Counted from the stretch's first letter, positions 1-64,000 are shown. The stretch is 64,000 bases of DNA from a bacterium (GCA_965213625.1 CBDBZU010000004.1:1312001-1376000); one strand, 5' to 3'. Numbers and translations: made by a program. The notes: generated by a model from the letters alone, not told the origin.

Positions 1-1197
1 CTGGGCGGTGTCGAACCAGCGGACGTCATCGAGCTCGTAAAATCCTCGGGCCTGCGCGGGCGCGGCGGCGCGGGATTCCCATGCGGCCTCAAGTGGAGCT
101 TCGTGCCCCAGGTAGACGGACCGAAATACCTGGCCGTCAACGCGGACGAGGGAGAGCCCGGCACGTTCAAGGATCGCGAACTCATGCTGCGCGACCCGCA
201 CCAGCTTATCGAGGGCATCCTCATCGCGTGTTACGCCGTGGGCATCGAAAAGGCCTACATCTACATTCGTGGCGAGTTCGTCGCGCCCTGGCGCGCGGTC
301 GAGAAAGCCCTGGCCGAGGCATACGAGAAGGGATACGTCGGCCAGAACATCATGGGCAGCGGTTTTTCGTGCGATATCTACACCCACCGCGGCGCGGGCG
401 CCTACATCTGCGGCGAGGAGACGGGTCTTCTGGAGTCGCTCGAGGGCAAGCGCGGACACCCGCGCTTAAAGCCGCCGTTTCCGGCGGTGATCGGTCTTTA
501 TGCGCGGCCCACGGTCATCAACAACGTGGAGACGCTCGCGAATCTCCCCCACATCGTGAACAAGGGGGCGGAGTGGTTCGCTGGCATCGGAATCGACGAG
601 AAGAACTCGGGCACCCGCATGTACTGCGTCTCGGGCCACGTGGCGAAGCCGGGCCTGTATGAGTTGCCGCTCGGCCTGACGTGCGAGGAGATGATTCACG
701 ATCACTGCGGCGGCATGCGGAACGGGGCTGCTCTTAAAGCGGTGATACCCGGCGGCGCGAGCGCGCCCGTCCTCACGGCGAAGGAAGTATACGAAGACAA
801 GGTGACGATGGATTTCGATTCCCTCGCGAAGGCCGGCAGCATGGGCGGAAGCGGCGGGGTGATCGTCATGGACGAGACCACGTGCATGGTGCAGGCCGCG
901 GGCAGGCTCGCCGCCTTTTTCGAGCACGAATCGTGCGGACAGTGCTCGGTCTGCCGGGAGGGAACCGGCTGGGTGTCCGAGATTCTGGCGCGCATGGAGC
1001 GGGGCGAAGGCGTGCCCGACGATCTGGATACGCTCGCGTCGATAGACCCCAACATGCGGGGCAACACCATCTGCGTGTTGTCTGATGCATGCGCCATGAT
1101 GTTCGGCGCGTTCCTGACGAAATTTCACGATGAATTCGAAGCGCACATCTCTCTGGGCCGCTGTCCGCTGGACAGTCCGTATCCCGCCGCGATGTGA
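1..1197 (+). CDS. nuoF: NADH-quinone oxidoreductase subunit F (5'-truncated by window edge)
   Basis: Frame 1 is open from base 1: SGLRGRGGAGFP, NADEGEPGTFKDR, GAGAYICGEETGLLESLEG, N3 cluster ESCGQCSVCREG...TIC. Confidence 0.97.
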   Translation: MGGVEPADVIELVKSSGLRGRGGAGFPCGLKWSFVPQVDGPKYLAVNADEGEPGTFKDRELMLRDPHQLIEGILIACYAVGIEKAYIYIRGEFVAPWRAVEKALAEAYEKGYVGQNIMGSGFSCDIYTHRGAGAYICGEETGLLESLEGKRGHPRLKPPFPAVIGLYARPTVINNVETLANLPHIVNKGAEWFAGIGIDEKNSGTRMYCVSGHVAKPGLYELPLGLTCEEMIHDHCGGMRNGAALKAVIPGGASAPVLTAKEVYEDKVTMDFDSLAKAGSMGGSGGVIVMDETTCMVQAAGRLAAFFEHESCGQCSVCREGTGWVSEILARMERGEGVPDDLDTLASIDPNMRGNTICVLSDACAMMFGAFLTKFHDEFEAHISLGRCPLDSPYPAAM

Positions 1198-1214
1198 TGG
1201 GGGAGAGGCGATAG

Positions 1215-3812
1215 ATGTCGAATGAGCAGGTAACATTCGTATTCAACGATCAGAGCGTCACGATGGACAAGGGCCTGCCCGTCCTGGAGGCCGCGCTCCG
1301 CATCGGCGCGCACGTTCCGCATTTTTGCTACCACAAGAACCTCTCCATCGTCGGCCAGTGCCGGGCCTGTCTCGTGGAAGTGCTCGACGCCGGAAACGGC
1401 AGGCCGATACCCAAGCTCCAGCCTTCCTGCGCCACGCCTGCGGCCGAGGGCATGGTGATCAGTTCCGTGACCCCGCGCGTCATCGAGGCGCAGGAAGGGG
1501 TTTTCGAATTTCTGCTCAAGAACCACCCGCTCGATTGCCCGGTGTGCGATCAGGGCGGCGAGTGCCCTCTGCAGGATCAGACGATGGCCTACGGCAAGGC
1601 TATCAGCAGGACGCACGAGTTCAGGCGCATTTATCCGCAAAAGGAGATCAGCGCCTTCATCAAGCCCGAAATGAACCGCTGCGTGCACTGCACCCGGTGC
1701 ATCCGCTTCACCGAAGAGATAGACGGCGGAGCGGAATTCGGCTGGGCGCAGCGCGGCGACCGCACCGAGGTGGGCGTCTACGAGGATCTGCCCATGACGA
1801 GCGTCGTCTCGGGCAACGTCATCGACATCTGCCCCGTCGGCGCGCTCACGGACAACAAATACCGCTTCACCGCGCGCGTGTGGGAGATGCAGGAAACCCA
1901 GGGCCCCTGCACCCTTTGCAGCGTGGGCTGTCGCCAGGGCGTCTGGACGAAGGACGGCGAGATCAAGCGCGTCACGGCGGCCGAGAACGAAAGAGTCAAC
2001 GACACCTGGATTTGCGACGTCGCGCGCTATGGCTGGAGCGGTGCGCACGGCGAGGGGCGCATCACCCAGCCGATGATCCGAAAAGACGGCGAACTGACGC
2101 CCGTCGGCTGGGCGGAGGCAATCGGCGAGGCGGCGAGGGGCTTGAGCGCGCTCATGGAGGGAGCGGGCGGCGGCGCAATCGCCGGCCTGGGCGGGGCCTC
2201 TTCCACGAACGAGACGGCGTATCAGTTCGGCGCCTTCATGCGCGCGGTTCTGGGAACCAACCACCTGGACAGCCGGATTCATCCGCGCGACATCGTGCAG
2301 TCGGACTTGCAAAGCGCCGCCTTTGGCGGCGTGGGCGGCGCGGGCTCCATCGAGGAGTTGGGGCGCTCGAAGGCCATCATCATCGTGGGCAGCGACCCGT
2401 TCACGCAGCATCCCATACTCGCGCTTCAGATCAGAAAAGCGCACCGGGCGGGCGCCGTCATCATCAACGTGAACCAAAGGCGCATCGACTTGCGCGTTCA
2501 GGGCAGGGTGCATCATCTGGTGCCGGTGCTGGGGGGCATTTCGCGGACGCTGCGCGCGCTGGCGACATACCTCGTGGACGGCGGCGCGAAGCCGGAAGGC
2601 GAAAAAGCGGAGGAATACGCCGCGCTCATCGGTTCCGTGGACCTGAGCCGCTTGTGCGAAGAGGCGGACGTGTCGCCCGATGACCTCATGGCCGCCGCCC
2701 GGGCGATTCTGGTGGCCGATGGCGGCGTGAGCATACTCTCAGGGCCCGGAGAGACCGGGAAAGTCGCCGTTTCCGAGGCGATCAATCTGGGGCTGTTGCT
2801 CCGCGCCAACATGCTCTTCGCCACCGTCGCGCCGAACTTACAGGGCGCAATCGATATGGGACTGCGCCCCGAAGCCCTGCCCGGCGGCGATTTGTCGGAT
2901 GAAGCGGCGCGCGCCGCCTGCGAGGAAGCATGGGGGAGGCCGCCCGGCGACCAACCCGGCAAGAACGCGAACGGCATACTGGATGGCCTCATGAGCGGTG
3001 ATCTGAAGGGACTCTACATCCTGGGCTGCGACCCGGTAGGCGAGCATCCCGACGGCGCGCGGGCGAGAGAGGCGCTGGAAAAGGCCGATTTCGTCGTCGC
3101 GCAGACATCCCACTTGAACGCCAGCACGGAATACGCGGACGTCGTGATCCCCGCGCCCACATTGTATGAGGAGACGGGCAGCGTCACGAACATGGAGCGC
3201 AGGGCGCAGTCTCTCCCGCGCGCGCTCAAGCCGATGATCGACAAGATGGTCCCCGAAGCGTGGCGGGCCTTCGCCGATATCGCCAAGGCGATGGAGCGGC
3301 CGTTGCGGGCGAATGCGCTGGACAAGATACGGATTCAGGCGCGCTCGCTCATCGGCGATTACGCGGACGCCTTCGGCCGGGTACCCGATGAGGGACTGCA
3401 TTTAAGACGAGAGGGGCAGCGCGCCTATCAGCTAGCGCAGATTCCCGAGAAAGAGGCGCAGGAGCCGGGCTTGAGGATGCTGATGACGCCCGTCTTGTGG
3501 CTCTCGGGCGCTTATGCGGCCTCGGCTTATCATCTCGCCGACATGCCGGAAGCCTCTCTCGTCCTCTCGCCGAGCGATGCCGAGAACCTGGGTGTTGCGG
3601 ACGGCGAACTCGTGGAATTCGAAGTGGGCGGAGAGGTCGTTCAGCTTCCCGCGCACGTCGACAAGAACGCGCCGGTGGGCGTCGCATTCGCGCCGGAGGG
3701 TTATCTGCGCGCGCATGGGGGCTCGGCCCTCAACGCCGTCGGCGCGACTGGCCGCCAGGGGGTGGAGATTCGGGTGCGCAAGGCGGAGAAACCCCAAGAG
3801 GTGGGCGCATAG
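1215..3812 (+). CDS. nuoG: NADH-quinone oxidoreductase subunit G
   Basis: PHFCYH..CRAC, HPLDCPVCDQGGEC, RCVHCTRC..DICPVGAL, plus N7-type CTLCSVGC...WICD motif; 865 aa. Confidence 0.96.
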   Translation: MSNEQVTFVFNDQSVTMDKGLPVLEAALRIGAHVPHFCYHKNLSIVGQCRACLVEVLDAGNGRPIPKLQPSCATPAAEGMVISSVTPRVIEAQEGVFEFLLKNHPLDCPVCDQGGECPLQDQTMAYGKAISRTHEFRRIYPQKEISAFIKPEMNRCVHCTRCIRFTEEIDGGAEFGWAQRGDRTEVGVYEDLPMTSVVSGNVIDICPVGALTDNKYRFTARVWEMQETQGPCTLCSVGCRQGVWTKDGEIKRVTAAENERVNDTWICDVARYGWSGAHGEGRITQPMIRKDGELTPVGWAEAIGEAARGLSALMEGAGGGAIAGLGGASSTNETAYQFGAFMRAVLGTNHLDSRIHPRDIVQSDLQSAAFGGVGGAGSIEELGRSKAIIIVGSDPFTQHPILALQIRKAHRAGAVIINVNQRRIDLRVQGRVHHLVPVLGGISRTLRALATYLVDGGAKPEGEKAEEYAALIGSVDLSRLCEEADVSPDDLMAAARAILVADGGVSILSGPGETGKVAVSEAINLGLLLRANMLFATVAPNLQGAIDMGLRPEALPGGDLSDEAARAACEEAWGRPPGDQPGKNANGILDGLMSGDLKGLYILGCDPVGEHPDGARAREALEKADFVVAQTSHLNASTEYADVVIPAPTLYEETGSVTNMERRAQSLPRALKPMIDKMVPEAWRAFADIAKAMERPLRANALDKIRIQARSLIGDYADAFGRVPDEGLHLRREGQRAYQLAQIPEKEAQEPGLRMLMTPVLWLSGAYAASAYHLADMPEASLVLSPSDAENLGVADGELVEFEVGGEVVQLPAHVDKNAPVGVAFAPEGYLRAHGGSALNAVGATGRQGVEIRVRKAEKPQEVGA

Positions 3813-4793
3813 ATGATTTGGCTGCTCATCATTCTCGGAAAAGTGCTCGTGGGCTTCGGCGGACTTTTGCTGCTCGCCGCCTACATGACCTGGATGGAGC
3901 GGCGCGTGTTCGCGCTCATACAGGTGCGCGTGGGACCCAACCGCGTGGGGCCGTCGGGGCTACTGCAGCCCATCGCCGACGGGATCAAGCTCATGTTCAA
4001 GGAAACCATTATTCCTTCTCAGGCGGACAAGGTGATTTACGTTCTGGCGCCGGCCATTACGCTTATTCCGGCGCTGGTTGCCTTCGCCGTGGTGCCCTTC
4101 GGCGATTCCGTAACCGTGCTCGGCCAGAAGGTGGACCTGGTGGTGGCCGACGTGAACGTCGGCATCCTGTACATCTTCGCCATGGCGGGCATCGGCGTGT
4201 ACGGCATCGTGCTCGGCTCATGGGCGTCGAACAGCAAGTATCCGCTCATCGGCGGGCTTCGCTCCGCCGCTCAATTGATCAGCTACGAACTCTCGCTCGG
4301 CATGTCGCTTCTGGGCGTGGTGATGATCTCGGGCACCCTGAGCTTAAAGGGAATCGTCGAGGCTCAGGCCGGGATGCCCTACATCGTCCTGCAGCCCCTG
4401 GGCTTTCTGCTCTTCGTCATCTGTATGCTGGCGGAGACGAACCGGGCACCGTTCGATTTGCCCGAGGCCGAAAGCGAGCTCACCGGCGGTTTTCATACCG
4501 AATACAGCAGCATGCACTTTGCGGTTTATTCCATCGCCGAGTACTGCAGCATGATTACGCTCTCGGCGGTGGGGGCGACGTTTTTCCTCGGCGGATGGCG
4601 CGGACCGCTGCTGCCGCCCGTCTTGTGGTTCCTGATCAAGGTGCTGGCGTTCATGTTCTTCTTCATGTGGCTGCGCGCCTCCACGCCGCGCCTGCGCTAT
4701 GACCAACTGATGGGTCTCGGGTGGAAGGTGCTTCTGCCGCTGTCCATCCTGAACGTGATACTCACGGCCGCCGCCGTCGTTTTCCTGGGCTAG
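3813..4793 (+). CDS. nuoH: NADH-quinone oxidoreductase subunit H (copy 1)
   Basis: [45 protein letters not shown]. Confidence 0.97.
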
Positions 4794-4819
4794 CGGGCCG
4801 CTCTAAGGGGGGAGGATTC

Positions 4820-5299
4820 ATGTTAGGCGAGATTTGCAAGGGTTTGTGGCTGACGATCAAGCATTCCTTCAAAAACCGCGTGACCGTGCAGTACCCCGAC
4901 GTCAAAGAGGAAATGCCCGTGGGCTACCGCGGCCTCCACAAGCTGCTGCGCTGGGAGGACGGCCTGGAGCGCTGCGTGGGGTGCAAGCTCTGCTCGGCGG
5001 CGTGTCCCGTGGATTGCATATATGTGGAATCGGAGGAGAACGACCCCGAGGCGCCGACTTCGAAGGGCGAGCGCTACGCCAGTATTTACGAGATCAACGA
5101 GCTTCGCTGCATCTTTTGCGGGTACTGCGAGGAAGCCTGCCCGGTCGGCGCGGTCGTGCTGGGCAACGAATATGAATTCTGCCAGGACGATCGCGGCAAG
5201 TTCCTCTACGAGAAGGGCGATTTGATCGTGGAGCGGACCGAGGATTATCCGGAGCTTCATGCCCGCTATGACGAGAAGAACCTGCTCACGTATGTCTAG
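4820..5299 (+). CDS. nuoI: NADH-quinone oxidoreductase subunit I
   Basis: Two CxxCxxCxxxCP motifs (CVGCKLCSAACP, CIFCGYCEEACP); GGAGG RBS before ATG at 4820. Confidence 0.96.
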   Translation: MLGEICKGLWLTIKHSFKNRVTVQYPDVKEEMPVGYRGLHKLLRWEDGLERCVGCKLCSAACPVDCIYVESEENDPEAPTSKGERYASIYEINELRCIFCGYCEEACPVGAVVLGNEYEFCQDDRGKFLYEKGDLIVERTEDYPELHARYDEKNLLTYV

Positions 5300-5344
5300 G
5301 ATTCGATTTGAAGCGGGCGCCCGCCCGCTGGAGGAAGGGCGGTA

Positions 5345-5863
5345 GTGGCCAGTTCCCTGTTTTTTTATTTCCTGGCGGTGGTGACGACGGTGGGCGCGAT
5401 AGCCGTCGTCGCGTTTCCCAGCCCGCTCTACAGCGTACTCGCCCTGATCCTGACCTTCCTCGGCCTTGCCGGGCTGTATCTCTCTCTACACGCGCAGTTC
5501 GTCGCCATCGTTCAGGTGATCATCTACGCCAGCGCGATCATGATGCTCTTCCTGTTCGTGGTGATGCTGATCAACTTAGGACGCGAGGAGAAAAGGGAGC
5601 TGCGCCTGCCCGGCCAGAAGATGCTGGGCGCCATCGCGGGACTCGCCGTATTCAGCGTACTGCTCAAAATATTCCTCTCCACCTCCCTTATGACGGGCAA
5701 GAAGGGGAGCTTTCCGGTCGAGCGGGTGGATGAGCTGGGCAACACGCAGGTTATCGGAAACCTTTTGTTGACGGATTACGTCCTGCCGTTTCAGGCGATG
5801 GGCGTCTTGTTGTTCGTGGGCATCGTCGGCGCCGTGGTTCTGGCGCGCAGGCGAAGCCGCTAG
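5345..5863 (+). CDS. nuoJ: NADH-quinone oxidoreductase subunit J (copy 1)
   Basis: Hydrophobic, AIVQVIIYASAIMMLFLFVVML motif, position in operon. Confidence 0.93.
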   Translation: MASSLFFYFLAVVTTVGAIAVVAFPSPLYSVLALILTFLGLAGLYLSLHAQFVAIVQVIIYASAIMMLFLFVVMLINLGREEKRELRLPGQKMLGAIAGLAVFSVLLKIFLSTSLMTGKKGSFPVERVDELGNTQVIGNLLLTDYVLPFQAMGVLLFVGIVGAVVLARRRSR

Positions 5864-5875
5864 GAGGGGTGGGAC

Positions 5876-6178
5876 GTGGCGCCACTCGAGCATTACCTGA
5901 TTCTGAGCGCGGTTCTCTTCTCCCTGGGGGTGGTGGGCGTCGTGGTGCGCAGAAACGCTATCGTCGTCATCTTGTGCATCGAGTTGATGATGAACGGGGC
6001 GAATCTGGCGTTCGTGGCCTATGGCCGCTTCCTGGATTCGATGGCGGGCCAGATGATCGTGTTTTTCGTGATGGCGGTGGCCGCGGCGGAGGCCGCCATC
6101 GGGCTGGCCATCGTGGTGCTGATCTACCGCAACCGCGAATCCACCGACCTGGACGAGATCAATCTACTGAAACTATAA
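5876..6178 (+). CDS. nuoK: NADH-quinone oxidoreductase subunit K (copy 1)
   Basis: 100 aa, [28 protein letters not shown]. Confidence 0.96.
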
Positions 6179-6190
6179 GAGCAAGGAATT

Positions 6191-8095
6191 ATGGATAGTC
6201 TGACCCTCATATTGGCGTTCCCCCTCATCGGCGTGCTGGTGAACCTGCTCTTCGGCTGGAAGCGCGGGGAGAAATTCGCCGGCTGGACCGCGACGCTGGT
6301 GATGGCGCTCGCGTTCGTGGCGTCTCTCGTGAGTTGGCTCCGCCTTCTGGGGATGCCCGAGAAGGGGCGGCTGATTCGCGTCGTCCTGTTCGAGTGGATT
6401 CCCGTGGGCGCTTTCGAGGTCAAGGCGAGCTTCTCGATGGATCCGCTCTCCGCCGTGATGGCGCTGGTCGTCACCGGCGTGGGGACGCTGATCCACATCT
6501 ACTCGATGGGCTACATGCACGGCGATCGCGGCGTGGTGCGCTATTTCATCTACCTGAACCTCTTCTCACTCTCCATGCTCACGCTCGTTCTGGGCGACAA
6601 CTTCGTGGTGATGTTCGTGGGCTGGGAGGCGGTGGGTCTTTGCAGCTACCTGCTCATCGGCTTCTGGTACGAGCGAAAGGCGGCGGCCGAGGCCGGCAAG
6701 AAAGCCTTCATCGTGAACCGGGTGGGTGATTTCTGTTTCCTGATTGCGCTTTTCTACATCTACAGCATAGTCGGCTCGCTGGATTACGCGACGGTGTTCG
6801 CAAAGGCTCCGGAGTTGCTCGCCCCCGAGAGCGCTGCTGCGACGATTATCTGCCTGCTGCTCTTCGCGGGCGCGACGGGCAAGAGCGCGCAGATTCCGCT
6901 TTACGTCTGGCTGCCCGACGCCATGGAAGGCCCCACCCCGGTAAGCGCCCTGATACACGCGGCGACGATGGTGACGGCGGGCGTCTACATGGTGGCGAGG
7001 GCGCACGTACTCTTCGAACTCTCCGCCACGGCGATGCTGGTGGTGGCCATTATCGGAGCGCTCACGCTGTTGATGGCGGCGTCCATCGCCCTGGTTCAGA
7101 CAGACATCAAGAAGGTGCTCGCCTACAGCACGGTGAGCCAACTGGGCTATATGTTCCTGGCATGCGGCGTGGGCGCGTTCTCCGCGGCGATCTTCCACCT
7201 GATGACCCATGCGTTCTTCAAGGCGCTCCTGTTCCTGGGCGCGGGAAGCGTGATTCACGCGCTTGACGGCGAGCAGGACATCCGCAGGATGGGCGGACTC
7301 CACGCGGCCCTGCCGCGTACGAGCAACACCTTCCTGATCGGCGCGCTGGCCATCGCAGGCGTATTCCCCTTCGCCGGCTTTTTCAGCAAGGACGCGATTC
7401 TCTACTCGGCCATGACGGCCGAGCGCGGTGGGGTGCTCCTGTGGCTCGCCGGCGCGGCGGGCGCTCTGATGACGGCGTTTTATATGTTCAGGCTATTGTT
7501 CCGCGTATTCTTCGGCACCTGCAGCCTGAGCCTGGCGGAGCAGCAGAAAGTCCATGAATCCCCCACGAACATGACGCTTCCGCTTCAGGCGCTGGCGGCG
7601 CTCTCCATCGTCGGCGGCTGGGTGGGGATTCCCATTATCACGGGGGCGAACGTTTTCGGCGATTTCCTGGCGCCTGCTTTCGGCGGTCACGTAGAGGCGC
7701 ACCATGAGGTGGTGTTTGAGATACTGATGATGTTGTTCTCGCTCGCCATCGCCTTTTTCGGCATTTACGCGGCCTACAATCTTTACGTCAAGAAAAACGA
7801 CGGCGGCAGCGCCTATGCGGAACTCTGGCCGGGCATCCACCGCCTTTTGGTGAACAAGTATTACGTGGACGAGATTTACGACGCCTGCATCATACAACCG
7901 GTGAAGCGGGCGTCGATCTGGTGCTGGAAAGCGTTCGAGGACGGTTTGGTGGACGCGGCCGTGAGCGGGGCGGGCATTTTCGTCAGGTCCCTGGGGGGCG
8001 TCCTGAGGCGTCTCCAGACGGGCTACGTGAAGAGCTACGCCGTTTCGATGCTGGTCGGCGCGCTGGTGATTCTGCTGTATCTCACGGCGCGTTGA
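6191..8095 (+). CDS. nuoL: NADH-quinone oxidoreductase subunit L (copy 1)
   Basis: GKSAQIPLYVWLPDAMEGPTPVSALIHAATMV, FHLMTHAFFKALLFL. Confidence 0.97.
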   Translation: MDSLTLILAFPLIGVLVNLLFGWKRGEKFAGWTATLVMALAFVASLVSWLRLLGMPEKGRLIRVVLFEWIPVGAFEVKASFSMDPLSAVMALVVTGVGTLIHIYSMGYMHGDRGVVRYFIYLNLFSLSMLTLVLGDNFVVMFVGWEAVGLCSYLLIGFWYERKAAAEAGKKAFIVNRVGDFCFLIALFYIYSIVGSLDYATVFAKAPELLAPESAAATIICLLLFAGATGKSAQIPLYVWLPDAMEGPTPVSALIHAATMVTAGVYMVARAHVLFELSATAMLVVAIIGALTLLMAASIALVQTDIKKVLAYSTVSQLGYMFLACGVGAFSAAIFHLMTHAFFKALLFLGAGSVIHALDGEQDIRRMGGLHAALPRTSNTFLIGALAIAGVFPFAGFFSKDAILYSAMTAERGGVLLWLAGAAGALMTAFYMFRLLFRVFFGTCSLSLAEQQKVHESPTNMTLPLQALAALSIVGGWVGIPIITGANVFGDFLAPAFGGHVEAHHEVVFEILMMLFSLAIAFFGIYAAYNLYVKKNDGGSAYAELWPGIHRLLVNKYYVDEIYDACIIQPVKRASIWCWKAFEDGLVDAAVSGAGIFVRSLGGVLRRLQTGYVKSYAVSMLVGALVILLYLTAR

Positions 8096-8131
8096 TGATT
8101 CTTTTGATTCTTTGAGGAGCGTGAGGGGCGA

Positions 8132-9688
8132 GTGCCTGGAATAATCACCTCGATACTGTTTTTGCCCATGCTCGGGGGCCTGCTGCTCCTGTTCGCGCGC
8201 GAGGGCGCGCGGAAGGGAAGCGGAGGCGTCCGCGCGTTCGCGCTGGCGGTATCCCTGGTCACGTTCGCCCTCTCGGTGGTGATGTACGTGGGCTTCCGGC
8301 CCGATTACGCGGGCATGCAGTTCATCGAGGAAGCGGCGTGGATACCGAGGTTCGGGATTGCATACAAAGTGGGCGTGGACGGCATCAGCCTGCTGCTCGT
8401 GATGCTGACCACCATCCTGACGCCCGTCGCGATACTCTTCTCCTTCGAGGACGTGCGGAAAAAGACGCGGCTCTACTACATGTCCCTGCTGTTCCTGGAG
8501 ACGGGGATGCTCGGCGTGTTCTTCGCGCTCGATTTCTTCCTGTTCTATGTCTTCTGGGAAGGAATGCTGATTCCGATGTACCTCATCATCGGGGTCTGGG
8601 GCGGAGACCGCCGGATATACGCGGCCGTGAAGTTCTTCCTCTACACCATGGCCGGAAGCGTGCTGATGCTCGTGGCGATCATCTGGCTGTACTTCGCGAG
8701 CGGGGTCGGCACGTTCGACATCCTGGCGCATTTCAGAGAACCCGTGGACGCCGCCCTCCAGCCGTGGCTGTTCGCCGCGTTCGCCATCTCCTTCGCCATC
8801 AAGGTGCCGATTTTTCCGTTTCACACCTGGCTGCCCGACGCCCACGTGGAAGCGCCCACGGCGGGAAGCGTCATCCTCGCCGGCGTTCTCCTGAAGATGG
8901 GCACGTACGGCTTCATGAGGCTGGCGATGCCGCTGTTCCCGACGGCGGCGCGCGAGTTCGCGTTTCTCATCATCTGCCTGGCGCTGGTGGGGATCATCTA
9001 CGGGGCGCTCATGGCCATGGTGCAGACCGACGTGAAAAAACTCGTGGCCTACTCCTCGGTGAGTCACCTGGGCTTCGTGATGCTGGGGCTTTTCTCCTTC
9101 AACCTGCTGGGCGCTTCGGGAAGCGTTATCCAGATGGTGAACCACGGCATCAGCAGCGGAGCGCTCTTCCTGATAGTGGGCTTCATCTACTCGAGGCGGC
9201 ACACGCGGCAAATCGAGGAATTCGGCGGCCTCCTTCGGGTGATGCCCGTATTTTCGACGTTTTTCATCATCACGGCGCTGAGCAGCATCGGCCTCCCGGG
9301 GCTGAACGGGTTCGTGGGCGAGTTCACGATTCTGCTGGGCGCGTTCGAGCGCAACGCCTGGTTCGCCGTAATCGCGGCCACCGGCGTGGTTCTCTCGGCG
9401 GTCTACATGCTCTGGATGCTGCAGCGCGTGCTGTTCGGCGAGGTGAACGTGCGGGCGAACCAGGGGCTGGCCGACATGAACAGGCGCGAGTGGCTCGTCA
9501 TGCTGCCCATGGTGGCGCTGATGTTCTGGATAGGGCTGTACCCCAAGCCGTTGTTCAACCGCATCGAGCCGTCGGCCCAGGCCTGGCTCTCGCAGGTGAA
9601 CCGCCGGGTGCTGCGCGTGGAGAAGGCGCCCGAGCGGAAACTGCAAAAGAGCGCGCTCGCTCATGCGCATAGAGTCGAGGTGAAATAG
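8132..9688 (+). CDS. nuoM: NADH-quinone oxidoreductase subunit M (copy 1)
   Basis: FAIKVPIFPFHTWLPDAHVEAPTAGSVILAGVLLKMGTYG. Confidence 0.97.
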   Translation: MPGIITSILFLPMLGGLLLLFAREGARKGSGGVRAFALAVSLVTFALSVVMYVGFRPDYAGMQFIEEAAWIPRFGIAYKVGVDGISLLLVMLTTILTPVAILFSFEDVRKKTRLYYMSLLFLETGMLGVFFALDFFLFYVFWEGMLIPMYLIIGVWGGDRRIYAAVKFFLYTMAGSVLMLVAIIWLYFASGVGTFDILAHFREPVDAALQPWLFAAFAISFAIKVPIFPFHTWLPDAHVEAPTAGSVILAGVLLKMGTYGFMRLAMPLFPTAAREFAFLIICLALVGIIYGALMAMVQTDVKKLVAYSSVSHLGFVMLGLFSFNLLGASGSVIQMVNHGISSGALFLIVGFIYSRRHTRQIEEFGGLLRVMPVFSTFFIITALSSIGLPGLNGFVGEFTILLGAFERNAWFAVIAATGVVLSAVYMLWMLQRVLFGEVNVRANQGLADMNRREWLVMLPMVALMFWIGLYPKPLFNRIEPSAQAWLSQVNRRVLRVEKAPERKLQKSALAHAHRVEVK

Positions 9689-9690
9689 CT

Positions 9691-11175
9691 TTGGAAATCG
9701 TTCATCCCACAATCCATTGGGGGTACCTGCTCCCGGTGATCCTGCCGGTGTTCGGGGCGGTGGTTGTGTTGATGTGGGACGCTTTTCTCGCGAAAGGGGA
9801 GCGCTCCGTCATCATCATCATTTCGCTGGTGACGCTGGCCGCCGCCCTGGGGGTGACGCTCGGCGCGCGCGCCCTGCCGGGTCTGGCCGCGTCGTTCGGC
9901 GGCATGTACCTCTTCGACGGGTTCACGCAGTTTCTCTACGTCGTCATCCTGTTCGCGAGCATTTTCTCGGTGCTCATCGCCGCGGCCCAGCGGGAGCTGG
10001 ACGATACGCCCGCGGGCGAGTATTTCGGCCTCATCCTCTTCGCCACCTCCGGCATGATGCTCATGGCGGCGACGCGGAACCTGCTGATGATATTCGTGGG
10101 CCTGGAAGTGTTCTCACTTTCGCTCTACGTCCTGGCGGGTTATCTGCGCGCGCGTCCCGAGGGGAACGAGGCGTCACTCAAATACTTCCTGCTCGGTTCG
10201 TTCGCCTCGGGCTTCCTGCTCTACGGCATGGCGCTCGTCTACGGCGCGACCGGCTCGGTCGACCTGATAGAGATAGCGACGCGGCTTCACGAGAATCCCG
10301 CCTCGCGCGGGGCGGTCTTCCTGATGGGCCTGGGCTTCATGGTGGTTGGGCTGGGCTTCAAGGTGGCCGCGGCGCCGTTTTACATGTGGACGCCCGACGT
10401 CTACGAGGGCGCGCCCACCGCGGTGACGGCTTTCATGTCCGTGGGGCCCAAGGCGGCGGCTTTCGCCGCGTTCTTCAGGGTATTTCTCTCCGCGGGCGAC
10501 GCCGGCGGGAGCTTCGATTCGGTATTGTGGGTGATGGCCGTGCTCACGATGAGCCTAGCGAACCTGGTCGCGATCTGGCAGACCTGCGTGAAGCGGATGC
10601 TCGCCTATTCCAGCATCGCCCATGCCGGGTATCTCATGGTCGCGCTCGTGGCCTCGCGCACGAGCGCGGAGCTTGCGACGAGCGGGTTCCTCTACTACAT
10701 GCTCGTCTACGTTTTCATGAACATGGGCGCTTTCTGCGTGCTCATTCTCATTTCGAACATGCGCGAGGACGGCGGCACGAAGCTCGACAATCTCGCAGGT
10801 CTGGCTTCTTTCCGGCCGGGTCTCGCGGCTGCGATGGCCGTGTTCATGGTGTCGCTCTCCGGCCTGCCGCCCACGGGAGGCTTCGTGGCGAAATTCCACG
10901 TGTTCAGCGCGGCGCTGAACGGCGGGTACGTCTGGCTGACCGTGATTGCGGTGCTCAACAGCGTGGTGGCCGTGTATTACTACCTGCGGATCGTCGTGGT
11001 GATGTATATGCGCGAGCCACAAGCACAAGGCGGAGTTGCGAGATCCGCTCCGCATCCAGGCTGGACCTACGCGGTCACGGCGCTCGTGCTCGCCGTCGCG
11101 AGCACCCTGCAACTGGGGATTTTCCCCTCCTCGGTGCTGGATTTCGCCCATCGCTCCACAGTCTTTTTTAATTGA
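9691..11175 (+). CDS. nuoN: NADH-quinone oxidoreductase subunit N (copy 1)
   Basis: EASLKYFLLG, FKVAAAPFYMWTPDVYEGAP, KRMLAYSSIAH. Confidence 0.96.
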   Translation: MEIVHPTIHWGYLLPVILPVFGAVVVLMWDAFLAKGERSVIIIISLVTLAAALGVTLGARALPGLAASFGGMYLFDGFTQFLYVVILFASIFSVLIAAAQRELDDTPAGEYFGLILFATSGMMLMAATRNLLMIFVGLEVFSLSLYVLAGYLRARPEGNEASLKYFLLGSFASGFLLYGMALVYGATGSVDLIEIATRLHENPASRGAVFLMGLGFMVVGLGFKVAAAPFYMWTPDVYEGAPTAVTAFMSVGPKAAAFAAFFRVFLSAGDAGGSFDSVLWVMAVLTMSLANLVAIWQTCVKRMLAYSSIAHAGYLMVALVASRTSAELATSGFLYYMLVYVFMNMGAFCVLILISNMREDGGTKLDNLAGLASFRPGLAAAMAVFMVSLSGLPPTGGFVAKFHVFSAALNGGYVWLTVIAVLNSVVAVYYYLRIVVVMYMREPQAQGGVARSAPHPGWTYAVTALVLAVASTLQLGIFPSSVLDFAHRSTVFFN

Positions 11176-11343
11176 CCTCAGGGGTTGGTTTTTCGGTAGT
11201 CGCCATGATATAAGTTTTGGCGGTTCGTTCGATTTCAGGCTTTTGTTCCAGGGGTTTTCGAGGGAAATGACCGCCTTGCGGCAACGATGAAGGCGGCGCA
11301 ATTTCATCGCCCTGGCGGTTTGCGAATTTTGTGGGGGCCACGC

Positions 11344-11745
11344 ATGGATGCGATGGAGTTTCTAGGCGCTTTTTTCAGGGATTATCAGGCCATCAATCCC
11401 TACGTCCCCATTTTCCTGATCACGCTCATGGCGGCCGCTCTCGGCGCGAGCATTCTGATCATCGCGCTGGTCATCCGCCCGAACAACCCGGACCCCGAGA
11501 AAAATTCCCCGTATGAGTGCGGCATGCCCCCCCTGATGGAGGCGCACGAGCGCTTCTCCATCCGGTTCTACCTGCTGGGAATCCTGTTCCTGCTTTTCGA
11601 CGTGGAGGCCTTGTTCCTCTTCCCCTGGGCGGTGCGCTACGATGCGCTCGGGCTATTCGGGTTTATCGAGATGATGCTGTTCATCGGCATCCTTTTGGTG
11701 GGTTATTTCTACGCTTGGAGAAAAGGAGCCTTGGAGTGGGCTTAG
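11344..11745 (+). CDS. nuoA: NADH-quinone oxidoreductase subunit A (start approximate)
   Basis: [32 protein letters not shown]. Confidence 0.95.
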
Positions 11746-12212
11746 TCGAGGGCAAGTTCAGCGACAACTTCGTCACGTCGAAGGTCGACAGCCTGGTCGC
11801 CTGGGCGAGGAAGAGCGCGCTTTGGCCGATGACCTTCGGCCTGGCGTGCTGCGCCATCGAGATGATGGCCTCGGGCGCCGCGCGCTACGATTTCGACCGT
11901 TTCGGGGTGATCTTCCGGGCCACGCCGCGCCAGTCCGACGTGATCATCGTGGCGGGCACCGTCACCCACAAGATGGGGGACGCGATTCGCAAGGTCTACG
12001 ACCAGATGCCCGAGCCGCGCTGGGTGATCGCGATGGGCAACTGCGCCACATGCGGCGGCCCGTATGCGAACTACGCGGTGATGCAGGGAGTGGATGAAAT
12101 CATCCCGGTGGACGTCTACGTTCCGGGTTGCCCGCCCAGGCCCGAATCCTTGATGTGGGGCGTCATGCAGCTTCAGAAAAAAATTGAACAGGAAAAATAC
12201 ATCCGCCGGTAA
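11736..12212 (+). CDS. nuoB: NADH-quinone oxidoreductase subunit B
   Basis: [35 protein letters not shown]; GTG start overlapping the end of nuoA. Confidence 0.96.
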
Positions 12213-12238
12213 TAACCTGCGGCGCACAAGGGAAGAAG

Positions 12239-12829
12239 ATGCCGGACGAAGTGGTGGAAGACAGCGAAGAGACGAACGGCGCGCCTGATTCCGATGAGGC
12301 CGCCGAGGCCGTGAAGACCCCTCCGGGCGAGGATTTGAAGGAGGTGGTGGAATCTGCGTTTCCGGGCGCGGTTCTGGAGCAGAGCGCCTACGAGGACGAT
12401 GAGGACGAGACGACGTTCGTCGTGGGGCTCGATTCCATCGTCGCCATGTGCACGCATCTGCGCGACCACGGCGATACGCTCTTCAAGCTCCTCACCGACT
12501 TGACGGCGGCGCACTACCCGGAGGCCGAGTATCCCTTCGAGATGCTGTATCAGCTCTATAGCATCGAGCATAACCGCAGGCTTCGCCTCAAGGTGCGGAT
12601 CAAGGAAGGCCAGGCGATGCCTACGGTTTCGGGCGTATGGAGCAGCGCGGACTGGATGGAGCGCGAGGTCTACGATTTATTCGGAATCGAATTCGAGGGT
12701 CATCCGGATCTCAGGCGGATACTTCTGCCCGACAATTGGGGCAGCCATCCGATGCGGAAAGACTATCCGCTCGAGGGTCGCGGAGAGCGGATTTACACCA
12801 AGCCGAAACGCAAGGAAATCGGCGATTAA
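12239..12829 (+). CDS. nuoC: NADH-quinone oxidoreductase subunit C
   Basis: WMEREVYDLFGIEFEGHPDLRRIL...HPMRKDYPL. Confidence 0.96.
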   Translation: MPDEVVEDSEETNGAPDSDEAAEAVKTPPGEDLKEVVESAFPGAVLEQSAYEDDEDETTFVVGLDSIVAMCTHLRDHGDTLFKLLTDLTAAHYPEAEYPFEMLYQLYSIEHNRRLRLKVRIKEGQAMPTVSGVWSSADWMEREVYDLFGIEFEGHPDLRRILLPDNWGSHPMRKDYPLEGRGERIYTKPKRKEIGD

Positions 12830-12858
12830 AGCGGTATCGCTTTTGAGGGAATGAGGGA

Positions 12859-13998
12859 ATGGTCGGCGTAGCGAACACGTCTCGTATCGAGCAGAGCACC
12901 CTGCACGGGACCGAAGAACTCGTCATCAACATGGGTCCGCAGCACCCGAGCACGCACGGGGTGCTCCGGGTGATCCTGAAGCTCGACGGCGAGACGGTGA
13001 ACGATCTCGACTGCGACATCGGCTACCTGCACCGCGGCACGGAGAAGATTGGCGAGAACATCACCTACACGATGTTCATCCCCTATACGGACAGGCTCGA
13101 CTACATCGCCGCCCCCTCGAACAATCTCGCTTGGGTGACGGCGGTGGAGAAATTCTTCGACTGGGAGATCCCCATGCGGGCGCAGTACATCCGCTCGATG
13201 GTGGGGGAGCTCTCCCGAATCGCCAGCCATCTGCTCTGGCTCGCCACGCACGCGCTCGACATCGGGGCGATGACGGTGTTCCTGTGGTGTTTCAGAGAGC
13301 GCGAGATGGTGCTCGACCTGTTTGAGACAGCTTTCGGCGGCCGCCTGACGGTGAACGCCTTCCGCCTGGGCGGTCTGCACGAGGACGTGCCGGACAAGTT
13401 CCTGCAGCTCACGCAGGAGTTCATCGACATCTTCCCGAGCCGGATCGACGACTACGAGACGCTGCTCACCAACAACCGCATCTGGCTGCAGAGGACGCGC
13501 GACGTGGGCATCATCTCCGCCGAGGACGCGATGGACTTAGGCCTCACGGGCCCGATCATCCGGGGAAGCGGCGTGCGCTGGGACTTGAGGCGCGCGAAGC
13601 CCTATGCGGCGTATCCCTATCTCGACTTCGTCGTGCCCGTGGGCGAGAACGGCGACATCTACGACCGTTATCTGGTGCGCATCGAGGAATTGCGTCAGAG
13701 CACCCATATCATCCAGCAGTGCCTGGCGCAGCTTCCCGGCGGGCCGGTGACCTGCAAGACGCCGCGCACCATCAAGCCCCCCGAGGGCGAGATATACCAC
13801 AGCATCGAAAACCCCAAGGGCGAGTTCGGCTTCTACATCGTGAGCGATGGGACGACGACGCCCTACCGGGTCCGCATCCGTCCGCCCTCGTTCATCAACC
13901 TCGGCGGTCTCAAGAAGCTGTGCGTCGGGCAGTTGGTCGCGGACGTGGTGGCCATCATCGGAAGCATCGACATCGTGTTGGGCGAGTGTGATCGGTAA
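12859..13998 (+). CDS. nuoD: NADH-quinone oxidoreductase subunit D
   Basis: NMGPQHPSTHGVLR, GYLHRGTEK, DRLDY, DIVLGECDR; no Ni-binding CxxC pairs. Confidence 0.96.
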   Translation: MVGVANTSRIEQSTLHGTEELVINMGPQHPSTHGVLRVILKLDGETVNDLDCDIGYLHRGTEKIGENITYTMFIPYTDRLDYIAAPSNNLAWVTAVEKFFDWEIPMRAQYIRSMVGELSRIASHLLWLATHALDIGAMTVFLWCFREREMVLDLFETAFGGRLTVNAFRLGGLHEDVPDKFLQLTQEFIDIFPSRIDDYETLLTNNRIWLQRTRDVGIISAEDAMDLGLTGPIIRGSGVRWDLRRAKPYAAYPYLDFVVPVGENGDIYDRYLVRIEELRQSTHIIQQCLAQLPGGPVTCKTPRTIKPPEGEIYHSIENPKGEFGFYIVSDGTTTPYRVRIRPPSFINLGGLKKLCVGQLVADVVAIIGSIDIVLGECDR

Positions 13999-14010
13999 GG
14001 AGTAGCTTCG

Positions 14011-14982
14011 TTGGAAATGGCGCTTGAAGTCGCGGTCGCCGCGATAAAGATATTCATCGTAGTAAACGTGGTGCAACTCGTGGTGGCGTATTTGATCTAC
14101 GTCGAGCGAAAGGTGATCGCCCACGTACAGATGCGCCTCGGGCCGATGCGCGTGGGCTGGCACGGCCTATTGCAGCCGATAGCGGATGGGCTGAAGCTGT
14201 TCCTCAAGGAAGACATCGTTCCCGACAAGGCGGACCGCGTCGTGTTCGTGCTGGCGCCCGTGATGGTGCTGGTGCCCGCTCTCGTCGTCTACGCGGTGCT
14301 GCCCTTCAGCGCGACGTTCTACATCACGCAAATCAACATCGGACTGTTCTTCGTTCTGGCGGTGAGTTCGCTCGGCGTGTTCGGCGTCGTGATGGCTGGC
14401 TGGGCCTCGAACAGCAAATACTCGCTTCTGGGCGCGCTCCGGAGCGCGGCGCAGATGCTGAGCTACGAGATTTTTCTGGGCTTCTCCGTCATCGGGCCGC
14501 TGATGCTGGCGGGCTCCTTGAACCTGCAGGAGATCGTGCACGCGCAGAGCGACGTGTGGTTCGTGTTCTATCAGCCGTTGGCCTTTATCGTCTTCTTCGT
14601 CGCCGCGCTGGCGGAGACGAACCGCGCGCCCTTCGACCTGCCCGAGGCGGAGACCGAGCTCGTGGCCGGCTTCCACACCGAATACAGCGGGATGAAGTTC
14701 GCGTTCTTCTTCCTGGCGGAATACGCCAGCATGATAGTCATATCCACGATAGGCATCGTGCTCTTTTTCGGCGGATGGGATGGGCCGGATTTCATTCCGC
14801 TCCCCGGCTTCGTCTGGTACGTCTTGAAGCTCTCCGCTTTCATGTTCGTGTTCATCTGGCTGCGGGCGACGCTGCCGCGCTACCGCTACGATCAACTCAT
14901 GCGCGTGGGCTGGAAATTCATGTTCCCGCTCGTGATGTTCAACATATTCCTCACCGGTTTTCTGAAGTACCTGTTCTTGTAA
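14011..14982 (+). CDS. nuoH: NADH-quinone oxidoreductase subunit H (copy 2)
   Basis: [37 protein letters not shown]. Confidence 0.96.
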
Positions 14983-15001
14983 CTCGCGGGAGAGACGCAG
15001 G

Positions 15002-15511
15002 GTGGAACTTTATTTCTTTTATATGTTCTCAGGCGGGATGATCCTCACCTCCTTGCTGATGATCACGCGCGCGAACGTGATTCACGCGGCCCTGTTGCTG
15101 GTGCTGACGTTCTTCCAGCTGTCGGGCGTCTTCGTGCTGGCGGGGGCGGAGTTTCTCGCGGCGGTGCAGATTCTGCTCTACGCGGGCGGCATCATGGTGC
15201 TGTACCTGTTCTCGATCATGCTGATGAACGTGGAAGTGGCCGTGCGGATGCGGCAATGGCACCGCCAGGGCGTCGTGGTGTTCGTGGCGGCCGTCCTGCT
15301 GGGCCTGGAAATATGGGCCGTGCTGGGGGACGTGGAGTTCGCGGCGCCCAAGCAGTGGGAATGGTCGCTGGGCGCCACGCCGGGCAACGTCGAGGCCCTG
15401 GGCGCGGTCTTGTACACGAAATTCCTGTTCCCCTTCGAGGTGGCTTCCATCCTCCTGCTGGCCGCGATGATCGGCGCCATCGTTCTCGCGAAGCGCAGGA
15501 TAGAGCGATAA
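15002..15511 (+). CDS. nuoJ: NADH-quinone oxidoreductase subunit J (copy 2)
   Basis: [33 protein letters not shown]. Confidence 0.94.
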
Positions 15512-15530
15512 AGGGGAGAGAGGACCCGCT

Positions 15531-15833
15531 ATGATATCGATGACCCATTTTCTCGTCCTGGGCGCCATATTGTTCCTCATCGGCGCGATGGGTGTGCTGA
15601 TGCGCCGCAACGCCATCATTATCCTGTTGTCCATCGAGTTGATGCTCAACGCCGTGAACGTGACCTTTGTGGGCTTCTCGCGCCATCTGGCGGATATGAC
15701 GGGCCAGGTGTTCGCCATCTTCGTCATTACCGTGGCGGCGTGCGAGGCGGCCGTGGGACTCGCGATTCTCATCGCGCTCAACCGCGACCGCACGATGGTC
15801 AACGTGGACGAAGTCAACCTTTTGAAGTGGTAG
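15531..15833 (+). CDS. nuoK: NADH-quinone oxidoreductase subunit K (copy 2)
   Basis: [29 protein letters not shown]. Confidence 0.96.
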
Positions 15834-15840
15834 GGGAATC

Positions 15841-17862
15841 ATGATCGAACTGGCTTGGCTCATTCCCGTTTTTCCGGTGATCGGGGTTCTGATCAACGGA
15901 TTGTTCGGAAGGCACGTGGGCGAGAAGGCGGGTCCCATCGCTTCCGTCATGGCGGGCCTGTCGCTTCTCGTGGTGCTGGGCATCGCCGGGCAGATGATCT
16001 TCGGCGCGGGCGGCAGCCACACCATACCGCTCTGGACGTGGGTGGAAGCTGGCAGCCTGAGCGTTTCCATGAGCTTCCTCATAGACCCGCTGAGCACCAT
16101 CATGCTGCTCGTGGTGTCGGGCGTGGGCTTTCTGGTTCACGTCTACTCCGTGGGCTACATGCACGGCGACCCGGGCTATCCGCGCTTTTTCACCTATCTC
16201 AACCTGTTCATGCTCTCGATGTTCCTGCTGGTGCTGGGGGACAATTATCTCGTCATGTTCGTGGGCTGGGAGGGCGTGGGCCTTTGCAGCTATCTGCTCA
16301 TCGGCTTCTGGTACGAGAAGCAATCCGCTTCCGACGCGGGCAAGAAGGCGTTCATCGTCAACCGCATCGGCGACGCGGGCTTCCTGCTCGGCATGTTCCT
16401 CATCTGGACGCTGACCGGCAGCCTCACCTACACGGAAGTGTTCAAGGCGGCGCCCGAGATGAGCGCGGCGGCGGCATCGGCCGTCGGCCTTCTGCTGTTC
16501 GTCGGGGCCATCGGCAAGAGCGCGCAGATTCCGCTCTACGTCTGGCTGCCCGACGCCATGGAAGGCCCGACCCCCGTCAGCGCCCTCATCCACGCCGCCA
16601 CCATGGTGACGGCTGGCGTCTACATGGTCGCGCGCACGAGCCCCATCTACGTCATGGGGCCGGACGCGATGAGCGTCATTGCCATCGTCGGCGCGCTCAC
16701 GGGCCTGTTTGCCGCGAGCATCGGCCTGGTGCAAAACGACATCAAGCGCGTGCTCGCCTACAGCACGGTGAGCCAGCTCGGCTTCATGTTCATGGCGCTG
16801 GGCGTGGGCGCCTTTACGGCCGCCATCTTCCACCTGATGACCCACGCCTTCTTCAAGGGCCTGCTCTTTCTGGGCAGCGGCAGCGTGATCCACGCACTGC
16901 ACCATGCGCCCGAGGAACAGCAGCAGGACATGCGCTACATGGGCGGCTTGAAGGACAAGATGCCCATCACGTACTGGACGTTCCTGATCGGCGCAATCGC
17001 CATCGCGGGCGTGCCGCCGCTGGCGGGCTTCTGGAGCAAGGACGAGATTCTGGCGAACGCCTTCTTCACGGGACACTACACGGTCTGGATCATGGGCACG
17101 GTTGCGGCCTTCATGACGGCCTTCTACATGTTCCGGCTCATCTTCATGACGTTTCACGGCGAGATGCGCGTCGATCATCACGCCCGCGAGCATATTCACG
17201 AATCGCCCGCCACGATGACGGTACCGCTCGTCATACTGGCGGTTCTGAGCGTGATCGGCGGCGTGATTCCCGGCTTCCCGCCCGAGGGCGGGTGGATACA
17301 CGGCTTCCTGGCGCCTTCGCTGGCGAAGATGCCGGCGGGTGGCCACGCCATGGACCAGGGCGTGCACCTGGTGAACGCGGCGGCCGGCGGCGGACACAGC
17401 GGGCCTGCGGTGGTGTTCCTGATCATCCTGGCCATCGCCGTCGCCGTGGGCGGCATCGCCCTGGCGTGGTACATGTACGTGAAGGACACGGAAGCGCCGA
17501 GGCGCTTGTACAGGAGCATGCCGGGCTTATATTACCTGCTGCTCGGCAAATACTATATCGACGAGATTTACCAGGCCTGCATCGTCGAGCCGACCTACAA
17601 GCTCATGCGCGGCCTGTGGGCCTTCGATGCGAAGGTGGTGGACGGCGCGGTGAACGGCAGTTCGCTCATCACTATGGTGTCGAGCCGCTTCTCGGGTATT
17701 TTCGATCTTCGGACGGTGGACGGGGCGGTGAACGGCACGGCGAGCTTCATCCGCTTCTTCTCCCAGGTATTCAAATACCTGCAATCCGGAATGGTTCAGA
17801 ATTATCTTTTCGTGATGCTGTTGGGCATCTTCGTGATGCTGAGCGCGTACCTTTTCCGCTGA
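15841..17862 (+). CDS. nuoL: NADH-quinone oxidoreductase subunit L (copy 2)
   Basis: GKSAQIPLYVWLPDAMEGPTP, THAFFKGLLFL; 673 aa. Confidence 0.96.
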   Translation: MIELAWLIPVFPVIGVLINGLFGRHVGEKAGPIASVMAGLSLLVVLGIAGQMIFGAGGSHTIPLWTWVEAGSLSVSMSFLIDPLSTIMLLVVSGVGFLVHVYSVGYMHGDPGYPRFFTYLNLFMLSMFLLVLGDNYLVMFVGWEGVGLCSYLLIGFWYEKQSASDAGKKAFIVNRIGDAGFLLGMFLIWTLTGSLTYTEVFKAAPEMSAAAASAVGLLLFVGAIGKSAQIPLYVWLPDAMEGPTPVSALIHAATMVTAGVYMVARTSPIYVMGPDAMSVIAIVGALTGLFAASIGLVQNDIKRVLAYSTVSQLGFMFMALGVGAFTAAIFHLMTHAFFKGLLFLGSGSVIHALHHAPEEQQQDMRYMGGLKDKMPITYWTFLIGAIAIAGVPPLAGFWSKDEILANAFFTGHYTVWIMGTVAAFMTAFYMFRLIFMTFHGEMRVDHHAREHIHESPATMTVPLVILAVLSVIGGVIPGFPPEGGWIHGFLAPSLAKMPAGGHAMDQGVHLVNAAAGGGHSGPAVVFLIILAIAVAVGGIALAWYMYVKDTEAPRRLYRSMPGLYYLLLGKYYIDEIYQACIVEPTYKLMRGLWAFDAKVVDGAVNGSSLITMVSSRFSGIFDLRTVDGAVNGTASFIRFFSQVFKYLQSGMVQNYLFVMLLGIFVMLSAYLFR

Positions 17863-17885
17863 TGCGATGAGGTTTTGGAGGAACT

Positions 17886-19433
17886 ATGAGTAACATGCCG
17901 CTTCTTACGATGATCACCTTCCTGCCCGCGTTGGGCGCGGTGATCATCATGCTCTTTATGAAGAAAGAGCAGACGAAAGCCATCAAGGGTTTCGCCACGG
18001 CGGTGGCGGTCTTGGATTTCCTGATCTCACTCCCCCTCTGGTTCAAATTCGACAAGGCCGAAGCCGGCTTTCAGTTCGTGGAGAAGGTGAGTTGGATACC
18101 GACCATCGGCGTGAGCTATTTCGTCGGCATCGACGGAATCAGCGTGCTGCTCGTCCTTCTCACCACGCTCACGATGATCATAGGGGTCGTGTGCTCGTTC
18201 ACCGCCATCGAGGAGCGCGAGAAAGAATACTACGTCTGCCTCCTGTTGCTGGCGACCGGCATGCTGGGCACCTTCATCGCGCTCGATATCTTCCTGTTCT
18301 ACGTGTTCTTCGAGATTACCCTGGTGCCGATGTATTTCCTCATCGGCGTGTGGGGCGGACCGAGAAAACTCTACGCGGCGATCAAGTTCTTCCTCTATAC
18401 GCTGTTTGGCAGCGTGTTGATGCTGTTGGGAATTCTGGCGCTCTATTTCGCCAACTTGAAGATGGGAACCGGGACCCTCACGTTCGACCTGGTCGAGTTG
18501 TACGGCGTGGGGCCGAAGATACCGCTTTCGCTCCAGATATGGATATTCTTGGCGTTCTTCATCGGTTTCGCCATCAAGGTACCCATGTTCCCCTTCCACA
18601 CCTGGCTGCCGGACGCGCACGTGGAAGCGCCCACGGCGGGCAGTGTGATTCTGGCGGGCATCCTCCTGAAAATGGGAACCTACGGGTTCGTGCGCTTCGC
18701 CCTGCCGCTGCTGCCCCAGGCGAGCCATGTTTTCGTGCCCTTCATGATGTTGCTCTCCATCATCGGCATCATCTACGGGGCGCTGGTGGCCATGGCGCAG
18801 ACCGACATCAAGAAACTGGTGGCCTATTCCTCCGTGAGCCACCTGGGCTTCGTGATGCTCGGCGTGTTCGCCTTAAACGAACAAGGCGTGCTCGGCGGAC
18901 AGCTCCAGATGATCAACCACGGAATCAGCACGGGCGCCTTGTTCCTTCTGGTCGGCGTCGTTTACGAGAGGCGCCACACGCGCCTCATTTCCGAATATGG
19001 CGGCCTCTCGAAGGTCGTGCCTGTCTTTACGGTGCTCTTCGCCATCACGATGCTGAGCAGCATCGGTCTGCCGGGGCTGAACGGGTTCGTGGGCGAGTTC
19101 CTCATCCTCATCGGCGCGTTCAAGAAGAGCTACGTGTACGCCGGGTTCGCCGTCATCGGCATCGTCCTGGGGGCGGCCTACATGCTCTGGCTCTTCCAGC
19201 GGGTATTCTTCGGCAATCTGGATAACCCCAAGAACAAGGAACTCACCGACTGCAACGCGCGCGAGGTTCTCTATCTTCTGCCGCTGGTCATCCTGATGTT
19301 CTGGATCGGCCTGTACCCCAAGCCGTTCCTCGGAAGGATGGAGGCGAGCGTGAAGAAGGTCGTGAAGATGGTGAACGTGGCGGAGGTCCCGCAAAAGGCC
19401 GCGCTCGGCAAACTGACGAAGCTCGAGAAATGA
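17886..19433 (+). CDS. nuoM: NADH-quinone oxidoreductase subunit M (copy 2)
   Basis: FAIKVPMFPFHTWLPDAHVEAPT. Confidence 0.96.
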   Translation: MSNMPLLTMITFLPALGAVIIMLFMKKEQTKAIKGFATAVAVLDFLISLPLWFKFDKAEAGFQFVEKVSWIPTIGVSYFVGIDGISVLLVLLTTLTMIIGVVCSFTAIEEREKEYYVCLLLLATGMLGTFIALDIFLFYVFFEITLVPMYFLIGVWGGPRKLYAAIKFFLYTLFGSVLMLLGILALYFANLKMGTGTLTFDLVELYGVGPKIPLSLQIWIFLAFFIGFAIKVPMFPFHTWLPDAHVEAPTAGSVILAGILLKMGTYGFVRFALPLLPQASHVFVPFMMLLSIIGIIYGALVAMAQTDIKKLVAYSSVSHLGFVMLGVFALNEQGVLGGQLQMINHGISTGALFLLVGVVYERRHTRLISEYGGLSKVVPVFTVLFAITMLSSIGLPGLNGFVGEFLILIGAFKKSYVYAGFAVIGIVLGAAYMLWLFQRVFFGNLDNPKNKELTDCNAREVLYLLPLVILMFWIGLYPKPFLGRMEASVKKVVKMVNVAEVPQKAALGKLTKLEK

Positions 19434-19470
19434 TGAACGAGATTTCGCTTGAATTGATGGAGTCTTTCTG

Positions 19471-20973
19471 ATGGAAGTGGTGATTCCTGACATCGCCTTG
19501 TCCCTGGCGCTTCCCGAGATAGGGCTGGCCATACTCGTATGCGCCGTTCTGATTCTCGACCTGTTCGTGTCGCTCGAGAACAAGTCGCGCGTGGGCGTGG
19601 TGGCGTTCGTGGGGGTCGTGATTCTCGCGCTCGTCGCCTTCGGGCAATGGGGTGAGGGCGCGAGGACGACGTTCAACGGCTTCTACGTGGTCGACAACCT
19701 GAGCGTGTTCGTGAAGGTGTGCGTGCTGCTTTGCGCGGCCATCTCCATTCTGCTGCTGCTTCAATACGCAAAAGTCGAGAAGATCAACTTCGGCGAACTG
19801 TACGCCATGCTGCTCTTCTCGGTGTTCGGCATGCTCGTGATGGCGTCGGGCAACGATTTGATTTCGATCTACCTGGGACTCGAAACCATGAGCATCAGCA
19901 TCTACGTGCTCGTGGCGTTCATGCGGCATGACCCCTTGAGCCGGGAGGCGGGCCTCAAGTATTTCCTCATGGGGGCTTTCGCCTCGGGCATTCTCCTGTA
20001 CGGCATGGCGCTGACGTACGGGTTCGCCGGGACGACCTCGATTCGCGGTATAGCGGAAGCGTTCGCAGGGTCGGGCGGCGCCGCCATCGCGCAGAACCCC
20101 GTGATGATTTTCGGCCTCATTCTCCTGGTGGCGGGATTCGGCTTCAAGCTGGCGATGGCGCCGTTCCACATGTGGCTGCCGGACGCCTACACGGGCGCGC
20201 CGACGCCGATTACGGGCTTCATGTCCGTGGCCGTCAAGTTCGCGACCGTTGCCGCCCTGATGCGGATATTCTTCGTGGCGTTACCGGCCATGGCCGACAG
20301 GTGGAACACCCTGTTGTGGGCGCTCACCGCGTTCACGCTGGTGTGGGGGAACGTGGCGGCCATCGCCCAGACGAGCCTGAAGCGCATGCTGGCGTACTCG
20401 AGCATCGGACACGCGGGCTACGTGCTGATGGGCGTGGTGGCCACCATGAGCGTGGTGGACGGGAAGGTGACGTTCACCGACATCGGCATCAGCGCGGTGG
20501 CGTTTTACCTGCTCGCTTACCTGTTCACGAACCTGGGCGCCTTCGGGATGCTGATTCTCGTGTGCCGGGACGGCTACCGGGGCGACAACATCGAGGACTG
20601 GAAGGGAATCGGGCAGGCGCATCCCTGGGCGGGGATGGCCTTCGTGGTGTTCCTCCTCTCGCTCGGCGGCATTCCGCCGACGGCCGGCTTCGTCGGCAAA
20701 CTCTACCTCTTCGCCGCGGCAGTGCAGAACGAATATTATTGGCTCGCCGTCATCGGGCTCGTGATGAGCGCGGTCTCGATGTACTACTACGGGCGCATCA
20801 TCATGGTGATGTTCATGGAGAACAGGGGAGAGACGCAGGCGGTGATGAGTTTCTCGAGCGCGCCCTCTCTTTTCTTCGCGCTGGTGGTGCTGGTGGTGGC
20901 GACGCTGCTGCTTGGCATCTTCCCGGGCAGCTTCCTAGACGCGGCGAAAGGCACCGTCGCCGGATTTATCTAG
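19471..20973 (+). CDS. nuoN: NADH-quinone oxidoreductase subunit N (copy 2)
   Basis: EAGLKYFLMG, FKLAMAPFHMWLPDAYTGAP, KRMLAYSSIGH. Confidence 0.96.
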   Translation: MEVVIPDIALSLALPEIGLAILVCAVLILDLFVSLENKSRVGVVAFVGVVILALVAFGQWGEGARTTFNGFYVVDNLSVFVKVCVLLCAAISILLLLQYAKVEKINFGELYAMLLFSVFGMLVMASGNDLISIYLGLETMSISIYVLVAFMRHDPLSREAGLKYFLMGAFASGILLYGMALTYGFAGTTSIRGIAEAFAGSGGAAIAQNPVMIFGLILLVAGFGFKLAMAPFHMWLPDAYTGAPTPITGFMSVAVKFATVAALMRIFFVALPAMADRWNTLLWALTAFTLVWGNVAAIAQTSLKRMLAYSSIGHAGYVLMGVVATMSVVDGKVTFTDIGISAVAFYLLAYLFTNLGAFGMLILVCRDGYRGDNIEDWKGIGQAHPWAGMAFVVFLLSLGGIPPTAGFVGKLYLFAAAVQNEYYWLAVIGLVMSAVSMYYYGRIIMVMFMENRGETQAVMSFSSAPSLFFALVVLVVATLLLGIFPGSFLDAAKGTVAGFI

Positions 20974-21081
20974 CAATCTCACGCGACATATAAAGCAGTA
21001 CGTTCTTCTCTCGTTCCTGAGCGGGGCGGGGGGTGGAAGCGCGTTTTTCTCCCGGCGGGTATCTTGCCGTCCGGCCCGAAT

Positions 21082-21308
21082 GCGGTTGTTGAAAGCCCCT
21101 CATCGGTCGGAGTCGATCAACGTCGTCATTCCGGCGAAAGCCGGAATCCATTCTCAAGCGGAATGACAATACGCCGGCTTTTCATCTCCCCGTCATTGGC
21201 GTGAACTAATCAGAAAATAAAAAAAAGGAAAAACAAATGGATTCCGGCCCAAGGCCGGAATGACGAGCCAAGCCGTACGACCTCTTCCGGGACTTTTTCA
21301 ACAACCCC
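21082..21308. mobile_element. MITE-like element with IS1182-like ends enclosing a REP-like doublet
   Basis: Ends GGTTGTTGAAA / TTTTTCAACAACCCC; inside are CGTCATTCCGGCGAAAGCCGGAATCCA and TGGATTCCGGCCCAAGGCCGGAATGACG; about 120 bp of the core recurs inverted at about 52155-52270. Confidence 0.6.
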
Positions 21309-21409
21309 GAAGAGCGAGTGTTTGCAGCTTTTCCAGTCGAGAAGGGCGTCCCTCTCCTATCTGAAAGGGATCTTTTTCAACAACCCAGTGAAGGAGCGTT
21401 TGCACCTCC

Positions 21410-21453
21410 CATCCTTCGATACGGCGCGCGAGCGCGCCTACTCAGGATGAGGG
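21410..21453. repeat. REP-like palindrome family (CCTTCGATACG...CTACTCAGGATGAG)
   Basis: Related copies at about 36190-36230, 36290-36330, 36448-36485, 36499-36545 and 49290-49320. Confidence 0.6.
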
Positions 21454-21508
21454 AGTGTGTTGTCGCGCGTCAAACCCTCATTCATCAGTCGTGTCGATTC
21501 CTCCTGCA

Positions 21509-21619
21509 TCAGTCGGAATTGACCCCGCATTTACCATGAGCGTGAAATCCTGGAATCCGGTATGGCGCGACCATGCCGCCGTCGAGCCAGACCTGGAATC
21601 GCTCCGAATCCTTGCTCAT
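21509..21619 (-). pseudogene. Truncated 5' remnant, possibly of a class IV (IlvE-like) aminotransferase
   Basis: GGAGGGAG RBS, then MSKDSERFQVWLDGGMVAP (resembles the IlvE N-terminal WxDG motif); stops after 36 aa at a repeat-rich junction. Confidence 0.35.
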
Positions 21620-21644
21620 GCTCCCTCCGTCTCTCTCGGCCCTG

Positions 21645-23747
21645 TCATGCGAGTCCCCCGCTACCGCCGCTCCCTGCGTCGTGCGGGGCCGACACGACCG
21701 TGAGGTTCAGGTTGCCCTGCTCGTCGCTGCGGGCGACCTGTCCGGGTAGCACGACGGTCGTCGAGTCCATCTGCTCGAGGATCGCGGGGCCTTCAAGATC
21801 GGCGCCCCGTGGGAGGCCCTCCCGGGCGTAGATCGGGCAATCGACGAATCCGCCGAGCTCTGCAAAATGCACCCGGCGCCTCCCTCGCTCCGCCGCGCGC
21901 AGGTCGCCGCCCGTCCCGGCGGCGCCCGCGACCGGGGGCGCCGTCACCCGGGCGAGGGCGGTGACGCGAAAGGTGACCAGTTGAACCGGCGCGTCCGGCG
22001 CGTAGCCGTACACTCTTTCGTGCTCGCGCCGGAAAGCGTCGACCAGCGCCGAGAGGTCGTGGTCTGCGAATTCCCGCTCCTGAACCGCCACCGTGATCTC
22101 GTGGCTCTGTCCGACGTAGCGCATGTCGATGGCGCGTTGCACCGTGCGCTCGCCGGGCGCCACCCCCTCCCGGTCGAACCATTCGAGGGCTTGCTGTTCG
22201 ACCTCCGTGAAGGTGACGTTGATGCCGGCGGCGCCGGTTCCCTCGAGATCGGCGATCCGCGTCAGGCTGAAATCCGAGCGCACGTCGGCGACGAGGAGCC
22301 CGAGCGCGCACAGGAGACCCGGTCCGGGCGGCACCATGACCCGGGTCATGCCCAGCTCGCGGGCGAGCGCGGAGGCGAGGAGAGGCCCCGCCCCCCCGAA
22401 CGCCACCAGGGTGAAGCGTCGCGGATCGAAACCCTTCTCCACCGAGATCACGCGTATCGCCTGAACCAGGTTCTCGTTGAGGATGGTGAGCACCGCTTCG
22501 GCCGCCTCCTCGGCACCGAGCCCCATCGGGGCCGCCACCTTGTCGGTGATTGCGCGGTGCGCGAGGTCGGGGCGGAGGCTCATGCGGCCGCCCAGCAGGG
22601 AATCTCCGGAAAGGCGGCCGAGCACGACGTTGGCGTCTGTCACGGTGGGCTCGGTTCCTCCGAGGCCGTAGCAGGCGGGGCCGGGCGCGGCGCCGGCGCT
22701 CCGGGGGCCCACGTGCACGAAGCCGCCCGTGTCCACGCGCGCGATGCTGCCCCCTCCGGCTCCCACCGAATGCACGTCGACCATGGGAAAGCGGATGGGA
22801 TGCCCCCGCACCTCCCGCTCCTTTGCGACGAGCGGCCGGTTGCCTTCGATGAGGCAGACGTCGGTGCTCGTTCCCCCGACGTCGAAGGTGATGACGTCCG
22901 GACACTCGGCTCTTCCGGCGAGAAAGCCCGCGCCGGTGACTCCCGCCGCCGGTCCCGACATGAGGCAGCGGCCCGCCATCGCACCCGCATCCCGAAGCGA
23001 GGCGACGCCGCCGTGGGACTGGAGGATCTTCGGGCTCACGATGCCCAGGGCGCGGGACCGTTCCCCGAGGCGCTCGAGATAGCGGCTCACGACCGGGCCC
23101 AGCGATGCGTTCAGCACGGTGGTCGTGGTCCTCTCATACTCGCGGAACTCGGCCACGACTTCGTGGGATGCGCAGGTGAACGCACCGGGAAGGTGCTCGC
23201 GCACCGCGGCCGCGACGGCGGCCTCGTGGGCCGGATTGTGGTAGCTGTGCAGGAAGCAGACGGCCACCGCCTGCACGCCCTCGCGGCGGAAGTCGTCGAG
23301 GATTCCATCGAGCGCTTCGAGGTCCGGCGGCGCGTCGGAAGGCCCGAGGAGATAGGTGCGCTCCTCGATCTCGCGCCGGAGGTGGCGCGCGACGAGGGGC
23401 GGGGGCTTCGGCATCCGAATGTCGTAGTTGTGGGGTTGGCGCTGGCGGCGGATCTCCAGGATGTCGCGAAACCCTTCAGTGGTGATGAGGCCCGTGACCG
23501 CCGTGTCCCCCGTGATGAGCGCGTTGGTGGCGACCGTCGTTCCGTGGCCGAAGTAGCGGACGTTCCCGGCGCCGGTGGCTGCACGGTCCAATAGCTCCGG
23601 AATGCCGGCCGCAATCGCCCGGGACGGGTCGTCCGGGGTCGAGGGTGTCTTCAGAAACCACGTCTTGCCGTCCGACAGGCGGACGAGTGCGAAGTCGGTG
23701 AACGTCCCGCCGACGTCGACGCCGAGGACGTAACGCTCAGGCACCAC
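21645..23747 (-). CDS. Hydantoinase/oxoprolinase subunit A (HyuA-like)
   Basis: GVDVGGTFTD, HGTTVATNAL, REYERTTT, SGPAAGV, DVGGTSTDV, VGAGGGSI, PGPACYG. Confidence 0.93.
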   Translation of the reverse strand: MVPERYVLGVDVGGTFTDFALVRLSDGKTWFLKTPSTPDDPSRAIAAGIPELLDRAATGAGNVRYFGHGTTVATNALITGDTAVTGLITTEGFRDILEIRRQRQPHNYDIRMPKPPPLVARHLRREIEERTYLLGPSDAPPDLEALDGILDDFRREGVQAVAVCFLHSYHNPAHEAAVAAAVREHLPGAFTCASHEVVAEFREYERTTTTVLNASLGPVVSRYLERLGERSRALGIVSPKILQSHGGVASLRDAGAMAGRCLMSGPAAGVTGAGFLAGRAECPDVITFDVGGTSTDVCLIEGNRPLVAKEREVRGHPIRFPMVDVHSVGAGGGSIARVDTGGFVHVGPRSAGAAPGPACYGLGGTEPTVTDANVVLGRLSGDSLLGGRMSLRPDLAHRAITDKVAAPMGLGAEEAAEAVLTILNENLVQAIRVISVEKGFDPRRFTLVAFGGAGPLLASALARELGMTRVMVPPGPGLLCALGLLVADVRSDFSLTRIADLEGTGAAGINVTFTEVEQQALEWFDREGVAPGERTVQRAIDMRYVGQSHEITVAVQEREFADHDLSALVDAFRREHERVYGYAPDAPVQLVTFRVTALARVTAPPVAGAAGTGGDLRAAERGRRRVHFAELGGFVDCPIYAREGLPRGADLEGPAILEQMDSTTVVLPGQVARSDEQGNLNLTVVSAPHDAGSGGSGGLA

Positions 23748-25482
23748 GGTTCGAATCTTGGCGGGCCTCCCGCAAGGCCGCGGTCCGGGAGGCGTCGACG
23801 CTTCCGCGTACGAGCGCGACGCCGTAGCTCTGCTCCGCCGCGGGTGCGGTCACCTTGCCGGCGGCCACGTCGTTGCGCACCCTCTCCGGTTCGCGTTCCC
23901 ACGGGTCGCCGAAGCCGGCGCCGGACGGGGTGTCGACCCGAACCGTCGTTCCCGCGTCCACCTCGAGCTCCGAGAACGAGCCCGGAAGCTTCGTCTCGCG
24001 GTTTCCGCCCGGGTCCAGAACGAAGACGCCGGGACACCCCGAACTTCCGCCAAACAGCCCGGACGCGCCTCGGGATTGGCGTAGTCCGCGGCCTGCGAGC
24101 CTCGCCCGCTCCGCCCAGATGGTGACTTCGCGTCGCGTCGCGAGGCCGCCGCGATGCCGTCCGGGGCCTCCCGAGTCGGCGATCAGCTCGTAGCGGCCGA
24201 CGGTCAGCGGGAACTCCTGTTCCACGGATTCGATGGGCAGGTTGGCCGCGCCCGAAACGTGGACCCGGACCGCGTCTTTTCCGTCGAGCGCGGAAAGCGC
24301 GCCGGACGCTCCCGCGTAGGTCTCGTAGTCGACGAAGTACTCGTTCCGGCGCGGGTCGACGCCGCTGAAGATAAGCCCGTGGAGCGGACCGCAGCCGGCC
24401 ATCACCCGGTCCGGCGCTGCGTCGGCGAGCGCGCCCAGCAGCAGGTCGCCGAGCACGTTGCCGGTCGCGCCCCGATCCCCGACGGCTGCGGGGGGGCGGC
24501 AGTTGAGGACCGTGCCTTCCGGCGCGGTGACGCTGATGGCGCGGAAGTACCCGGAGTTGGGCGGCAGCGCCGGGTCCGTCACCGCCTTGACCGCGTAGTA
24601 GACGCCGGACAGGGTGGCCGCGAGCGGCATGTTCCGGGCCCCTGCGATCTGTCCGTCGGTGCCCGTGAAGTCGAAGTGAATGCTATCGGCGCGAATGGTG
24701 ATCTTGACGCGGAGGCGAACGATGCCGTCGGCCACGCCGTCGTTGTCGACCACTTCTTCGTTCTCGTAGGTTCCATCCGGCAGCCTCGCGATCTCGGCGC
24801 GCGTGCGCGACTCGGCGTAGTCGAGGAGCGCTCTCGCGCCCCGGTGCACGCTATCGGCTCCGAAGCGGGCAAAGCACTCCTGCACCCGGCGAACCCCGGT
24901 GGCGTTGGTCGCGATCTGGGCCCGCAGGTCGCCCTCGCGCTCGCGCGGGGTGCGCGAGTTGAGGAGCACGAACGCAAGCATGTCGGTGGACAGCTCCCCC
25001 TCGTCCAGCAGCTTGACGGGAGGGATTCGCAGCCCTTCCTGGAAGATGCTCGTGCAGTCGGCGCTCTCGCTCCCCGCCACCTTGCCGCCGATGTCGGAGT
25101 GGTGGGCGATGTTGGCGACGAACGCGACCGGCCGGCCATCGAAGAAGACGGGGCTTGCGAGCGTCAGGTCCGGCAGGTGCGAGCCGCCTCCCACGTACGG
25201 ATCGTTCGTGAGGAAGCCGTCGCCGGGGCGAAAGCGGTCGAGGGGGTAACGCCGGGTGATGTTCTCCACGAGGCCGAGGAGCGAGCTCAGGTGAAGGGGG
25301 GCGATGGCGGTCAGGGCGAGGAGGTTGCCCGCGGTGTCGAAGATCGCGACCGAGCAGTCACGCCGCTCCTTGATGTTCGGGGAATACGCGGTCTTGACGA
25401 GGGTGGCCATCATTTCGTCGGCCGCGGCGGCGAAGCGGTGCGCGATGACCTCGGAGGTGATTCGGTCGCAGCCTGGATCCAT
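23737..25482 (-). CDS. Hydantoinase B/oxoprolinase (HyuB-like)
   Basis: AYSPNIKERRDCS, NDPYVGGGSHLPD, HHSDIGG, IFQEGLRIPP, DSGGPGRHRGG; GGGAG RBS before ATG at 25482. Confidence 0.93.
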   Translation of the reverse strand: MDPGCDRITSEVIAHRFAAAADEMMATLVKTAYSPNIKERRDCSVAIFDTAGNLLALTAIAPLHLSSLLGLVENITRRYPLDRFRPGDGFLTNDPYVGGGSHLPDLTLASPVFFDGRPVAFVANIAHHSDIGGKVAGSESADCTSIFQEGLRIPPVKLLDEGELSTDMLAFVLLNSRTPREREGDLRAQIATNATGVRRVQECFARFGADSVHRGARALLDYAESRTRAEIARLPDGTYENEEVVDNDGVADGIVRLRVKITIRADSIHFDFTGTDGQIAGARNMPLAATLSGVYYAVKAVTDPALPPNSGYFRAISVTAPEGTVLNCRPPAAVGDRGATGNVLGDLLLGALADAAPDRVMAGCGPLHGLIFSGVDPRRNEYFVDYETYAGASGALSALDGKDAVRVHVSGAANLPIESVEQEFPLTVGRYELIADSGGPGRHRGGLATRREVTIWAERARLAGRGLRQSRGASGLFGGSSGCPGVFVLDPGGNRETKLPGSFSELEVDAGTTVRVDTPSGAGFGDPWEREPERVRNDVAAGKVTAPAAEQSYGVALVRGSVDASRTAALREARQDSNRGA

Positions 25483-25761
25483 GGGCACTCCCCGACGCGT
25501 TACTGTCAGAAGTGGTGTATGAGCTGAATTGAAGAAGGCGGCGCATCCTGCTGAAACAGGGATGTCCAAAGCCCGGTCATTCAGCACACAGGAGATGCTC
25601 CACCATGAGAGAAGATACGACGATTTCTTCCCGGAAGCCAGCCCTACGGGATGAGTTGAGCGCGCTGGTGCGCGAGGGGGCATTCAAGGAGGAGCGAAAG
25701 GGATGCTCGTCATTGCCAAGCGTGAGACACCGAAGAAGCAGCGAAATTTTTCATGTGAAAA

Positions 25762-25870
25762 AGGGCAGGATCGCTGGCTTGCTCAGAAGTGATGAAAAAC
25801 AATTTAATGCAAATAATAATTTCTGAAAATATCGATAAAATTAGATAAATTCACGGGGTTTTTCGATAAA
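25762..25870. repeat. AT-rich repeat of about 110 bp, copy 1 (inverted copy at about 29661-29770)
   Basis: Exact 27-mer 25844-25870 is the reverse complement of 29666-29692; exact 16-mer 25800-25815 is the reverse complement of 29714-29729. Confidence 0.85.
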
Positions 25871-26213
25871 AAACTGAAAATTTATTTTGTGGGATAAGGC
25901 GCCGGGGCACTCAAACGCAGGGGAATTCTGCCACAGCCTGGGACTTCCGCAATCACGGCAAATGCGGGGAATTGCGGAGGTATTTTCTGTTGTCGCCATT
26001 ATTTCAGGCTTCGGAAGCGTTCATCCGGGTTCCGGATTGACATATTGTCAGACCCGTACTGATTTCTTCCGAAAAATAGTCAAAGCGTGAGGCCATGCCA
26101 AGGAAGTGGGAAGGCGTTTTGCCGAAGCCTTACGCGCTGAGCAGGTATTTTATCTCGTTGTAATCATATAGGTTATGCGTATAAACGATTATTCGGCGGA
26201 GAATGCTCCATTC

Positions 26214-26229
26214 TGGCACGATTCGTGCA
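26214..26229 (+). promoter_or_regulatory. Putative sigma54 (-24/-12) promoter
   Basis: TGGCAC-GATTC-GTGCA matches TGGCAC-N5-TTGCW with one mismatch and correct GG..GC spacing. Confidence 0.55.
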
Positions 26230-26239
26230 TATTTTAAGG

Positions 26240-26419
26240 GTGTGAACCATTAGCCCTCAATGGGCGCCTTTTATAGAGGAGCCTTTTCTCCCCGGTGATC
26301 AGTTGAAGGGTCCCCCGATACTGTTTCACTGACATCTCGCCGAATGATTCGCCTTAGACACAGGCGGATTCCTTCCAAAATGGGGCATGTCCTCCGGGGC
26401 GTGCCCCTAGTCTTTATTT
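26240..26419 (+). ncRNA. Candidate small RNA of about 170-180 nt
   Basis: Lies between the sigma54 motif and a + strand hairpin with a U-rich tail; several internal stems; no credible ORF. Confidence 0.3.
26382..26419 (+). terminator. Hairpin terminator
   Basis: GGGGCATGTCC-TCCG-GGGCGTGCCCC followed by TAGTCTTTATTT; the G-U wobble pairs form only on the + strand. Confidence 0.5.
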
Positions 26420-26998
26420 ATCAAGTAGTTGTTCGAGCAAGGCGGGCGCTTCGAGGAGCGTTGGGAGGGTTAAATCGCTGGGAATCGAGGAGCATTCCGC
26501 CAGGTGGACCGACAACATGCCGGCCGTTTTGGCCGCCATCATGTCGTATTTCCCGTCACCGATGACGACGCATTTACCGGGCGATACGCCGATCGCCTCG
26601 GCGCCCGCGAACATGGGCCTCGGGTCAGGCTTCCAGTAGCCGATATCCCGGGTGATCAGGATTTCTAGCGAGATGTTTATTTTTTTCACCATTGTCAGAA
26701 CGTGCCGCTCCGCGTTGTTCGTCACGACGCCGAAGGGAATTTTTCTGGTTCTCAAGTAGGCGAGCAATTCGTGCGCGCCATCGTTGGCTTCCGCCATGTC
26801 GGCGGCCTTAAGTTCATGTTTTTCAAGGATATCTGATATTTCATGCGCGCGTTTGGCAGAGAGCGTGGGGAGAAGATCCAGTATGGATACGTCCCCATCG
26901 ACCAATCCCATCTCCTCTTTCATGGCGGGCCAGTCAAAGGCGGGTTTTGTGAGCGTACCGTCAAAATCAAGCAATACGCCCTCCAAGGCTCGTTTCAT
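26414..26998 (-). CDS. HAD-superfamily hydrolase (phosphoglycolate phosphatase-like)
   Basis: Motif I LLDFDGTL, VVTNN, KPDP, IGDGKYD. Confidence 0.9.
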   Translation of the reverse strand: MKRALEGVLLDFDGTLTKPAFDWPAMKEEMGLVDGDVSILDLLPTLSAKRAHEISDILEKHELKAADMAEANDGAHELLAYLRTRKIPFGVVTNNAERHVLTMVKKINISLEILITRDIGYWKPDPRPMFAGAEAIGVSPGKCVVIGDGKYDMMAAKTAGMLSVHLAECSSIPSDLTLPTLLEAPALLEQLLDK

Positions 26999-27008
26999 AT
27001 TTGCTTCC

Positions 27009-28022
27009 TCACAGCACTTTTGAAATTTCATCGGAATCGAAACGCTTAAGCGGATAGGTTTTCCCGCCGCGCCCAATCATCACCCCAAATTCAGGCGCGC
27101 ATAATCTGCCGATGCAGACACCCATTGCGCCGGTCGTCATGAGTGCTTCTCGCACGATTTCTTCTCCTTCCGCCGGAACCGCCAATAAAAGCGCTCCCGA
27201 CGTAATGACACCTAAAGGGTTTAGATTCAATGCTTTGCAAATCTTTTCCCCTTCAACGGAGATGGGAATGCGGTCTTCTTCTACGAGTGCCCCCAAACCA
27301 GCAGCTTCCGCCATTTCATGGACGCCGGTGGCGAGCCCACCCTCGGTCGGGTCGTGCATGGCGTGTACCTGGCCCGTGCCGGCCGCCGCCAGAGCTTGCG
27401 CCACTACGCTGATACCGGGAGATTCTAGGTATCTTTTCGCGTTCTCCAGAATCTCGACATCCATAATGTTTTTCAGAAAATCATATTTTGCACCCGCCAG
27501 GATCGCCGTACCTTCAACAGGTATCGCCCGCGTAAGTAGAATTAAATCATCTGCTTGCGCGTCGGCACCACGAATCAGGTTCTCCCTGGAAACTTCACCC
27601 AGCATGTGGCCCGAAAGAATCGGAAATTCCAGTCCCGATGTAATCTCCGTATGACCGCCGCATAAGGTGATTTCCAAATCGGCGCAAGTATCTCCCACTT
27701 CTTTCCAAATACAGCTTACCATCGCCTCATCAGCGCGTCCTTCCGGCAGAAGCAGGGTCATCAGAAACCACAAAGGAGTAGCGCCCATGCAAGCGATATC
27801 GTTTGCGTTCACATGTACGGCATAGCGTCCGATATGATGCTCCACGAACGTGATGGGGTCTGATTTCGCGACGAGAAAGCGTTCTCCCATATCGATGACG
27901 GCCGCGTCTTCTCCAACCTGTGGACCCACTACGAGACGCGGGTGCGAACTCGTGTTCTTGAGGAGGGTATCCAGTACATCCGGCGGAAGCTTGCCTACTG
28001 GAAATGAAGGATGTTTTACCAT
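27009..28022 (-). CDS. AIR synthase-related (PurM/HypE/ThiL fold) protein; start uncertain
   Basis: GKLPP, GEDAAV, KSDPIT, NANDIA, GGHTE, AMHDPTEGG. Confidence 0.85.
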   Translation of the reverse strand: MVKHPSFPVGKLPPDVLDTLLKNTSSHPRLVVGPQVGEDAAVIDMGERFLVAKSDPITFVEHHIGRYAVHVNANDIACMGATPLWFLMTLLLPEGRADEAMVSCIWKEVGDTCADLEITLCGGHTEITSGLEFPILSGHMLGEVSRENLIRGADAQADDLILLTRAIPVEGTAILAGAKYDFLKNIMDVEILENAKRYLESPGISVVAQALAAAGTGQVHAMHDPTEGGLATGVHEMAEAAGLGALVEEDRIPISVEGEKICKALNLNPLGVITSGALLLAVPAEGEEIVREALMTTGAMGVCIGRLCAPEFGVMIGRGGKTYPLKRFDSDEISKVL

Positions 28023-28202
28023 TTCATAACCATAGGGAGGAGTCTTTATAACATCAAGAGCACAAGGCGTTTTCATGTTGACGCCCGGGTTGGAGCGTTT
28101 TAGAATCCCGACTTCCTGATAAAGGTATGGAAACACTTGCCTTTTCGGGAAATGAGCCGATAAGGTACAACCCTTGGTTGTCCGTTGATTGCTTCACATA
28201 CT

Positions 28203-28278
<76 letters not shown>

Positions 28279-28296
28279 GAAATTCTCCAGTTCGCG

Positions 28297-28860
28297 TCAA
28301 TTTGTATCCGTAATGCCTTCCAAATCAATGCTTTTTCCGTTTAACTCAACCGTGCTCGCCAATGGAACCGCCGTCTGGATCATTTGCTCGGCATAGCAGC
28401 CTTGTTTCGCCAGTCGAATGATGTTCAGAATCTTTTCTTCTGTCTCGCTCGATTCCACCTTGAAGTGCGTGCGTACCCCTCGGCATCCTGAGTTCACGTC
28501 GCCTCTCAGGACGGAACCTTTCAGAAAATAATCGAATTCCACGCGGCAGGTGGCCTTCTCGAAGGTCGTTTTCGTCATATGGGCGTACCGCCCAAGCTGG
28601 GTCAACAGTCAGAACCCGACCCCCATGGCGATGTATGTGAGAGGCTGCGGATACCTGTCCTCTCCGCCGATGCGGGGCGGTTCGTCGCTGAGTACTTCAA
28701 AATGCCGGAAGCGTCCGATTTTGAGCTGCCCATCGTCCATCGTTTCCGTCTCTGCGAGCATTGTGATCTCATACCCGTCTTTTGGAAGTTCAGGCTTGTC
28801 GATCGGCCGCTCGCCGGGCGCGGTGCTCTCATGCCAAGGATAATTGATGCTTTCCACCAT
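28297..28860 (-). CDS. OsmC/Ohr-like protein, probable selenoprotein (in-frame TGA at 28609-28611)
   Basis: ORFs 28609-28860 and 28297-28605 share a frame: SDEPPRIGGEDRYPQPLTYIAMGVGF-TGA-LLTQLGRYA...AKQGCYAE; the TGA is at the first catalytic Cys position; a hairpin follows. Confidence 0.75.
28580..28594 (-). promoter_or_regulatory. Putative bacterial SECIS hairpin
   Basis: On the - strand, TGGGCG-GTA-CGCCCA begins 14 nt after the in-frame TGA, with G in the apical loop. Confidence 0.55.
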
Positions 28861-28909
28861 CTTGGAATGTCCTCCTGGGATTGGATGAAAATGATTGTTT
28901 ATATGAGTA

Positions 28910-29581
28910 TTACTCCCATTTCAACACACGCAGGTAGCCCTCTTGCGGAATCTGGACGAGCGGTTCCAGACGTTCCTCTTTTTTGTGCATCTGTATGGTT
29001 TTGAGATGCGCATACGCCTCCCAGAGCATGTGGCGGAACGTGTATTCCAGGTTGAAATGAAACAACTCCGCGTCCTCGGGGTCGATCCACACGCCGGTGC
29101 GGTGGGCTTTGAGGGTGACGCTTTCGCGCCATTCGCGGACATTCTCGCCGGTTCCGGGCCGTATCTTGCCGTGCGGAACACGCTCGGATATCTTCCTCTC
29201 ATCGCAAATCGACTCGGTCGTCTCCGTTCCCAACACCTCCCAGGCGAGGGCGAACGAATCCCGCATTGCGCCGATAAGGTCTTGAATTTGCGGGCAAAAC
29301 TCGTCTTTCATCATTCGCCCATCGAAGCGTTCGAGCAACTCCTTATCGCGCGGGAGCGCATCGCCGAAGAGAATCGCACCCCAGCGAACGAGCAGCCACC
29401 GGTAGGGCAGCGAAGCCACGTGGCTCACCTGATCCTGAATCGACCACAGACCCCAACTTTTCTCCTCTCTTGTTTTCCGCAACACATCCTCGGGGAGGCC
29501 GCGCGTTTCTTTATCATATAAATCAACTACTTGCGGGAATTCCGGGAAAAGATCGCGCGCCGCATTTCCTCGCATTTGCAT
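28910..29581 (-). CDS. DinB/YfiT-like four-helix protein
   Basis: WSIQDQVSH and C-terminal RHMLWEAYAHL His pattern; GGAGGA RBS. Confidence 0.6.
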   Translation of the reverse strand: MQMRGNAARDLFPEFPQVVDLYDKETRGLPEDVLRKTREEKSWGLWSIQDQVSHVASLPYRWLLVRWGAILFGDALPRDKELLERFDGRMMKDEFCPQIQDLIGAMRDSFALAWEVLGTETTESICDERKISERVPHGKIRPGTGENVREWRESVTLKAHRTGVWIDPEDAELFHFNLEYTFRHMLWEAYAHLKTIQMHKKEERLEPLVQIPQEGYLRVLKWE

Positions 29582-29659
29582 GTTCTGGATTCCTCCGCAC
29601 CGATATAGAATCAGTCGCATACCCGGCCTGAATCGGGCCTATAAATTATCAGAAAACAT

Positions 29660-29770
29660 CGTGAATTTATCGAAAAACCCCGTGAATTTATCGATATTTA
29701 CGGAAAATATGACTATTTGCATTAAATTGCATTTCATCATTTCTGAATAAGCCCGGCGATTCTCCCATTC
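29660..29770. repeat. AT-rich repeat, copy 2, with tandem 14-mer CGTGAATTTATCGA at 21-bp period
   Basis: 14-mers at 29660-29673 and 29681-29694; inverted homolog of 25762-25870; upstream of the DinB-like gene. Confidence 0.8.
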
Positions 29771-30193
29771 GCTCTTCCTCGAAGACCTCCGGAAATCACC
29801 CTGTGATTGCGTCGCTACGCGCGAGACGCACCATACCGAATTCTGGTATTTCTCGCCCTCCGCACATTCAGGAAATACGCCCCTTCGCCATATTCCCGAG
29901 CGTCCGTCTCGAACGATTCCGTGCCACGCCACCAAAGCCAAGTTCTCATTGCTTGCCCGCGCTCGCGCCCATGCATTCAGGCAAGTAATCCCGAAACCCG
30001 ACTCGGGAATTATATTCGAGAATGAATGTAAAGCGCAGCCTCCTTGTAGCTCTCTTTGGCCAGAGGAAAGATTGGTTATCCGTCATAAATGCGCTTCCAC
30101 CCGATGTCACCGTCGTCTATCCTGATCATCGTCATTCCGGCAATTCCCGAGCCGGAGCAGATCTGTTTCCAATCCCCGTTACTGGAGGACTTC

Positions 30194-31594
30194 TTACGTC
30201 GGGGCGTGTTGAAACACCTTGATGATCCTCAGGCTGCGAGGCTTCCGCATACCGTTGTTACGGATGAGTGGTAGCGAGATCACGGCATGCCTCTCTCCCC
30301 GCGGAATCGTTGCGGTGATGATTTCGTCATGGAAATCCACGCCCGGGACGGCGGGGTTGGCGCCGCTTCCGGGCGCGAGGCGCACCCACACCCGGATGTC
30401 CTCGGGCGCTTCGACCGGAAGCGAGAGCCTCACCTGGAGCGCCTTGCCGCTGACGATGCTGTTTTGCAGGGGCCGGATGCTTACTCGATTCGTCAGAGTG
30501 GAAGTTTCGATTCGTCTTGCGACCTTGATGCGGCCGATTTTATCGACGGGCCGCCAGAGATTGAATACACTCGGGACCCCATTTTTTGGCAACACCCCAA
30601 AGCCTTCCCAGCGGGGCTTCGGCTTCGGCGGACCCCCGATTGGAACGGAGACTTTTGCCAGAAACGACGACGAGTCCTTGCCGCCGCGTATACCATCTTG
30701 ACCGGCGGAGAAACTCAGCCAGGGGTGGGGGCGCCAGTCGACGCCGAGGCTGGCACCTTCCTTCCAATCGCCTGTTCCGTCTTCGGCCTGCCGGCGGTAG
30801 GCGGTCAGATTCGCGCGAACGGTCGTCGTCAACTTGAGATTCAAGCCGAGTTCCACCCCCTCGAGAGCGCGCTCCTCAAACCCGGGGTCTGTGGGACGCC
30901 AACTCGTGGCGGGCAGGAAATACGTAAACGACCCCGTTCCCCAGCGTCCTGAGTAGTCCACCCGGGACGTCAGAACCTGGTGTCCCCACTGCGCGTTGTT
31001 CAGAGAGAACGCGGACAACCCGACGACGTCCGCGTCCGACTCATCGGTAAGACGAAATCGATACCCCACGCCGAAACGCAAGTCGTCGCGGGAATCTCCC
31101 TCGGAGTCCCGCCACCGGGTGACGCCCTGCTGCAGGTACAACGAAAAACGGGTGCGGTGATCTTTTTCGGTAAACGCGAGCGGAATCACGATGTCGAGAT
31201 CGTTCACAAAACCTGTCCCGTTCTTATAAGAGAGATCGCCGAAAAACTGGAAATCCTCCCCGAACGCTTCCTTTCCGAATACATTTGCGGAGTCCATGCC
31301 TTTTCTCAGCATCAGATTCAGGCCGCTATCGAGAAGGCAGTTCGTCCCGCTCGATAGAACGCCTTCGAAAGCCGTCATGCAATTGCCCGCGGTGCTCAGG
31401 GAGTCTTCCAGAAACCAATCGAAAGCATCGGCTTTCATGGGAGAAAAGACGAAAACGAGGGCTGTCGCGAACGTGAGAGTACGTGAAATTTTCAGAACGG
31501 CGCGGCTCGCCATAACGAGGAGAGAAAGAGAAAAACCGGATGAGATGCCATCCAGGCGCAATCGTGTTCGAATGTATCGCTCCGCTTTCATCAT
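30194..31594 (-). CDS. Inverse autotransporter (intimin/invasin-like) beta-domain protein with short Calx-beta-like tail; start uncertain
   Basis: Signal-like N-terminus ending MKADA, beta strands (DLDIVIPL, LRFGVGYRF, EERALEGVELG), LWRPV motif, C-terminal AVPGVDF..ATIPRGE. Confidence 0.55.
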   Translation of the reverse strand: MMKAERYIRTRLRLDGISSGFSLSLLVMASRAVLKISRTLTFATALVFVFSPMKADAFDWFLEDSLSTAGNCMTAFEGVLSSGTNCLLDSGLNLMLRKGMDSANVFGKEAFGEDFQFFGDLSYKNGTGFVNDLDIVIPLAFTEKDHRTRFSLYLQQGVTRWRDSEGDSRDDLRFGVGYRFRLTDESDADVVGLSAFSLNNAQWGHQVLTSRVDYSGRWGTGSFTYFLPATSWRPTDPGFEERALEGVELGLNLKLTTTVRANLTAYRRQAEDGTGDWKEGASLGVDWRPHPWLSFSAGQDGIRGGKDSSSFLAKVSVPIGGPPKPKPRWEGFGVLPKNGVPSVFNLWRPVDKIGRIKVARRIETSTLTNRVSIRPLQNSIVSGKALQVRLSLPVEAPEDIRVWVRLAPGSGANPAVPGVDFHDEIITATIPRGERHAVISLPLIRNNGMRKPRSLRIIKVFQHAPT

Positions 31595-31855
31595 GCAGGA
31601 AGTTTGTGCTGCTACGTGAGATTCGAGGAAAACTTCTTTTTCAAGTTCGAATGCTCGGATGATTATACCGGCGACGTGACGATCACATTTGACGTATCGG
31701 AGCCGGGCGGCAATACAACGAAAAAAACTGTTTCATTCACCTGCAACTGAGATTGGGCGCGGTTCATCAATCCTTCCTTGAGGGTCAAACCCGACCGATG
31801 AGGTCAGTTCCGACTGAAAAAAGGAGGAACTGCGTTTGTGCTCGCTCCCAAGGCC

Positions 31856-32092
31856 GGGTTGTTGACCTCCCCAACCGAGAGTGTTCACCGTCATTCCGGT
31901 GTCAATTCCGACCAAGGCGGGAGGGAAGCCGGAATCCATTTTACGCCTTTTGCTTTTTGTCAGGGTTCCCACGCATCGGCGGGAGATGAAATGACGCCGT
32001 TCTTTCACCCGCATCCGCAAATGGATTCCGGCTTTTCGCCGGAATGACGGCAGTACCCAATACCGAGCGAGGGGGGGCTTTTTCAACAACCC
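31856..32092. mobile_element. MITE-like element with IS1182-like ends enclosing a REP-like doublet
   Basis: 10-bp inverted ends GGGTTGTTGA / TCAACAACCC; inside are CGTCATTCCGG...GCCGGAATCCA and TGGATTCCGGCTTTTCGCCGGAATGACG. Confidence 0.6.
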
Positions 32093-32361
32093 TAAGAGAG
32101 GGGAGTGAGCTTTACAACCCACAAGTGAAGAGTCGTTATGAAGAACGCTCCTCCTCCGGGACTTTCGACATCGCCTTCTTATTCTCGGCAATCCACGCTT
32201 CGGCTTCTTCAGCGGTGTAGGCTCCGGTGACGGCTCTGCTGTTTTTCGACCAAACCATGACCGGAACCCGGTGCTTCGTTCCAGCATCTCGCGTAGTTCA
32301 AGAGTGAAATCCACCAGGAGACGATGGTAGAGTAGGCCATGATCGAGAGGGAGGCGCGTCT

Positions 32362-33720
32362 ATGCCGAGAAGAGTCGCCATAATCGGTGCGGGAGTTTCA
32401 GGACTGGGGGCGGCCTGGACGCTGAACCGCCACCCCGACAGATTCGATTTCAGGCTCTTTGAGGCGCAGTCCCAGGTGGGCGGCAACGCCGTCACCGCCG
32501 ACATGCCGCAAGACGACGGCGCCTCGATTCCCTTCGATATTTCCGTCACCGCCTGCATCCCCTCGGTATACCACCACATTCTTCTTCTGATGCGGCAATA
32601 CGGGGTCGAGCTTGTCGATACCCGGTTCAGCTACAGTGTGAAGTATCGAGGCGGTGTTTATGCGCACGATTTTGACTCCGACATCAGGCGGCAGCTTCAA
32701 CCGGAAATCGAGAAATTCCAGAAACTGTTAAAACGCCTCAAGTGGTTCGGCGCTCTCAGCCGCTCGCGCTCCAGGTTCCTGGCCGCCCTGAACCCGTTCA
32801 ACTACGTGAGCATGGGCGCGGTTCTGAACCTGGGCAAATTTTCAGGCGATTTCATGTACAAGATCCTGAAGCCCATGTTCGTCAACTTCCTGATGGCCAC
32901 GAATGTGTTCGATATGCCCGCGTCCCTGTTTTCGAGGTACCTGGAGTTCTTCGACATAGAATCAGCCACGCCCATGCAAACCTGGGGCGGCTGTACGCGC
33001 CGCATCTACGAGGAACTTTCAGCGGACTTCCAAGAGAAGATTTACCTCGAGCGGCCGGTCCGAAAGGTGTATAGAAGTTCATCCGAAGTCGTCGTGGAGG
33101 ATGAAGAGGGGAAAACGGAGAAGTTCGATGACGTCGTTTTCGCGTGCAACGCGAACCAGACGCTGATGATGCTGGATGCGCCGACGCGCTTCGAGAACTG
33201 GCTCCTCTCCTCGATAAGGTATGAGAGCGAACTGCACAATCACACGATCGTTCATTCGGACGCTTCGGTGCTGCCGGAGAGCGACGTCAAGGCGCTCGAA
33301 ACCCGGAGCAACCACATCGAGCAGTACAGCGTGCGGCCCGACAACTACGAGATTACCTACATCATGCACAACCAGCAGCCCTGGGCGAAGCGCTCGGACA
33401 AGCCGTGCCTGGTGACCTACAATCCCATCAGTCCTATTGATGAGAGGAAGATCGTCAAGAAGTGGTGGTTCCAGCACATCGTGCACGACGTGCCGCACGT
33501 GGCCTTGCTCATGCCGATGTTCCGCTTCGCTCAGGGCAGGAGGCGGACTTGGCACTGCGGTGCCCACACGCTCATCAACAGCCAGGAGACCTGTTTCGTG
33601 ACAGGCCTCGCCGCGGCAAGACAATTGGGAGCGGACTATCCGTTTCAAGATATTGAGGCGAGGAAGTGGTTCAACTTCTACGGGCGCACGATGTACGGCC
33701 GGCGTTTCAAGAAGGCGTGA
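32362..33720 (+). CDS. FAD-dependent oxidoreductase (COG2907/amine-oxidase-like)
   Basis: VAIIGAGVSGLGAA Rossmann motif, FEAQSQVGGNA, HSDASVLP, QGRRRTWHCGA. Confidence 0.85.
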   Translation: MPRRVAIIGAGVSGLGAAWTLNRHPDRFDFRLFEAQSQVGGNAVTADMPQDDGASIPFDISVTACIPSVYHHILLLMRQYGVELVDTRFSYSVKYRGGVYAHDFDSDIRRQLQPEIEKFQKLLKRLKWFGALSRSRSRFLAALNPFNYVSMGAVLNLGKFSGDFMYKILKPMFVNFLMATNVFDMPASLFSRYLEFFDIESATPMQTWGGCTRRIYEELSADFQEKIYLERPVRKVYRSSSEVVVEDEEGKTEKFDDVVFACNANQTLMMLDAPTRFENWLLSSIRYESELHNHTIVHSDASVLPESDVKALETRSNHIEQYSVRPDNYEITYIMHNQQPWAKRSDKPCLVTYNPISPIDERKIVKKWWFQHIVHDVPHVALLMPMFRFAQGRRRTWHCGAHTLINSQETCFVTGLAAARQLGADYPFQDIEARKWFNFYGRTMYGRRFKKA

Positions 33721-34057
33721 ACCGGGGCTTTCTTTGCGCGGATGAGTTGGCGAAGATTGGCGCGGCAACCTTGGGCGAGGCCGCCGATAGCGTTGCGGTG
33801 GCCATCGTGCGCGAGCCGGTATTACAATCATCCCGAATTCCTTGCTGATAGAGAGCAGCCATGGTCTGGTCGCGTAGTGCAGCGATTAAGATTTTCGTGA
33901 ACGGACGCGGGCAAGGAACAATTTTAAAATGGCAGGTCCGGTTTTGAGAAGAATTATCATCCGCAAACTGATAGGATATAATCATGGAAGGACGCGACAC
34001 GTATTGCTTTCTGCATCTGCCGACTCTGCTGATGGCACTCAAACGGAGGAAACTATA

Positions 34058-34873
34058 ATGCGCGCTCGTCTCGCCCGCACTGTATTCTTGCTTCTCGTAA
34101 TCTGCACGTACGCTCTGGCTCATCTCTCCACCGTGCCGCATGCGGAGAGCGCGACGCCCGAGGAGAAGGGTCTCCAGATCGCGCGCGAAACCCGCGAGAA
34201 AGCCAAAGGTTTCGGGAATTTCACGGCCGAGCAGAGCATGGTGCTTCGCAACAAGCACGGCCAGGAGAGCCGGCGTCAGCTCCGCGTGAAGGTTCTCGAG
34301 ACGGACGGAGGCGGCAACAAGAGCCTGTTCGTCTTCGATCGTCCGCGCGACGTGAGGGGCACTGCGCTGCTCGTTCACACCCATAAGAAGAAGAACGACG
34401 ACCAATGGCTCTACCTGCCCGCTCTCAAGCGGGTAAAGCGCATCAGTTCGTCGAACCAGTCGGGCTCGTTCATGGGCAGTGAATTCGCCTATGAGGACAT
34501 GGGTACGCAGGAGGTGGAGAAATATACCTACCGCTACTTGCGCGATGAGCCTTGCGGAAAGCTGACCTGCACGGTTGTCGAGCGCTTCCCGACGAGCAGG
34601 AGGTCGGGCTACAGGCGTCAAATCGTCTGGCAGGACAAGAGCGAGCTGCGCGCCTGGAAGGTGCAGTACTACGACCGGAAAAACTCACATTTAAAGACGC
34701 TCACACTGGGTAAATTCAAGAAGTATCTGGGTAAGTACTGGCAGGCCGGCGAAATGACGATGGTGAACCACCTGACGGGAAAGAGCACCGTTCTTAGCTG
34801 GAAGGATTACAAGTTCCGCACCAACCTCAAAGAGCGAGACTTCACCCGGACCGGGCTGAAACGGGTGCGCTGA
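34058..34873 (+). CDS. Outer-membrane lipoprotein-sorting (LolA-like) periplasmic protein
   Basis: Signal peptide; PRDVRGTALL, DDQWLYLPALKRVKRISS..SGSFMGSEFAYEDM; GGAGG RBS. Confidence 0.85.
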   Translation: MRARLARTVFLLLVICTYALAHLSTVPHAESATPEEKGLQIARETREKAKGFGNFTAEQSMVLRNKHGQESRRQLRVKVLETDGGGNKSLFVFDRPRDVRGTALLVHTHKKKNDDQWLYLPALKRVKRISSSNQSGSFMGSEFAYEDMGTQEVEKYTYRYLRDEPCGKLTCTVVERFPTSRRSGYRRQIVWQDKSELRAWKVQYYDRKNSHLKTLTLGKFKKYLGKYWQAGEMTMVNHLTGKSTVLSWKDYKFRTNLKERDFTRTGLKRVR

Positions 34874-36129
34874 TGCCGCTGCGCGCCGCATTTTTCCGCG
34901 CGGTACTCGCCGCTGTCACGATATGGGCCGTACTCATCTTCGCCGGGGCGAGCCACGGGGCCGAAAGCATTGAGCACGAGTTTTCCGGCAGCCTGGACAT
35001 CGATGGCCGGTGGTATCCCCAACTCCAAGCCCATCCCGAACAGCGCACACACGCGAGCGGTTTGGCCGTCGAACCGAAACTCCATTTCAGGGGCGAGGGC
35101 GACTGGAGTTTCACGCTCGCGCCGTTTTTCCGCTACGACGGCGCGGACTCGCGCCGAACCCACGCCGACCTGCGCGAAGCCTACCTTCTGGTGTTCGGTG
35201 AAGCCGGCGAGGGGGAATGGGAGCTACGGCTGGGCGTGGACCGCGTGTTCTGGGGCGTCACCGAGTCGCAGCACCTGGTCGACATCATCAACCAGACCGA
35301 TCTCGTCGAACATCCGAACAAGGAAACAAAGCTGGGCCAGCCCATGGCCCACCTCACATTGTCGGCGGAGTGGGGCATCCTGGAGTTTTTCGCCCTCACC
35401 TATCACCGGGCGCGCACCTTCCCGGGCCTTCATGGCCGCCTGCGCTCCTCGATTCTCATAGACGATGAGCACGTCTCATACAAAAGCGCCGCCCAGGAGT
35501 GGCGCGTGGACCTCGCCGCCCGCTACAGCCACAGCTTCGGGCCGTTTGATTTGGGTGTCAGCGTATTCGACGGGACCAGCCGGGAGCCTTATATCATGCC
35601 GCACCTGGACTCTCTCGGCAGGCTGAGCCTGCGGCAGCACTATGAGAAAATTCGCCAGGTCAGCGTGGACGCCCAGCTCACAATCGAGTCGTGGCTGTTC
35701 AAGCTGGAAGCCCTTCAGCGCGAAGGCGCGCGAAACCTCCAGGGCGTGAAAGAGGACTTCGCCGCTTTCGTCGTCGGGGGTGAATACACCTTCAACTCCG
35801 TTTTCGGCTCGGCCGCCGACCTCGGCCTGCTAGCCGAATGGAATTACGACGAGCGGCGCGAGCGCTCGAACTCCGAGTTCCAGAACGACTTCTTCTTCGC
35901 CGTTCGCCTCGGGCTCAACGACGCCCAGAGCACGGAGCTTATCGCCGGCGTTCTGGCGGACGCGGACCACACCACGCGCACCATGAGCATCGAATTGAGA
36001 CGGCGCCTTTCGGATCAGTGGTCCATGAAGCTGGAATCGATCATTCTCATGGACGTCGACGAAGAAGACATCATCCATGACACGAGGCGGGACAGCTTCG
36101 TGGCCCTGAACGTGACGTATAATTTCTAG
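34873..36129 (+). CDS. Outer-membrane beta-barrel protein
   Basis: Signal peptide, DLREAY, VFWGVTES..DIINQTD, terminal VTYNF barrel signal; translationally coupled to the LolA-like gene. Confidence 0.75.
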   Translation: MPLRAAFFRAVLAAVTIWAVLIFAGASHGAESIEHEFSGSLDIDGRWYPQLQAHPEQRTHASGLAVEPKLHFRGEGDWSFTLAPFFRYDGADSRRTHADLREAYLLVFGEAGEGEWELRLGVDRVFWGVTESQHLVDIINQTDLVEHPNKETKLGQPMAHLTLSAEWGILEFFALTYHRARTFPGLHGRLRSSILIDDEHVSYKSAAQEWRVDLAARYSHSFGPFDLGVSVFDGTSREPYIMPHLDSLGRLSLRQHYEKIRQVSVDAQLTIESWLFKLEALQREGARNLQGVKEDFAAFVVGGEYTFNSVFGSAADLGLLAEWNYDERRERSNSEFQNDFFFAVRLGLNDAQSTELIAGVLADADHTTRTMSIELRRRLSDQWSMKLESIILMDVDEEDIIHDTRRDSFVALNVTYNF

Positions 36130-36164
36130 ATCAAATTCTTTTCGTCTGCGTAACCGATAGAGTC

Positions 36165-36545
36165 GGGGTTTTTTAAAAATCCCTCTCCGCCTCATCCTGA
36201 GTAGCGGTGAAGCCGCGTATCGAAGGATGCCCTCTCGCCCGGGGTGAGGTGTTCGGAGCCCCTCGCCCCTCGAAAGGCTCAGGACGGGCCCCTTTGGTAC
36301 GCCGCCTTCGGCGGCTACTCAGGATGAGGAAAGAGGGGCAGGCGGTTTGCGAACTACCCCGTTAAGAGGGGAACAGGGGGGTTGGTTTAGTAGGGACAGG
36401 TCGCGACCCCGACCAGGCGCGGGGGCCTGTCCGGCTACGGCGGTGTCCCTCGATACGGCATTGGCGGGCCTACTCGAGATGAGGAAGTTTTTTGTTTTCC
36501 TCACCCTGAGTAGTCATGAGCCTGTAGAAGGACGCATCGAAGGAC
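36165..36545. repeat. Cluster of REP-like palindromes between convergent genes
   Basis: Several CTCATCCTGAGTAG/CTACTCAGGATGAG units plus GTAGGGACAGGTCGCGACC (also at 52052). Confidence 0.65.
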
Positions 36546-36599
36546 CGTCTTCAGCGGGGCGCATGTATACGCGGGGAACGCCGCGCCGGCCGTTGCCGG

Positions 36600-38633
36600 T
36601 CAGGAAGTGAGGGCGACTGCCCGGTGGTCACTTGCCGCCCGATCAGATGAGAAGATCGGGCGCTTCGACTTGATTCGGAGCTTGAGGCTCTTGCGAGGGG
36701 TGCAGGTCGGAAACGGGTTTATCTTGACCGGGTAGCTCGATGGCAGCACTTCAAGCTCGAAGTAGTAGGCGATCATCAAAAGATTGATCGTCATTTGATA
36801 TTCCGCCACCCTCGGGCCGAGGCAGGTGTGCGTACCGAAACCGAATGCCCCGAACGCGCCGGGTTTCTTGTGCTCCTCGCGCCCGGAAAGATACCGGTCG
36901 ATGTCGAACTTCTCCGGATCCGGATAGTTCTCCTCCATGTAGTGAACGGCAGTGGACGCCAGCACGACGCGGGCATCGATGGGTAGTTCATAGCCCTCCA
37001 CGATGCAGCTGTTCATGACGGTTCTCAGCTGCAACGGTACGCTGGGATAGATCCGGAGGGTTTCTAGAATCAGCCGGTGGGCGGTGTCGATGTTCTCCTC
37101 CTTCAAGTCCTCAGGTCCCGGGTCTCCGTTCGCGAACAGCGCCTCGGCTTCCCTGCGCACACGCTGAAAGACATCCGGATGGGAGACCATCAAATAGAGC
37201 CCGAACGCGACGGCGGTGCCCATATACATGGCTGCGACGAACGGGATGATCATCATGAACCTGGTATCGGTATCCGGGAAGTACTGTGGGTCGCTGGTGT
37301 GCAGGCTGAGCAGGTCGTCGATCAGGTCGCGGGGTTGGTTTTCGCGCTGCGCAGGGGTGTGCGAGTTGCGGATCATGGAATAGACGTGGTCGATGCGCTG
37401 TCGGATGGCCTTCATCCGAGGCGTTCGCATGAAGAACTTCGGCAAAATCTTCTGGGCGTAGGTGATCAACATGCGGTTCTTGTATTTGTGGATGTCGTCC
37501 ACGTATTCTGAAAAATCCATACTGAACAGGAGCCGGGATACCTGGCCGGACATCAGAGTGCGGGTTGCGTCCTTGGCGACGAGCACGTCGCCCACGTTCC
37601 ACGAATCAAGCGCCAGCCGCATCTCTTCGAACAGGTCTCCGAGACGGTTGTTCAGGCGGCTCCGGGAGGAGGCCATCTGGAACGCCTTGCGCATGCGGAA
37701 ATGTTCGGCCCCGTCCATGCCCGGCAGGCTTCTCGATGCGCCGAGTACCTTCTCCATACCCTCCATGGTTTCCTTTGAACGCAAGTGCATCCGACCGTTC
37801 CGGTTTACCCAGATGTTGGCATCGTTCCCGGCGATGATGAAAACTCTCTTCTTGGAAAGGGGAGACTTGATTGCGAAAACGGGACCATAGTCGCGGTAAA
37901 GATCGGCCAGCAGTTTGGACGTATTCCCTTGCCAAAGCGAATCTTTGCGGAGCATTTTCCACAAGCTTACGTTGGGAATGGGTTTTGTCGCTATCGCGAT
38001 AGAGCGACTGACCGATGTCTCCACGACGGCGGCGGCGACGGAGCGGCTGATGCGGTCCAGCATGCCCAGCAGTTCGATTCGCTCGCGCGAAGCCTCGTAG
38101 TCTGCCGGCTGCAGAAGAAACCGGAACGCGTCGCAGGAATTGGCAAGTCCGATGATAATTGCGTCACGGGGGTCGGGTATGCCGTCTCCCAGGATCGTCT
38201 CGATGATTCGCCGACGTACGATTGCCCGAGACTCGCCGCTGGACATACCGTTGTCCGCTATAGCCGCGTTTCGCGAAAGAGACCAGAAGCCGCCGTTCGT
38301 ATAGTCCAGGATCCCGTTTTTCGACAACCGTCCGAGAGCATGATGCAGGATATCGTCCGACGTAGCGGCGATTTTCTCGACCCAGTAATTTATGCTGCGT
38401 GGCTCCGGATCGGCGGCAATTGCCGCCAGCACGGGGTCGAGAATATCGTCTCCCACGGGTGTGGAATCGTCCAGCGCAAACGTCTCGTGCGCGGTGTCGA
38501 GACGGGACTCGAGGTCAAGGTCCGCCAGCACGGCGCCTGCCATAACGCACGAGAGATTCCAGCCCGCAACCTGTTCGAGATAGCCGCTCTCTTCGTTCAG
38601 CAAGAGAAGCAGGAGCTCGTCAATTAGTTTCAT
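36600..38633 (-). CDS. Cytochrome P450 with N-terminal GPP34/GOLPH3-like domain
   Basis: C-terminal FGFGTHTCLG heme motif, ETLR, PEKFDIDRY; N-terminal ~200 aa LIDELLLLLLNEESG...AGAVLADL...TPVGDDILD resembles the GPP34 family. Confidence 0.85.
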   Translation of the reverse strand: MKLIDELLLLLLNEESGYLEQVAGWNLSCVMAGAVLADLDLESRLDTAHETFALDDSTPVGDDILDPVLAAIAADPEPRSINYWVEKIAATSDDILHHALGRLSKNGILDYTNGGFWSLSRNAAIADNGMSSGESRAIVRRRIIETILGDGIPDPRDAIIIGLANSCDAFRFLLQPADYEASRERIELLGMLDRISRSVAAAVVETSVSRSIAIATKPIPNVSLWKMLRKDSLWQGNTSKLLADLYRDYGPVFAIKSPLSKKRVFIIAGNDANIWVNRNGRMHLRSKETMEGMEKVLGASRSLPGMDGAEHFRMRKAFQMASSRSRLNNRLGDLFEEMRLALDSWNVGDVLVAKDATRTLMSGQVSRLLFSMDFSEYVDDIHKYKNRMLITYAQKILPKFFMRTPRMKAIRQRIDHVYSMIRNSHTPAQRENQPRDLIDDLLSLHTSDPQYFPDTDTRFMMIIPFVAAMYMGTAVAFGLYLMVSHPDVFQRVRREAEALFANGDPGPEDLKEENIDTAHRLILETLRIYPSVPLQLRTVMNSCIVEGYELPIDARVVLASTAVHYMEENYPDPEKFDIDRYLSGREEHKKPGAFGAFGFGTHTCLGPRVAEYQMTINLLMIAYYFELEVLPSSYPVKINPFPTCTPRKSLKLRIKSKRPIFSSDRAASDHRAVALTS

Positions 38634-38822
38634 TGGACTACGTGCCCCAAAAATGGTGTAGGAGCATTATGCTCCACGTTGCTTCCAATACCAGGATTGC
38701 GTCGCTCGAACCACCACGGCAGGGAGCCGACGAAGTCATTATGGCCTAGTAAAACGATTGATATCAAGTATTTTGTCCCGTATCGGGTTCTCAGGATTGC
38801 CGTCAGCCGTATGAGGCCCCGT

Positions 38823-39563
38823 TTATCCGCCGTCAGGATCCGCCAGACGCTCGACCGCTTTTTTGTGAACAAGCCGCTCAAATGCGTCTTTCGGCGGCAA
38901 TCTTATCGCGCGCTCGAGTAGATTGCGCGCCTTCGCGCGGTTCTTTTCGGCATCCAGGCTCAGAAGGCCGAGCGCGTACTCGTATAAGGCCACCTTGTCC
39001 CGAGGCGTCAATTCGAGCGCCCGTTCGAAATGGACGAGTGCTTTCTCTTCGTCCGCCCCGTAGAGCAGACCGGCGAAGAATCCGCCTGCGCCGACGGCGC
39101 CCGCATGCCAGGCGGCCAGGCTTACATGGGCGGCCGCCATATTCGGCTCCAGCCGAAGCGCCTCCTCGATGGCATCGCGCACTATACCGGCGTAGCCTTC
39201 CTTGAGCGCCTGAAGCGTCCCGACCACCTGCGCCTGGCGGCCCATGGCGTGGGCTAGTTGGAGATGGGCCTCGGGGTTGACCGCGTCGAGCTTTATGGCT
39301 TCTCGTGCGGACTCCTCGGCCCGCTCGAACAAGCCCGCCTTTTCGCCTTTCGGCGCAAGGTAGTAGCCGTATATCGCCAGTGAATCGGCGGCCAATGCAT
39401 GGCCTTTGGATGTGCCGAGCGTCCGGGCGAGAGAGGCGGCCTCCATGAAGCGGCCCTCGGCGTATGCGGCGCGGGCTTCTTCTATCGACTGTGCGCATGC
39501 AGTTCCCGCCGGATCGAACGAGCACGAAATCATCAGGCACACGAGGATTATGATTTTACGCAT
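38823..39563 (-). CDS. Secreted TPR-repeat protein
   Basis: MRKIIILVCL signal; helical repeats EAIKLDAVNPEAHL, EALRLEPN, YGADEEKALVHFERALELTP. Confidence 0.65.
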   Translation of the reverse strand: MRKIIILVCLMISCSFDPAGTACAQSIEEARAAYAEGRFMEAASLARTLGTSKGHALAADSLAIYGYYLAPKGEKAGLFERAEESAREAIKLDAVNPEAHLQLAHAMGRQAQVVGTLQALKEGYAGIVRDAIEEALRLEPNMAAAHVSLAAWHAGAVGAGGFFAGLLYGADEEKALVHFERALELTPRDKVALYEYALGLLSLDAEKNRAKARNLLERAIRLPPKDAFERLVHKKAVERLADPDGG

Positions 39564-39667
39564 ACCGCGTATCCCGGGGATCGGCGGATTCCATGACCGT
39601 TTCGGTTGGAAAGGGGGTTTCTTGAGCATTGCGAGAGGCGTTCGTTTCGCCAAGAAGCCGCCTGCCC

Positions 39668-40690
39668 CTAATCCGGCTTGCGGGCGAGAATGAAATACAT
39701 TGGGGTGAAAATGCCGAGGCGGCCCGTTTCGGCGAATACTTCGGCGGCGAGGTTCAGCAGGCTCGATACCCTGGTCGTCCCGCGCGGCACGATTCTCAGG
39801 AGTTCGAGAAACCATAGCGTGCTGTGCGTCAGCCGACGCCCGACGGCCGAGGAGCGGAAGCTAGCCAGGGACAGACCGGAGCCGACCAGCGGTTGATACC
39901 AGGGAATGCCGGGCGGCGCCTCGGCGGCGAGGTCGCACGATTCGAGCAACTCAAAACCTGCCTGACGCACTGCTTCTTCGATTTCCCGAGGCCGGGCGAT
40001 AAACGGCAGGCCGCCGCTATGCTCCATATCGGCCTTGAGCTTCAGCATTTTGGCATCTTGCGCATCGAAAAGGTCGGTCATGCAGTATTCGTAAACCCCC
40101 AAAAGAGCGCCGGGCTTGAGTACACGAAACGCCTCGGCATAGACACCGGCCTTGTCCGGCGCGCAGCAGGTCGCCTCGATAGAATAGGCGGCGTCGAAGC
40201 TGCCCTCCTGCGCATCCAACTGCATGAAATCGCATTCGATAAAATCGGCCAGATGGCTCAAGCCCGCCGCTTTGGTCCGTTTCGCGGCCCGTTCAATGTG
40301 CATCGCATTGTTGGTGATACCGGTAATCCGGGCACCGGAAAAACGGGCAATTTCGATCAGAGGCCCGCCTACGCCGCAACCCAGGTCGACCGCCTCCATG
40401 CCGGGCTTAAGATTCAGCCTGTGAGTGATGTAATGCTCATGGCGCGCGAGCGAGGCGGCGAAGCTCTCTCCTTCGACACGCGGCGCGAAATGGAATGAGT
40501 GTCCCCATCCGTACTCGTAGAAATCGGTGACCAAGTCGTAATAGTTGTTCGCGAAGTTCAGGTAATCAGTCTTGCGCTCGTCCAGGCCGCCGCGCTCGGC
40601 GCCTCCGTAGCGCCGGTCGTACTCCTGCGCGCTAACTTCGACACGGTCACCGGATTTTGCGTCTTTCAGGATATCAGTGAGCTTGGGCAT
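39668..40690 (-). CDS. Sterol C24-methyltransferase-like (ERG6/SMT family), copy A
   Basis: YYDLVTDFYEYGWGHSFHF, DLGCGVGGP, YSIEATCCAP, LKPG..VYEY, GIFTPMYFILARKP. Confidence 0.9.
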   Translation of the reverse strand: MPKLTDILKDAKSGDRVEVSAQEYDRRYGGAERGGLDERKTDYLNFANNYYDLVTDFYEYGWGHSFHFAPRVEGESFAASLARHEHYITHRLNLKPGMEAVDLGCGVGGPLIEIARFSGARITGITNNAMHIERAAKRTKAAGLSHLADFIECDFMQLDAQEGSFDAAYSIEATCCAPDKAGVYAEAFRVLKPGALLGVYEYCMTDLFDAQDAKMLKLKADMEHSGGLPFIARPREIEEAVRQAGFELLESCDLAAEAPPGIPWYQPLVGSGLSLASFRSSAVGRRLTHSTLWFLELLRIVPRGTTRVSSLLNLAAEVFAETGRLGIFTPMYFILARKPD

Positions 40691-40745
40691 TATTACGATG
40701 CCTTTATCGTAAGTAACTATCGTTTTGCAAAAAAGTCGCCAGCCC

Positions 40746-41771
40746 CTAATCCGGCTTGCGGGCGAGTATGAAATACATCGGGCTGAAGATGCCGAGCCGA
40801 CCGGCTTCGGCCATGGCGACGGCAGTACGGTTCAGCAGGCTCGAAACATGGGTCGTCCCGTGAGGCACGATTCTCAAGCGTTCGAGTAGCCATAGCATAT
40901 TGTGGGTCAATCGGCGTCCGACTGCCGAGGCGCGGAAGGTGGTGAAGGAAAGGCCGGAGCCGACAAGCGGCTGGTACCAGGGGATGCCGGGCGGTGCGTC
41001 GGCCTCCATGTCGCGCGCTTCGAGCAGTTCGAAGCCGACCTGTCGCAGAGCGTCGTCGACTTCGTGTGGCCGGGCGATATTCGGCATGGCGTTGCCATAT
41101 TCTACATCGGCTTTGATCTGCCGATGATCGGAATTTTCAGCGTCGAACCTATCGGTCATACACCATTCGTATGCCGCGAGAAATTTCCCGGGCTTGAGCA
41201 AGCGGAAAGCTTCGCCATATATAGCGACTTTATTGGGTGCACAGCAGGTCGACTCGACGGAGTAAATCGCGTCGAAGTAGTTGTCCGGCGCGTCGACATC
41301 CATGAAATCGCATTTCAGATATTCGGCCAGATGGCTCAGATGTTCGGCTTCAGTCAGCTCTGCGGCGCGCTTCAACTGGTATGCGTTGTTATTAACGCCG
41401 ACGATTTTTGCGCCGGAAAAGCGGGCGATCTCGCACAATGGACCGCCGACGCCGCAACCCAGATCGGCTACCACCATACCGGGCCGTAGGCCCAGCCTGT
41501 GGGCGATGTAATGTTCATGGCGCGCGAGCGAAGCGGCGAAGCCCTCCCCATCGTAACGCGGCGCGAAGTGAAAGGACTTGCCCCAGCCATACTCAAATAA
41601 GTCTGTAACCAGATCGTAATAAGTGTTCTCGTAATTCTGGTAGTCGGCCTTGCGCTCATTCCGGCCGTCGCTCTCCATGTCGCTGAAGCGGCGCTCCCAC
41701 TCCTGGATGCGCGAGGCGACGTCGTCGCCGGATTTCGCGTCTTTCAGTATCTCCGTGAGCTTGGGCTTCAC
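40746..41771 (-). CDS. Sterol C24-methyltransferase-like, copy B
   Basis: TDLFEYGWGKSFHF, DLGCGVGGP, YSVESTCCAP, AYEW, GIFSPMYFILARKP; GTG start overlaps the MMPL stop (GTGA). Confidence 0.9.
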   Translation of the reverse strand: MKPKLTEILKDAKSGDDVASRIQEWERRFSDMESDGRNERKADYQNYENTYYDLVTDLFEYGWGKSFHFAPRYDGEGFAASLARHEHYIAHRLGLRPGMVVADLGCGVGGPLCEIARFSGAKIVGVNNNAYQLKRAAELTEAEHLSHLAEYLKCDFMDVDAPDNYFDAIYSVESTCCAPNKVAIYGEAFRLLKPGKFLAAYEWCMTDRFDAENSDHRQIKADVEYGNAMPNIARPHEVDDALRQVGFELLEARDMEADAPPGIPWYQPLVGSGLSFTTFRASAVGRRLTHNMLWLLERLRIVPHGTTHVSSLLNRTAVAMAEAGRLGIFSPMYFILARKPD

Positions 41772-44063
41772 CGCAAGTCCATACGGTCAAGGACCATCAA
41801 CAGGGGCGGGAGGAGCAGGAGGTCCAGGAACAGCGCGAAGCCGAGCGTAAGCGCAACCAGGAGGCCGAGCATCCAACTGATCGCGAATCCCGACAAAGCG
41901 AACACCAGGAAGCCCAGCACCAGCATCATGGTCGTGGTGAACAGCGCAAAGCCTACCGAACGGAAGGAATAGCGCACCGCCTCGATCGATGAAAGACCCT
42001 CCTCGCGACGTCCCTTCAGATACTTGCTCATGAAATGAATCGTGTCGTCGACGACGGTGCCGAAGGCGATTGCGGTCACGAGGGACCCGGCGGGCCCCAC
42101 CTCGACGTACAGATAACCCCAGACGCCGAAGGCCATGGCCGCGGGGATGAGGTTGGGCACGAGGCTGACGAGGCCTAAGCGCAGGCTCTTGAAAATCCCG
42201 ATCAGGATCAGCGAAATGAGGATCATGCCCGTGAGCGTGCCCCATAACATGCTCAAGGTGTTCCGTAAGGCCAGGTGGGCGAAAATGAGGCTGTACCCCG
42301 ATGCTTCGCTCGCGAGTTTGGGCGCGTTGGCGCGGAGCCAGTCCTGCCCACGCGCTTCGAGCGCGCGCAGTTCCTCGGACTTCAGTCTTTTGACCGTCAC
42401 GGTCATGCGTGTTGCGGATTTGGCGATGTTGATGCGGTTGTTGAGGTCCATGCCAAAGGGAACCGAAAGCTCGTAGAGCAGCAGGTACTGCGCGGCGAGC
42501 CGGGAGTTTTCGGGCAGCCGGTGGAAGGCCGGCTTGTCGCCGTTCATGTTCTTGTTGAGGCGCTTCATGATGTCCGTAAATACCTGCACGTGCGCGACTT
42601 CCGGCTGGGCGCGGTACCACTTGGCGAATGCTTCGACTTTGCCCAGATACTTGGGATCGGTGATGCCGCCATCGCGCCCCGAGTTCAGGGAGTACTCCAG
42701 GGTTTCCACGCCGGTCAGGTTCTCGATGACGAAGTCCGTGTCGCGCCGGAATTCGTAACGCTCATCGAGGTGCTGCGTCCAGTTGTCCGTCAACTCGACG
42801 CGGGGCACGCCGGCCACGAGCGCGATCGCGACGGCGGCCACGGACCAGAGCAGGAGCGTGCGGCGCGCGACGACGAAGGCGCCGAGGCGATCGAAGAGGT
42901 TGGAACCCCCGGCGCGTACGGCAGGCGCGCGCAACGGCAGGACCGACATCAGCGCCGGCAGAAGCGTCATGGAATAGACGTAGGCGCAGAACATGCCGAA
43001 CGCCACCAGGTTGCCGAGGATCCGGAATGGCGGAGAATCCGAGGCGTTCATGCTGAGGAAGCCGATAATCGTCGTGGCCGTCGTCAGGAACACCGGCCAG
43101 GCATTGTCGCGCAGCGATTCGGCAATTGCCGCGTCCCTGTCCAGGCCACTCCTCATACTTGAAATGATCGACTCGACGACGTGGACCGAGTGCGCGATGG
43201 CGAGCGTCATGATGATGAGGGGAACGCCGGAATTGGCGGCGTTGAGCACCAGGCCTATCCAGCCGATGACGCCCATGGTCGAGATGACGGTGAAGATGAT
43301 CACGGCGATGAGAGACAGCGTGCCGAACAGAGAGCGCAGAAGGATGGCGGCGACGAAGACGATGACGAAGAATGCGGCGGGCGCGAGTATCCCCATATCG
43401 TCCTGGGCCGCTTCGGTTAGAACCTGGTTCACGAAGACGTTGCCGGTTACGTGATATTGGATATCGGGATGCTTCGCCCGGGCTTTGGCCAGGAGTCCGC
43501 GGATATGGTGGTAAATCCGGATTTCCGCGGCGTCCGAACGCTCGGGCAAGGCGAAACTGATGACCAGCCCGGCAACGCGTCCGTCGCGGGAGACGAGACG
43601 GTCCACGATGCTGCTCTCGCTTAACGCAATCTTCTTTATCCGCGCGATATCGTCGTCGCCGAGCGACCCCGCGTCGTCGACGAGGCGCTCGACGATCAAG
43701 TCGTCCTCTTCCGCCTCTGTGTGGTTATAGTTCGTAATCGAGTCGACCCGTGTGGCCCTGGGCACGCGCCAGGCGGCTTCGGTCAACTCCTCGACGGCGC
43801 CGAGCGCCTCCCGCGTGAACACCGACCCCCCCTTTGGGCGCGACGGCGATCACCGCCGCATTGGTCGCTGAATAGGTAGCCTCCATGGCGTCGAATGCCA
43901 CGAGTTGGGGGTTGCCCACGTCCAGCATGTCGCGCCAGTCGTTGGAGATGACGATTGTGCGGAGGCCGACTGCCAGAATCAGCATGACCGCTACGCTCGC
44001 CGCGAGGACCAGCCATCTGCGGCGCAGCATGAACGTGATGTAGCGGTTCAGAGTTGCGGACAT
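41768..44063 (-). pseudogene. MMPL/RND-family transporter, copy 1, +1 frameshift in a G7 run
   Basis: N-terminal ORF 43725-44063 and main ORF 41768-43822 join if the G7 run (C7 at 43826-43832) is G6, giving APKGGSVFTREAL as in the paralogs; GTVVDDTIHF. Confidence 0.85.
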
Positions 44064-44318
44064 CTTTGCCTCTCTGTTCAGCGGCTCTTAGCCGCGGGAA
44101 ACCCGCCGGTTCCATGGGCGGTTGTTTACTTGATACGAATCCCGATCACCGCAATGCGAGTTGCGCGGTGAAAGTCCATGACGCTCGGGCCGCCACAACA
44201 GTGAGCCAAGTGGGGCCATTATGGCCAAGCGGAACGATGGGTTCAAGTTTTTTTTGTTTTGTATCGAGCATCTGGGAGACCCGTAAATCTGCCGCGTCCT
44301 TGGCGTCTTAAAAAAAAC

Positions 44319-44350
44319 TTGACAAAGGAAAGAGCGTCTTTGAGTATAGC
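44319..44350 (+). promoter_or_regulatory. Putative sigma70 promoter facing the OMP-Rieske-SMT genes
   Basis: A-tract, then TTGACA-17 nt-GAGTAT(AGC). Confidence 0.35.
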
Positions 44351-44408
44351 AGAACGGGTTCCTTGAGGCGGGTTGGCCCCATTTCGAACAACACGGTCGG
44401 GCCTGTAA

Positions 44409-45928
44409 GGGTCTGTTGAAAAACCCGGTGTTGGAAGCGGGCGTTTTGGCGGCTCACGCGGCGGCGGGGAGGCAGCCCAATCGGCGCGTGAGGGCGCCAT
44501 GTGCGCGCAGCCGGCGTCTCCGGGCGGCACAGGCCGTCCACAAGGCGAATATACGCGCCGCAAAAGCGGCGGCCAGCCGCTTGAGGTTCACCGCTATCGC
44601 CGTCAGGTAGGACTGGATCCGCATGTTCGCAAGGCCCCGGCGCACCGCCCGCCCCAGTCCGTGCCGGCTCTTCGCCTCGCCGTGGTAGCCCTCCGAGCGC
44701 CAACGGTGGCGGCCATAGAGACGCTTCTCCTCCTCCCCCCAGCGCGCATGCCGCCGACGCGCGCGCAACAGCGCCGGATACGCGTGCGGAATCAACACCG
44801 TCCTGCTCGTGCGCGACTTCGACAGACAATCGGGCCTGAGCGCGCAGCCCGCGCAATCCCGCGTCTTCGATACATAGGAGCGCCCCCGCTCCGTCGCCTG
44901 CCGGGGGCGCAGCGTCTTGCCTCCCGGACACTTCACCACCTCGTTGCGCGCGTCGTAGTGGAACAACTGCAGCGGAACACGGCTCTGGCTGGGTTCCTTC
45001 TTCGCTGGTATCAGCGCTTCCACGCCCCGCCGCTCCAATTCGCCGTAAACCTTCGAGTACGCGTACCCCGAATCCGCCGTCACCATCTCCGGCGTGCGGC
45101 CCGACAACTCGCTTACCGCCTCTATATGGGACGCCATCATCTCACGCTCGTTCCGCGTCCCCTCCGTCACTGACACGTCGAGAACAACACCCCGCTCATC
45201 GTCCACCGCCGCGTGCTGCTTGTAGCTCGGCTCGAACCCCGCCCGCGCGCTCTTGCGCGCAAGCCGCGCGTCCGGGTCCGTCCGGCTCACCGGACCCCCG
45301 CCACCGCGGCCTCCTCCCTTCTTCCCGACCTCATCATCGACGGGATTCTCCTGAATCACCTTCTCCGCGTGGTGCGCCGCCAGGCTCTCCCAGCTCACGT
45401 CCGCGCGTATCAACGAGGCGTCCACGTGCACCACTTCCCCCTTCGCCACATTCGCCTCCAGGCAAGCCTGCACCGTGCGACGGAATATCTCCTTGAACCG
45501 TGCCTCCCCCCAGCGCTGACGTATCCGCGTCAGGCTCGAATGATGCGGCAACTCCTCGTGCAGCCCGTACCCGATGAACCACCGGATCGCCAGGTGCGCA
45601 CGCGCCTCGCGAAGCAGGCGACGGTCGTGAACGTAGCCCAGCAACATACCCGCCAGCATCAAGCGGAGCGCCACCTCCGGGTCGATCCCCGGACGACCGT
45701 TATCCGCGCAATAGCAATCCGCCACCTCCTCCCGTAGCCAGCTCAAATCCAGTACGTGGTCCACGCGCATCAGGACGTGATCCTCGGGGATCAGCCGTTC
45801 CAGCGAACCGGCCACGAACAAATCCATCTGCTCGCGCCTCTTGCTGCCTATCATCGAGGGAACTCCCATCTCGGGCGAGATAGTGTCATTACACCCAATC
45901 ACAATGCCGGGGCTTTTTCAACAGCCCC
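44409..45928 (-). mobile_element. IS1182-family insertion sequence, 1520 bp
   Basis: Inverted ends GGGTCTGTTGAAAAACCCGG / CCGGGGCTTTTTCAACAGCCCC; 5-bp direct repeat TGTAA at 44404-44408 and 45929-45933. Confidence 0.9.
44454..45854 (-). CDS. IS1182-family DDE transposase
   Basis: LIPEDHVL..GRPGIDP..PHHSSLTRIRQR, VDAS, TDPDAR, ADSGY, RWRSEGYHGEAK. Confidence 0.92.
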   Translation of the reverse strand: MIGSKRREQMDLFVAGSLERLIPEDHVLMRVDHVLDLSWLREEVADCYCADNGRPGIDPEVALRLMLAGMLLGYVHDRRLLREARAHLAIRWFIGYGLHEELPHHSSLTRIRQRWGEARFKEIFRRTVQACLEANVAKGEVVHVDASLIRADVSWESLAAHHAEKVIQENPVDDEVGKKGGGRGGGGPVSRTDPDARLARKSARAGFEPSYKQHAAVDDERGVVLDVSVTEGTRNEREMMASHIEAVSELSGRTPEMVTADSGYAYSKVYGELERRGVEALIPAKKEPSQSRVPLQLFHYDARNEVVKCPGGKTLRPRQATERGRSYVSKTRDCAGCALRPDCLSKSRTSRTVLIPHAYPALLRARRRHARWGEEEKRLYGRHRWRSEGYHGEAKSRHGLGRAVRRGLANMRIQSYLTAIAVNLKRLAAAFAARIFALWTACAARRRRLRAHGALTRRLGCLPAAA

Positions 45929-46046
45929 TGTAAGGCTGGCTTACGACTGCTTTGATGATGTTCGAGGCGGGGAAGTCACAGAATCGCATCGTTCTTTGAG
46001 CGATTACATAGATATATTCGAGTCGACCTGAAAACGAGGAGCCGTC

Positions 46047-46970
46047 ATGAGACTGATTTCACACCGTAATAACACTTGTAATCGAATAGTCGTCGTGGCG
46101 GCCGCCCTTGCCGTCTTCCTTCTGGCGGCGTTCGCACCCGATGCGCGCGCCGCAGATTCGGGCGCGGATTCGAGATGGTACTTCGGCTTGAACGTGCCCG
46201 TCATGTTCATCGACGACTCGGACAGCGTCGAGACCGGGGAAGCCGTAAGGGCAGGGGCCCCCCTGCCAGTCCCGTACAGGGCGAACGCCGTCACGGAATA
46301 CGCTACGGGGTTCCGGGTCAGCGGCGTGGTGGGCCGTGAATTCGCCTCGGGCCTGCGCATCGACGGCGAACTGTTCTTCGCCAAGGCCGAGGTCGACAAG
46401 CTGATCTACAAAGGACGGACGACGACCGTTCCGGTACTAGGCACTATAGATGTACCGGGCGACCATTCCATCCCCGTGTCCGGCTCGGCGACCCAGGTGG
46501 GCGCCATGGTGAACCTCTGGTACGACTTCAATCCCGGCTCCAAATGGAGGCCCTACGTCGGCGGCGGCTTCGGCTTCGTCCGGGTCGACTGGGGCAACGT
46601 GAAGTATAACCGCAACGAGGTCGCGCAAGGGGCCGCGAACCAGCTTGCGCTCATCGGCGCATGCGCGCGGCTGATGCAGCCACCGGGCTGCGCTCTGCCT
46701 CCTCAGGTCGAACAAGGGGTAATCAGCCAGGCCACCCTGCCTCCGGGGACCGTGCCCGAGCTTTCCGAAACCGATACGGTGGCCGCCTTTCAATTCGGCG
46801 CGGGAGTGGGCTACCAGTATTCCGACGCCCTCACCATCCAGTTGGGCTACCGCATGCTGAAAGCCGGCGACCTGGAGTTCAGCGGCGGCAGCGCCATGGG
46901 TTCAAATGCCACGGCGACGACCGAAATGCTGGTTCATCTCTTCGAGATAGGTTTGCGCTATCGGTTCTAG
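46047..46970 (+). CDS. Outer-membrane beta-barrel (OmpA/Opa/Msp-like surface antigen family)
   Basis: Signal peptide, GLRIDGEL, MVNLWYDF..PYVGGGFG, FQFGAGVGY, terminal IGLRYRF. Confidence 0.8.
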   Translation: MRLISHRNNTCNRIVVVAAALAVFLLAAFAPDARAADSGADSRWYFGLNVPVMFIDDSDSVETGEAVRAGAPLPVPYRANAVTEYATGFRVSGVVGREFASGLRIDGELFFAKAEVDKLIYKGRTTTVPVLGTIDVPGDHSIPVSGSATQVGAMVNLWYDFNPGSKWRPYVGGGFGFVRVDWGNVKYNRNEVAQGAANQLALIGACARLMQPPGCALPPQVEQGVISQATLPPGTVPELSETDTVAAFQFGAGVGYQYSDALTIQLGYRMLKAGDLEFSGGSAMGSNATATTEMLVHLFEIGLRYRF

Positions 46971-47102
46971 GCGCCGTGTGGACCCTGAGCGTCCCTCCGG
47001 GACGAGGAACGGGGTTGGGCGCACCTCATGCGGTTGCCGGCCGGGCATGAGGCCGGCCGTACCCGCAGACGAAGCCGCGGCCGTTGAACCAGGAAATGGC
47101 GG

Positions 47103-48140
47103 ATGCCGATGAAAACCGGCCAACAAGAGATCAAGGAACCACGCGCGCTTTATCCGTTTCCGGAAGGCTGGTACTTCGTCGCCACCCGAAAGACGATAGA
47201 AAAGAAGAAGCTGATCCAGAGAACCAGGATGGGCGAGCGAATCGTCGTCTGGTGCGACGATGAGGGGCGCATCTGCGTGGCCGAGGACCTCTGCCCGCAC
47301 CTGGGCTCCGAACTCGGTCCCGAGGTCGGCGGTATGGTGCGAAACGGCTGCCTCGTCTGTCCCTTTCACGGGTTCGAATACGACGCCACCGGGCAATGCG
47401 TCAAGACGCCCTACGCGCCCGCGCCCCGGACCGCCAGGCTGAACGTGTTCGAGACGCGCGAGATTCTGGGCCTCGTATTCGCTTGGTGGGGGGTGGGCGG
47501 ACGTCCGCCGCAATGGCGCCTGCCGGAGGAGCCGGGTGGTGACGACTGGAGCGACCTCGAAACCTGGAGCGTCAGGTTCACGGGGCATCCCCAGGAGACT
47601 ACCGAGAACTCCGTCGACGACGGACACCTGCGCTACGTGCACGGCTTCGGCAGCGTGAACCGGGTCGGAACCATCGAGGTGGACGGCTCCTACCTCAAGA
47701 GTTGCTTCGACTTCACGCCAAGCCAGACTTTCGCCGGGATCAATATATACACATACGACGTTTCCACGATCACCCACGTGCACGGGCTGGGCTATTCGTT
47801 CGTCGAGGTCCAGGAGCACGGCATCGGCATGGAAACGCGCCTGTGGGTGCTTGCGACGCCGGTCGACGGCGACCTGCTCGAAATGGTGCTGGTCAGCCAG
47901 GTGAAGCGAATGCGCAAGCCGAAGCGTGCGATCATCGGCATGCGTTTCCTGCCCGTCGGCCTGCGCACCTGGCTCATGAACAAGATCATCATATCGGCCC
48001 AGAAACGCGACGTGTTGTCGGACGTCGTCATATGGGACCGGAAACAGTATATTCCCCGCCCCCGCCTGTGCAGCTCGGACGGGGAGATTGGAACCTTCCG
48101 GCGCTATTGCGAGCAATTCTATCCGGAGCATACGGATTGA
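47103..48140 (+). CDS. Rieske non-heme iron oxygenase, KshA/Neverland (steroid-acting) type
   Basis: CPHLG...CPFHG Rieske motif; ENSVDDGHLRYVH; C-terminal DVVIWDRKQY..PRLCSSDGEIGTFRRYCEQFY. Confidence 0.85.
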   Translation: MPMKTGQQEIKEPRALYPFPEGWYFVATRKTIEKKKLIQRTRMGERIVVWCDDEGRICVAEDLCPHLGSELGPEVGGMVRNGCLVCPFHGFEYDATGQCVKTPYAPAPRTARLNVFETREILGLVFAWWGVGGRPPQWRLPEEPGGDDWSDLETWSVRFTGHPQETTENSVDDGHLRYVHGFGSVNRVGTIEVDGSYLKSCFDFTPSQTFAGINIYTYDVSTITHVHGLGYSFVEVQEHGIGMETRLWVLATPVDGDLLEMVLVSQVKRMRKPKRAIIGMRFLPVGLRTWLMNKIIISAQKRDVLSDVVIWDRKQYIPRPRLCSSDGEIGTFRRYCEQFYPEHTD

Positions 48141-48231
48141 GTCCGGAAGAGCGAGGCCGCCGGGTGAGACGTCCACGCCATCGCCCGCGCGGGTTTCGCC
48201 GCAGACGAAGAGGGAAGGGATACGCCACGCC

Positions 48232-49266
48232 ATGGATATAGGCAAGCTATCGAAAGAACTCAAGGATGCCTACCAGGAGGGGAACGTCACCCGTCGCGTG
48301 CAGGAATTCGAGGACTGGATCGACCGGGCGACGGCGGAGACCGACGGCGCGAGCGGGTACGACCACACCGAAACGGTGAAGGCCTACTACGACCTCTGCA
48401 GCGGTTTCATGGTGTGGGGTTGGGGCGAATCCCTGCACTTCGCGCCCCTCACGCCGCATGAGAGCCTGGAGGACTCCAAAGTCCGGCATCAGCGGTGGAT
48501 GATCGACAAGCTGGAACTGGAAGAGGGCATGACGGTGGTCGACGTCGGTTGCGGCATCGGCGGCCCGATGCGCCGCGTCGTCCGTGAGGCCGGCGTGCGG
48601 GTCGTCGGGATCAACATCAACAAAATCCAGTTGGAAAGGGCGAAGAGGCTGAACGCCGAGGCGGGGCTGGACAACATGATCGATTTCGAGGCGTGCAGCT
48701 TCATGGATATGAGCGCCATCGAGAACGAAACGTTCGACCGGGGCTACGCCATCGAGTCGACGTGCCATGCGCCGGACAAGCAACGCGCGTTCGCGGAGAT
48801 ATACCGCGTGCTGAAACCCGGCGCCCTGTTCTGGGGTCAGGAGATGTGCCTGACGGACAAGTACGACCCGAACGACAGCCGGCATCAGGCCATCAAGCGC
48901 GAACTCATGCGCGGCATCGCGCTGAAAGACGTCGCGACGTTCGGGGAAGTGAACCAGGCGCTCGAAGCGGCGGGATTCCACGTCATCGAGGGAATGGACC
49001 GGGACGTCCAGGAGGGACCGTCCACGCCATGGTATCAACCCATGGAGAGCCGGCACGGGACGTTGGGCAACGCCTTGCGCAGGCTACCGCAGGGCCGCAA
49101 AGCGTTCCTCGCGGGATCGAAGCTGGCCGAGGTGGTTCGGCTGTTTCCAAAAGGCTCCGCGGAAGTCGTCCGGCTCCTGGACCGGACGGCGGACGCCTAT
49201 GTCGCGGGCGGCAAATCGGGTATCTTCACGCCGCTGTACTGTTTCCTGGCGCGCAAACCCCTTTAG
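48232..49266 (+). CDS. Sterol methyltransferase-like, divergent copy C
   Basis: YYDLCSGFMVWGWGESLHFAP, DVGCGIGGP, YAIESTCHAP, LKPG, GIFTPLYCFLARKP. Confidence 0.85.
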   Translation: MDIGKLSKELKDAYQEGNVTRRVQEFEDWIDRATAETDGASGYDHTETVKAYYDLCSGFMVWGWGESLHFAPLTPHESLEDSKVRHQRWMIDKLELEEGMTVVDVGCGIGGPMRRVVREAGVRVVGININKIQLERAKRLNAEAGLDNMIDFEACSFMDMSAIENETFDRGYAIESTCHAPDKQRAFAEIYRVLKPGALFWGQEMCLTDKYDPNDSRHQAIKRELMRGIALKDVATFGEVNQALEAAGFHVIEGMDRDVQEGPSTPWYQPMESRHGTLGNALRRLPQGRKAFLAGSKLAEVVRLFPKGSAEVVRLLDRTADAYVAGGKSGIFTPLYCFLARKPL

Positions 49267-49630
49267 CCCCGACTAGCGCCGCGCCCGCCGCTCCACGCTG
49301 GCGGCTACTCAGGGTGAGGTCGATTAAGTAGCCAAAAATGACGAGGGGTACGCGCTCGCTACCAGAACCGGGTTTTTCAACAACCCCTTGCCAGGGGGGC
49401 TTATTCACCATCCCCAAGGAGGGGGGGATTGCGCGCCCCTCCCCTGAAAGCGCACGTCGAGAATCGATCCCGCCCGTTCGGGAAAGGCTGGTTCCGACCA
49501 GACGATAAGATGAGATGCCCGGTAACGCCGACCCCTCGATTTCGTGGACAAACGATGCACGAGCATGTAGATTGACGGCTCTTTCAACGACTTTACTCTT
49601 TCGCGGTTCTCTTATCATTTGGAGTATGCC

Positions 49631-51931
49631 ATGGCGGAAGCCAAAGACATGGGCGGCGCCGTAGTCGGCGGTTCTCTACCCTTTCTGGACGACCCCGAAA
49701 AGGCGGCGGGCGCCGCGGATTATCTCGACGACCTCCAGCTTCCGGGGATGCTGGTCGGCAAGGCGCTTCGCAGCGAACACGCGCACGCCGAGATAGTATC
49801 GGTCGATGCGAGCGAGGCGCTGCGCGTTCCGGGCGTCGTCTCCGTTCTCACGGGAGAGGACCTGCCGAACCATCCCTGCATCACCGCCCATAATAGGGCC
49901 ATGCCCATCATCGCCCGCGACAGGGTGCGCTACATGGGCGAGGTGGTCGCCCTCGTCGCGGCGGAAACGCTCGAGGCGGCCGAGGCGGCGACGCGGCTCA
50001 TCGAGGTCGAATACCGGCCCCTGCCCGTCATCTCCTGTCCGCGCGAGGCGATGAAAGAAGACGTAGAAATCATTTTCCCCGGCGGGAACGTGCTCAACCA
50101 GGCCAAGATACGAAAAGGGGACGTCGAGGAGGGCTTCGAGCAGGCCGACGTGATCATCGAGAACGAATACTCCACACCCTCCATCGATCACCTATATCTC
50201 GAAGTGGAGGCGGCTTGCGCGAGTCCGAACCCCGGCGGCGGAATACAAATCTGGGGCTCGACCCAGCAGCCCTTTCTGGTGAGACAGAATGTCGCCCGCA
50301 TACTGGGCCTCAAGGGCGAGAGTTCGGTTCGTTTCGTCCAGACGACCACCGGCGGAGCTTTCGGCGGAAAGAGTGAAGCGAGTCTCGACGTGTGCCTGCG
50401 CGTAGCAGTCCTTGCCCGCGCCGCCGGCAGGCCCGTAAAGCTCGTGTATTCGCGCGAGGAAAGCATGATTGCCTCAACCAAGCGCCACGCCTCTTTCATC
50501 CGCTCCAAAACCGGGGCGACGAAGGACGGACGCCTGGTGGCCGTCGAGGTGGAAGTATGGCTGGACAAGGGGGCGTATGTGGCAAACGGGGGAGACAACC
50601 CGCCCGCCTTCAAGCGCGCAACCTACCATGCCGCAGGTCCCTACCAGGCGCCCAACGTGAAGGTGGACGTTCATTGCGTGCACACGAATCACCCCTACGG
50701 GGGACAGATGCGCGGGCCGGGATGTCCCCAGGTTCACTTCGCGGGCGAGCAGCAGATGGACGAACTCGCCAGTGTATTGGGAATGGACCCCATCGAGATC
50801 AGGCGTTTGAACGGGTTGCGGGTTGGTACCCGGACGGCCTGGAACCAGCACCTGCCCGAGAGCGTGGGATTTCTCGATACGCTGAAGGAAGTGGAGCAGG
50901 CCTCATCCTGGGGTAGTGCGGGCAATGGGGACCGAAGGGCCGAGGATGGCCGCTTGCGCGGGCGCGGCGTGGCGAGTTGTCTCTACGGGACGGGCAACGC
51001 CTACTCCCCGGCCGAGGCGCACGTCTTCCTCACGGCAGAAGGAAAGGTGCAGGTGGCCGCCGGGGTCGTGGATTTCGGCCAGGGCAGTAAGACGGTGCTT
51101 TGCCAGATCGCCGCCGAAACGCTGGACGTTCCCTATTCGGAGTTCCTGATGGATAGCGTGGATACCGCCATCGACCCGTTCGGCGGCACGAGTTCGAGTT
51201 CGCGCATCACCATGCAGGGCGGCAAGGCGGTCTACAACGCTTCACTCAAGGCGCGGGACGAGTTGCTGCGTTTGGGCGGGATTCTGTTGGAGGCGGACCC
51301 CGAAGACTTGGAATTGCGCGGCGGCGTGGTTCGCTCGCGGTCGCATGAGGAAACGAGTATTACGCTTGCCGAGATAGCTGGAGCTTTCGTCGCCGATGAA
51401 CTCAAGCAGATCGGCGCTGCGGACAGCATTCCGCCGCCCGCCAAGACCGACAAGGAAACCGGCTTGGGCGAGCCGTATGAAATTTACGGGTTCGGCAGCC
51501 AGGTGGCCGAAGTGTTGGTGGACGAAGAGACGGGCGAGGTGGAGGTCACCGGCGTCTGGGCCGCGCACGACGTGGGCCGGGCCATCAGCCCAATGGGCGT
51601 GGAGCAGCAGATCGAGGGTGGCGTCTACATGGGCATCGGTTTTTGCATGATGGAGGAAGTCGTTCAGAGCGAGGGCATGATGCAGAACCCCGACATGCAC
51701 GGCTATCTCGCGCCCACGGTGGAGGACGTACCGGACCGGGTGGCGTCCCTCATCGTGGAGGATGCATATTCGAACGGCCCTTACGGGGCCAAGGGAGTCG
51801 GGGAGCAAGTGACCGTTCCCACGGCGGCGGCCATCGCCAACGCGGTTTATAACGCCACGGGCGTACGGTTCCACGACCTGCCCCTGACGCCGGACAGGGT
51901 CGCCATGGCGCTTTTGAAGAAGAGGTCATGA
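49631..51931 (+). CDS. Xanthine dehydrogenase-family molybdopterin-binding large subunit
   Basis: DRVRYMGEVVALV, GGAFGGK, GQMRGPG, DFGQGSKT, QIEGG, GAKGVGE. Confidence 0.92.
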   Translation: MAEAKDMGGAVVGGSLPFLDDPEKAAGAADYLDDLQLPGMLVGKALRSEHAHAEIVSVDASEALRVPGVVSVLTGEDLPNHPCITAHNRAMPIIARDRVRYMGEVVALVAAETLEAAEAATRLIEVEYRPLPVISCPREAMKEDVEIIFPGGNVLNQAKIRKGDVEEGFEQADVIIENEYSTPSIDHLYLEVEAACASPNPGGGIQIWGSTQQPFLVRQNVARILGLKGESSVRFVQTTTGGAFGGKSEASLDVCLRVAVLARAAGRPVKLVYSREESMIASTKRHASFIRSKTGATKDGRLVAVEVEVWLDKGAYVANGGDNPPAFKRATYHAAGPYQAPNVKVDVHCVHTNHPYGGQMRGPGCPQVHFAGEQQMDELASVLGMDPIEIRRLNGLRVGTRTAWNQHLPESVGFLDTLKEVEQASSWGSAGNGDRRAEDGRLRGRGVASCLYGTGNAYSPAEAHVFLTAEGKVQVAAGVVDFGQGSKTVLCQIAAETLDVPYSEFLMDSVDTAIDPFGGTSSSSRITMQGGKAVYNASLKARDELLRLGGILLEADPEDLELRGGVVRSRSHEETSITLAEIAGAFVADELKQIGAADSIPPPAKTDKETGLGEPYEIYGFGSQVAEVLVDEETGEVEVTGVWAAHDVGRAISPMGVEQQIEGGVYMGIGFCMMEEVVQSEGMMQNPDMHGYLAPTVEDVPDRVASLIVEDAYSNGPYGAKGVGEQVTVPTAAAIANAVYNATGVRFHDLPLTPDRVAMALLKKRS

Positions 51932-51971
51932 TTCTTCGCTCCAAAACTACTCCCTCAAGCCTGGTTTTTTC

Positions 51972-52364
51972 TCACTCCCCCCTTGAGGGAACCGTTGAAA
52001 AAATACTGATTCCGTGATTTGTCGAATGGAACCAACTGGGTAGGAGAGTCCGTAGGGACAGGTCGCGACCTTGTCCCTACATTCTTGTTTATCGACCGAG
52101 CAAAGGCATCGTCATTCCGGTGTCGGAGCCGATTGATGAATGAGGGTTCAACGGAATCCATTTGTTTTGCCTTTGTTTTTTATCTGATTGGTTCTCGCCA
52201 ATAATGGGGAGATGAAAAGCCGACGTATTGTCATTCTGCTTTAGAATGGATTCCGGCTTTCACCGGAATTGACCCCTGACAAGGGGGGGTAAGGGGTTGG
52301 TTTTCAAGGCAGGGGGAGGACGAGCAGGGCGGGTTTTTCAACAAGCCCCTCAAGGGGGGAGTGA
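51972..52364. mobile_element. Nested repeat: palindromic flanks, IS1182-like ends, inner REP units
   Basis: Flanks TCACTCCCCCTTGAGGG / CCCTCAAGGGGGGAGTGA; CGTTGAAAAAA / TTTTTCAACAAGCCCC; inner GTAGGGACAGGTCGCGACCTTGTCCCTAC and a core homologous to 21128-21245. Confidence 0.6.
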
Positions 52365-52458
52365 AATTCAGTGCGCTCCTTCTGTGGGGTTTTTCAAAAA
52401 CCCCGTCTGCTACCCCTACAGTCCCTTCACTTCGCGCGGGTGAGACGAGCGCGCCCCG

Positions 52459-54747
52459 TCACTTCTTCCGGTCGAGAGCCATCAGCAAGGGCGGCAGAAG
52501 CAGGAAGTCGGTGAGGAGCCCAAAGATGATCGTGATCGAAACCATGAGACCGAGTGTCCAACTCCCCTCGTAGCCCGATAACGTGAACATCAGGAAGCCC
52601 GCCGACAAAACCACGGTCGTTGTCCATAGCGCATGTCCTACGGTGCGAAAGACGGCGCCTACGGCCTCGGGCGCGGTAAGGCCCTCGCGGCGGCTCTTCA
52701 GGTATTTGCTCAGAAAATGAATCGTGTCGTCCACGATAATGCCGAAAGCGATTATGGTCATCACGGAGGCTGCTAGACTCACGCGGCTTACCAGATAACC
52801 CCACAGGCCGAAGGTCATGGCGGCGGGAATGAAGTTGGGCACGAGGCTGATGAGGCCCAGGCGCACGTTTTTGAAAACCAGGATCAATATGAGCGAAATG
52901 AGGGTCATGCCGATGAACGTTCCGCGCAGCATGCTTTTCATGTTTCGTTGCGTGAGGTGAGCGAAGATCATGCTGATACCCGATGCTTCGGCTGCGAATT
53001 CGGGTATGTTGGCGCGCAGCCAGGTCTGCGCGCGCAGATCGAGCGCACGTAAGCCTCGAGCCGAGACGCCCTGGACCGTTACAGTCATTCGTGTTGCGGA
53101 TTTCCCGACATCGATGCGGTCGTTGAGGTCGCTGCCGAACGGAAGGGAAAACTCATAAAGCAGCAGATATTGCGCGGAGAGCCTGGAATTCCCAGGCAGG
53201 CGATAAAAGGCCGGGTCGTCGCCATGCATGTTCTTGTTCAAGCGCTTCATGATATTCGTGAACGCCCGGACGTGGGTGACTTCGGGCTGTTTTCGGTACC
53301 AATCGGCGAAGGCCTCTACTTTTTTCAGGTATCCGGGGTCGGTAATGCCGCCTTCGCGCCCCGCTTTCAACGAGTATTCCAGCGAATTCAAGCCGGTCAG
53401 GTTTTTGATCACGAAATCCGTGTCGCGCCGGAACTGGTAACGATCATCGAACTGCTTCGTCCAATCTTCGCTCAGTTCATTCCGGGGAATACCGGTGAGC
53501 AAAAGGATCGTCAATATGGAGACGAACCAAAACAGGGGCGTGCGGCGCGCGACGACGAAAGCGCCGAAACGATCGAAAAAGCCGGACACTCCGTTGTGGC
53601 GACGAGGCGCGCGCAGCGGCAGGATTGAAAGCAGCGTGGGTAGAAGTGTGATGGAATAGAAAAAAACGGATAAAACCCCGAACGCCACCAGATTGCCCAG
53701 TTCCTGAAAAGGCGGTGAATCTGAGGTGTTCAGGCTCAGGAAACCGATCGCCGTCGTGAGCGAGGTGAGAAACACCGGCCAGATGTTGCTGCGAAGCGAT
53801 TCCATGATCGCCCCGTTTCTGTCCAGACCTTTTCGCATGGCGATAAGAGTGGTCGAGACGATGTGGATTGAATGGGCAACGGCAATCACCATGACGATGA
53901 TCGGGAGGCCGGCGGTGATGGGGCTGAACACCAGGCCTACCCACCCTGTGAATCCCATGGTGGTGTTGATGGAGAATATAATAACGAAAACGATAGCCAG
54001 GGTGCCGAGCAGCGAGCGCAGTAGAAGGGCCGTACCGATGATGACGACGAAAAACGCGATAAGCCCGATGTTCTCCATCGTACTCGCGGTGGCGTCGGCG
54101 ACGGTGCGGTTCAAAACGACGTTGCCGGTCAGGTAGTACGTGATATCGGGATGGCTCGTGCGGGCCTTGCTCAGAACGGCGTTCAGATAATCGGTTATCT
54201 CGACTACCACATTTTCTTGTTTTTCAGGCAAGACGAAAGTGATCACCAGCCCGCCCACGCGTCCACCCTGAGAGACCAGACGACCGGAAAGATCGGCCGA
54301 ATTCAGCGCGACCTCCCTGATGCGCGCGAGGTCGGTGTCGCTGAGCGCGCTCGCTTCATCGACGAGCGGCTCGACTATCAGATCATCCCCCTCCGCCCGG
54401 CTGTGGTTGTAGTTCGTGAGGGAGTCGACCCGGCTCGAATGCGGCGTCTTCCAGGCGGCTTCGGTCAACTCCTCGATGGCGCCGAGCGCCTCACGTGTGA
54501 ACACCGAGCCCTCGCGAGTCGCAATGGCGATGAGCGCCGTATCGGATTTGGAGTAGGTATCCTGCAAAATGTCGAAAGCAGCGAGTTGGGGATTGTCTTT
54601 GCCCAATAAAATACGGTAGTCATCCGAGACGGTGATGTAGCGGGTTCCCGCCGTCATCAGCAGCATGAGCAGAGAAACCAGCCCGACGATCAGCCAACGG
54701 CGGCGCAGAACAACATCTAGGTAGTGGTCCACATGCAAAAGAGTCAT
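52459..54747 (-). CDS. MMPL/RND-family transporter, copy 2 (start may be 54786)
   Basis: SVFTREAL..RVDSLTNY, PVFLTSLTTAIGFLSLN, GIIVDDTIHF; hydrophobic clusters in two repeats. Confidence 0.9.
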   Translation of the reverse strand: MTLLHVDHYLDVVLRRRWLIVGLVSLLMLLMTAGTRYITVSDDYRILLGKDNPQLAAFDILQDTYSKSDTALIAIATREGSVFTREALGAIEELTEAAWKTPHSSRVDSLTNYNHSRAEGDDLIVEPLVDEASALSDTDLARIREVALNSADLSGRLVSQGGRVGGLVITFVLPEKQENVVVEITDYLNAVLSKARTSHPDITYYLTGNVVLNRTVADATASTMENIGLIAFFVVIIGTALLLRSLLGTLAIVFVIIFSINTTMGFTGWVGLVFSPITAGLPIIVMVIAVAHSIHIVSTTLIAMRKGLDRNGAIMESLRSNIWPVFLTSLTTAIGFLSLNTSDSPPFQELGNLVAFGVLSVFFYSITLLPTLLSILPLRAPRRHNGVSGFFDRFGAFVVARRTPLFWFVSILTILLLTGIPRNELSEDWTKQFDDRYQFRRDTDFVIKNLTGLNSLEYSLKAGREGGITDPGYLKKVEAFADWYRKQPEVTHVRAFTNIMKRLNKNMHGDDPAFYRLPGNSRLSAQYLLLYEFSLPFGSDLNDRIDVGKSATRMTVTVQGVSARGLRALDLRAQTWLRANIPEFAAEASGISMIFAHLTQRNMKSMLRGTFIGMTLISLILILVFKNVRLGLISLVPNFIPAAMTFGLWGYLVSRVSLAASVMTIIAFGIIVDDTIHFLSKYLKSRREGLTAPEAVGAVFRTVGHALWTTTVVLSAGFLMFTLSGYEGSWTLGLMVSITIIFGLLTDFLLLPPLLMALDRKK

Positions 54748-54848
54748 CGCCTCAGTGTGAAAGGTTCGGTACCGCTTCACGGACACCGATTCCAGCGCTA
54801 AGCGTTCATTTCATGGTTATGTAATGCGTGTCTCTGAGCGAACATCGT

Positions 54849-56022
54849 TTACCATTCGCTCTGTTTCGTCGCGCGTACGTGGTCAGGCATCCTGTAGCTG
54901 ATGCCTCCCCTGTCGTACTGCGCAGCGTCGAAAATCTGGGAGAACGCGTCTTCTCGAAAGAGTTTGGTGCCTCTCAACAATTGGAAGAGGCGTTCCCTGA
55001 CCCGGTAGTAGCCCAGCACCAGGGTTCTGCTTCTCAATGTCTTCGGATATTGGTAGGTGTCGGCGAGTTCGTTGCCTATGAGCGCTCGTGAAAGGCGGTA
55101 GGCGTACTTTTCCAGAGATTTTATTTCTGCTTCGCTCGTCAGCCCCGACATTATCGGAATGGCCTTGAATACCGTATTCGCCACGGCCAGACAATCAGAG
55201 TCCGGCGGCGGCTCGCACATGGAGGCGATATTGCGAAGCTCCCTCGCCTCTTGCTCGTTGGTGAAGAGGATGGTTTCGGGAACTCCGAGCAGATAGCCGG
55301 CGTAGCGCCAGATACTGACGATGCTTTCTTTTTCCTCCTGCGTGAGCTTGCCGCCCAGCGCGATTGCGTGTTCGAACTGACGTATGGAAAAAGTGTACAA
55401 GGAAACTCCGCCCAGGTGCGCCGCGCTCAGAGGCGTTCCCCACGCTTCGTGATCCCAGGCGTCGGAATTCGCCATCAGATGCCTGATCCGGGCATGGACG
55501 AAGCGAATGCGCATGGATATCTTCCATCCGTCGCCGTCTCTATCCAGCCCACCGGGATAATAAATTTCGACCATGTGGCGGTTATTCTGCCTGAGGCGTC
55601 TGATGGCTCCGTCATCCAGTCCGGTCACGCGCCCGGTGATGAAGAAAGATTTGGCGACGAGCGTCCCGAAGCCTTCCACCGCGCTGCCGACGGCGTATGC
55701 GATGAGCATGTTGGTCATGTTTTCGAAGAAGGCGCGCATGCCCGGCTTGAAGGCCTCGAAGTCGACCCAGGGAGGCACGTCGGAATCGACTTTCTCGAAG
55801 AAGTCGCGCAAGACTTTCGGAGCTTCGCGCAGAACGCCGTGGTGCTGCTCTATACCGGCCTCGATGAATGCGTGCAGGTCGTAGGCAGGGAGGGAGGATA
55901 TCTCCTCCATCACCCAGTTCGGCATCGCCTATGGTGGTGTGCCGGATGTAGTTGTCTACTGATTCTTGATCGAATTGATGATTGTTCTGATAACCTTCAA
56001 CGTATGCGGATGGTATTTGCAT
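54849..56022 (-). pseudogene. MpaB/Lcp-like heme oxygenase (DUF2236-like), frameshifted near 55914
   Basis: MQIPSAY..NYIRHTTIGDAEL in one frame continues as VMEEISSL.. in another; VPPWVD, RIRFVHARIR, WGTPLS, WRYAGYLLGVP. Confidence 0.7.
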
Positions 56023-56393
56023 TGCCAAAAGGCCCCCTTCTAAGCCTATGCAGTGCTTACGCGAATCTCCCGGTGAGACGAAGTATGAATTCATCCGTAA
56101 AAGACAAGTCCGTCTATTCATTGGGTCACACCGGAACTAAGCGATGAGTAGACACTATCCAAAAGTAGTCAAAATATCCTCGCAACCTTGATGGCTCCTG
56201 ATAACTATTTGTTTCACCATTCTTTATGATATCAATATAATTACTTTAACATATTATCAAATTCATTTGGCTGCGCAAGAATTTTTTCAGACAACCCCGG
56301 ATGGGTTGCCTGTCCACATTCACCCGCAATCTCCGGCGGAAACAACTCGCAATCTCGAATCACTTGCCTGATGGGCGAGGCTGAATGGCGACG

Positions 56394-58682
56394 TCACTTC
56401 TTCCGGTCGAGAGCCATCAGCAGGGTCGGCAGAAGCAGGAAATCGGCCAGGAGCGCGAATACGAGCGTGATCGCCACCATCAGGCCGAGCGTCCTGCTGC
56501 CGTGGAACCCCGATGTGGCGAACACCAGGAAGCTCAGTGACAATACCGCCGTCGTCGTCCATAGCGCCTGGCCCACAATTCGAAAGGCGGCGCGCACGGC
56601 TCCAGGCGCGGGGATGCCCATCCGGCGGGCTTTTTGATATCGGCTCATAAAGTGAATGGTATCGTCCACGATGATTCCGAACGCGATGGCGGTCATCAAC
56701 GAGCCGGCAAAGTCCACCTGGCCGACCATATAGCCCCACAGGCCGAAGGTCATGGCGGCGGGGAGAAAGTTGGGCACGAGGCTGATGAGCCCCAGCCGAA
56801 CGCTTTTGAAAACCAAGATCAGGAGTAAAGAGATAATCAGCATGGCGATGATCGTGCCGCGCAGCATGCCATGGATGTTTCTAATCGATAGATGCGCGAA
56901 GATCATGGTGATGCCGGATGCCTCGGCCGCGAATTCGGGTATGTTGGCGCGGAGCCAGGCTTTGGCGTGCTCGTCGAGTTCGCGCTGGTCCTTGGAGGAT
57001 CGGTTGCGAACCATGACGCTCATTCGCGTCGTGGATTTGGCGACGTCGATGCGGTCGTTGAGGTCCATGCCGAAGGGAAGCGAGAACTCATACAGCAGAA
57101 GATACTGCGCGGCGAGCTTCGGATCCTCAGGGAGCCGGTAGTAGGCCGGGTCGTCTCCGTGCATGTTCTTGTTCAGACGCTTCATGATGTTCGTAAAAGC
57201 TTGGACGTGGCTCACTTCCGGCTGCTCCCGGTACCAATTGGCGAAGGTCTCGACTTTTTTCAGGTATTCAGGCTCGGTGATGCCGCCTTCGCGCCCCGCC
57301 TTGAGCGCGTATTCCAGGAAATTCATGCTGTTCAGGTTATCAAAGATGAAATCCGAATCGCGGCGGAACCGGTAGCGCTCGTCAAAATAGTGCGCCCATC
57401 TGTCGGTCAACTCGTTGCGTGGAATGCCTGTGATGAGAACAGCCGTCAGAACGGCGACGAAACAGAGCAGAAACACCCGGCGCTTGACCACGAAAGCGCC
57501 GAATCGGACGAAAAAAGGGGATTTGCCGGAGGGGATTCGGCGTGCGCGCAACGGCAGAACCGAAAGTACGGCCGGCAGCAGGGTCATCGAGTAGACGAAG
57601 GCCCACAGAACGCCGAGCGCCACGAGATTTCCCAGAATACGGGCTGGAGGCGAATCGGAGTAGTTCAGGCTCAGGAATCCGATCGCGGTCGTGATCGAAG
57701 TCAGGAACACCGGCCATGCGTTGCTCCGAAGCGATTCGGCAATCGCCGCATCCTTGTCCAACCCATGGTCCATGCCCAGCAGCGTGGTCGTGATGATGTG
57801 GATTGAGTGGGCGACGCATGTCGCCATGACAATGGTCGGTACGCCGGCATTTGTGGGGCTGAACACCGTACCGAGCCAGCCCGCAATCCCCATCGTGTTG
57901 AAGATGACGAACCCGATCACGACGATGATGGAAAACGTGCCGAGAAACGAGCGCAAAAGAAGTGTGCTGATGACGACAATCATGATGAACACGATTGGAG
58001 CCAGGAAGACGAAATCATTGTAAGTCGCCACGGAGAAGGTGCGGTTACTGATCACGTCACCGCTCAGGTAGTAGGCGATTTCCGGGTATCTGGCCCCGGC
58101 TTTCTTCAAGATAGCGTTCAGGTAATCGTTTATAGAGACCACCGCAGCGTCCATGTCGTCGGGCAGAACGAAAGTGACCGCCAGCCCGGCCACATGCCCC
58201 TCCCGGGAGACCAGACGACCGGGCAGATCGCGCGACTCGAGCGCGATTTTCCTGATTCGCGCGAGATCGGCATCGCTCAGCGAGCGCGCATCATCGACGA
58301 GCGGCTCGACGATCAACTCATCTCCCTTCGCCCAGCTATGGGTATAGTTCGTAAGTGAGTCGACCCGTCTGGAATGGGGTGTTCGCCACGCGGCTTCGGT
58401 TAATTCCTCGAGAGCGGCGAGCGCTTCTCGGGTGAACACCGAGCCCCCACGCGGAGCGATGGCGATGAACGCCATGTTGGATGTGGAAAAAATGTTCTCG
58501 AGAGCCTTGAAATCGGCGTACTGTGGATTTTCTTCGCTGAACAAGATGCGGTAGTCGTTCGTGACGCCGATGAAGAGCGCGCCGGTACCCGTGAGCAGCA
58601 TGATCAGCGTGGCGATCGCGATAACCGGCCAACGATAGCGTAGAACGGCGTTGGTATAGCGGTCCAATAGTATGGAAATCAT
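56394..58682 (-). CDS. MMPL/RND-family transporter, copy 3
   Basis: Paralog of copies 1 and 2; GIIVDDTIHF; 3' end identical to copy 2 (LLMALDRKK). Confidence 0.9.
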   Translation of the reverse strand: MISILLDRYTNAVLRYRWPVIAIATLIMLLTGTGALFIGVTNDYRILFSEENPQYADFKALENIFSTSNMAFIAIAPRGGSVFTREALAALEELTEAAWRTPHSRRVDSLTNYTHSWAKGDELIVEPLVDDARSLSDADLARIRKIALESRDLPGRLVSREGHVAGLAVTFVLPDDMDAAVVSINDYLNAILKKAGARYPEIAYYLSGDVISNRTFSVATYNDFVFLAPIVFIMIVVISTLLLRSFLGTFSIIVVIGFVIFNTMGIAGWLGTVFSPTNAGVPTIVMATCVAHSIHIITTTLLGMDHGLDKDAAIAESLRSNAWPVFLTSITTAIGFLSLNYSDSPPARILGNLVALGVLWAFVYSMTLLPAVLSVLPLRARRIPSGKSPFFVRFGAFVVKRRVFLLCFVAVLTAVLITGIPRNELTDRWAHYFDERYRFRRDSDFIFDNLNSMNFLEYALKAGREGGITEPEYLKKVETFANWYREQPEVSHVQAFTNIMKRLNKNMHGDDPAYYRLPEDPKLAAQYLLLYEFSLPFGMDLNDRIDVAKSTTRMSVMVRNRSSKDQRELDEHAKAWLRANIPEFAAEASGITMIFAHLSIRNIHGMLRGTIIAMLIISLLLILVFKSVRLGLISLVPNFLPAAMTFGLWGYMVGQVDFAGSLMTAIAFGIIVDDTIHFMSRYQKARRMGIPAPGAVRAAFRIVGQALWTTTAVLSLSFLVFATSGFHGSRTLGLMVAITLVFALLADFLLLPTLLMALDRKK

Positions 58683-58902
58683 CGTCTTGGAATTTCCGTA
58701 GAGTATGGCGGCGGGTTCGTCAATTCAGGTCCACGGCGCCCTCGTCAAGACCGGGCTTCCTTCGGATGATGGGGAGAGACGCGGCAAGTGTTCTGCCTCA
58801 TCTCTTTATGTGAAAATCGGGACACCTCTTCATTTGTAGTTTTACTTTCCGTCACAACGACACAAGAATACTATGAATGGATTCTGCTGCGCGAGGGTTT
58901 TT

Positions 58903-59613
58903 TCAGCCGATTCCCAAGTGGGTTTTCCTGACTTCCTCGTTCGCCCACAATTCCTGCGGCAAGGATTCATGGACGACTTTTCCGTTCGCGATGACGCAAA
59001 CCCTGTCCACCGTCTTGACGGCGAAGGCGGCGTTCTGCTCCACGAGTACGACGGCGAGTCCTTCGGCCTTGAGCGACTGTATGGCGTTTCCGATGTCCTG
59101 GATGATCATCGGCGCGAGTCCCTCGGAGGGTTCATCCATGATGAGGCAGCTCGGGTTGGTCATCAGGGCGCGGCCCACGGCCAGCATCTGCTGCTCGCCT
59201 CCCGAGAGGGAACCCGCCCGCTGGTTGGCGCGCTCGCCGAGACGGGGGAAGAGTTCGTAGACTTCCTTGAAATCCCAGCGATAGCCCACGTCGTGCTCCT
59301 GTTGGGCCACCAGCAGGTTTTCGCGCACCGAGAGAGTCGGGAACACGCGCCTGCCCTGCGGGCACAAGCCGATTCCCATCTTGGAGATGTCGAAGCTGTT
59401 TGTGGTGGTGATGTCCTCTCCCCGGAAATGGATGGCGCCTTGCCTTGGCGGCACGAAACCCATGATCGAGTTGATCAGCGTTGTCTTGCCCATGCCGTTT
59501 CTGCCGAGAATGCCCAGCGTCTCCCCCTCATCGACGTGGATGCTCAAGCCCTGCAGGACGTAGGATTCGCCGTAGTAGGTGTGGATATCGTTCACGCTCA
59601 GAAGGGTCGACAC
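58903..59613 (-). CDS. livF: Branched-chain amino acid ABC transporter ATPase (LivF-like)
   Basis: GRNGMGKTT, LSGGEQQML, MDEPSEGLAP, VEQN. Confidence 0.9.
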   Translation of the reverse strand: MSTLLSVNDIHTYYGESYVLQGLSIHVDEGETLGILGRNGMGKTTLINSIMGFVPPRQGAIHFRGEDITTTNSFDISKMGIGLCPQGRRVFPTLSVRENLLVAQQEHDVGYRWDFKEVYELFPRLGERANQRAGSLSGGEQQMLAVGRALMTNPSCLIMDEPSEGLAPMIIQDIGNAIQSLKAEGLAVVLVEQNAAFAVKTVDRVCVIANGKVVHESLPQELWANEEVRKTHLGIG

Positions 59614-59614
59614 G

Positions 59615-60373
59615 TCAATCCGCCTTTCCGAGATAGATTTCCTGCACCTTGGGGTCGTTGCGGATGTCGTCACTCGGCCCCTCGGCGAGAACCTCGCCGT
59701 AGTGCAGAACGCTGATGTGGGAGACGACCCCGAAAATGACGTCCAGATCGTGCTCGATGATGAGAATGGCGATCTCGGGGTCGAGCGATTTCAGGAAATT
59801 GGCCATCTCGTGGGATTCTCCCGTGGCCAGGCCGGCGGAAGGTTCGTCGAGAAGCAAAACCTTGGGTTCACTTGCCAGGGCGAGGACGATTTCGAGCTGG
59901 CGCTGCTCCCCATGGGAGAGGTTGCGGACCTCCTGATCCCTCAAATGCCAGAAGTTCACGTCACTCAGAAGCTTTTCGGCTTTTTCGTACACGTCCTTGT
60001 ACTTGAAAAGCGGTTTCAGCATCATCATTTTCATCTTCCGCAAGCCCTGCACGGCGAGCAGAACGTTCTCGAGCACGGTGAGCTTGGGGAAAAGGCTGGT
60101 GATCTGGAAGGTGCGCGCCATGCCTAAGGCCACGCGTTTGTGGGTGGGCCACCCCGAGACATCCTGGCCGAAAAGACGGATGCGGCCCGAGGTAAGCGGG
60201 AGAACGCCCGTTATCAGATGAAACAGCGTGGTCTTCCCCGCTCCGTTCGGCCCCAGGATTCCCCGCCGTTCTCCGAGGTTCAGGCGTAGATTTACGTCCT
60301 CGACGGCGTGAAGGCCGCCGAAATGTTTCGTTACGCCATCCAGTTCCAGCCCTGGTTGCTGCTCGTTCGCCAA
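59615..60373 (-). CDS. livG: Branched-chain amino acid ABC transporter ATPase (LivG-like)
   Basis: GPNGAGKTT, ARTFQ, LSHGEQR, LDEPSAG, IEHD, VQEIYLG. Confidence 0.9.
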   Translation of the reverse strand: MANEQQPGLELDGVTKHFGGLHAVEDVNLRLNLGERRGILGPNGAGKTTLFHLITGVLPLTSGRIRLFGQDVSGWPTHKRVALGMARTFQITSLFPKLTVLENVLLAVQGLRKMKMMMLKPLFKYKDVYEKAEKLLSDVNFWHLRDQEVRNLSHGEQRQLEIVLALASEPKVLLLDEPSAGLATGESHEMANFLKSLDPEIAILIIEHDLDVIFGVVSHISVLHYGEVLAEGPSDDIRNDPKVQEIYLGKAD

Positions 60374-60410
60374 ACCTGATAACTCCTACGGAAAGTCCAC
60401 CGGCGCGAAT

Positions 60411-60442
60411 CCGCCGCCCGGGCCGTGAAACCCGGACGGCGG
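60411..60442 (-). terminator. Intercistronic hairpin after the substrate-binding gene
   Basis: - strand CCGCCGTCCGGG-loop-CCCGGGCGGCGG (12-bp stem with one G-U pair). Confidence 0.5.
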
Positions 60443-60454
60443 GAACATGCGCCC

Positions 60455-61708
60455 TTACTTACAATGTTTGCACGGCGGGAACTTCTTGCTGTACACGGGG
60501 TCTTTCAGGAATTCCTTATCCGTCCACTTCCAGAACTGCCCCACGGCCGGGTAGGTCTTTATCACCATGTTCCACAGCGAGTTCGGCTTCACGCCCAGAC
60601 CCATGCGGTCGCCCTTCACGCGAGACACCTTGCGGATGTAGCTGTTCTGCACCGGGTTTCCGTATGCATCCAGATACACCGGCCCTCTGATGGCGTTGAT
60701 GCGAATGGTCTTGAACGCCTTCAGGAACGCATCGGTGTTCTCCGGCTTGTAGCCGATTTTCTTGAGAGTCAGGTCTATCCACTGGCCCGTGGTGTAGCAG
60801 GTCTCCGAGTAGTAGGAGGCCATCTTCCCGTAGCGCTGCTGATATTCCTTGACGAACGCCTTGTTCTTGTCCGTCGTGAGGGCGGCGCTGTACTGCGCGG
60901 CCGTCACGTAGCCGAGCGCCTCGTCGCCCATGCTGGGCAGGATGAACTCATCCGCGCTCGTCACACCGCCGAGCATGGGCATCTTGAATCCTGCTGCCCG
61001 GAACTGTTTCGGGAAGGCCAGGGACATGGGGCCGACCATCAGCGTAAAGATGGCGTCGGCGTCCTTGGGGATTTGCGGCAGGTAGGGGCCGAAGTCCTTC
61101 GTGCCGAGTTTCGCCCATATCTTCTTGACGACCTTGCCGCCGCGCGCCTCGAAGGCCTTCTGGAAGCCGCCCACGGTCTCGTAGCCGAACGCGTAGTCCG
61201 CGCCGATGGTGACCACGTTGCGGTAGCCCTGGTCGTATGCCCACTCTCCGAGCGGATGGCTGTTCTGGCTGCTCGTGAACCCGCTGCGCAGGAAGTGCTT
61301 GAAGAGCTTGCGCTGGGTGAGGTCGTCCGCCGCAGGCACGGGCGAGATATAGGGCACCTTGAAGCGGTCGCCCACCGGAGCGAGCGCGTATCCGGTGCTT
61401 GCGAGCAGGCCGCCGATGAACATGTGCACCTTGTCGCGCTTGATGAGTTTGAGCGCCTTGCGCACGTTCACGGCCGGTTTGCCGGTGGAGTCCTCGAGGA
61501 TGAACTTGACGTCCAGGGGACCCATCTTGTTCTTCGTGTGCGCCATGTACATCTTGAAGCCGTTGCTCATGTCCTTGCCGATCTGGGCGAAGATGCCCGT
61601 CATCGGCGCGATGAACCCGATGCGCACCTCGGCCGCCTGGGCGCTGCCGAAGCTGGCGGAGAAGGTGAGGCCGAGCACTGCGATAATGGTGATAAATTTC
61701 CGTTTCAT
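60455..61708 (-). CDS. ABC transporter substrate-binding protein (LivK/PBP type 1)
   Basis: Signal peptide MKRKFITII..AQA, IGFIAPMTG, ADYAFGYE; GAGGGAGG RBS. Confidence 0.9.
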   Translation of the reverse strand: MKRKFITIIAVLGLTFSASFGSAQAAEVRIGFIAPMTGIFAQIGKDMSNGFKMYMAHTKNKMGPLDVKFILEDSTGKPAVNVRKALKLIKRDKVHMFIGGLLASTGYALAPVGDRFKVPYISPVPAADDLTQRKLFKHFLRSGFTSSQNSHPLGEWAYDQGYRNVVTIGADYAFGYETVGGFQKAFEARGGKVVKKIWAKLGTKDFGPYLPQIPKDADAIFTLMVGPMSLAFPKQFRAAGFKMPMLGGVTSADEFILPSMGDEALGYVTAAQYSAALTTDKNKAFVKEYQQRYGKMASYYSETCYTTGQWIDLTLKKIGYKPENTDAFLKAFKTIRINAIRGPVYLDAYGNPVQNSYIRKVSRVKGDRMGLGVKPNSLWNMVIKTYPAVGQFWKWTDKEFLKDPVYSKKFPPCKHCK

Positions 61709-61761
61709 CTGTTTTCCTCCCTCATTTCGTCTCAACGAAGAGACGCGGTGCCGCGCCGTCC

Positions 61762-62787
61762 TCAACCCTCCGGGGTTTCCGACGGGGCGGCGGGTTTGCG
61801 GAACTTGCTGAACAATCCGAGTATTCCCTCGACGCCGTAGAGGCGCCCCAACATGATGGTGATAATGTAGATGGCGCCCAGAATCAGCGGCCAGCGCTCC
61901 ACGTAGATGCTGATGAACTGCTGCAGAGAGCGGATGATGGCCGAGCCGATTACCGGGCCGATCAGCGTGGCGGGTCCGCCCAGCGCCACCATGAAGAGCG
62001 CCTCGGCCGAGGTGATGAGTTCGATGTCCGGCGGACTCACGAAGAGGTTGAACAGCGTCCACATCACGCCCGCCACGCCGCTGAATACGCCCGCGATGAT
62101 GAACGCGAGATATTTGTGGAGCCAGATGTTGTAGCCGAGCATTTGCATGCGCTCCTCGCGCTCCCTGATGCCGACCAGCGTTTTTCCAAAAGGGCTTCTC
62201 ACGAACAGGTACATCAGACCCAGGCAGATGAGGAACACGGTGAGCGTGAAGTAGAAGAACGGCATTTCCGATTCCAACGATATGCCGAACAAAGAAGGTC
62301 TTCCCAGCACGTTGATGCCGTTGTCTCCCTCCGTCACGGCGCTCCAGCGGTACGCTAGGCCCCAAACGACCATGGCGAGGGAGAGGGTGATCATCAAAAA
62401 ATACACGCCCACCGCGCGTATTGCCAGAAAACCGAAGAACGCGGCGAAGGCCAGGGCCACGATCAGTGCGAAGATGAAGATATAGAAAAGGCCCAGTCCC
62501 AGCGAGTCCGCCCACTGGAAGGCGGCGAAGGTCCACGTCCAGTCTTCTTTCGTCATGATGATGGCCGTGGTGTAGGAGGCGACGCCGAAATAGGCGGCGT
62601 GTCCCAGAGAGGCCAGTCCGGTGAATCCCAGCAGGAGGTCCAGGCTCATGGCCAAGATGCCGAACACGAGGATCTCCGTCACCAGACTCTGCATGAAGAG
62701 ATCGAGAAACGGCGTTATGACTCCGAGAGCGACGAAGACGCCCAGCACGATGAGCACTCTTCTTTTTTCCGCCAGGTTCTCCAGCAA
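61762..62787 (-). CDS. livM: Branched-chain amino acid ABC permease (LivM-like)
   Basis: LGFTGLASLGHAAYFG, GVYFLMITL, SPFGKTLVGIRERE. Confidence 0.88.
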   Translation of the reverse strand: MLENLAEKRRVLIVLGVFVALGVITPFLDLFMQSLVTEILVFGILAMSLDLLLGFTGLASLGHAAYFGVASYTTAIIMTKEDWTWTFAAFQWADSLGLGLFYIFIFALIVALAFAAFFGFLAIRAVGVYFLMITLSLAMVVWGLAYRWSAVTEGDNGINVLGRPSLFGISLESEMPFFYFTLTVFLICLGLMYLFVRSPFGKTLVGIREREERMQMLGYNIWLHKYLAFIIAGVFSGVAGVMWTLFNLFVSPPDIELITSAEALFMVALGGPATLIGPVIGSAIIRSLQQFISIYVERWPLILGAIYIITIMLGRLYGVEGILGLFSKFRKPAAPSETPEG

Positions 62788-62790
62788 GTC

Positions 62791-63888
62791 TTAACCCTTT
62801 CCGAACAGGCCGGTCGGCTTGATCGCCAGAATGATGGCCATGGGCGCGAAGAGCGCGAAATAGGAGAGTTCGGGAAACAGAGCGGTCCCGAAGTTCTCGA
62901 TGAAACCGACTACGATGCTGCCGAGGACGGCGCCGCCCAGGCTGCCGAGTCCCCCGATGATCACCACGGCGAACGCGTAGGGGAGTATCTCGAAGTCGAG
63001 CCCCGGGTAGACGCCGAAGAACGCGCCGCCCACCACGCCACCCGTGGCGGCGAGCAGCGCCCCGATGGCGAATATTGACATTTGCACGACGTTTGTGTTG
63101 ATGCCGATGCCGCGCGCCATCTCGGGGTCGTCCACCGCCGCGCGCATGATGGCGCCGAGACGGGTGCGTTCTATCCCGAGGAACAGGGCCGCGGCCACCA
63201 CGACGGCGATGACGATCATGAAGCCGCGGTACTGGGGCAGCGAGAGGCCCCCGACAACGGCGCTGAAGTTGAGCGGCCAGGGTTGTTTGAGCATGAAGTT
63301 GTCACCGCCCCAGGTGTAGAGCGAGCCGTCTTGCAAGATGAATGCGAAGCCGATGGTCACCAGCACTTGCGCGAGCGTGTCCTGTCCGAGAAGGCGCAGG
63401 AAGAATCGCTCGATGAACATTCCGCACAGCGCCGCAATGGCGATGGCGACGACGATGGCGGCCATCATGCCCGGGAAATTTATCCTGTCGACCGGTTTGA
63501 CGGGCACGTGCGGGAAGAAGAGCTCAAAGAATCTGAAGCCCCATATCAGGCTGCACAAGGCTTCCATTACGATGTATGCGAGGAGTAGCGCAAGTGCTGC
63601 GTGTTTGGGAGCGATGTATAGCGTGAGTCCCCGCCATGCGAAATAGAGTAGAGCCCACGAAGCGAGTTGGATGATACGAGGCATCAGGCTCAGAGAGCCG
63701 AAAATGATATTGTAGAATTCCAGAGCGAGGTAACCGGCGAAGAGGAAAAAAGCGGCGTGCGCAAGATTCACGATGCGCATCACGCCGAATATGAGCGAGA
63801 GTCCGCTCGCCAGTAGGAACAAAATTGCGGCGTATGAGAGCGAATTATAGCTTAGAACGAGAATGTTCGCGAAGCTGAGGGTGGTCAT
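62791..63888 (-). CDS. livH: Branched-chain amino acid ABC permease (LivH-like)
   Basis: ASGLSLIFGVMRIVNLAH, TRLGAIMRA, VVIIGGLGS, KPTGLFG. Confidence 0.88.
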   Translation of the reverse strand: MTTLSFANILVLSYNSLSYAAILFLLASGLSLIFGVMRIVNLAHAAFFLFAGYLALEFYNIIFGSLSLMPRIIQLASWALLYFAWRGLTLYIAPKHAALALLLAYIVMEALCSLIWGFRFFELFFPHVPVKPVDRINFPGMMAAIVVAIAIAALCGMFIERFFLRLLGQDTLAQVLVTIGFAFILQDGSLYTWGGDNFMLKQPWPLNFSAVVGGLSLPQYRGFMIVIAVVVAAALFLGIERTRLGAIMRAAVDDPEMARGIGINTNVVQMSIFAIGALLAATGGVVGGAFFGVYPGLDFEILPYAFAVVIIGGLGSLGGAVLGSIVVGFIENFGTALFPELSYFALFAPMAIILAIKPTGLFGKG

Positions 63889-64000
63889 TCAGGTCTCGCT
63901 TTTATCCGCTGACGGCGCACCTTAAAAGCAAATCTCCCACTGCGCGTTACCGGGTCTTCAAGCCGCACAGAAACCCGGATGATATATGATCCTGAGGCTT

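Follow-up and report, generated by a model that had tools for sequence, protein, structure and literature searches.

A putative sterol tailoring and trafficking island in a bacterium with relatives labelled Nitrospinota

What is the function of a region in which three sterol methyltransferase (SMT) genes lie among genes for oxidative enzymes and envelope transport proteins? The region, a putative sterol tailoring and trafficking island of about 26 to 28 kb (32362..58682), was found in a window of 64,000 nucleotides, the whole stretch of DNA that was analyzed, from a member of a genus with relatives labelled Nitrospinota or Nitrospinaceae; the MAG collections holding those relatives look sponge-derived. 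The original prediction described an integrated trans-envelope system that takes up host sterols and modifies them. A Pfam scan of the window recovered every gene listed there at its position and, as had also been stated, neither squalene epoxidase (SE) nor oxidosqualene cyclase (OSC). The analysis supported an integrated system of enzymes and envelope transport acting on a sterol-like lipid, along with the identity of the SMTs and the co-occurrence of the genes elsewhere, but not an obligate host sterol or uptake.

By Pfam, each of the three SMTs contained a Sterol_MT_C domain and a SAM-methyltransferase domain. SMT1 (39668..40690, minus strand; 340 aa; Sterol_MT_C, 80 bits) and its tandem paralog SMT2 (40746..41771, minus strand; 341 aa; 82 bits) were 66% identical in alignment and fell in the clade of a functionally tested Chlamydiae SMT, with Region I kept, in agreement with their predicted membership of the ERG6 family. 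Region I of SMT1 reads YEYGWGHSFHF, with Gly at 249 and His at 154 (yeast numbering), while SMT2 retained Phe81, Tyr83, and Asn249, as well as all other conserved positions checked. The sister of SMT1 in the tree was an alphaproteobacterial SMT (L017) adjoining SE-OSC. Judged by sequence, SMT1 and SMT2 are probably canonical C-24 methyltransferases, with nearest relatives beside SE-OSC in other symbionts. SMT3 (48232..49266, plus strand, in an ORF from 48088; 344 aa from the likely start at 48232) belonged to a divergent clade of 24 rows with an SH-aLRT value of 100; its Sterol_MT_C match (58 bits) exceeded the Pfam cut-off, and CMAS matched at 67 bits. In this clade, Met81, Trp83, Leu89, and Ile249 were invariant (24/24) and the SAM motifs were intact. 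Among the 25 residues given by Brown and Welander as conserved across all functional SMTs, the clade deviated at 2, with F89 replaced by L and T78 by S or N. Because of these two changes and Ile249, delta-24 sterols of the usual kind may not be substrates of SMT3.

Putative oxidative enzymes are also encoded in the island. The FAD flavoprotein of the amine-oxidase family (32362..33720, plus strand; 452 aa; Pfam Amino_oxidase, 62 bits, and NAD_binding_8) had LkcE as its closest solved relative (90 bits, full length), followed by 2b9w, and its orthologs (763 to 878 bits) lay beside SMT3-type genes at L080, L081, L087-L089, L094, L095, L038, and L043. The fusion of a GPP34 (GOLPH3-like) domain with a cytochrome P450 (36600..38633, minus strand; 677 aa; Pfam p450, 149 bits, and GPP34, 95 bits) retained an intact heme motif, FGFGTHTCLG. 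The KshA-type Rieske non-heme iron oxygenase (47103..48140, plus strand; 345 aa; Pfam KshA_C, 81 bits, and Rieske, 68 bits) contained both the 2Fe-2S ligands and the D..H....H iron motif and matched KshA structures at 85 to 87 bits; among its 2463 relatives, the best 120 were at least 64% identical. Assignment of this protein as SdmA was rejected (NF052579, 36 bits against a cut-off of 600). The putative heme oxygenase of the MpaB/Lcp family (54849..55925, minus strand; 358 aa; Pfam MPAB_Lcp_cat, 65 bits), which matched rubber oxygenase at 28 bits, is encoded directly upstream of the transporter gene MMPL2; an MpaB gene adjoined an MMPL gene in 10 of 78 metagenome loci and, in the same genome as the island, a second time at C4:4.047-4.052 Mb.

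The envelope proteins included a LolA-like periplasmic protein with a signal peptide (34058..34873, plus strand; ORF from 33929, likely start 34058; Pfam LolA_like, 207 bits, and DUF1329, 32 bits) and, adjacent to it, a DUF1302-like outer-membrane beta-barrel (34873..36129, plus strand; 418 aa; signal peptide; C-terminal TYNF), whose weak Pfam DUF1302 match of 19.6 bits was under the cut-off of 23.2. The two were predicted to dock with a score of 0.76, compared with 0.00 for the best control; at least 95% of the contacts agreed over three runs, and the partner pLDDT was at least 83. Of 157 solved complexes, 116 attained the docking mark, as did 2 of 215 mismatched pairs; because custom alignments were used, this calibration is approximate. 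A second outer-membrane beta-barrel, OMP (46047..46970, plus strand; 307 aa; signal peptide; C-terminal RYRF; Pfam OMP_b-brl, 51 bits), sits upstream of Rieske-SMT3 also in L067, L090, L084, L022, and L023. The three RND/MMPL transporters were MMPL1 (41768..44063, minus strand; 764 codons in its intact form; Pfam MMPL, 104 bits, and Sterol-sensing, 31 bits), MMPL2 (52459..54786, minus strand; 775 aa; 110 and 45 bits), and MMPL3 (56394..58682, minus strand; 762 aa; 101 and 34 bits), of which the last two were 65% identical. In metagenome loci, a LolA-like gene followed the MMPL gene in 51 of 78 cases and a barrel gene followed the LolA-like gene in 32 of 78, making MMPL-LolA-barrel a recurrent triad. 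Such triads resemble the envelope modules of Proteobacteria in which DUF1302, DUF1329, and COG1033-RND genes, at times with BNR, occur together (Price et al., 10.1101/072470; Thompson et al., 10.1101/2020.07.04.188060); according to the former, these genes are cofit in several bacteria, and export of an envelope component was proposed. Here, too, a DUF1329 protein resembling LolA/LolB is encoded together with a barrel of the outer membrane and an HAE3-like RND pump. Unlike those modules, the island showed no BNR protein, its barrel scored under the DUF1302 cut-off, and the sponge-symbiont triad is tied to SMT, GPP34-P450, MpaB, and SE-OSC genes.

The secreted TPR protein (38823..39563, minus strand; likely start 39563, ORF first read as 38823-39815; 246 aa; signal peptide ending in ACA, followed by QS) connects the island to a known sterol transporter. 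Aligned by VIA-align, its AF2 model (pLDDT 88.5) matched 8g52 TPAT (Z 22.0), 7t1s (Z 21.3; rmsd 3.1 over 214 residues), the PTPIP51 TPR (Z 20.3), and TatT 3u64 (Z 19.9), compared with Z 14 to 17 for generic TPR structures. The 7T1S structure is that of BstC, from the BstABC sterol transport system of Methylococcus capsulatus (Zhai et al. 2024, PMC10942540). As described there, BstABC likewise has sterol enzymes encoded next to an RND protein of the inner membrane and a TPR-like protein of BstC/TatT fold that is periplasmic or associated with the outer membrane; the system is proposed to bring sterols to the outer membrane. However, the island TPR protein was only 17% identical to BstC, the MMPLs were not BstA orthologs (22 to 31 bits against a cut-off of 1400), and the LolA-like protein and DUF1302-like barrel stand in place of a BstB-type binding protein. 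HpnN, a hopanoid transporter of RND/MMPL type that carries this polycyclic triterpenoid to the outer membrane, was among the best named model matches, but at 58 to 90 bits against a cut-off of 752 the MMPLs were not its orthologs either. All of them scored far below the HpnN, BstA, and HAE3 cut-offs (for MMPL2, TIGR00921 HAE3 137 bits, HpnN 90 bits, and BstA 22 bits), and MMPL2 was distantly related to the MmpL5, MmpL4, and HpnN structures. Since RND/MMPL proteins of known role are exporters, outward trafficking appears more likely, and the sterol uptake originally proposed was not borne out.

The gene neighborhood recurred in other genomes. A syntenic block consisting of LolA-like and barrel genes, then GPP34-P450, TPR, SMT, and MMPL genes, then OMP, Rieske, and SMT3 genes was found in L067, L090, and L084, which are related MAGs labelled Nitrospinota; the order in L067 was SMT3-Rieske-OMP, MMPL-SMT-TPR-GPP34P450, and barrel-LolA, and the other two were similar. 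The enzyme core, comprising the divergent SMT3 clade, GPP34-P450, the KshA-like Rieske oxygenase, and the flavoprotein, occurred in MAGs from at least six phyla and was in every case adjacent to an RND pump of some kind. GPP34-P450 lay within 10 kb of 17 of the 23 SMT3-type loci compared with 5 of 56 other SMT loci, the Rieske gene within 10 kb of 15/23 compared with 4/56, and the flavoprotein gene accompanied 7/23 compared with 3/56. Given the shared order in the three related MAGs and the enrichment of GPP34-P450 and Rieske genes near SMT3-type loci, the clustering is not due to chance, and the co-occurrence expected elsewhere proved to be widespread, with the neighborhood conserved in related MAGs and the core across phyla. 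Settings varied: the core follows OEP-HlyD-AcrB in L080 and encloses an MMPL gene in L088, TPR-MMPL-LolA_like-SMT directly adjoins SE-OSC-CYP51-ERG24-Rieske/VanA_C in L066, and SE-OSC, ERG24, GPP34-P450, and MMPL occur together in L148. The island is composite and probably horizontally shared; MpaB-MMPL2 and MMPL3 would be additional copies from a related second type of module (MpaB-MMPL-LolA-barrel). A xanthine-dehydrogenase-family gene (49619-51931) lies within the island span, yet is not conserved with the module.

Published bacterial sterol clusters combine SMT with SE/OSC, CYP51, ERG24, SdmA, and SdmB (Brown et al. 2023, PMC10070321). The island shares with them ERG6-family SMTs in operons, a fused SE/OSC in the same genome, the grouping of SMT1 and SMT2 with tested bacterial SMTs, and hosts of sponge-symbiont type. 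Unlike those clusters, its SMTs lie 1.25 Mb from SE-OSC, and their partners are GPP34-P450, a KshA-type Rieske oxygenase, a flavoprotein, and envelope transport genes; six supplementary files of that paper contained no mention of Rieske, RND, MMPL, P450, amine oxidase, or GPP34. The same GPP34 and P450 architecture has been described as GPP34_L, called exclusive to sponge symbionts and proposed to be a secreted effector blocking phagosome maturation (Microbiome 2025, PMC11706023), with sterols mentioned 0 times in the available text. In contrast to the effector proposal, the fusion gene sits among sterol-type enzymes and lipid pumps, both here and in the SMT3-type loci counted above, which points to a membrane-docked lipid-modifying P450. 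No paper linking GPP34-P450 to SMTs was found in the literature searched, and within that literature the claim that the whole module had not been described as a unit also held.

We consider it probable that the island tailors a sterol, or a sterol-like triterpenoid, and moves the product through the Gram-negative envelope. SMT1 and SMT2 would work on the cytoplasmic side of the inner membrane, attaching one or more carbons to C-24 of a delta-24 sterol; none of the island enzymes has a signal peptide. The core, with the remodelled sterol pocket of SMT3, the KshA-like Rieske oxygenase, the membrane-docked GPP34-P450, and the flavoprotein, would perform further side-chain and ring chemistry. MMPL/RND pumps would then extract the products from the inner membrane, the BstC-like TPR and LolA-like proteins would ferry them across the periplasm, and the complex of LolA-like protein and DUF1302-like barrel, perhaps with the second barrel, would deliver them to or through the outer membrane. 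The gene set recurs among sponge symbionts and may let bacteria reshape sterols that serve as early-animal fossil markers.

The source of the sterol bears directly on the original prediction. The genome contains an intact fused SE-OSC gene (1188 aa, VSDCTAE motif) side by side with a GPP34-P450 paralog (C4:61457-63487) and an MMPL gene at a second locus, as well as a NUDIX-SQS-SQS squalene synthase fusion with an HpnE-like flavoprotein, so a sterol supply from the host is not obligatory in this genome; orthologs of CYP51 and SdmA were searched for in the genome and not found. The search for osc, smo, and cyp51 cut both ways, with the fused SE-OSC against and the missing CYP51 in favor of an external source. 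Here a protosterol from the fused SE-OSC would be available, and endogenous sterol can likewise be a substrate of the module. Because most carriers are without a cyclase, the module would evidently be able to use sterols of the host or neighbors too; with this genome also without CYP51 and SdmA orthologs, host or community sterols remain a live option. That the island strictly imports sponge sterols, remodels side chain and nucleus, and returns them, its own cyclase being irrelevant, seems unlikely. Such import would fit the lack of a triterpene cyclase in 21 of the 30 other genomes that carry SMT loci of this kind (including 11 of the 15 records at chromosome level), the lack of OSC in 6 of 10 SMT-positive congeners (3 of the 6 assembled in 1 to 2 contigs), the missing orthologs, and the retention of an ERG4/ERG24-family reductase in 18 of the 21 cyclase-less genomes; that family was present in 22/30 carriers compared with 0/14 control genomes. 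TatT relatives of the TPR protein also serve uptake systems (PMC10942540). These findings are countered by the intact SE-OSC adjoining paralogous GPP34-P450 and MMPL genes, by the confinement of OSC within the genus to SMT-positive genomes (4/10 compared with 0/12), and by L066 and L017, in which the same transporter genes and SMTs lie directly beside complete de novo clusters. Furthermore, import is not known for any bacterial RND pump.

An endogenous acyclic substrate is conceivable, since squalene/phytoene synthase (SQS_PSY) genes, mostly tandem or fused pairs, occurred in 30/30 carriers, most of them without a cyclase to consume squalene. We nevertheless regard it as quite improbable that the core cassette with its pump acts on an isoprenoid other than a sterol (squalene, for example, or a different acyclic or hopanoid-like lipid of the cell's own making), leaving only SMT1 and SMT2 to act on sterols. 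Botryococcus has SMT-like enzymes that methylate squalene, the sterol-binding Region I is invariantly altered in the SMT3 clade, solved relatives of the flavoprotein act on polyketide or fatty-acid chains, and the squalene synthase fusion and HpnE-like flavoprotein are present in the genome. Against this, the KshA_C-type Rieske domains and the ERG4/ERG24 reductases both belong to families associated with steroids, cassette paralogs adjoin SE-OSC, the TPR fold matches a proven sterol binder (BstC), and Sterol_MT_C is retained in SMT3.

Some features suggested decay. In the window, one surplus C in a 7-C run (43826-43832) splits MMPL1 into a main ORF (41768-43822, minus strand) and a piece (43725-44063) matching MMPL N termini. 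An insertion sequence (IS) of about 1.5 kb (44409..45928, minus strand; DDE transposase 44454-45902; Pfam DUF772, DDE_Tnp_1, and DDE_Tnp_1_6) occupies the divergent promoter region between the MMPL1 and OMP operons; contigs break at its edges (44409/44410 and 45927/45928), and it is missing from the equivalent spacer in L067. Its transposase has 33 ORF copies genome-wide, 26 of full length, a paralog of MpaB is interrupted by another IS, and MMPL2 and MMPL3 are without LolA-like and barrel partners of their own. Even so, it is very unlikely that the island is decaying cargo, a mosaic of mobile elements and transporter duplicates that has lost its function as a unit: contigs of runs X2 and X4 are one base shorter at 43826 and carry an intact MMPL1 (X1 has the window sequence), every enzyme ORF is intact, as are the cofactor motifs in the three checked (P450, Rieske, and SMT3), and orthologs are highly conserved (Rieske, 64 to 86%; SMT3, up to 91%). 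Import and degradation of sterols for carbon through the KshA-like oxygenase, the P450, and an MpaB-type cleavage enzyme is scarcely credible, although KshA_C and P450 domains are present by Pfam and the MpaB/Lcp family is described as cutting isoprenoid double bonds, since Pfam scans of the island and related loci yielded no KstD-, Hsa-, Mce-, or beta-oxidation-type family, three methyltransferases would make no sense in degradation, and the transporters are of RND type.

A Pfam scan of the long open reading frames (ORFs) between 30 and 64 kb of the window recovered every gene that the original prediction had listed for the island at 32362..58682, and on its gene content the island is a putative bacterial system for sterol tailoring and trafficking, of high interest for the biomarker and sponge-symbiosis fields. 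The island contains three sterol methyltransferases (SMTs), each with a Sterol_MT_C and a SAM-methyltransferase domain: SMT1 (39668-40690, minus strand; PF08498, 80 bits), SMT2 (40746-41771, minus strand; 82 bits), and SMT3 (48088-49266, plus strand; 58 bits), against a cutoff of 21.7 bits. The remaining enzymes are a Rieske/KshA_C oxygenase (47103-48140, plus strand; PF00355, 68 bits; PF19298, 81 bits), a fusion of a GPP34 domain and a following P450 domain (GPP34-P450; 36600-38633, minus strand; PF05719, 95 bits; PF00067, 149 bits), an MpaB/Lcp-family protein (54849-55925, minus strand), and an amine-oxidase-family flavoprotein (32362-33720, plus strand). The transport proteins comprise three MMPL transporters with sterol-sensing-domain matches, MMPL1 (41768-43822 as read in the window), MMPL2 (52459-54786), and MMPL3 (56394-58682), all on the minus strand; a LolA_like protein (33929-34873, plus strand; LolA_like, 207 bits, and DUF1329, 32 bits, both over cutoff); the DUF1302-like barrel 1 (34873-36129, plus strand; DUF1302, 19.6 bits, under the cutoff of 23.2); barrel 2, here called OMP (46047-46970, plus strand); and a TPR protein (38823-39815, minus strand). 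At their N termini, the LolA-like protein, the TPR protein, and the two barrels carry signal peptides; the enzymes have none. Catabolic-type families were absent from the Pfam scan of the island.

When the three SMTs were aligned and used to scan genomes, one per species, 79 loci were obtained, and their ORFs were searched with the window's proteins. By their titles, these loci came mostly from metagenome-assembled genomes (MAGs) of Chloroflexota, Acidimicrobiia, Nitrospinota, Nitrospirales, Latescibacterota, Gemmatimonadota, Acidobacteriota, and Proteobacteria. The neighborhood proved to be conserved across MAGs: locus L067, labelled Nitrospinota, keeps the gene order of the window as SMT3-Rieske-OMP, MMPL-SMT-TPR-GPP34-P450, and barrel-LolA, differing in the lack of an insertion sequence and in having one SMT instead of the SMT1-SMT2 pair, and loci L090 and L084 are similar. 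When neighbors scoring at least 100 bits within 10 kb were counted, GPP34-P450 was found at 17, the Rieske gene at 15, and the flavoprotein gene at 7 of the 23 SMT3-type loci, compared with 5, 4, and 3, respectively, of the 56 other SMT loci; because several loci are short contigs, these counts are lower bounds. Pfam searches of selected loci placed the core formed by SMT3, GPP34-P450, the KshA-like Rieske protein, and the flavoprotein always beside some pump, though the pump type varied. The gemmatimonadotal locus L080 has OEP-HlyD-AcrB followed by GPP34-P450, SMT3, flavoprotein, and Rieske genes, and the order in L088 (Chloroflexota) is flavoprotein, SMT3, GPP34-P450, MMPL, and Rieske. In L066, a closed gammaproteobacterial record, TPR, MMPL, LolA_like, and SMT genes adjoin those for a fused squalene epoxidase-oxidosqualene cyclase (SE-OSC), CYP51, ERG24, and an SdmA-like Rieske protein, an arrangement that ties the transport trio to a complete sterol cluster. 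A molybdenum-cofactor gene (49619-51931) lies inside the island's span and is not conserved with the module; weak homologs occur 4 to 7 kb from SMTs in eight Acidimicrobiia loci, and since they score lower than this genome's own paralogs, their position is read as coincidence.

In a maximum-likelihood tree of 89 SMT sequences (quick search, SH-aLRT support only), SMT3 belonged to a clade of 24 rows with a support of 100, a long stem, short inner branches, and a branching order that ignores taxonomy. SMT1 and SMT2 fell on the side of the tree holding the Chlamydiae SMT, and each paired with one gene of a tandem pair located beside SE-OSC in the alphaproteobacterial MAG L017. The SMT1-SMT2 pair (39668-41771) matches L017:2255-4354 gene for gene, with 75% and 79% identity. 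The Chlamydiae SMT is the enzyme mutated by Brown and Welander (2025 preprint); it was recognized in locus L092 by Y43, F45, and G211, and residue numbering was mapped through the L092 copy. The preprint describes the Region I motif GWGxxFHF and other residues as conserved in all functional SMTs, and 18 of these 25 residues, those up to yeast position 217, were checked. SMT2 keeps all 18 and has Phe81, Tyr83, and Asn249; SMT1 has Tyr81, Tyr83, and Gly249, and among the 18 it has His at the conserved Gln154 (Q154H). From these residue patterns and the reported mutant effects, in which G249N retains ethylation and G249I retains the first methylation only (Brown and Welander), SMT1 and SMT2 look like working C-24 methylases. 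Among the same 18 residues, SMT3 carries F89L and T78S. All 24 members of its clade have Met81, Trp83, Leu89 for the conserved Phe, and Ile249, 21 of the 24 have Ser or Asn at Thr78, and all checked SAM-binding positions are kept. On its residues, SMT3 appears to be catalytically active and to have a remodelled acceptor pocket, so that it may differ in substrate or regiochemistry. Congeners of the window's bacterium have a single SMT at the SMT1-SMT2 position, which, with the occurrence of the pair in L017, suggests that the pair may have been transferred as one unit.

The Rieske protein has Rieske and KshA_C domains with iron ligands, the motifs CxH...CxxH and D..H....H both being present, and it matched KshA structures at 85 to 87 bits only, in the N-terminal half. 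It was rejected as an SdmA on a score of 36 bits with NF052579 (cutoff, 600). In a protein-cluster atlas search, the flavoprotein hit only generic FAD-oxidoreductase clusters; a likeness to UfaD, a furan-fatty-acid desaturase, is one that we presume to be possible, and no UfaD-type model was among its NCBIfam matches. The window's copies retain intact Rieske clusters, iron motif, and heme cysteine.

The MMPLs are RND proteins, and all their scores with curated models were under cutoff: 137 to 157 bits with HAE3 (TIGR00921; cutoff, 352), 58 to 90 and 30 to 43 bits with the HpnN models TIGR03480 (752) and NF052374 (1100), respectively, and 22 to 31 bits with the BstA equivalog NF045600 (1400). 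They are only distantly related to the MmpL4, MmpL5, and HpnN structures. The Pfam scan of the island ORFs found no domain of a BstB-type periplasmic binding protein. The TPR protein, modelled with eight orthologs (pLDDT, 88.5), aligned best to the TPAT T-component 8g52 (Z, 22.0) and also to 7t1s (Z, 21.3; rmsd, 3.1; 214 of 230 residues aligned), which is BstC (PMC10942540), to the PTPIP51 lipid-transfer TPR domain (Z, 20.3), and to TatT (Z, 19.9); generic TPR proteins reached Z values of 14 to 17, placing BstC 4 to 7 Z units higher. In this model the TPR protein has a BstC-type TPR-like fold and is a putative sterol binder.

A metagenome scan with an MMPL alignment matched 605 stretches, 406 of which were confirmed as relatives, and 78 loci were kept. 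MMPL was followed by a LolA-like gene in 51 of the 78 and next by a barrel gene in 32; the genes found beside MMPL included MpaB (10 loci), GPP34-P450 (6), SMT (3), and SE-OSC (1). Because the triad of MMPL, LolA-like protein, and barrel also occurs on distant, apparently non-sponge contigs without sterol genes and is rarely accompanied by SMT or SE-OSC, it is a general envelope lipid system to which sponge symbionts attached sterol-type genes. The triad appears to correspond to the DUF1302/DUF1329/COG1033-RND sets that co-fit in several Proteobacteria, for which export of envelope components has been proposed (10.1101/072470, 10.1101/2020.07.04.188060). A predicted complex of barrel 1 and the LolA-like protein, built from 28-row alignments of each, scored 0.76, with 0.00 for the best control; 116 of 157 solved complexes and 2 of 215 mismatched pairs reach 0.76, a calibration that is only rough because the prediction used our own alignments. 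Three runs shared at least 95% of contacts, partner pLDDT was at least 83, and the predicted LolA-like contacts were distributed over many barrel strands. The prediction supports binding of the LolA-like protein to barrel 1.

The genome of 4.15 Mb is rated 96.6% complete, and the genome-wide search for osc, smo, and cyp51 called for by the original prediction recovered an SE-OSC and no CYP51 ortholog. The SE-OSC gene (C4:57822-61388, on the same contig as the window) is intact and encodes a 1188-aa fusion of squalene epoxidase and cyclase that carries VSDCTAE; the cyclase part scored 728 bits with the oxidosqualene cyclase model TIGR03463, under the cutoff of 851, and 266 bits with hopene cyclase. 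A second GPP34-P450 and then a fourth MMPL paralog follow directly. Squalene would be supplied by a NUDIX-SQS-SQS fusion with an HpnE-like flavoprotein. The fusion joins NUDIX and two SQS_PSY domains (HpnC/HpnD-like) in one 719-aa protein (G000:C4:3631491-3633650, G000 being this genome; L097:5491-7650, minus strand), and the HpnE-like gene comes next. Open frames of 719 to 724 aa over a tandem SQS_PSY pair in genomes G001, G008, G013, G014, G019, and G020 suggest the same fusion there.

The symbiont CYP51 query reached at best 49 bits in this genome (self score, 1156), whose P450s are limited to the pair of GPP34 fusions, a separate P450 on the small contig C3, and two fragments. CYP51 was among several equal matches of the GPP34-P450s, at about 73 bits, and the C3 P450 was rejected as CYP51, its closest solved relative being 7wzl (124 bits, versus 67 for CYP51). 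One fragment (C4:69420-69626), at a distance of 6 kb from SE-OSC, covers an N-terminal part, and the other (C4:1935139-1935435) is broken by two TAG codons. Searches of the genome found no SdmA ortholog (22 bits with an SdmA-like query, self score 1386; 37 bits with NF052579, cutoff 600) and, bearing on SdmB, only weak generic matches (34 to 58 bits) to 3beta-HSD, a family that occurs in 14 of 14 control genomes. There is one divergent ERG4/ERG24-family gene (C4:347993-349129, or L014:7993-9129; 113 bits on PF01222), with orthologs near SMTs in L030, L037, and L041 and beside MMPL in L124. PF01222 genes similar by score range (about 100 to 155 bits) are present in most cyclase-less carriers, carriers being other genomes with such SMT loci. 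A fifth MMPL paralog lies at 4.05 Mb between an MpaB gene split by an insertion sequence and another flavoprotein gene; this second MpaB-MMPL-flavoprotein set (G000:C4:4046888-4053221; L009) has its MpaB split by a Mutator-family transposase gene.

On whether the substrate is the bacterium's own or a foreign sterol, the evidence cuts both ways. The host source proposed originally is opposed by the SE-OSC of the same genome and favored by the 21 of 30 carriers without a cyclase. For own synthesis, the SE-OSC has cassette paralogs adjoining it, and L066, L017, and L148 hold these genes in sterol clusters. When 24 genomes from the family were compared, including 22 congeners, OSC occurred in 4 of 10 SMT-positive and 0 of 12 other genomes of the genus, so that only SMT-positive ones have it. 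It is missing in the other six SMT-positive congeners, three of which are in one or two contigs. The 30 carriers, chosen to include all 23 SMT3-type loci and seven others, comprised 5 with an OSC-grade match, 4 with a hopene-cyclase-grade match, and the 21 with none; among the 15 with records titled “chromosome,” 11 had no cyclase. An ERG4/ERG24-family gene was found in 18 of the 21 cyclase-less carriers, two of these genes being stop-interrupted, and in 0 of 14 control genomes.

In the proposed mechanism, a delta-24 sterol would first be alkylated at C-24 by SMT1 and SMT2 on the cytoplasmic side. Further side-chain or ring changes would follow through SMT3, GPP34-P450, the Rieske protein, and the flavoprotein, and the product would then pass outward by way of the MMPL pumps, the carrier with the BstC-like fold, and the complex of LolA-like protein and barrel, a direction assumed from the known behavior of RND pumps. 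The input in this bacterium could be its own protosterol; over all its occurrences, the module evidently needs no such source. Because squalene/phytoene synthase genes are present in 30 of 30 carriers, an endogenous acyclic substrate for the SMT3 core is also possible. A further reading, which we regard as rather unlikely, is that sponge symbionts unable to make sterols obtain them from the host or neighbors, remodel the side chain beyond the reach of ordinary SMTs (giving, for instance, the unusual alkylation patterns of sponge sterols), and hand the products back, using a conserved toolkit of an SMT3-clade SMT, GPP34-P450, KshA-like Rieske protein, flavoprotein, divergent ERG4/ERG24 reductase, and RND pump, extended in diderms by the BstC-like carrier and the LolA-like/barrel outer-membrane complex. 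Were this scavenging to take place, bacteria would share in producing the “sponge” sterol biomarkers, and GPP34-P450 would be an enzyme of sterols rather than an effector aimed at phagosomes.

Several parts of the proposed tailoring and trafficking system are in print: bacterial SMT clusters (PMC10070321, PMC9531527), fused SE/cyclase (PMC7074536), BstABC (PMC10942540), and GPP34-P450, a sponge-symbiont hallmark read as an effector in a report that leaves sterols unmentioned (PMC11706023). Steranes with alkylated side chains (24-isopropyl, 26-methyl) serve as the oldest chemical evidence of animals, and it is debated whether their precursors come from sponges or from the bacteria of sponges (PMC10070321, PMC12541326). 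Rieske, RND, MMPL, P450, amine oxidase, and GPP34 are absent from the accessible portion of the supplements of Brown et al. 2023 (PMC10070321). The original prediction knew of no description of the whole module as a unit, and no paper was found with both “GPP34” and “sterol methyltransferase.” New here are the full diderm version in the window, with three SMTs, a BstC-fold carrier, a predicted LolA-like/barrel complex, and an SE-OSC in the genome, and the counts of cyclase-less carriers. The island shows bacterial SMTs travelling with a fixed oxidative enzyme set and a dedicated envelope transport route. Since the set is mostly in genomes without a sterol cyclase, the question of whether symbionts remodel host sterols becomes a short gene list to assay. 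GPP34-P450 gains a concrete, different candidate role, and the island points toward another kind of system for sterol trafficking in bacteria, alongside BstABC.

Within the island, MMPL1 is split into two ORFs by one extra base in a run of seven Cs (43826-43832). In two other public runs the contigs read six Cs, and a third run agrees with the window; the six-C version would make MMPL1 a single 764-codon frame from 44063 to 41768, and the difference is either a strain polymorphism or a homopolymer assembly error. A 1.5-kb insertion sequence (44409-45928) lies between the divergent MMPL1 and OMP operons and is not present in the matching spacer of the syntenic locus L067. It is a DUF772/DDE_Tnp_1 element that recurs at 32 other places on C4; of its 33 transposase ORFs, 26 are full length, and its depth in aligned contigs of the public runs was 10 to 40 times that of the flanks. 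None of these contigs joined across the element as an empty site would. The listing of sequencing runs for the sequence contained no RNA run, and runs labelled sponge metagenome shared only 7% of the words, which is no evidence of habitat. A tblastn search of the window showed no decayed tandem array at MMPL2 and MMPL3, since no leftover pieces of LolA-like, barrel, or MpaB genes adjoin them.

Housekeeping genes flank the island: on the left, complex I genes in two tandem sets together with hydantoinase genes, and on the right, Liv-type ABC transporter genes. Outside the island, at 60455-62536, a Peripla_BP_6 gene accompanies genes for Liv-type permeases. The complex I genes (103-20973, plus strand) form two consecutive sets on one strand, nuoF, -G, -H, -I, -J, -L, -M, and -N-like and then nuoA, -C, -D, -H, -J, -L, -M, and -N-like, so that NuoH, -J, -L, -M, and -N are each encoded twice in the two tandem operons. 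A 466-aa protein encoded at 30194-31594 (minus strand), with a weak inverse-autotransporter beta-domain match (17.7 bits, under cutoff), has a paralog at C4:3869734-3871446.
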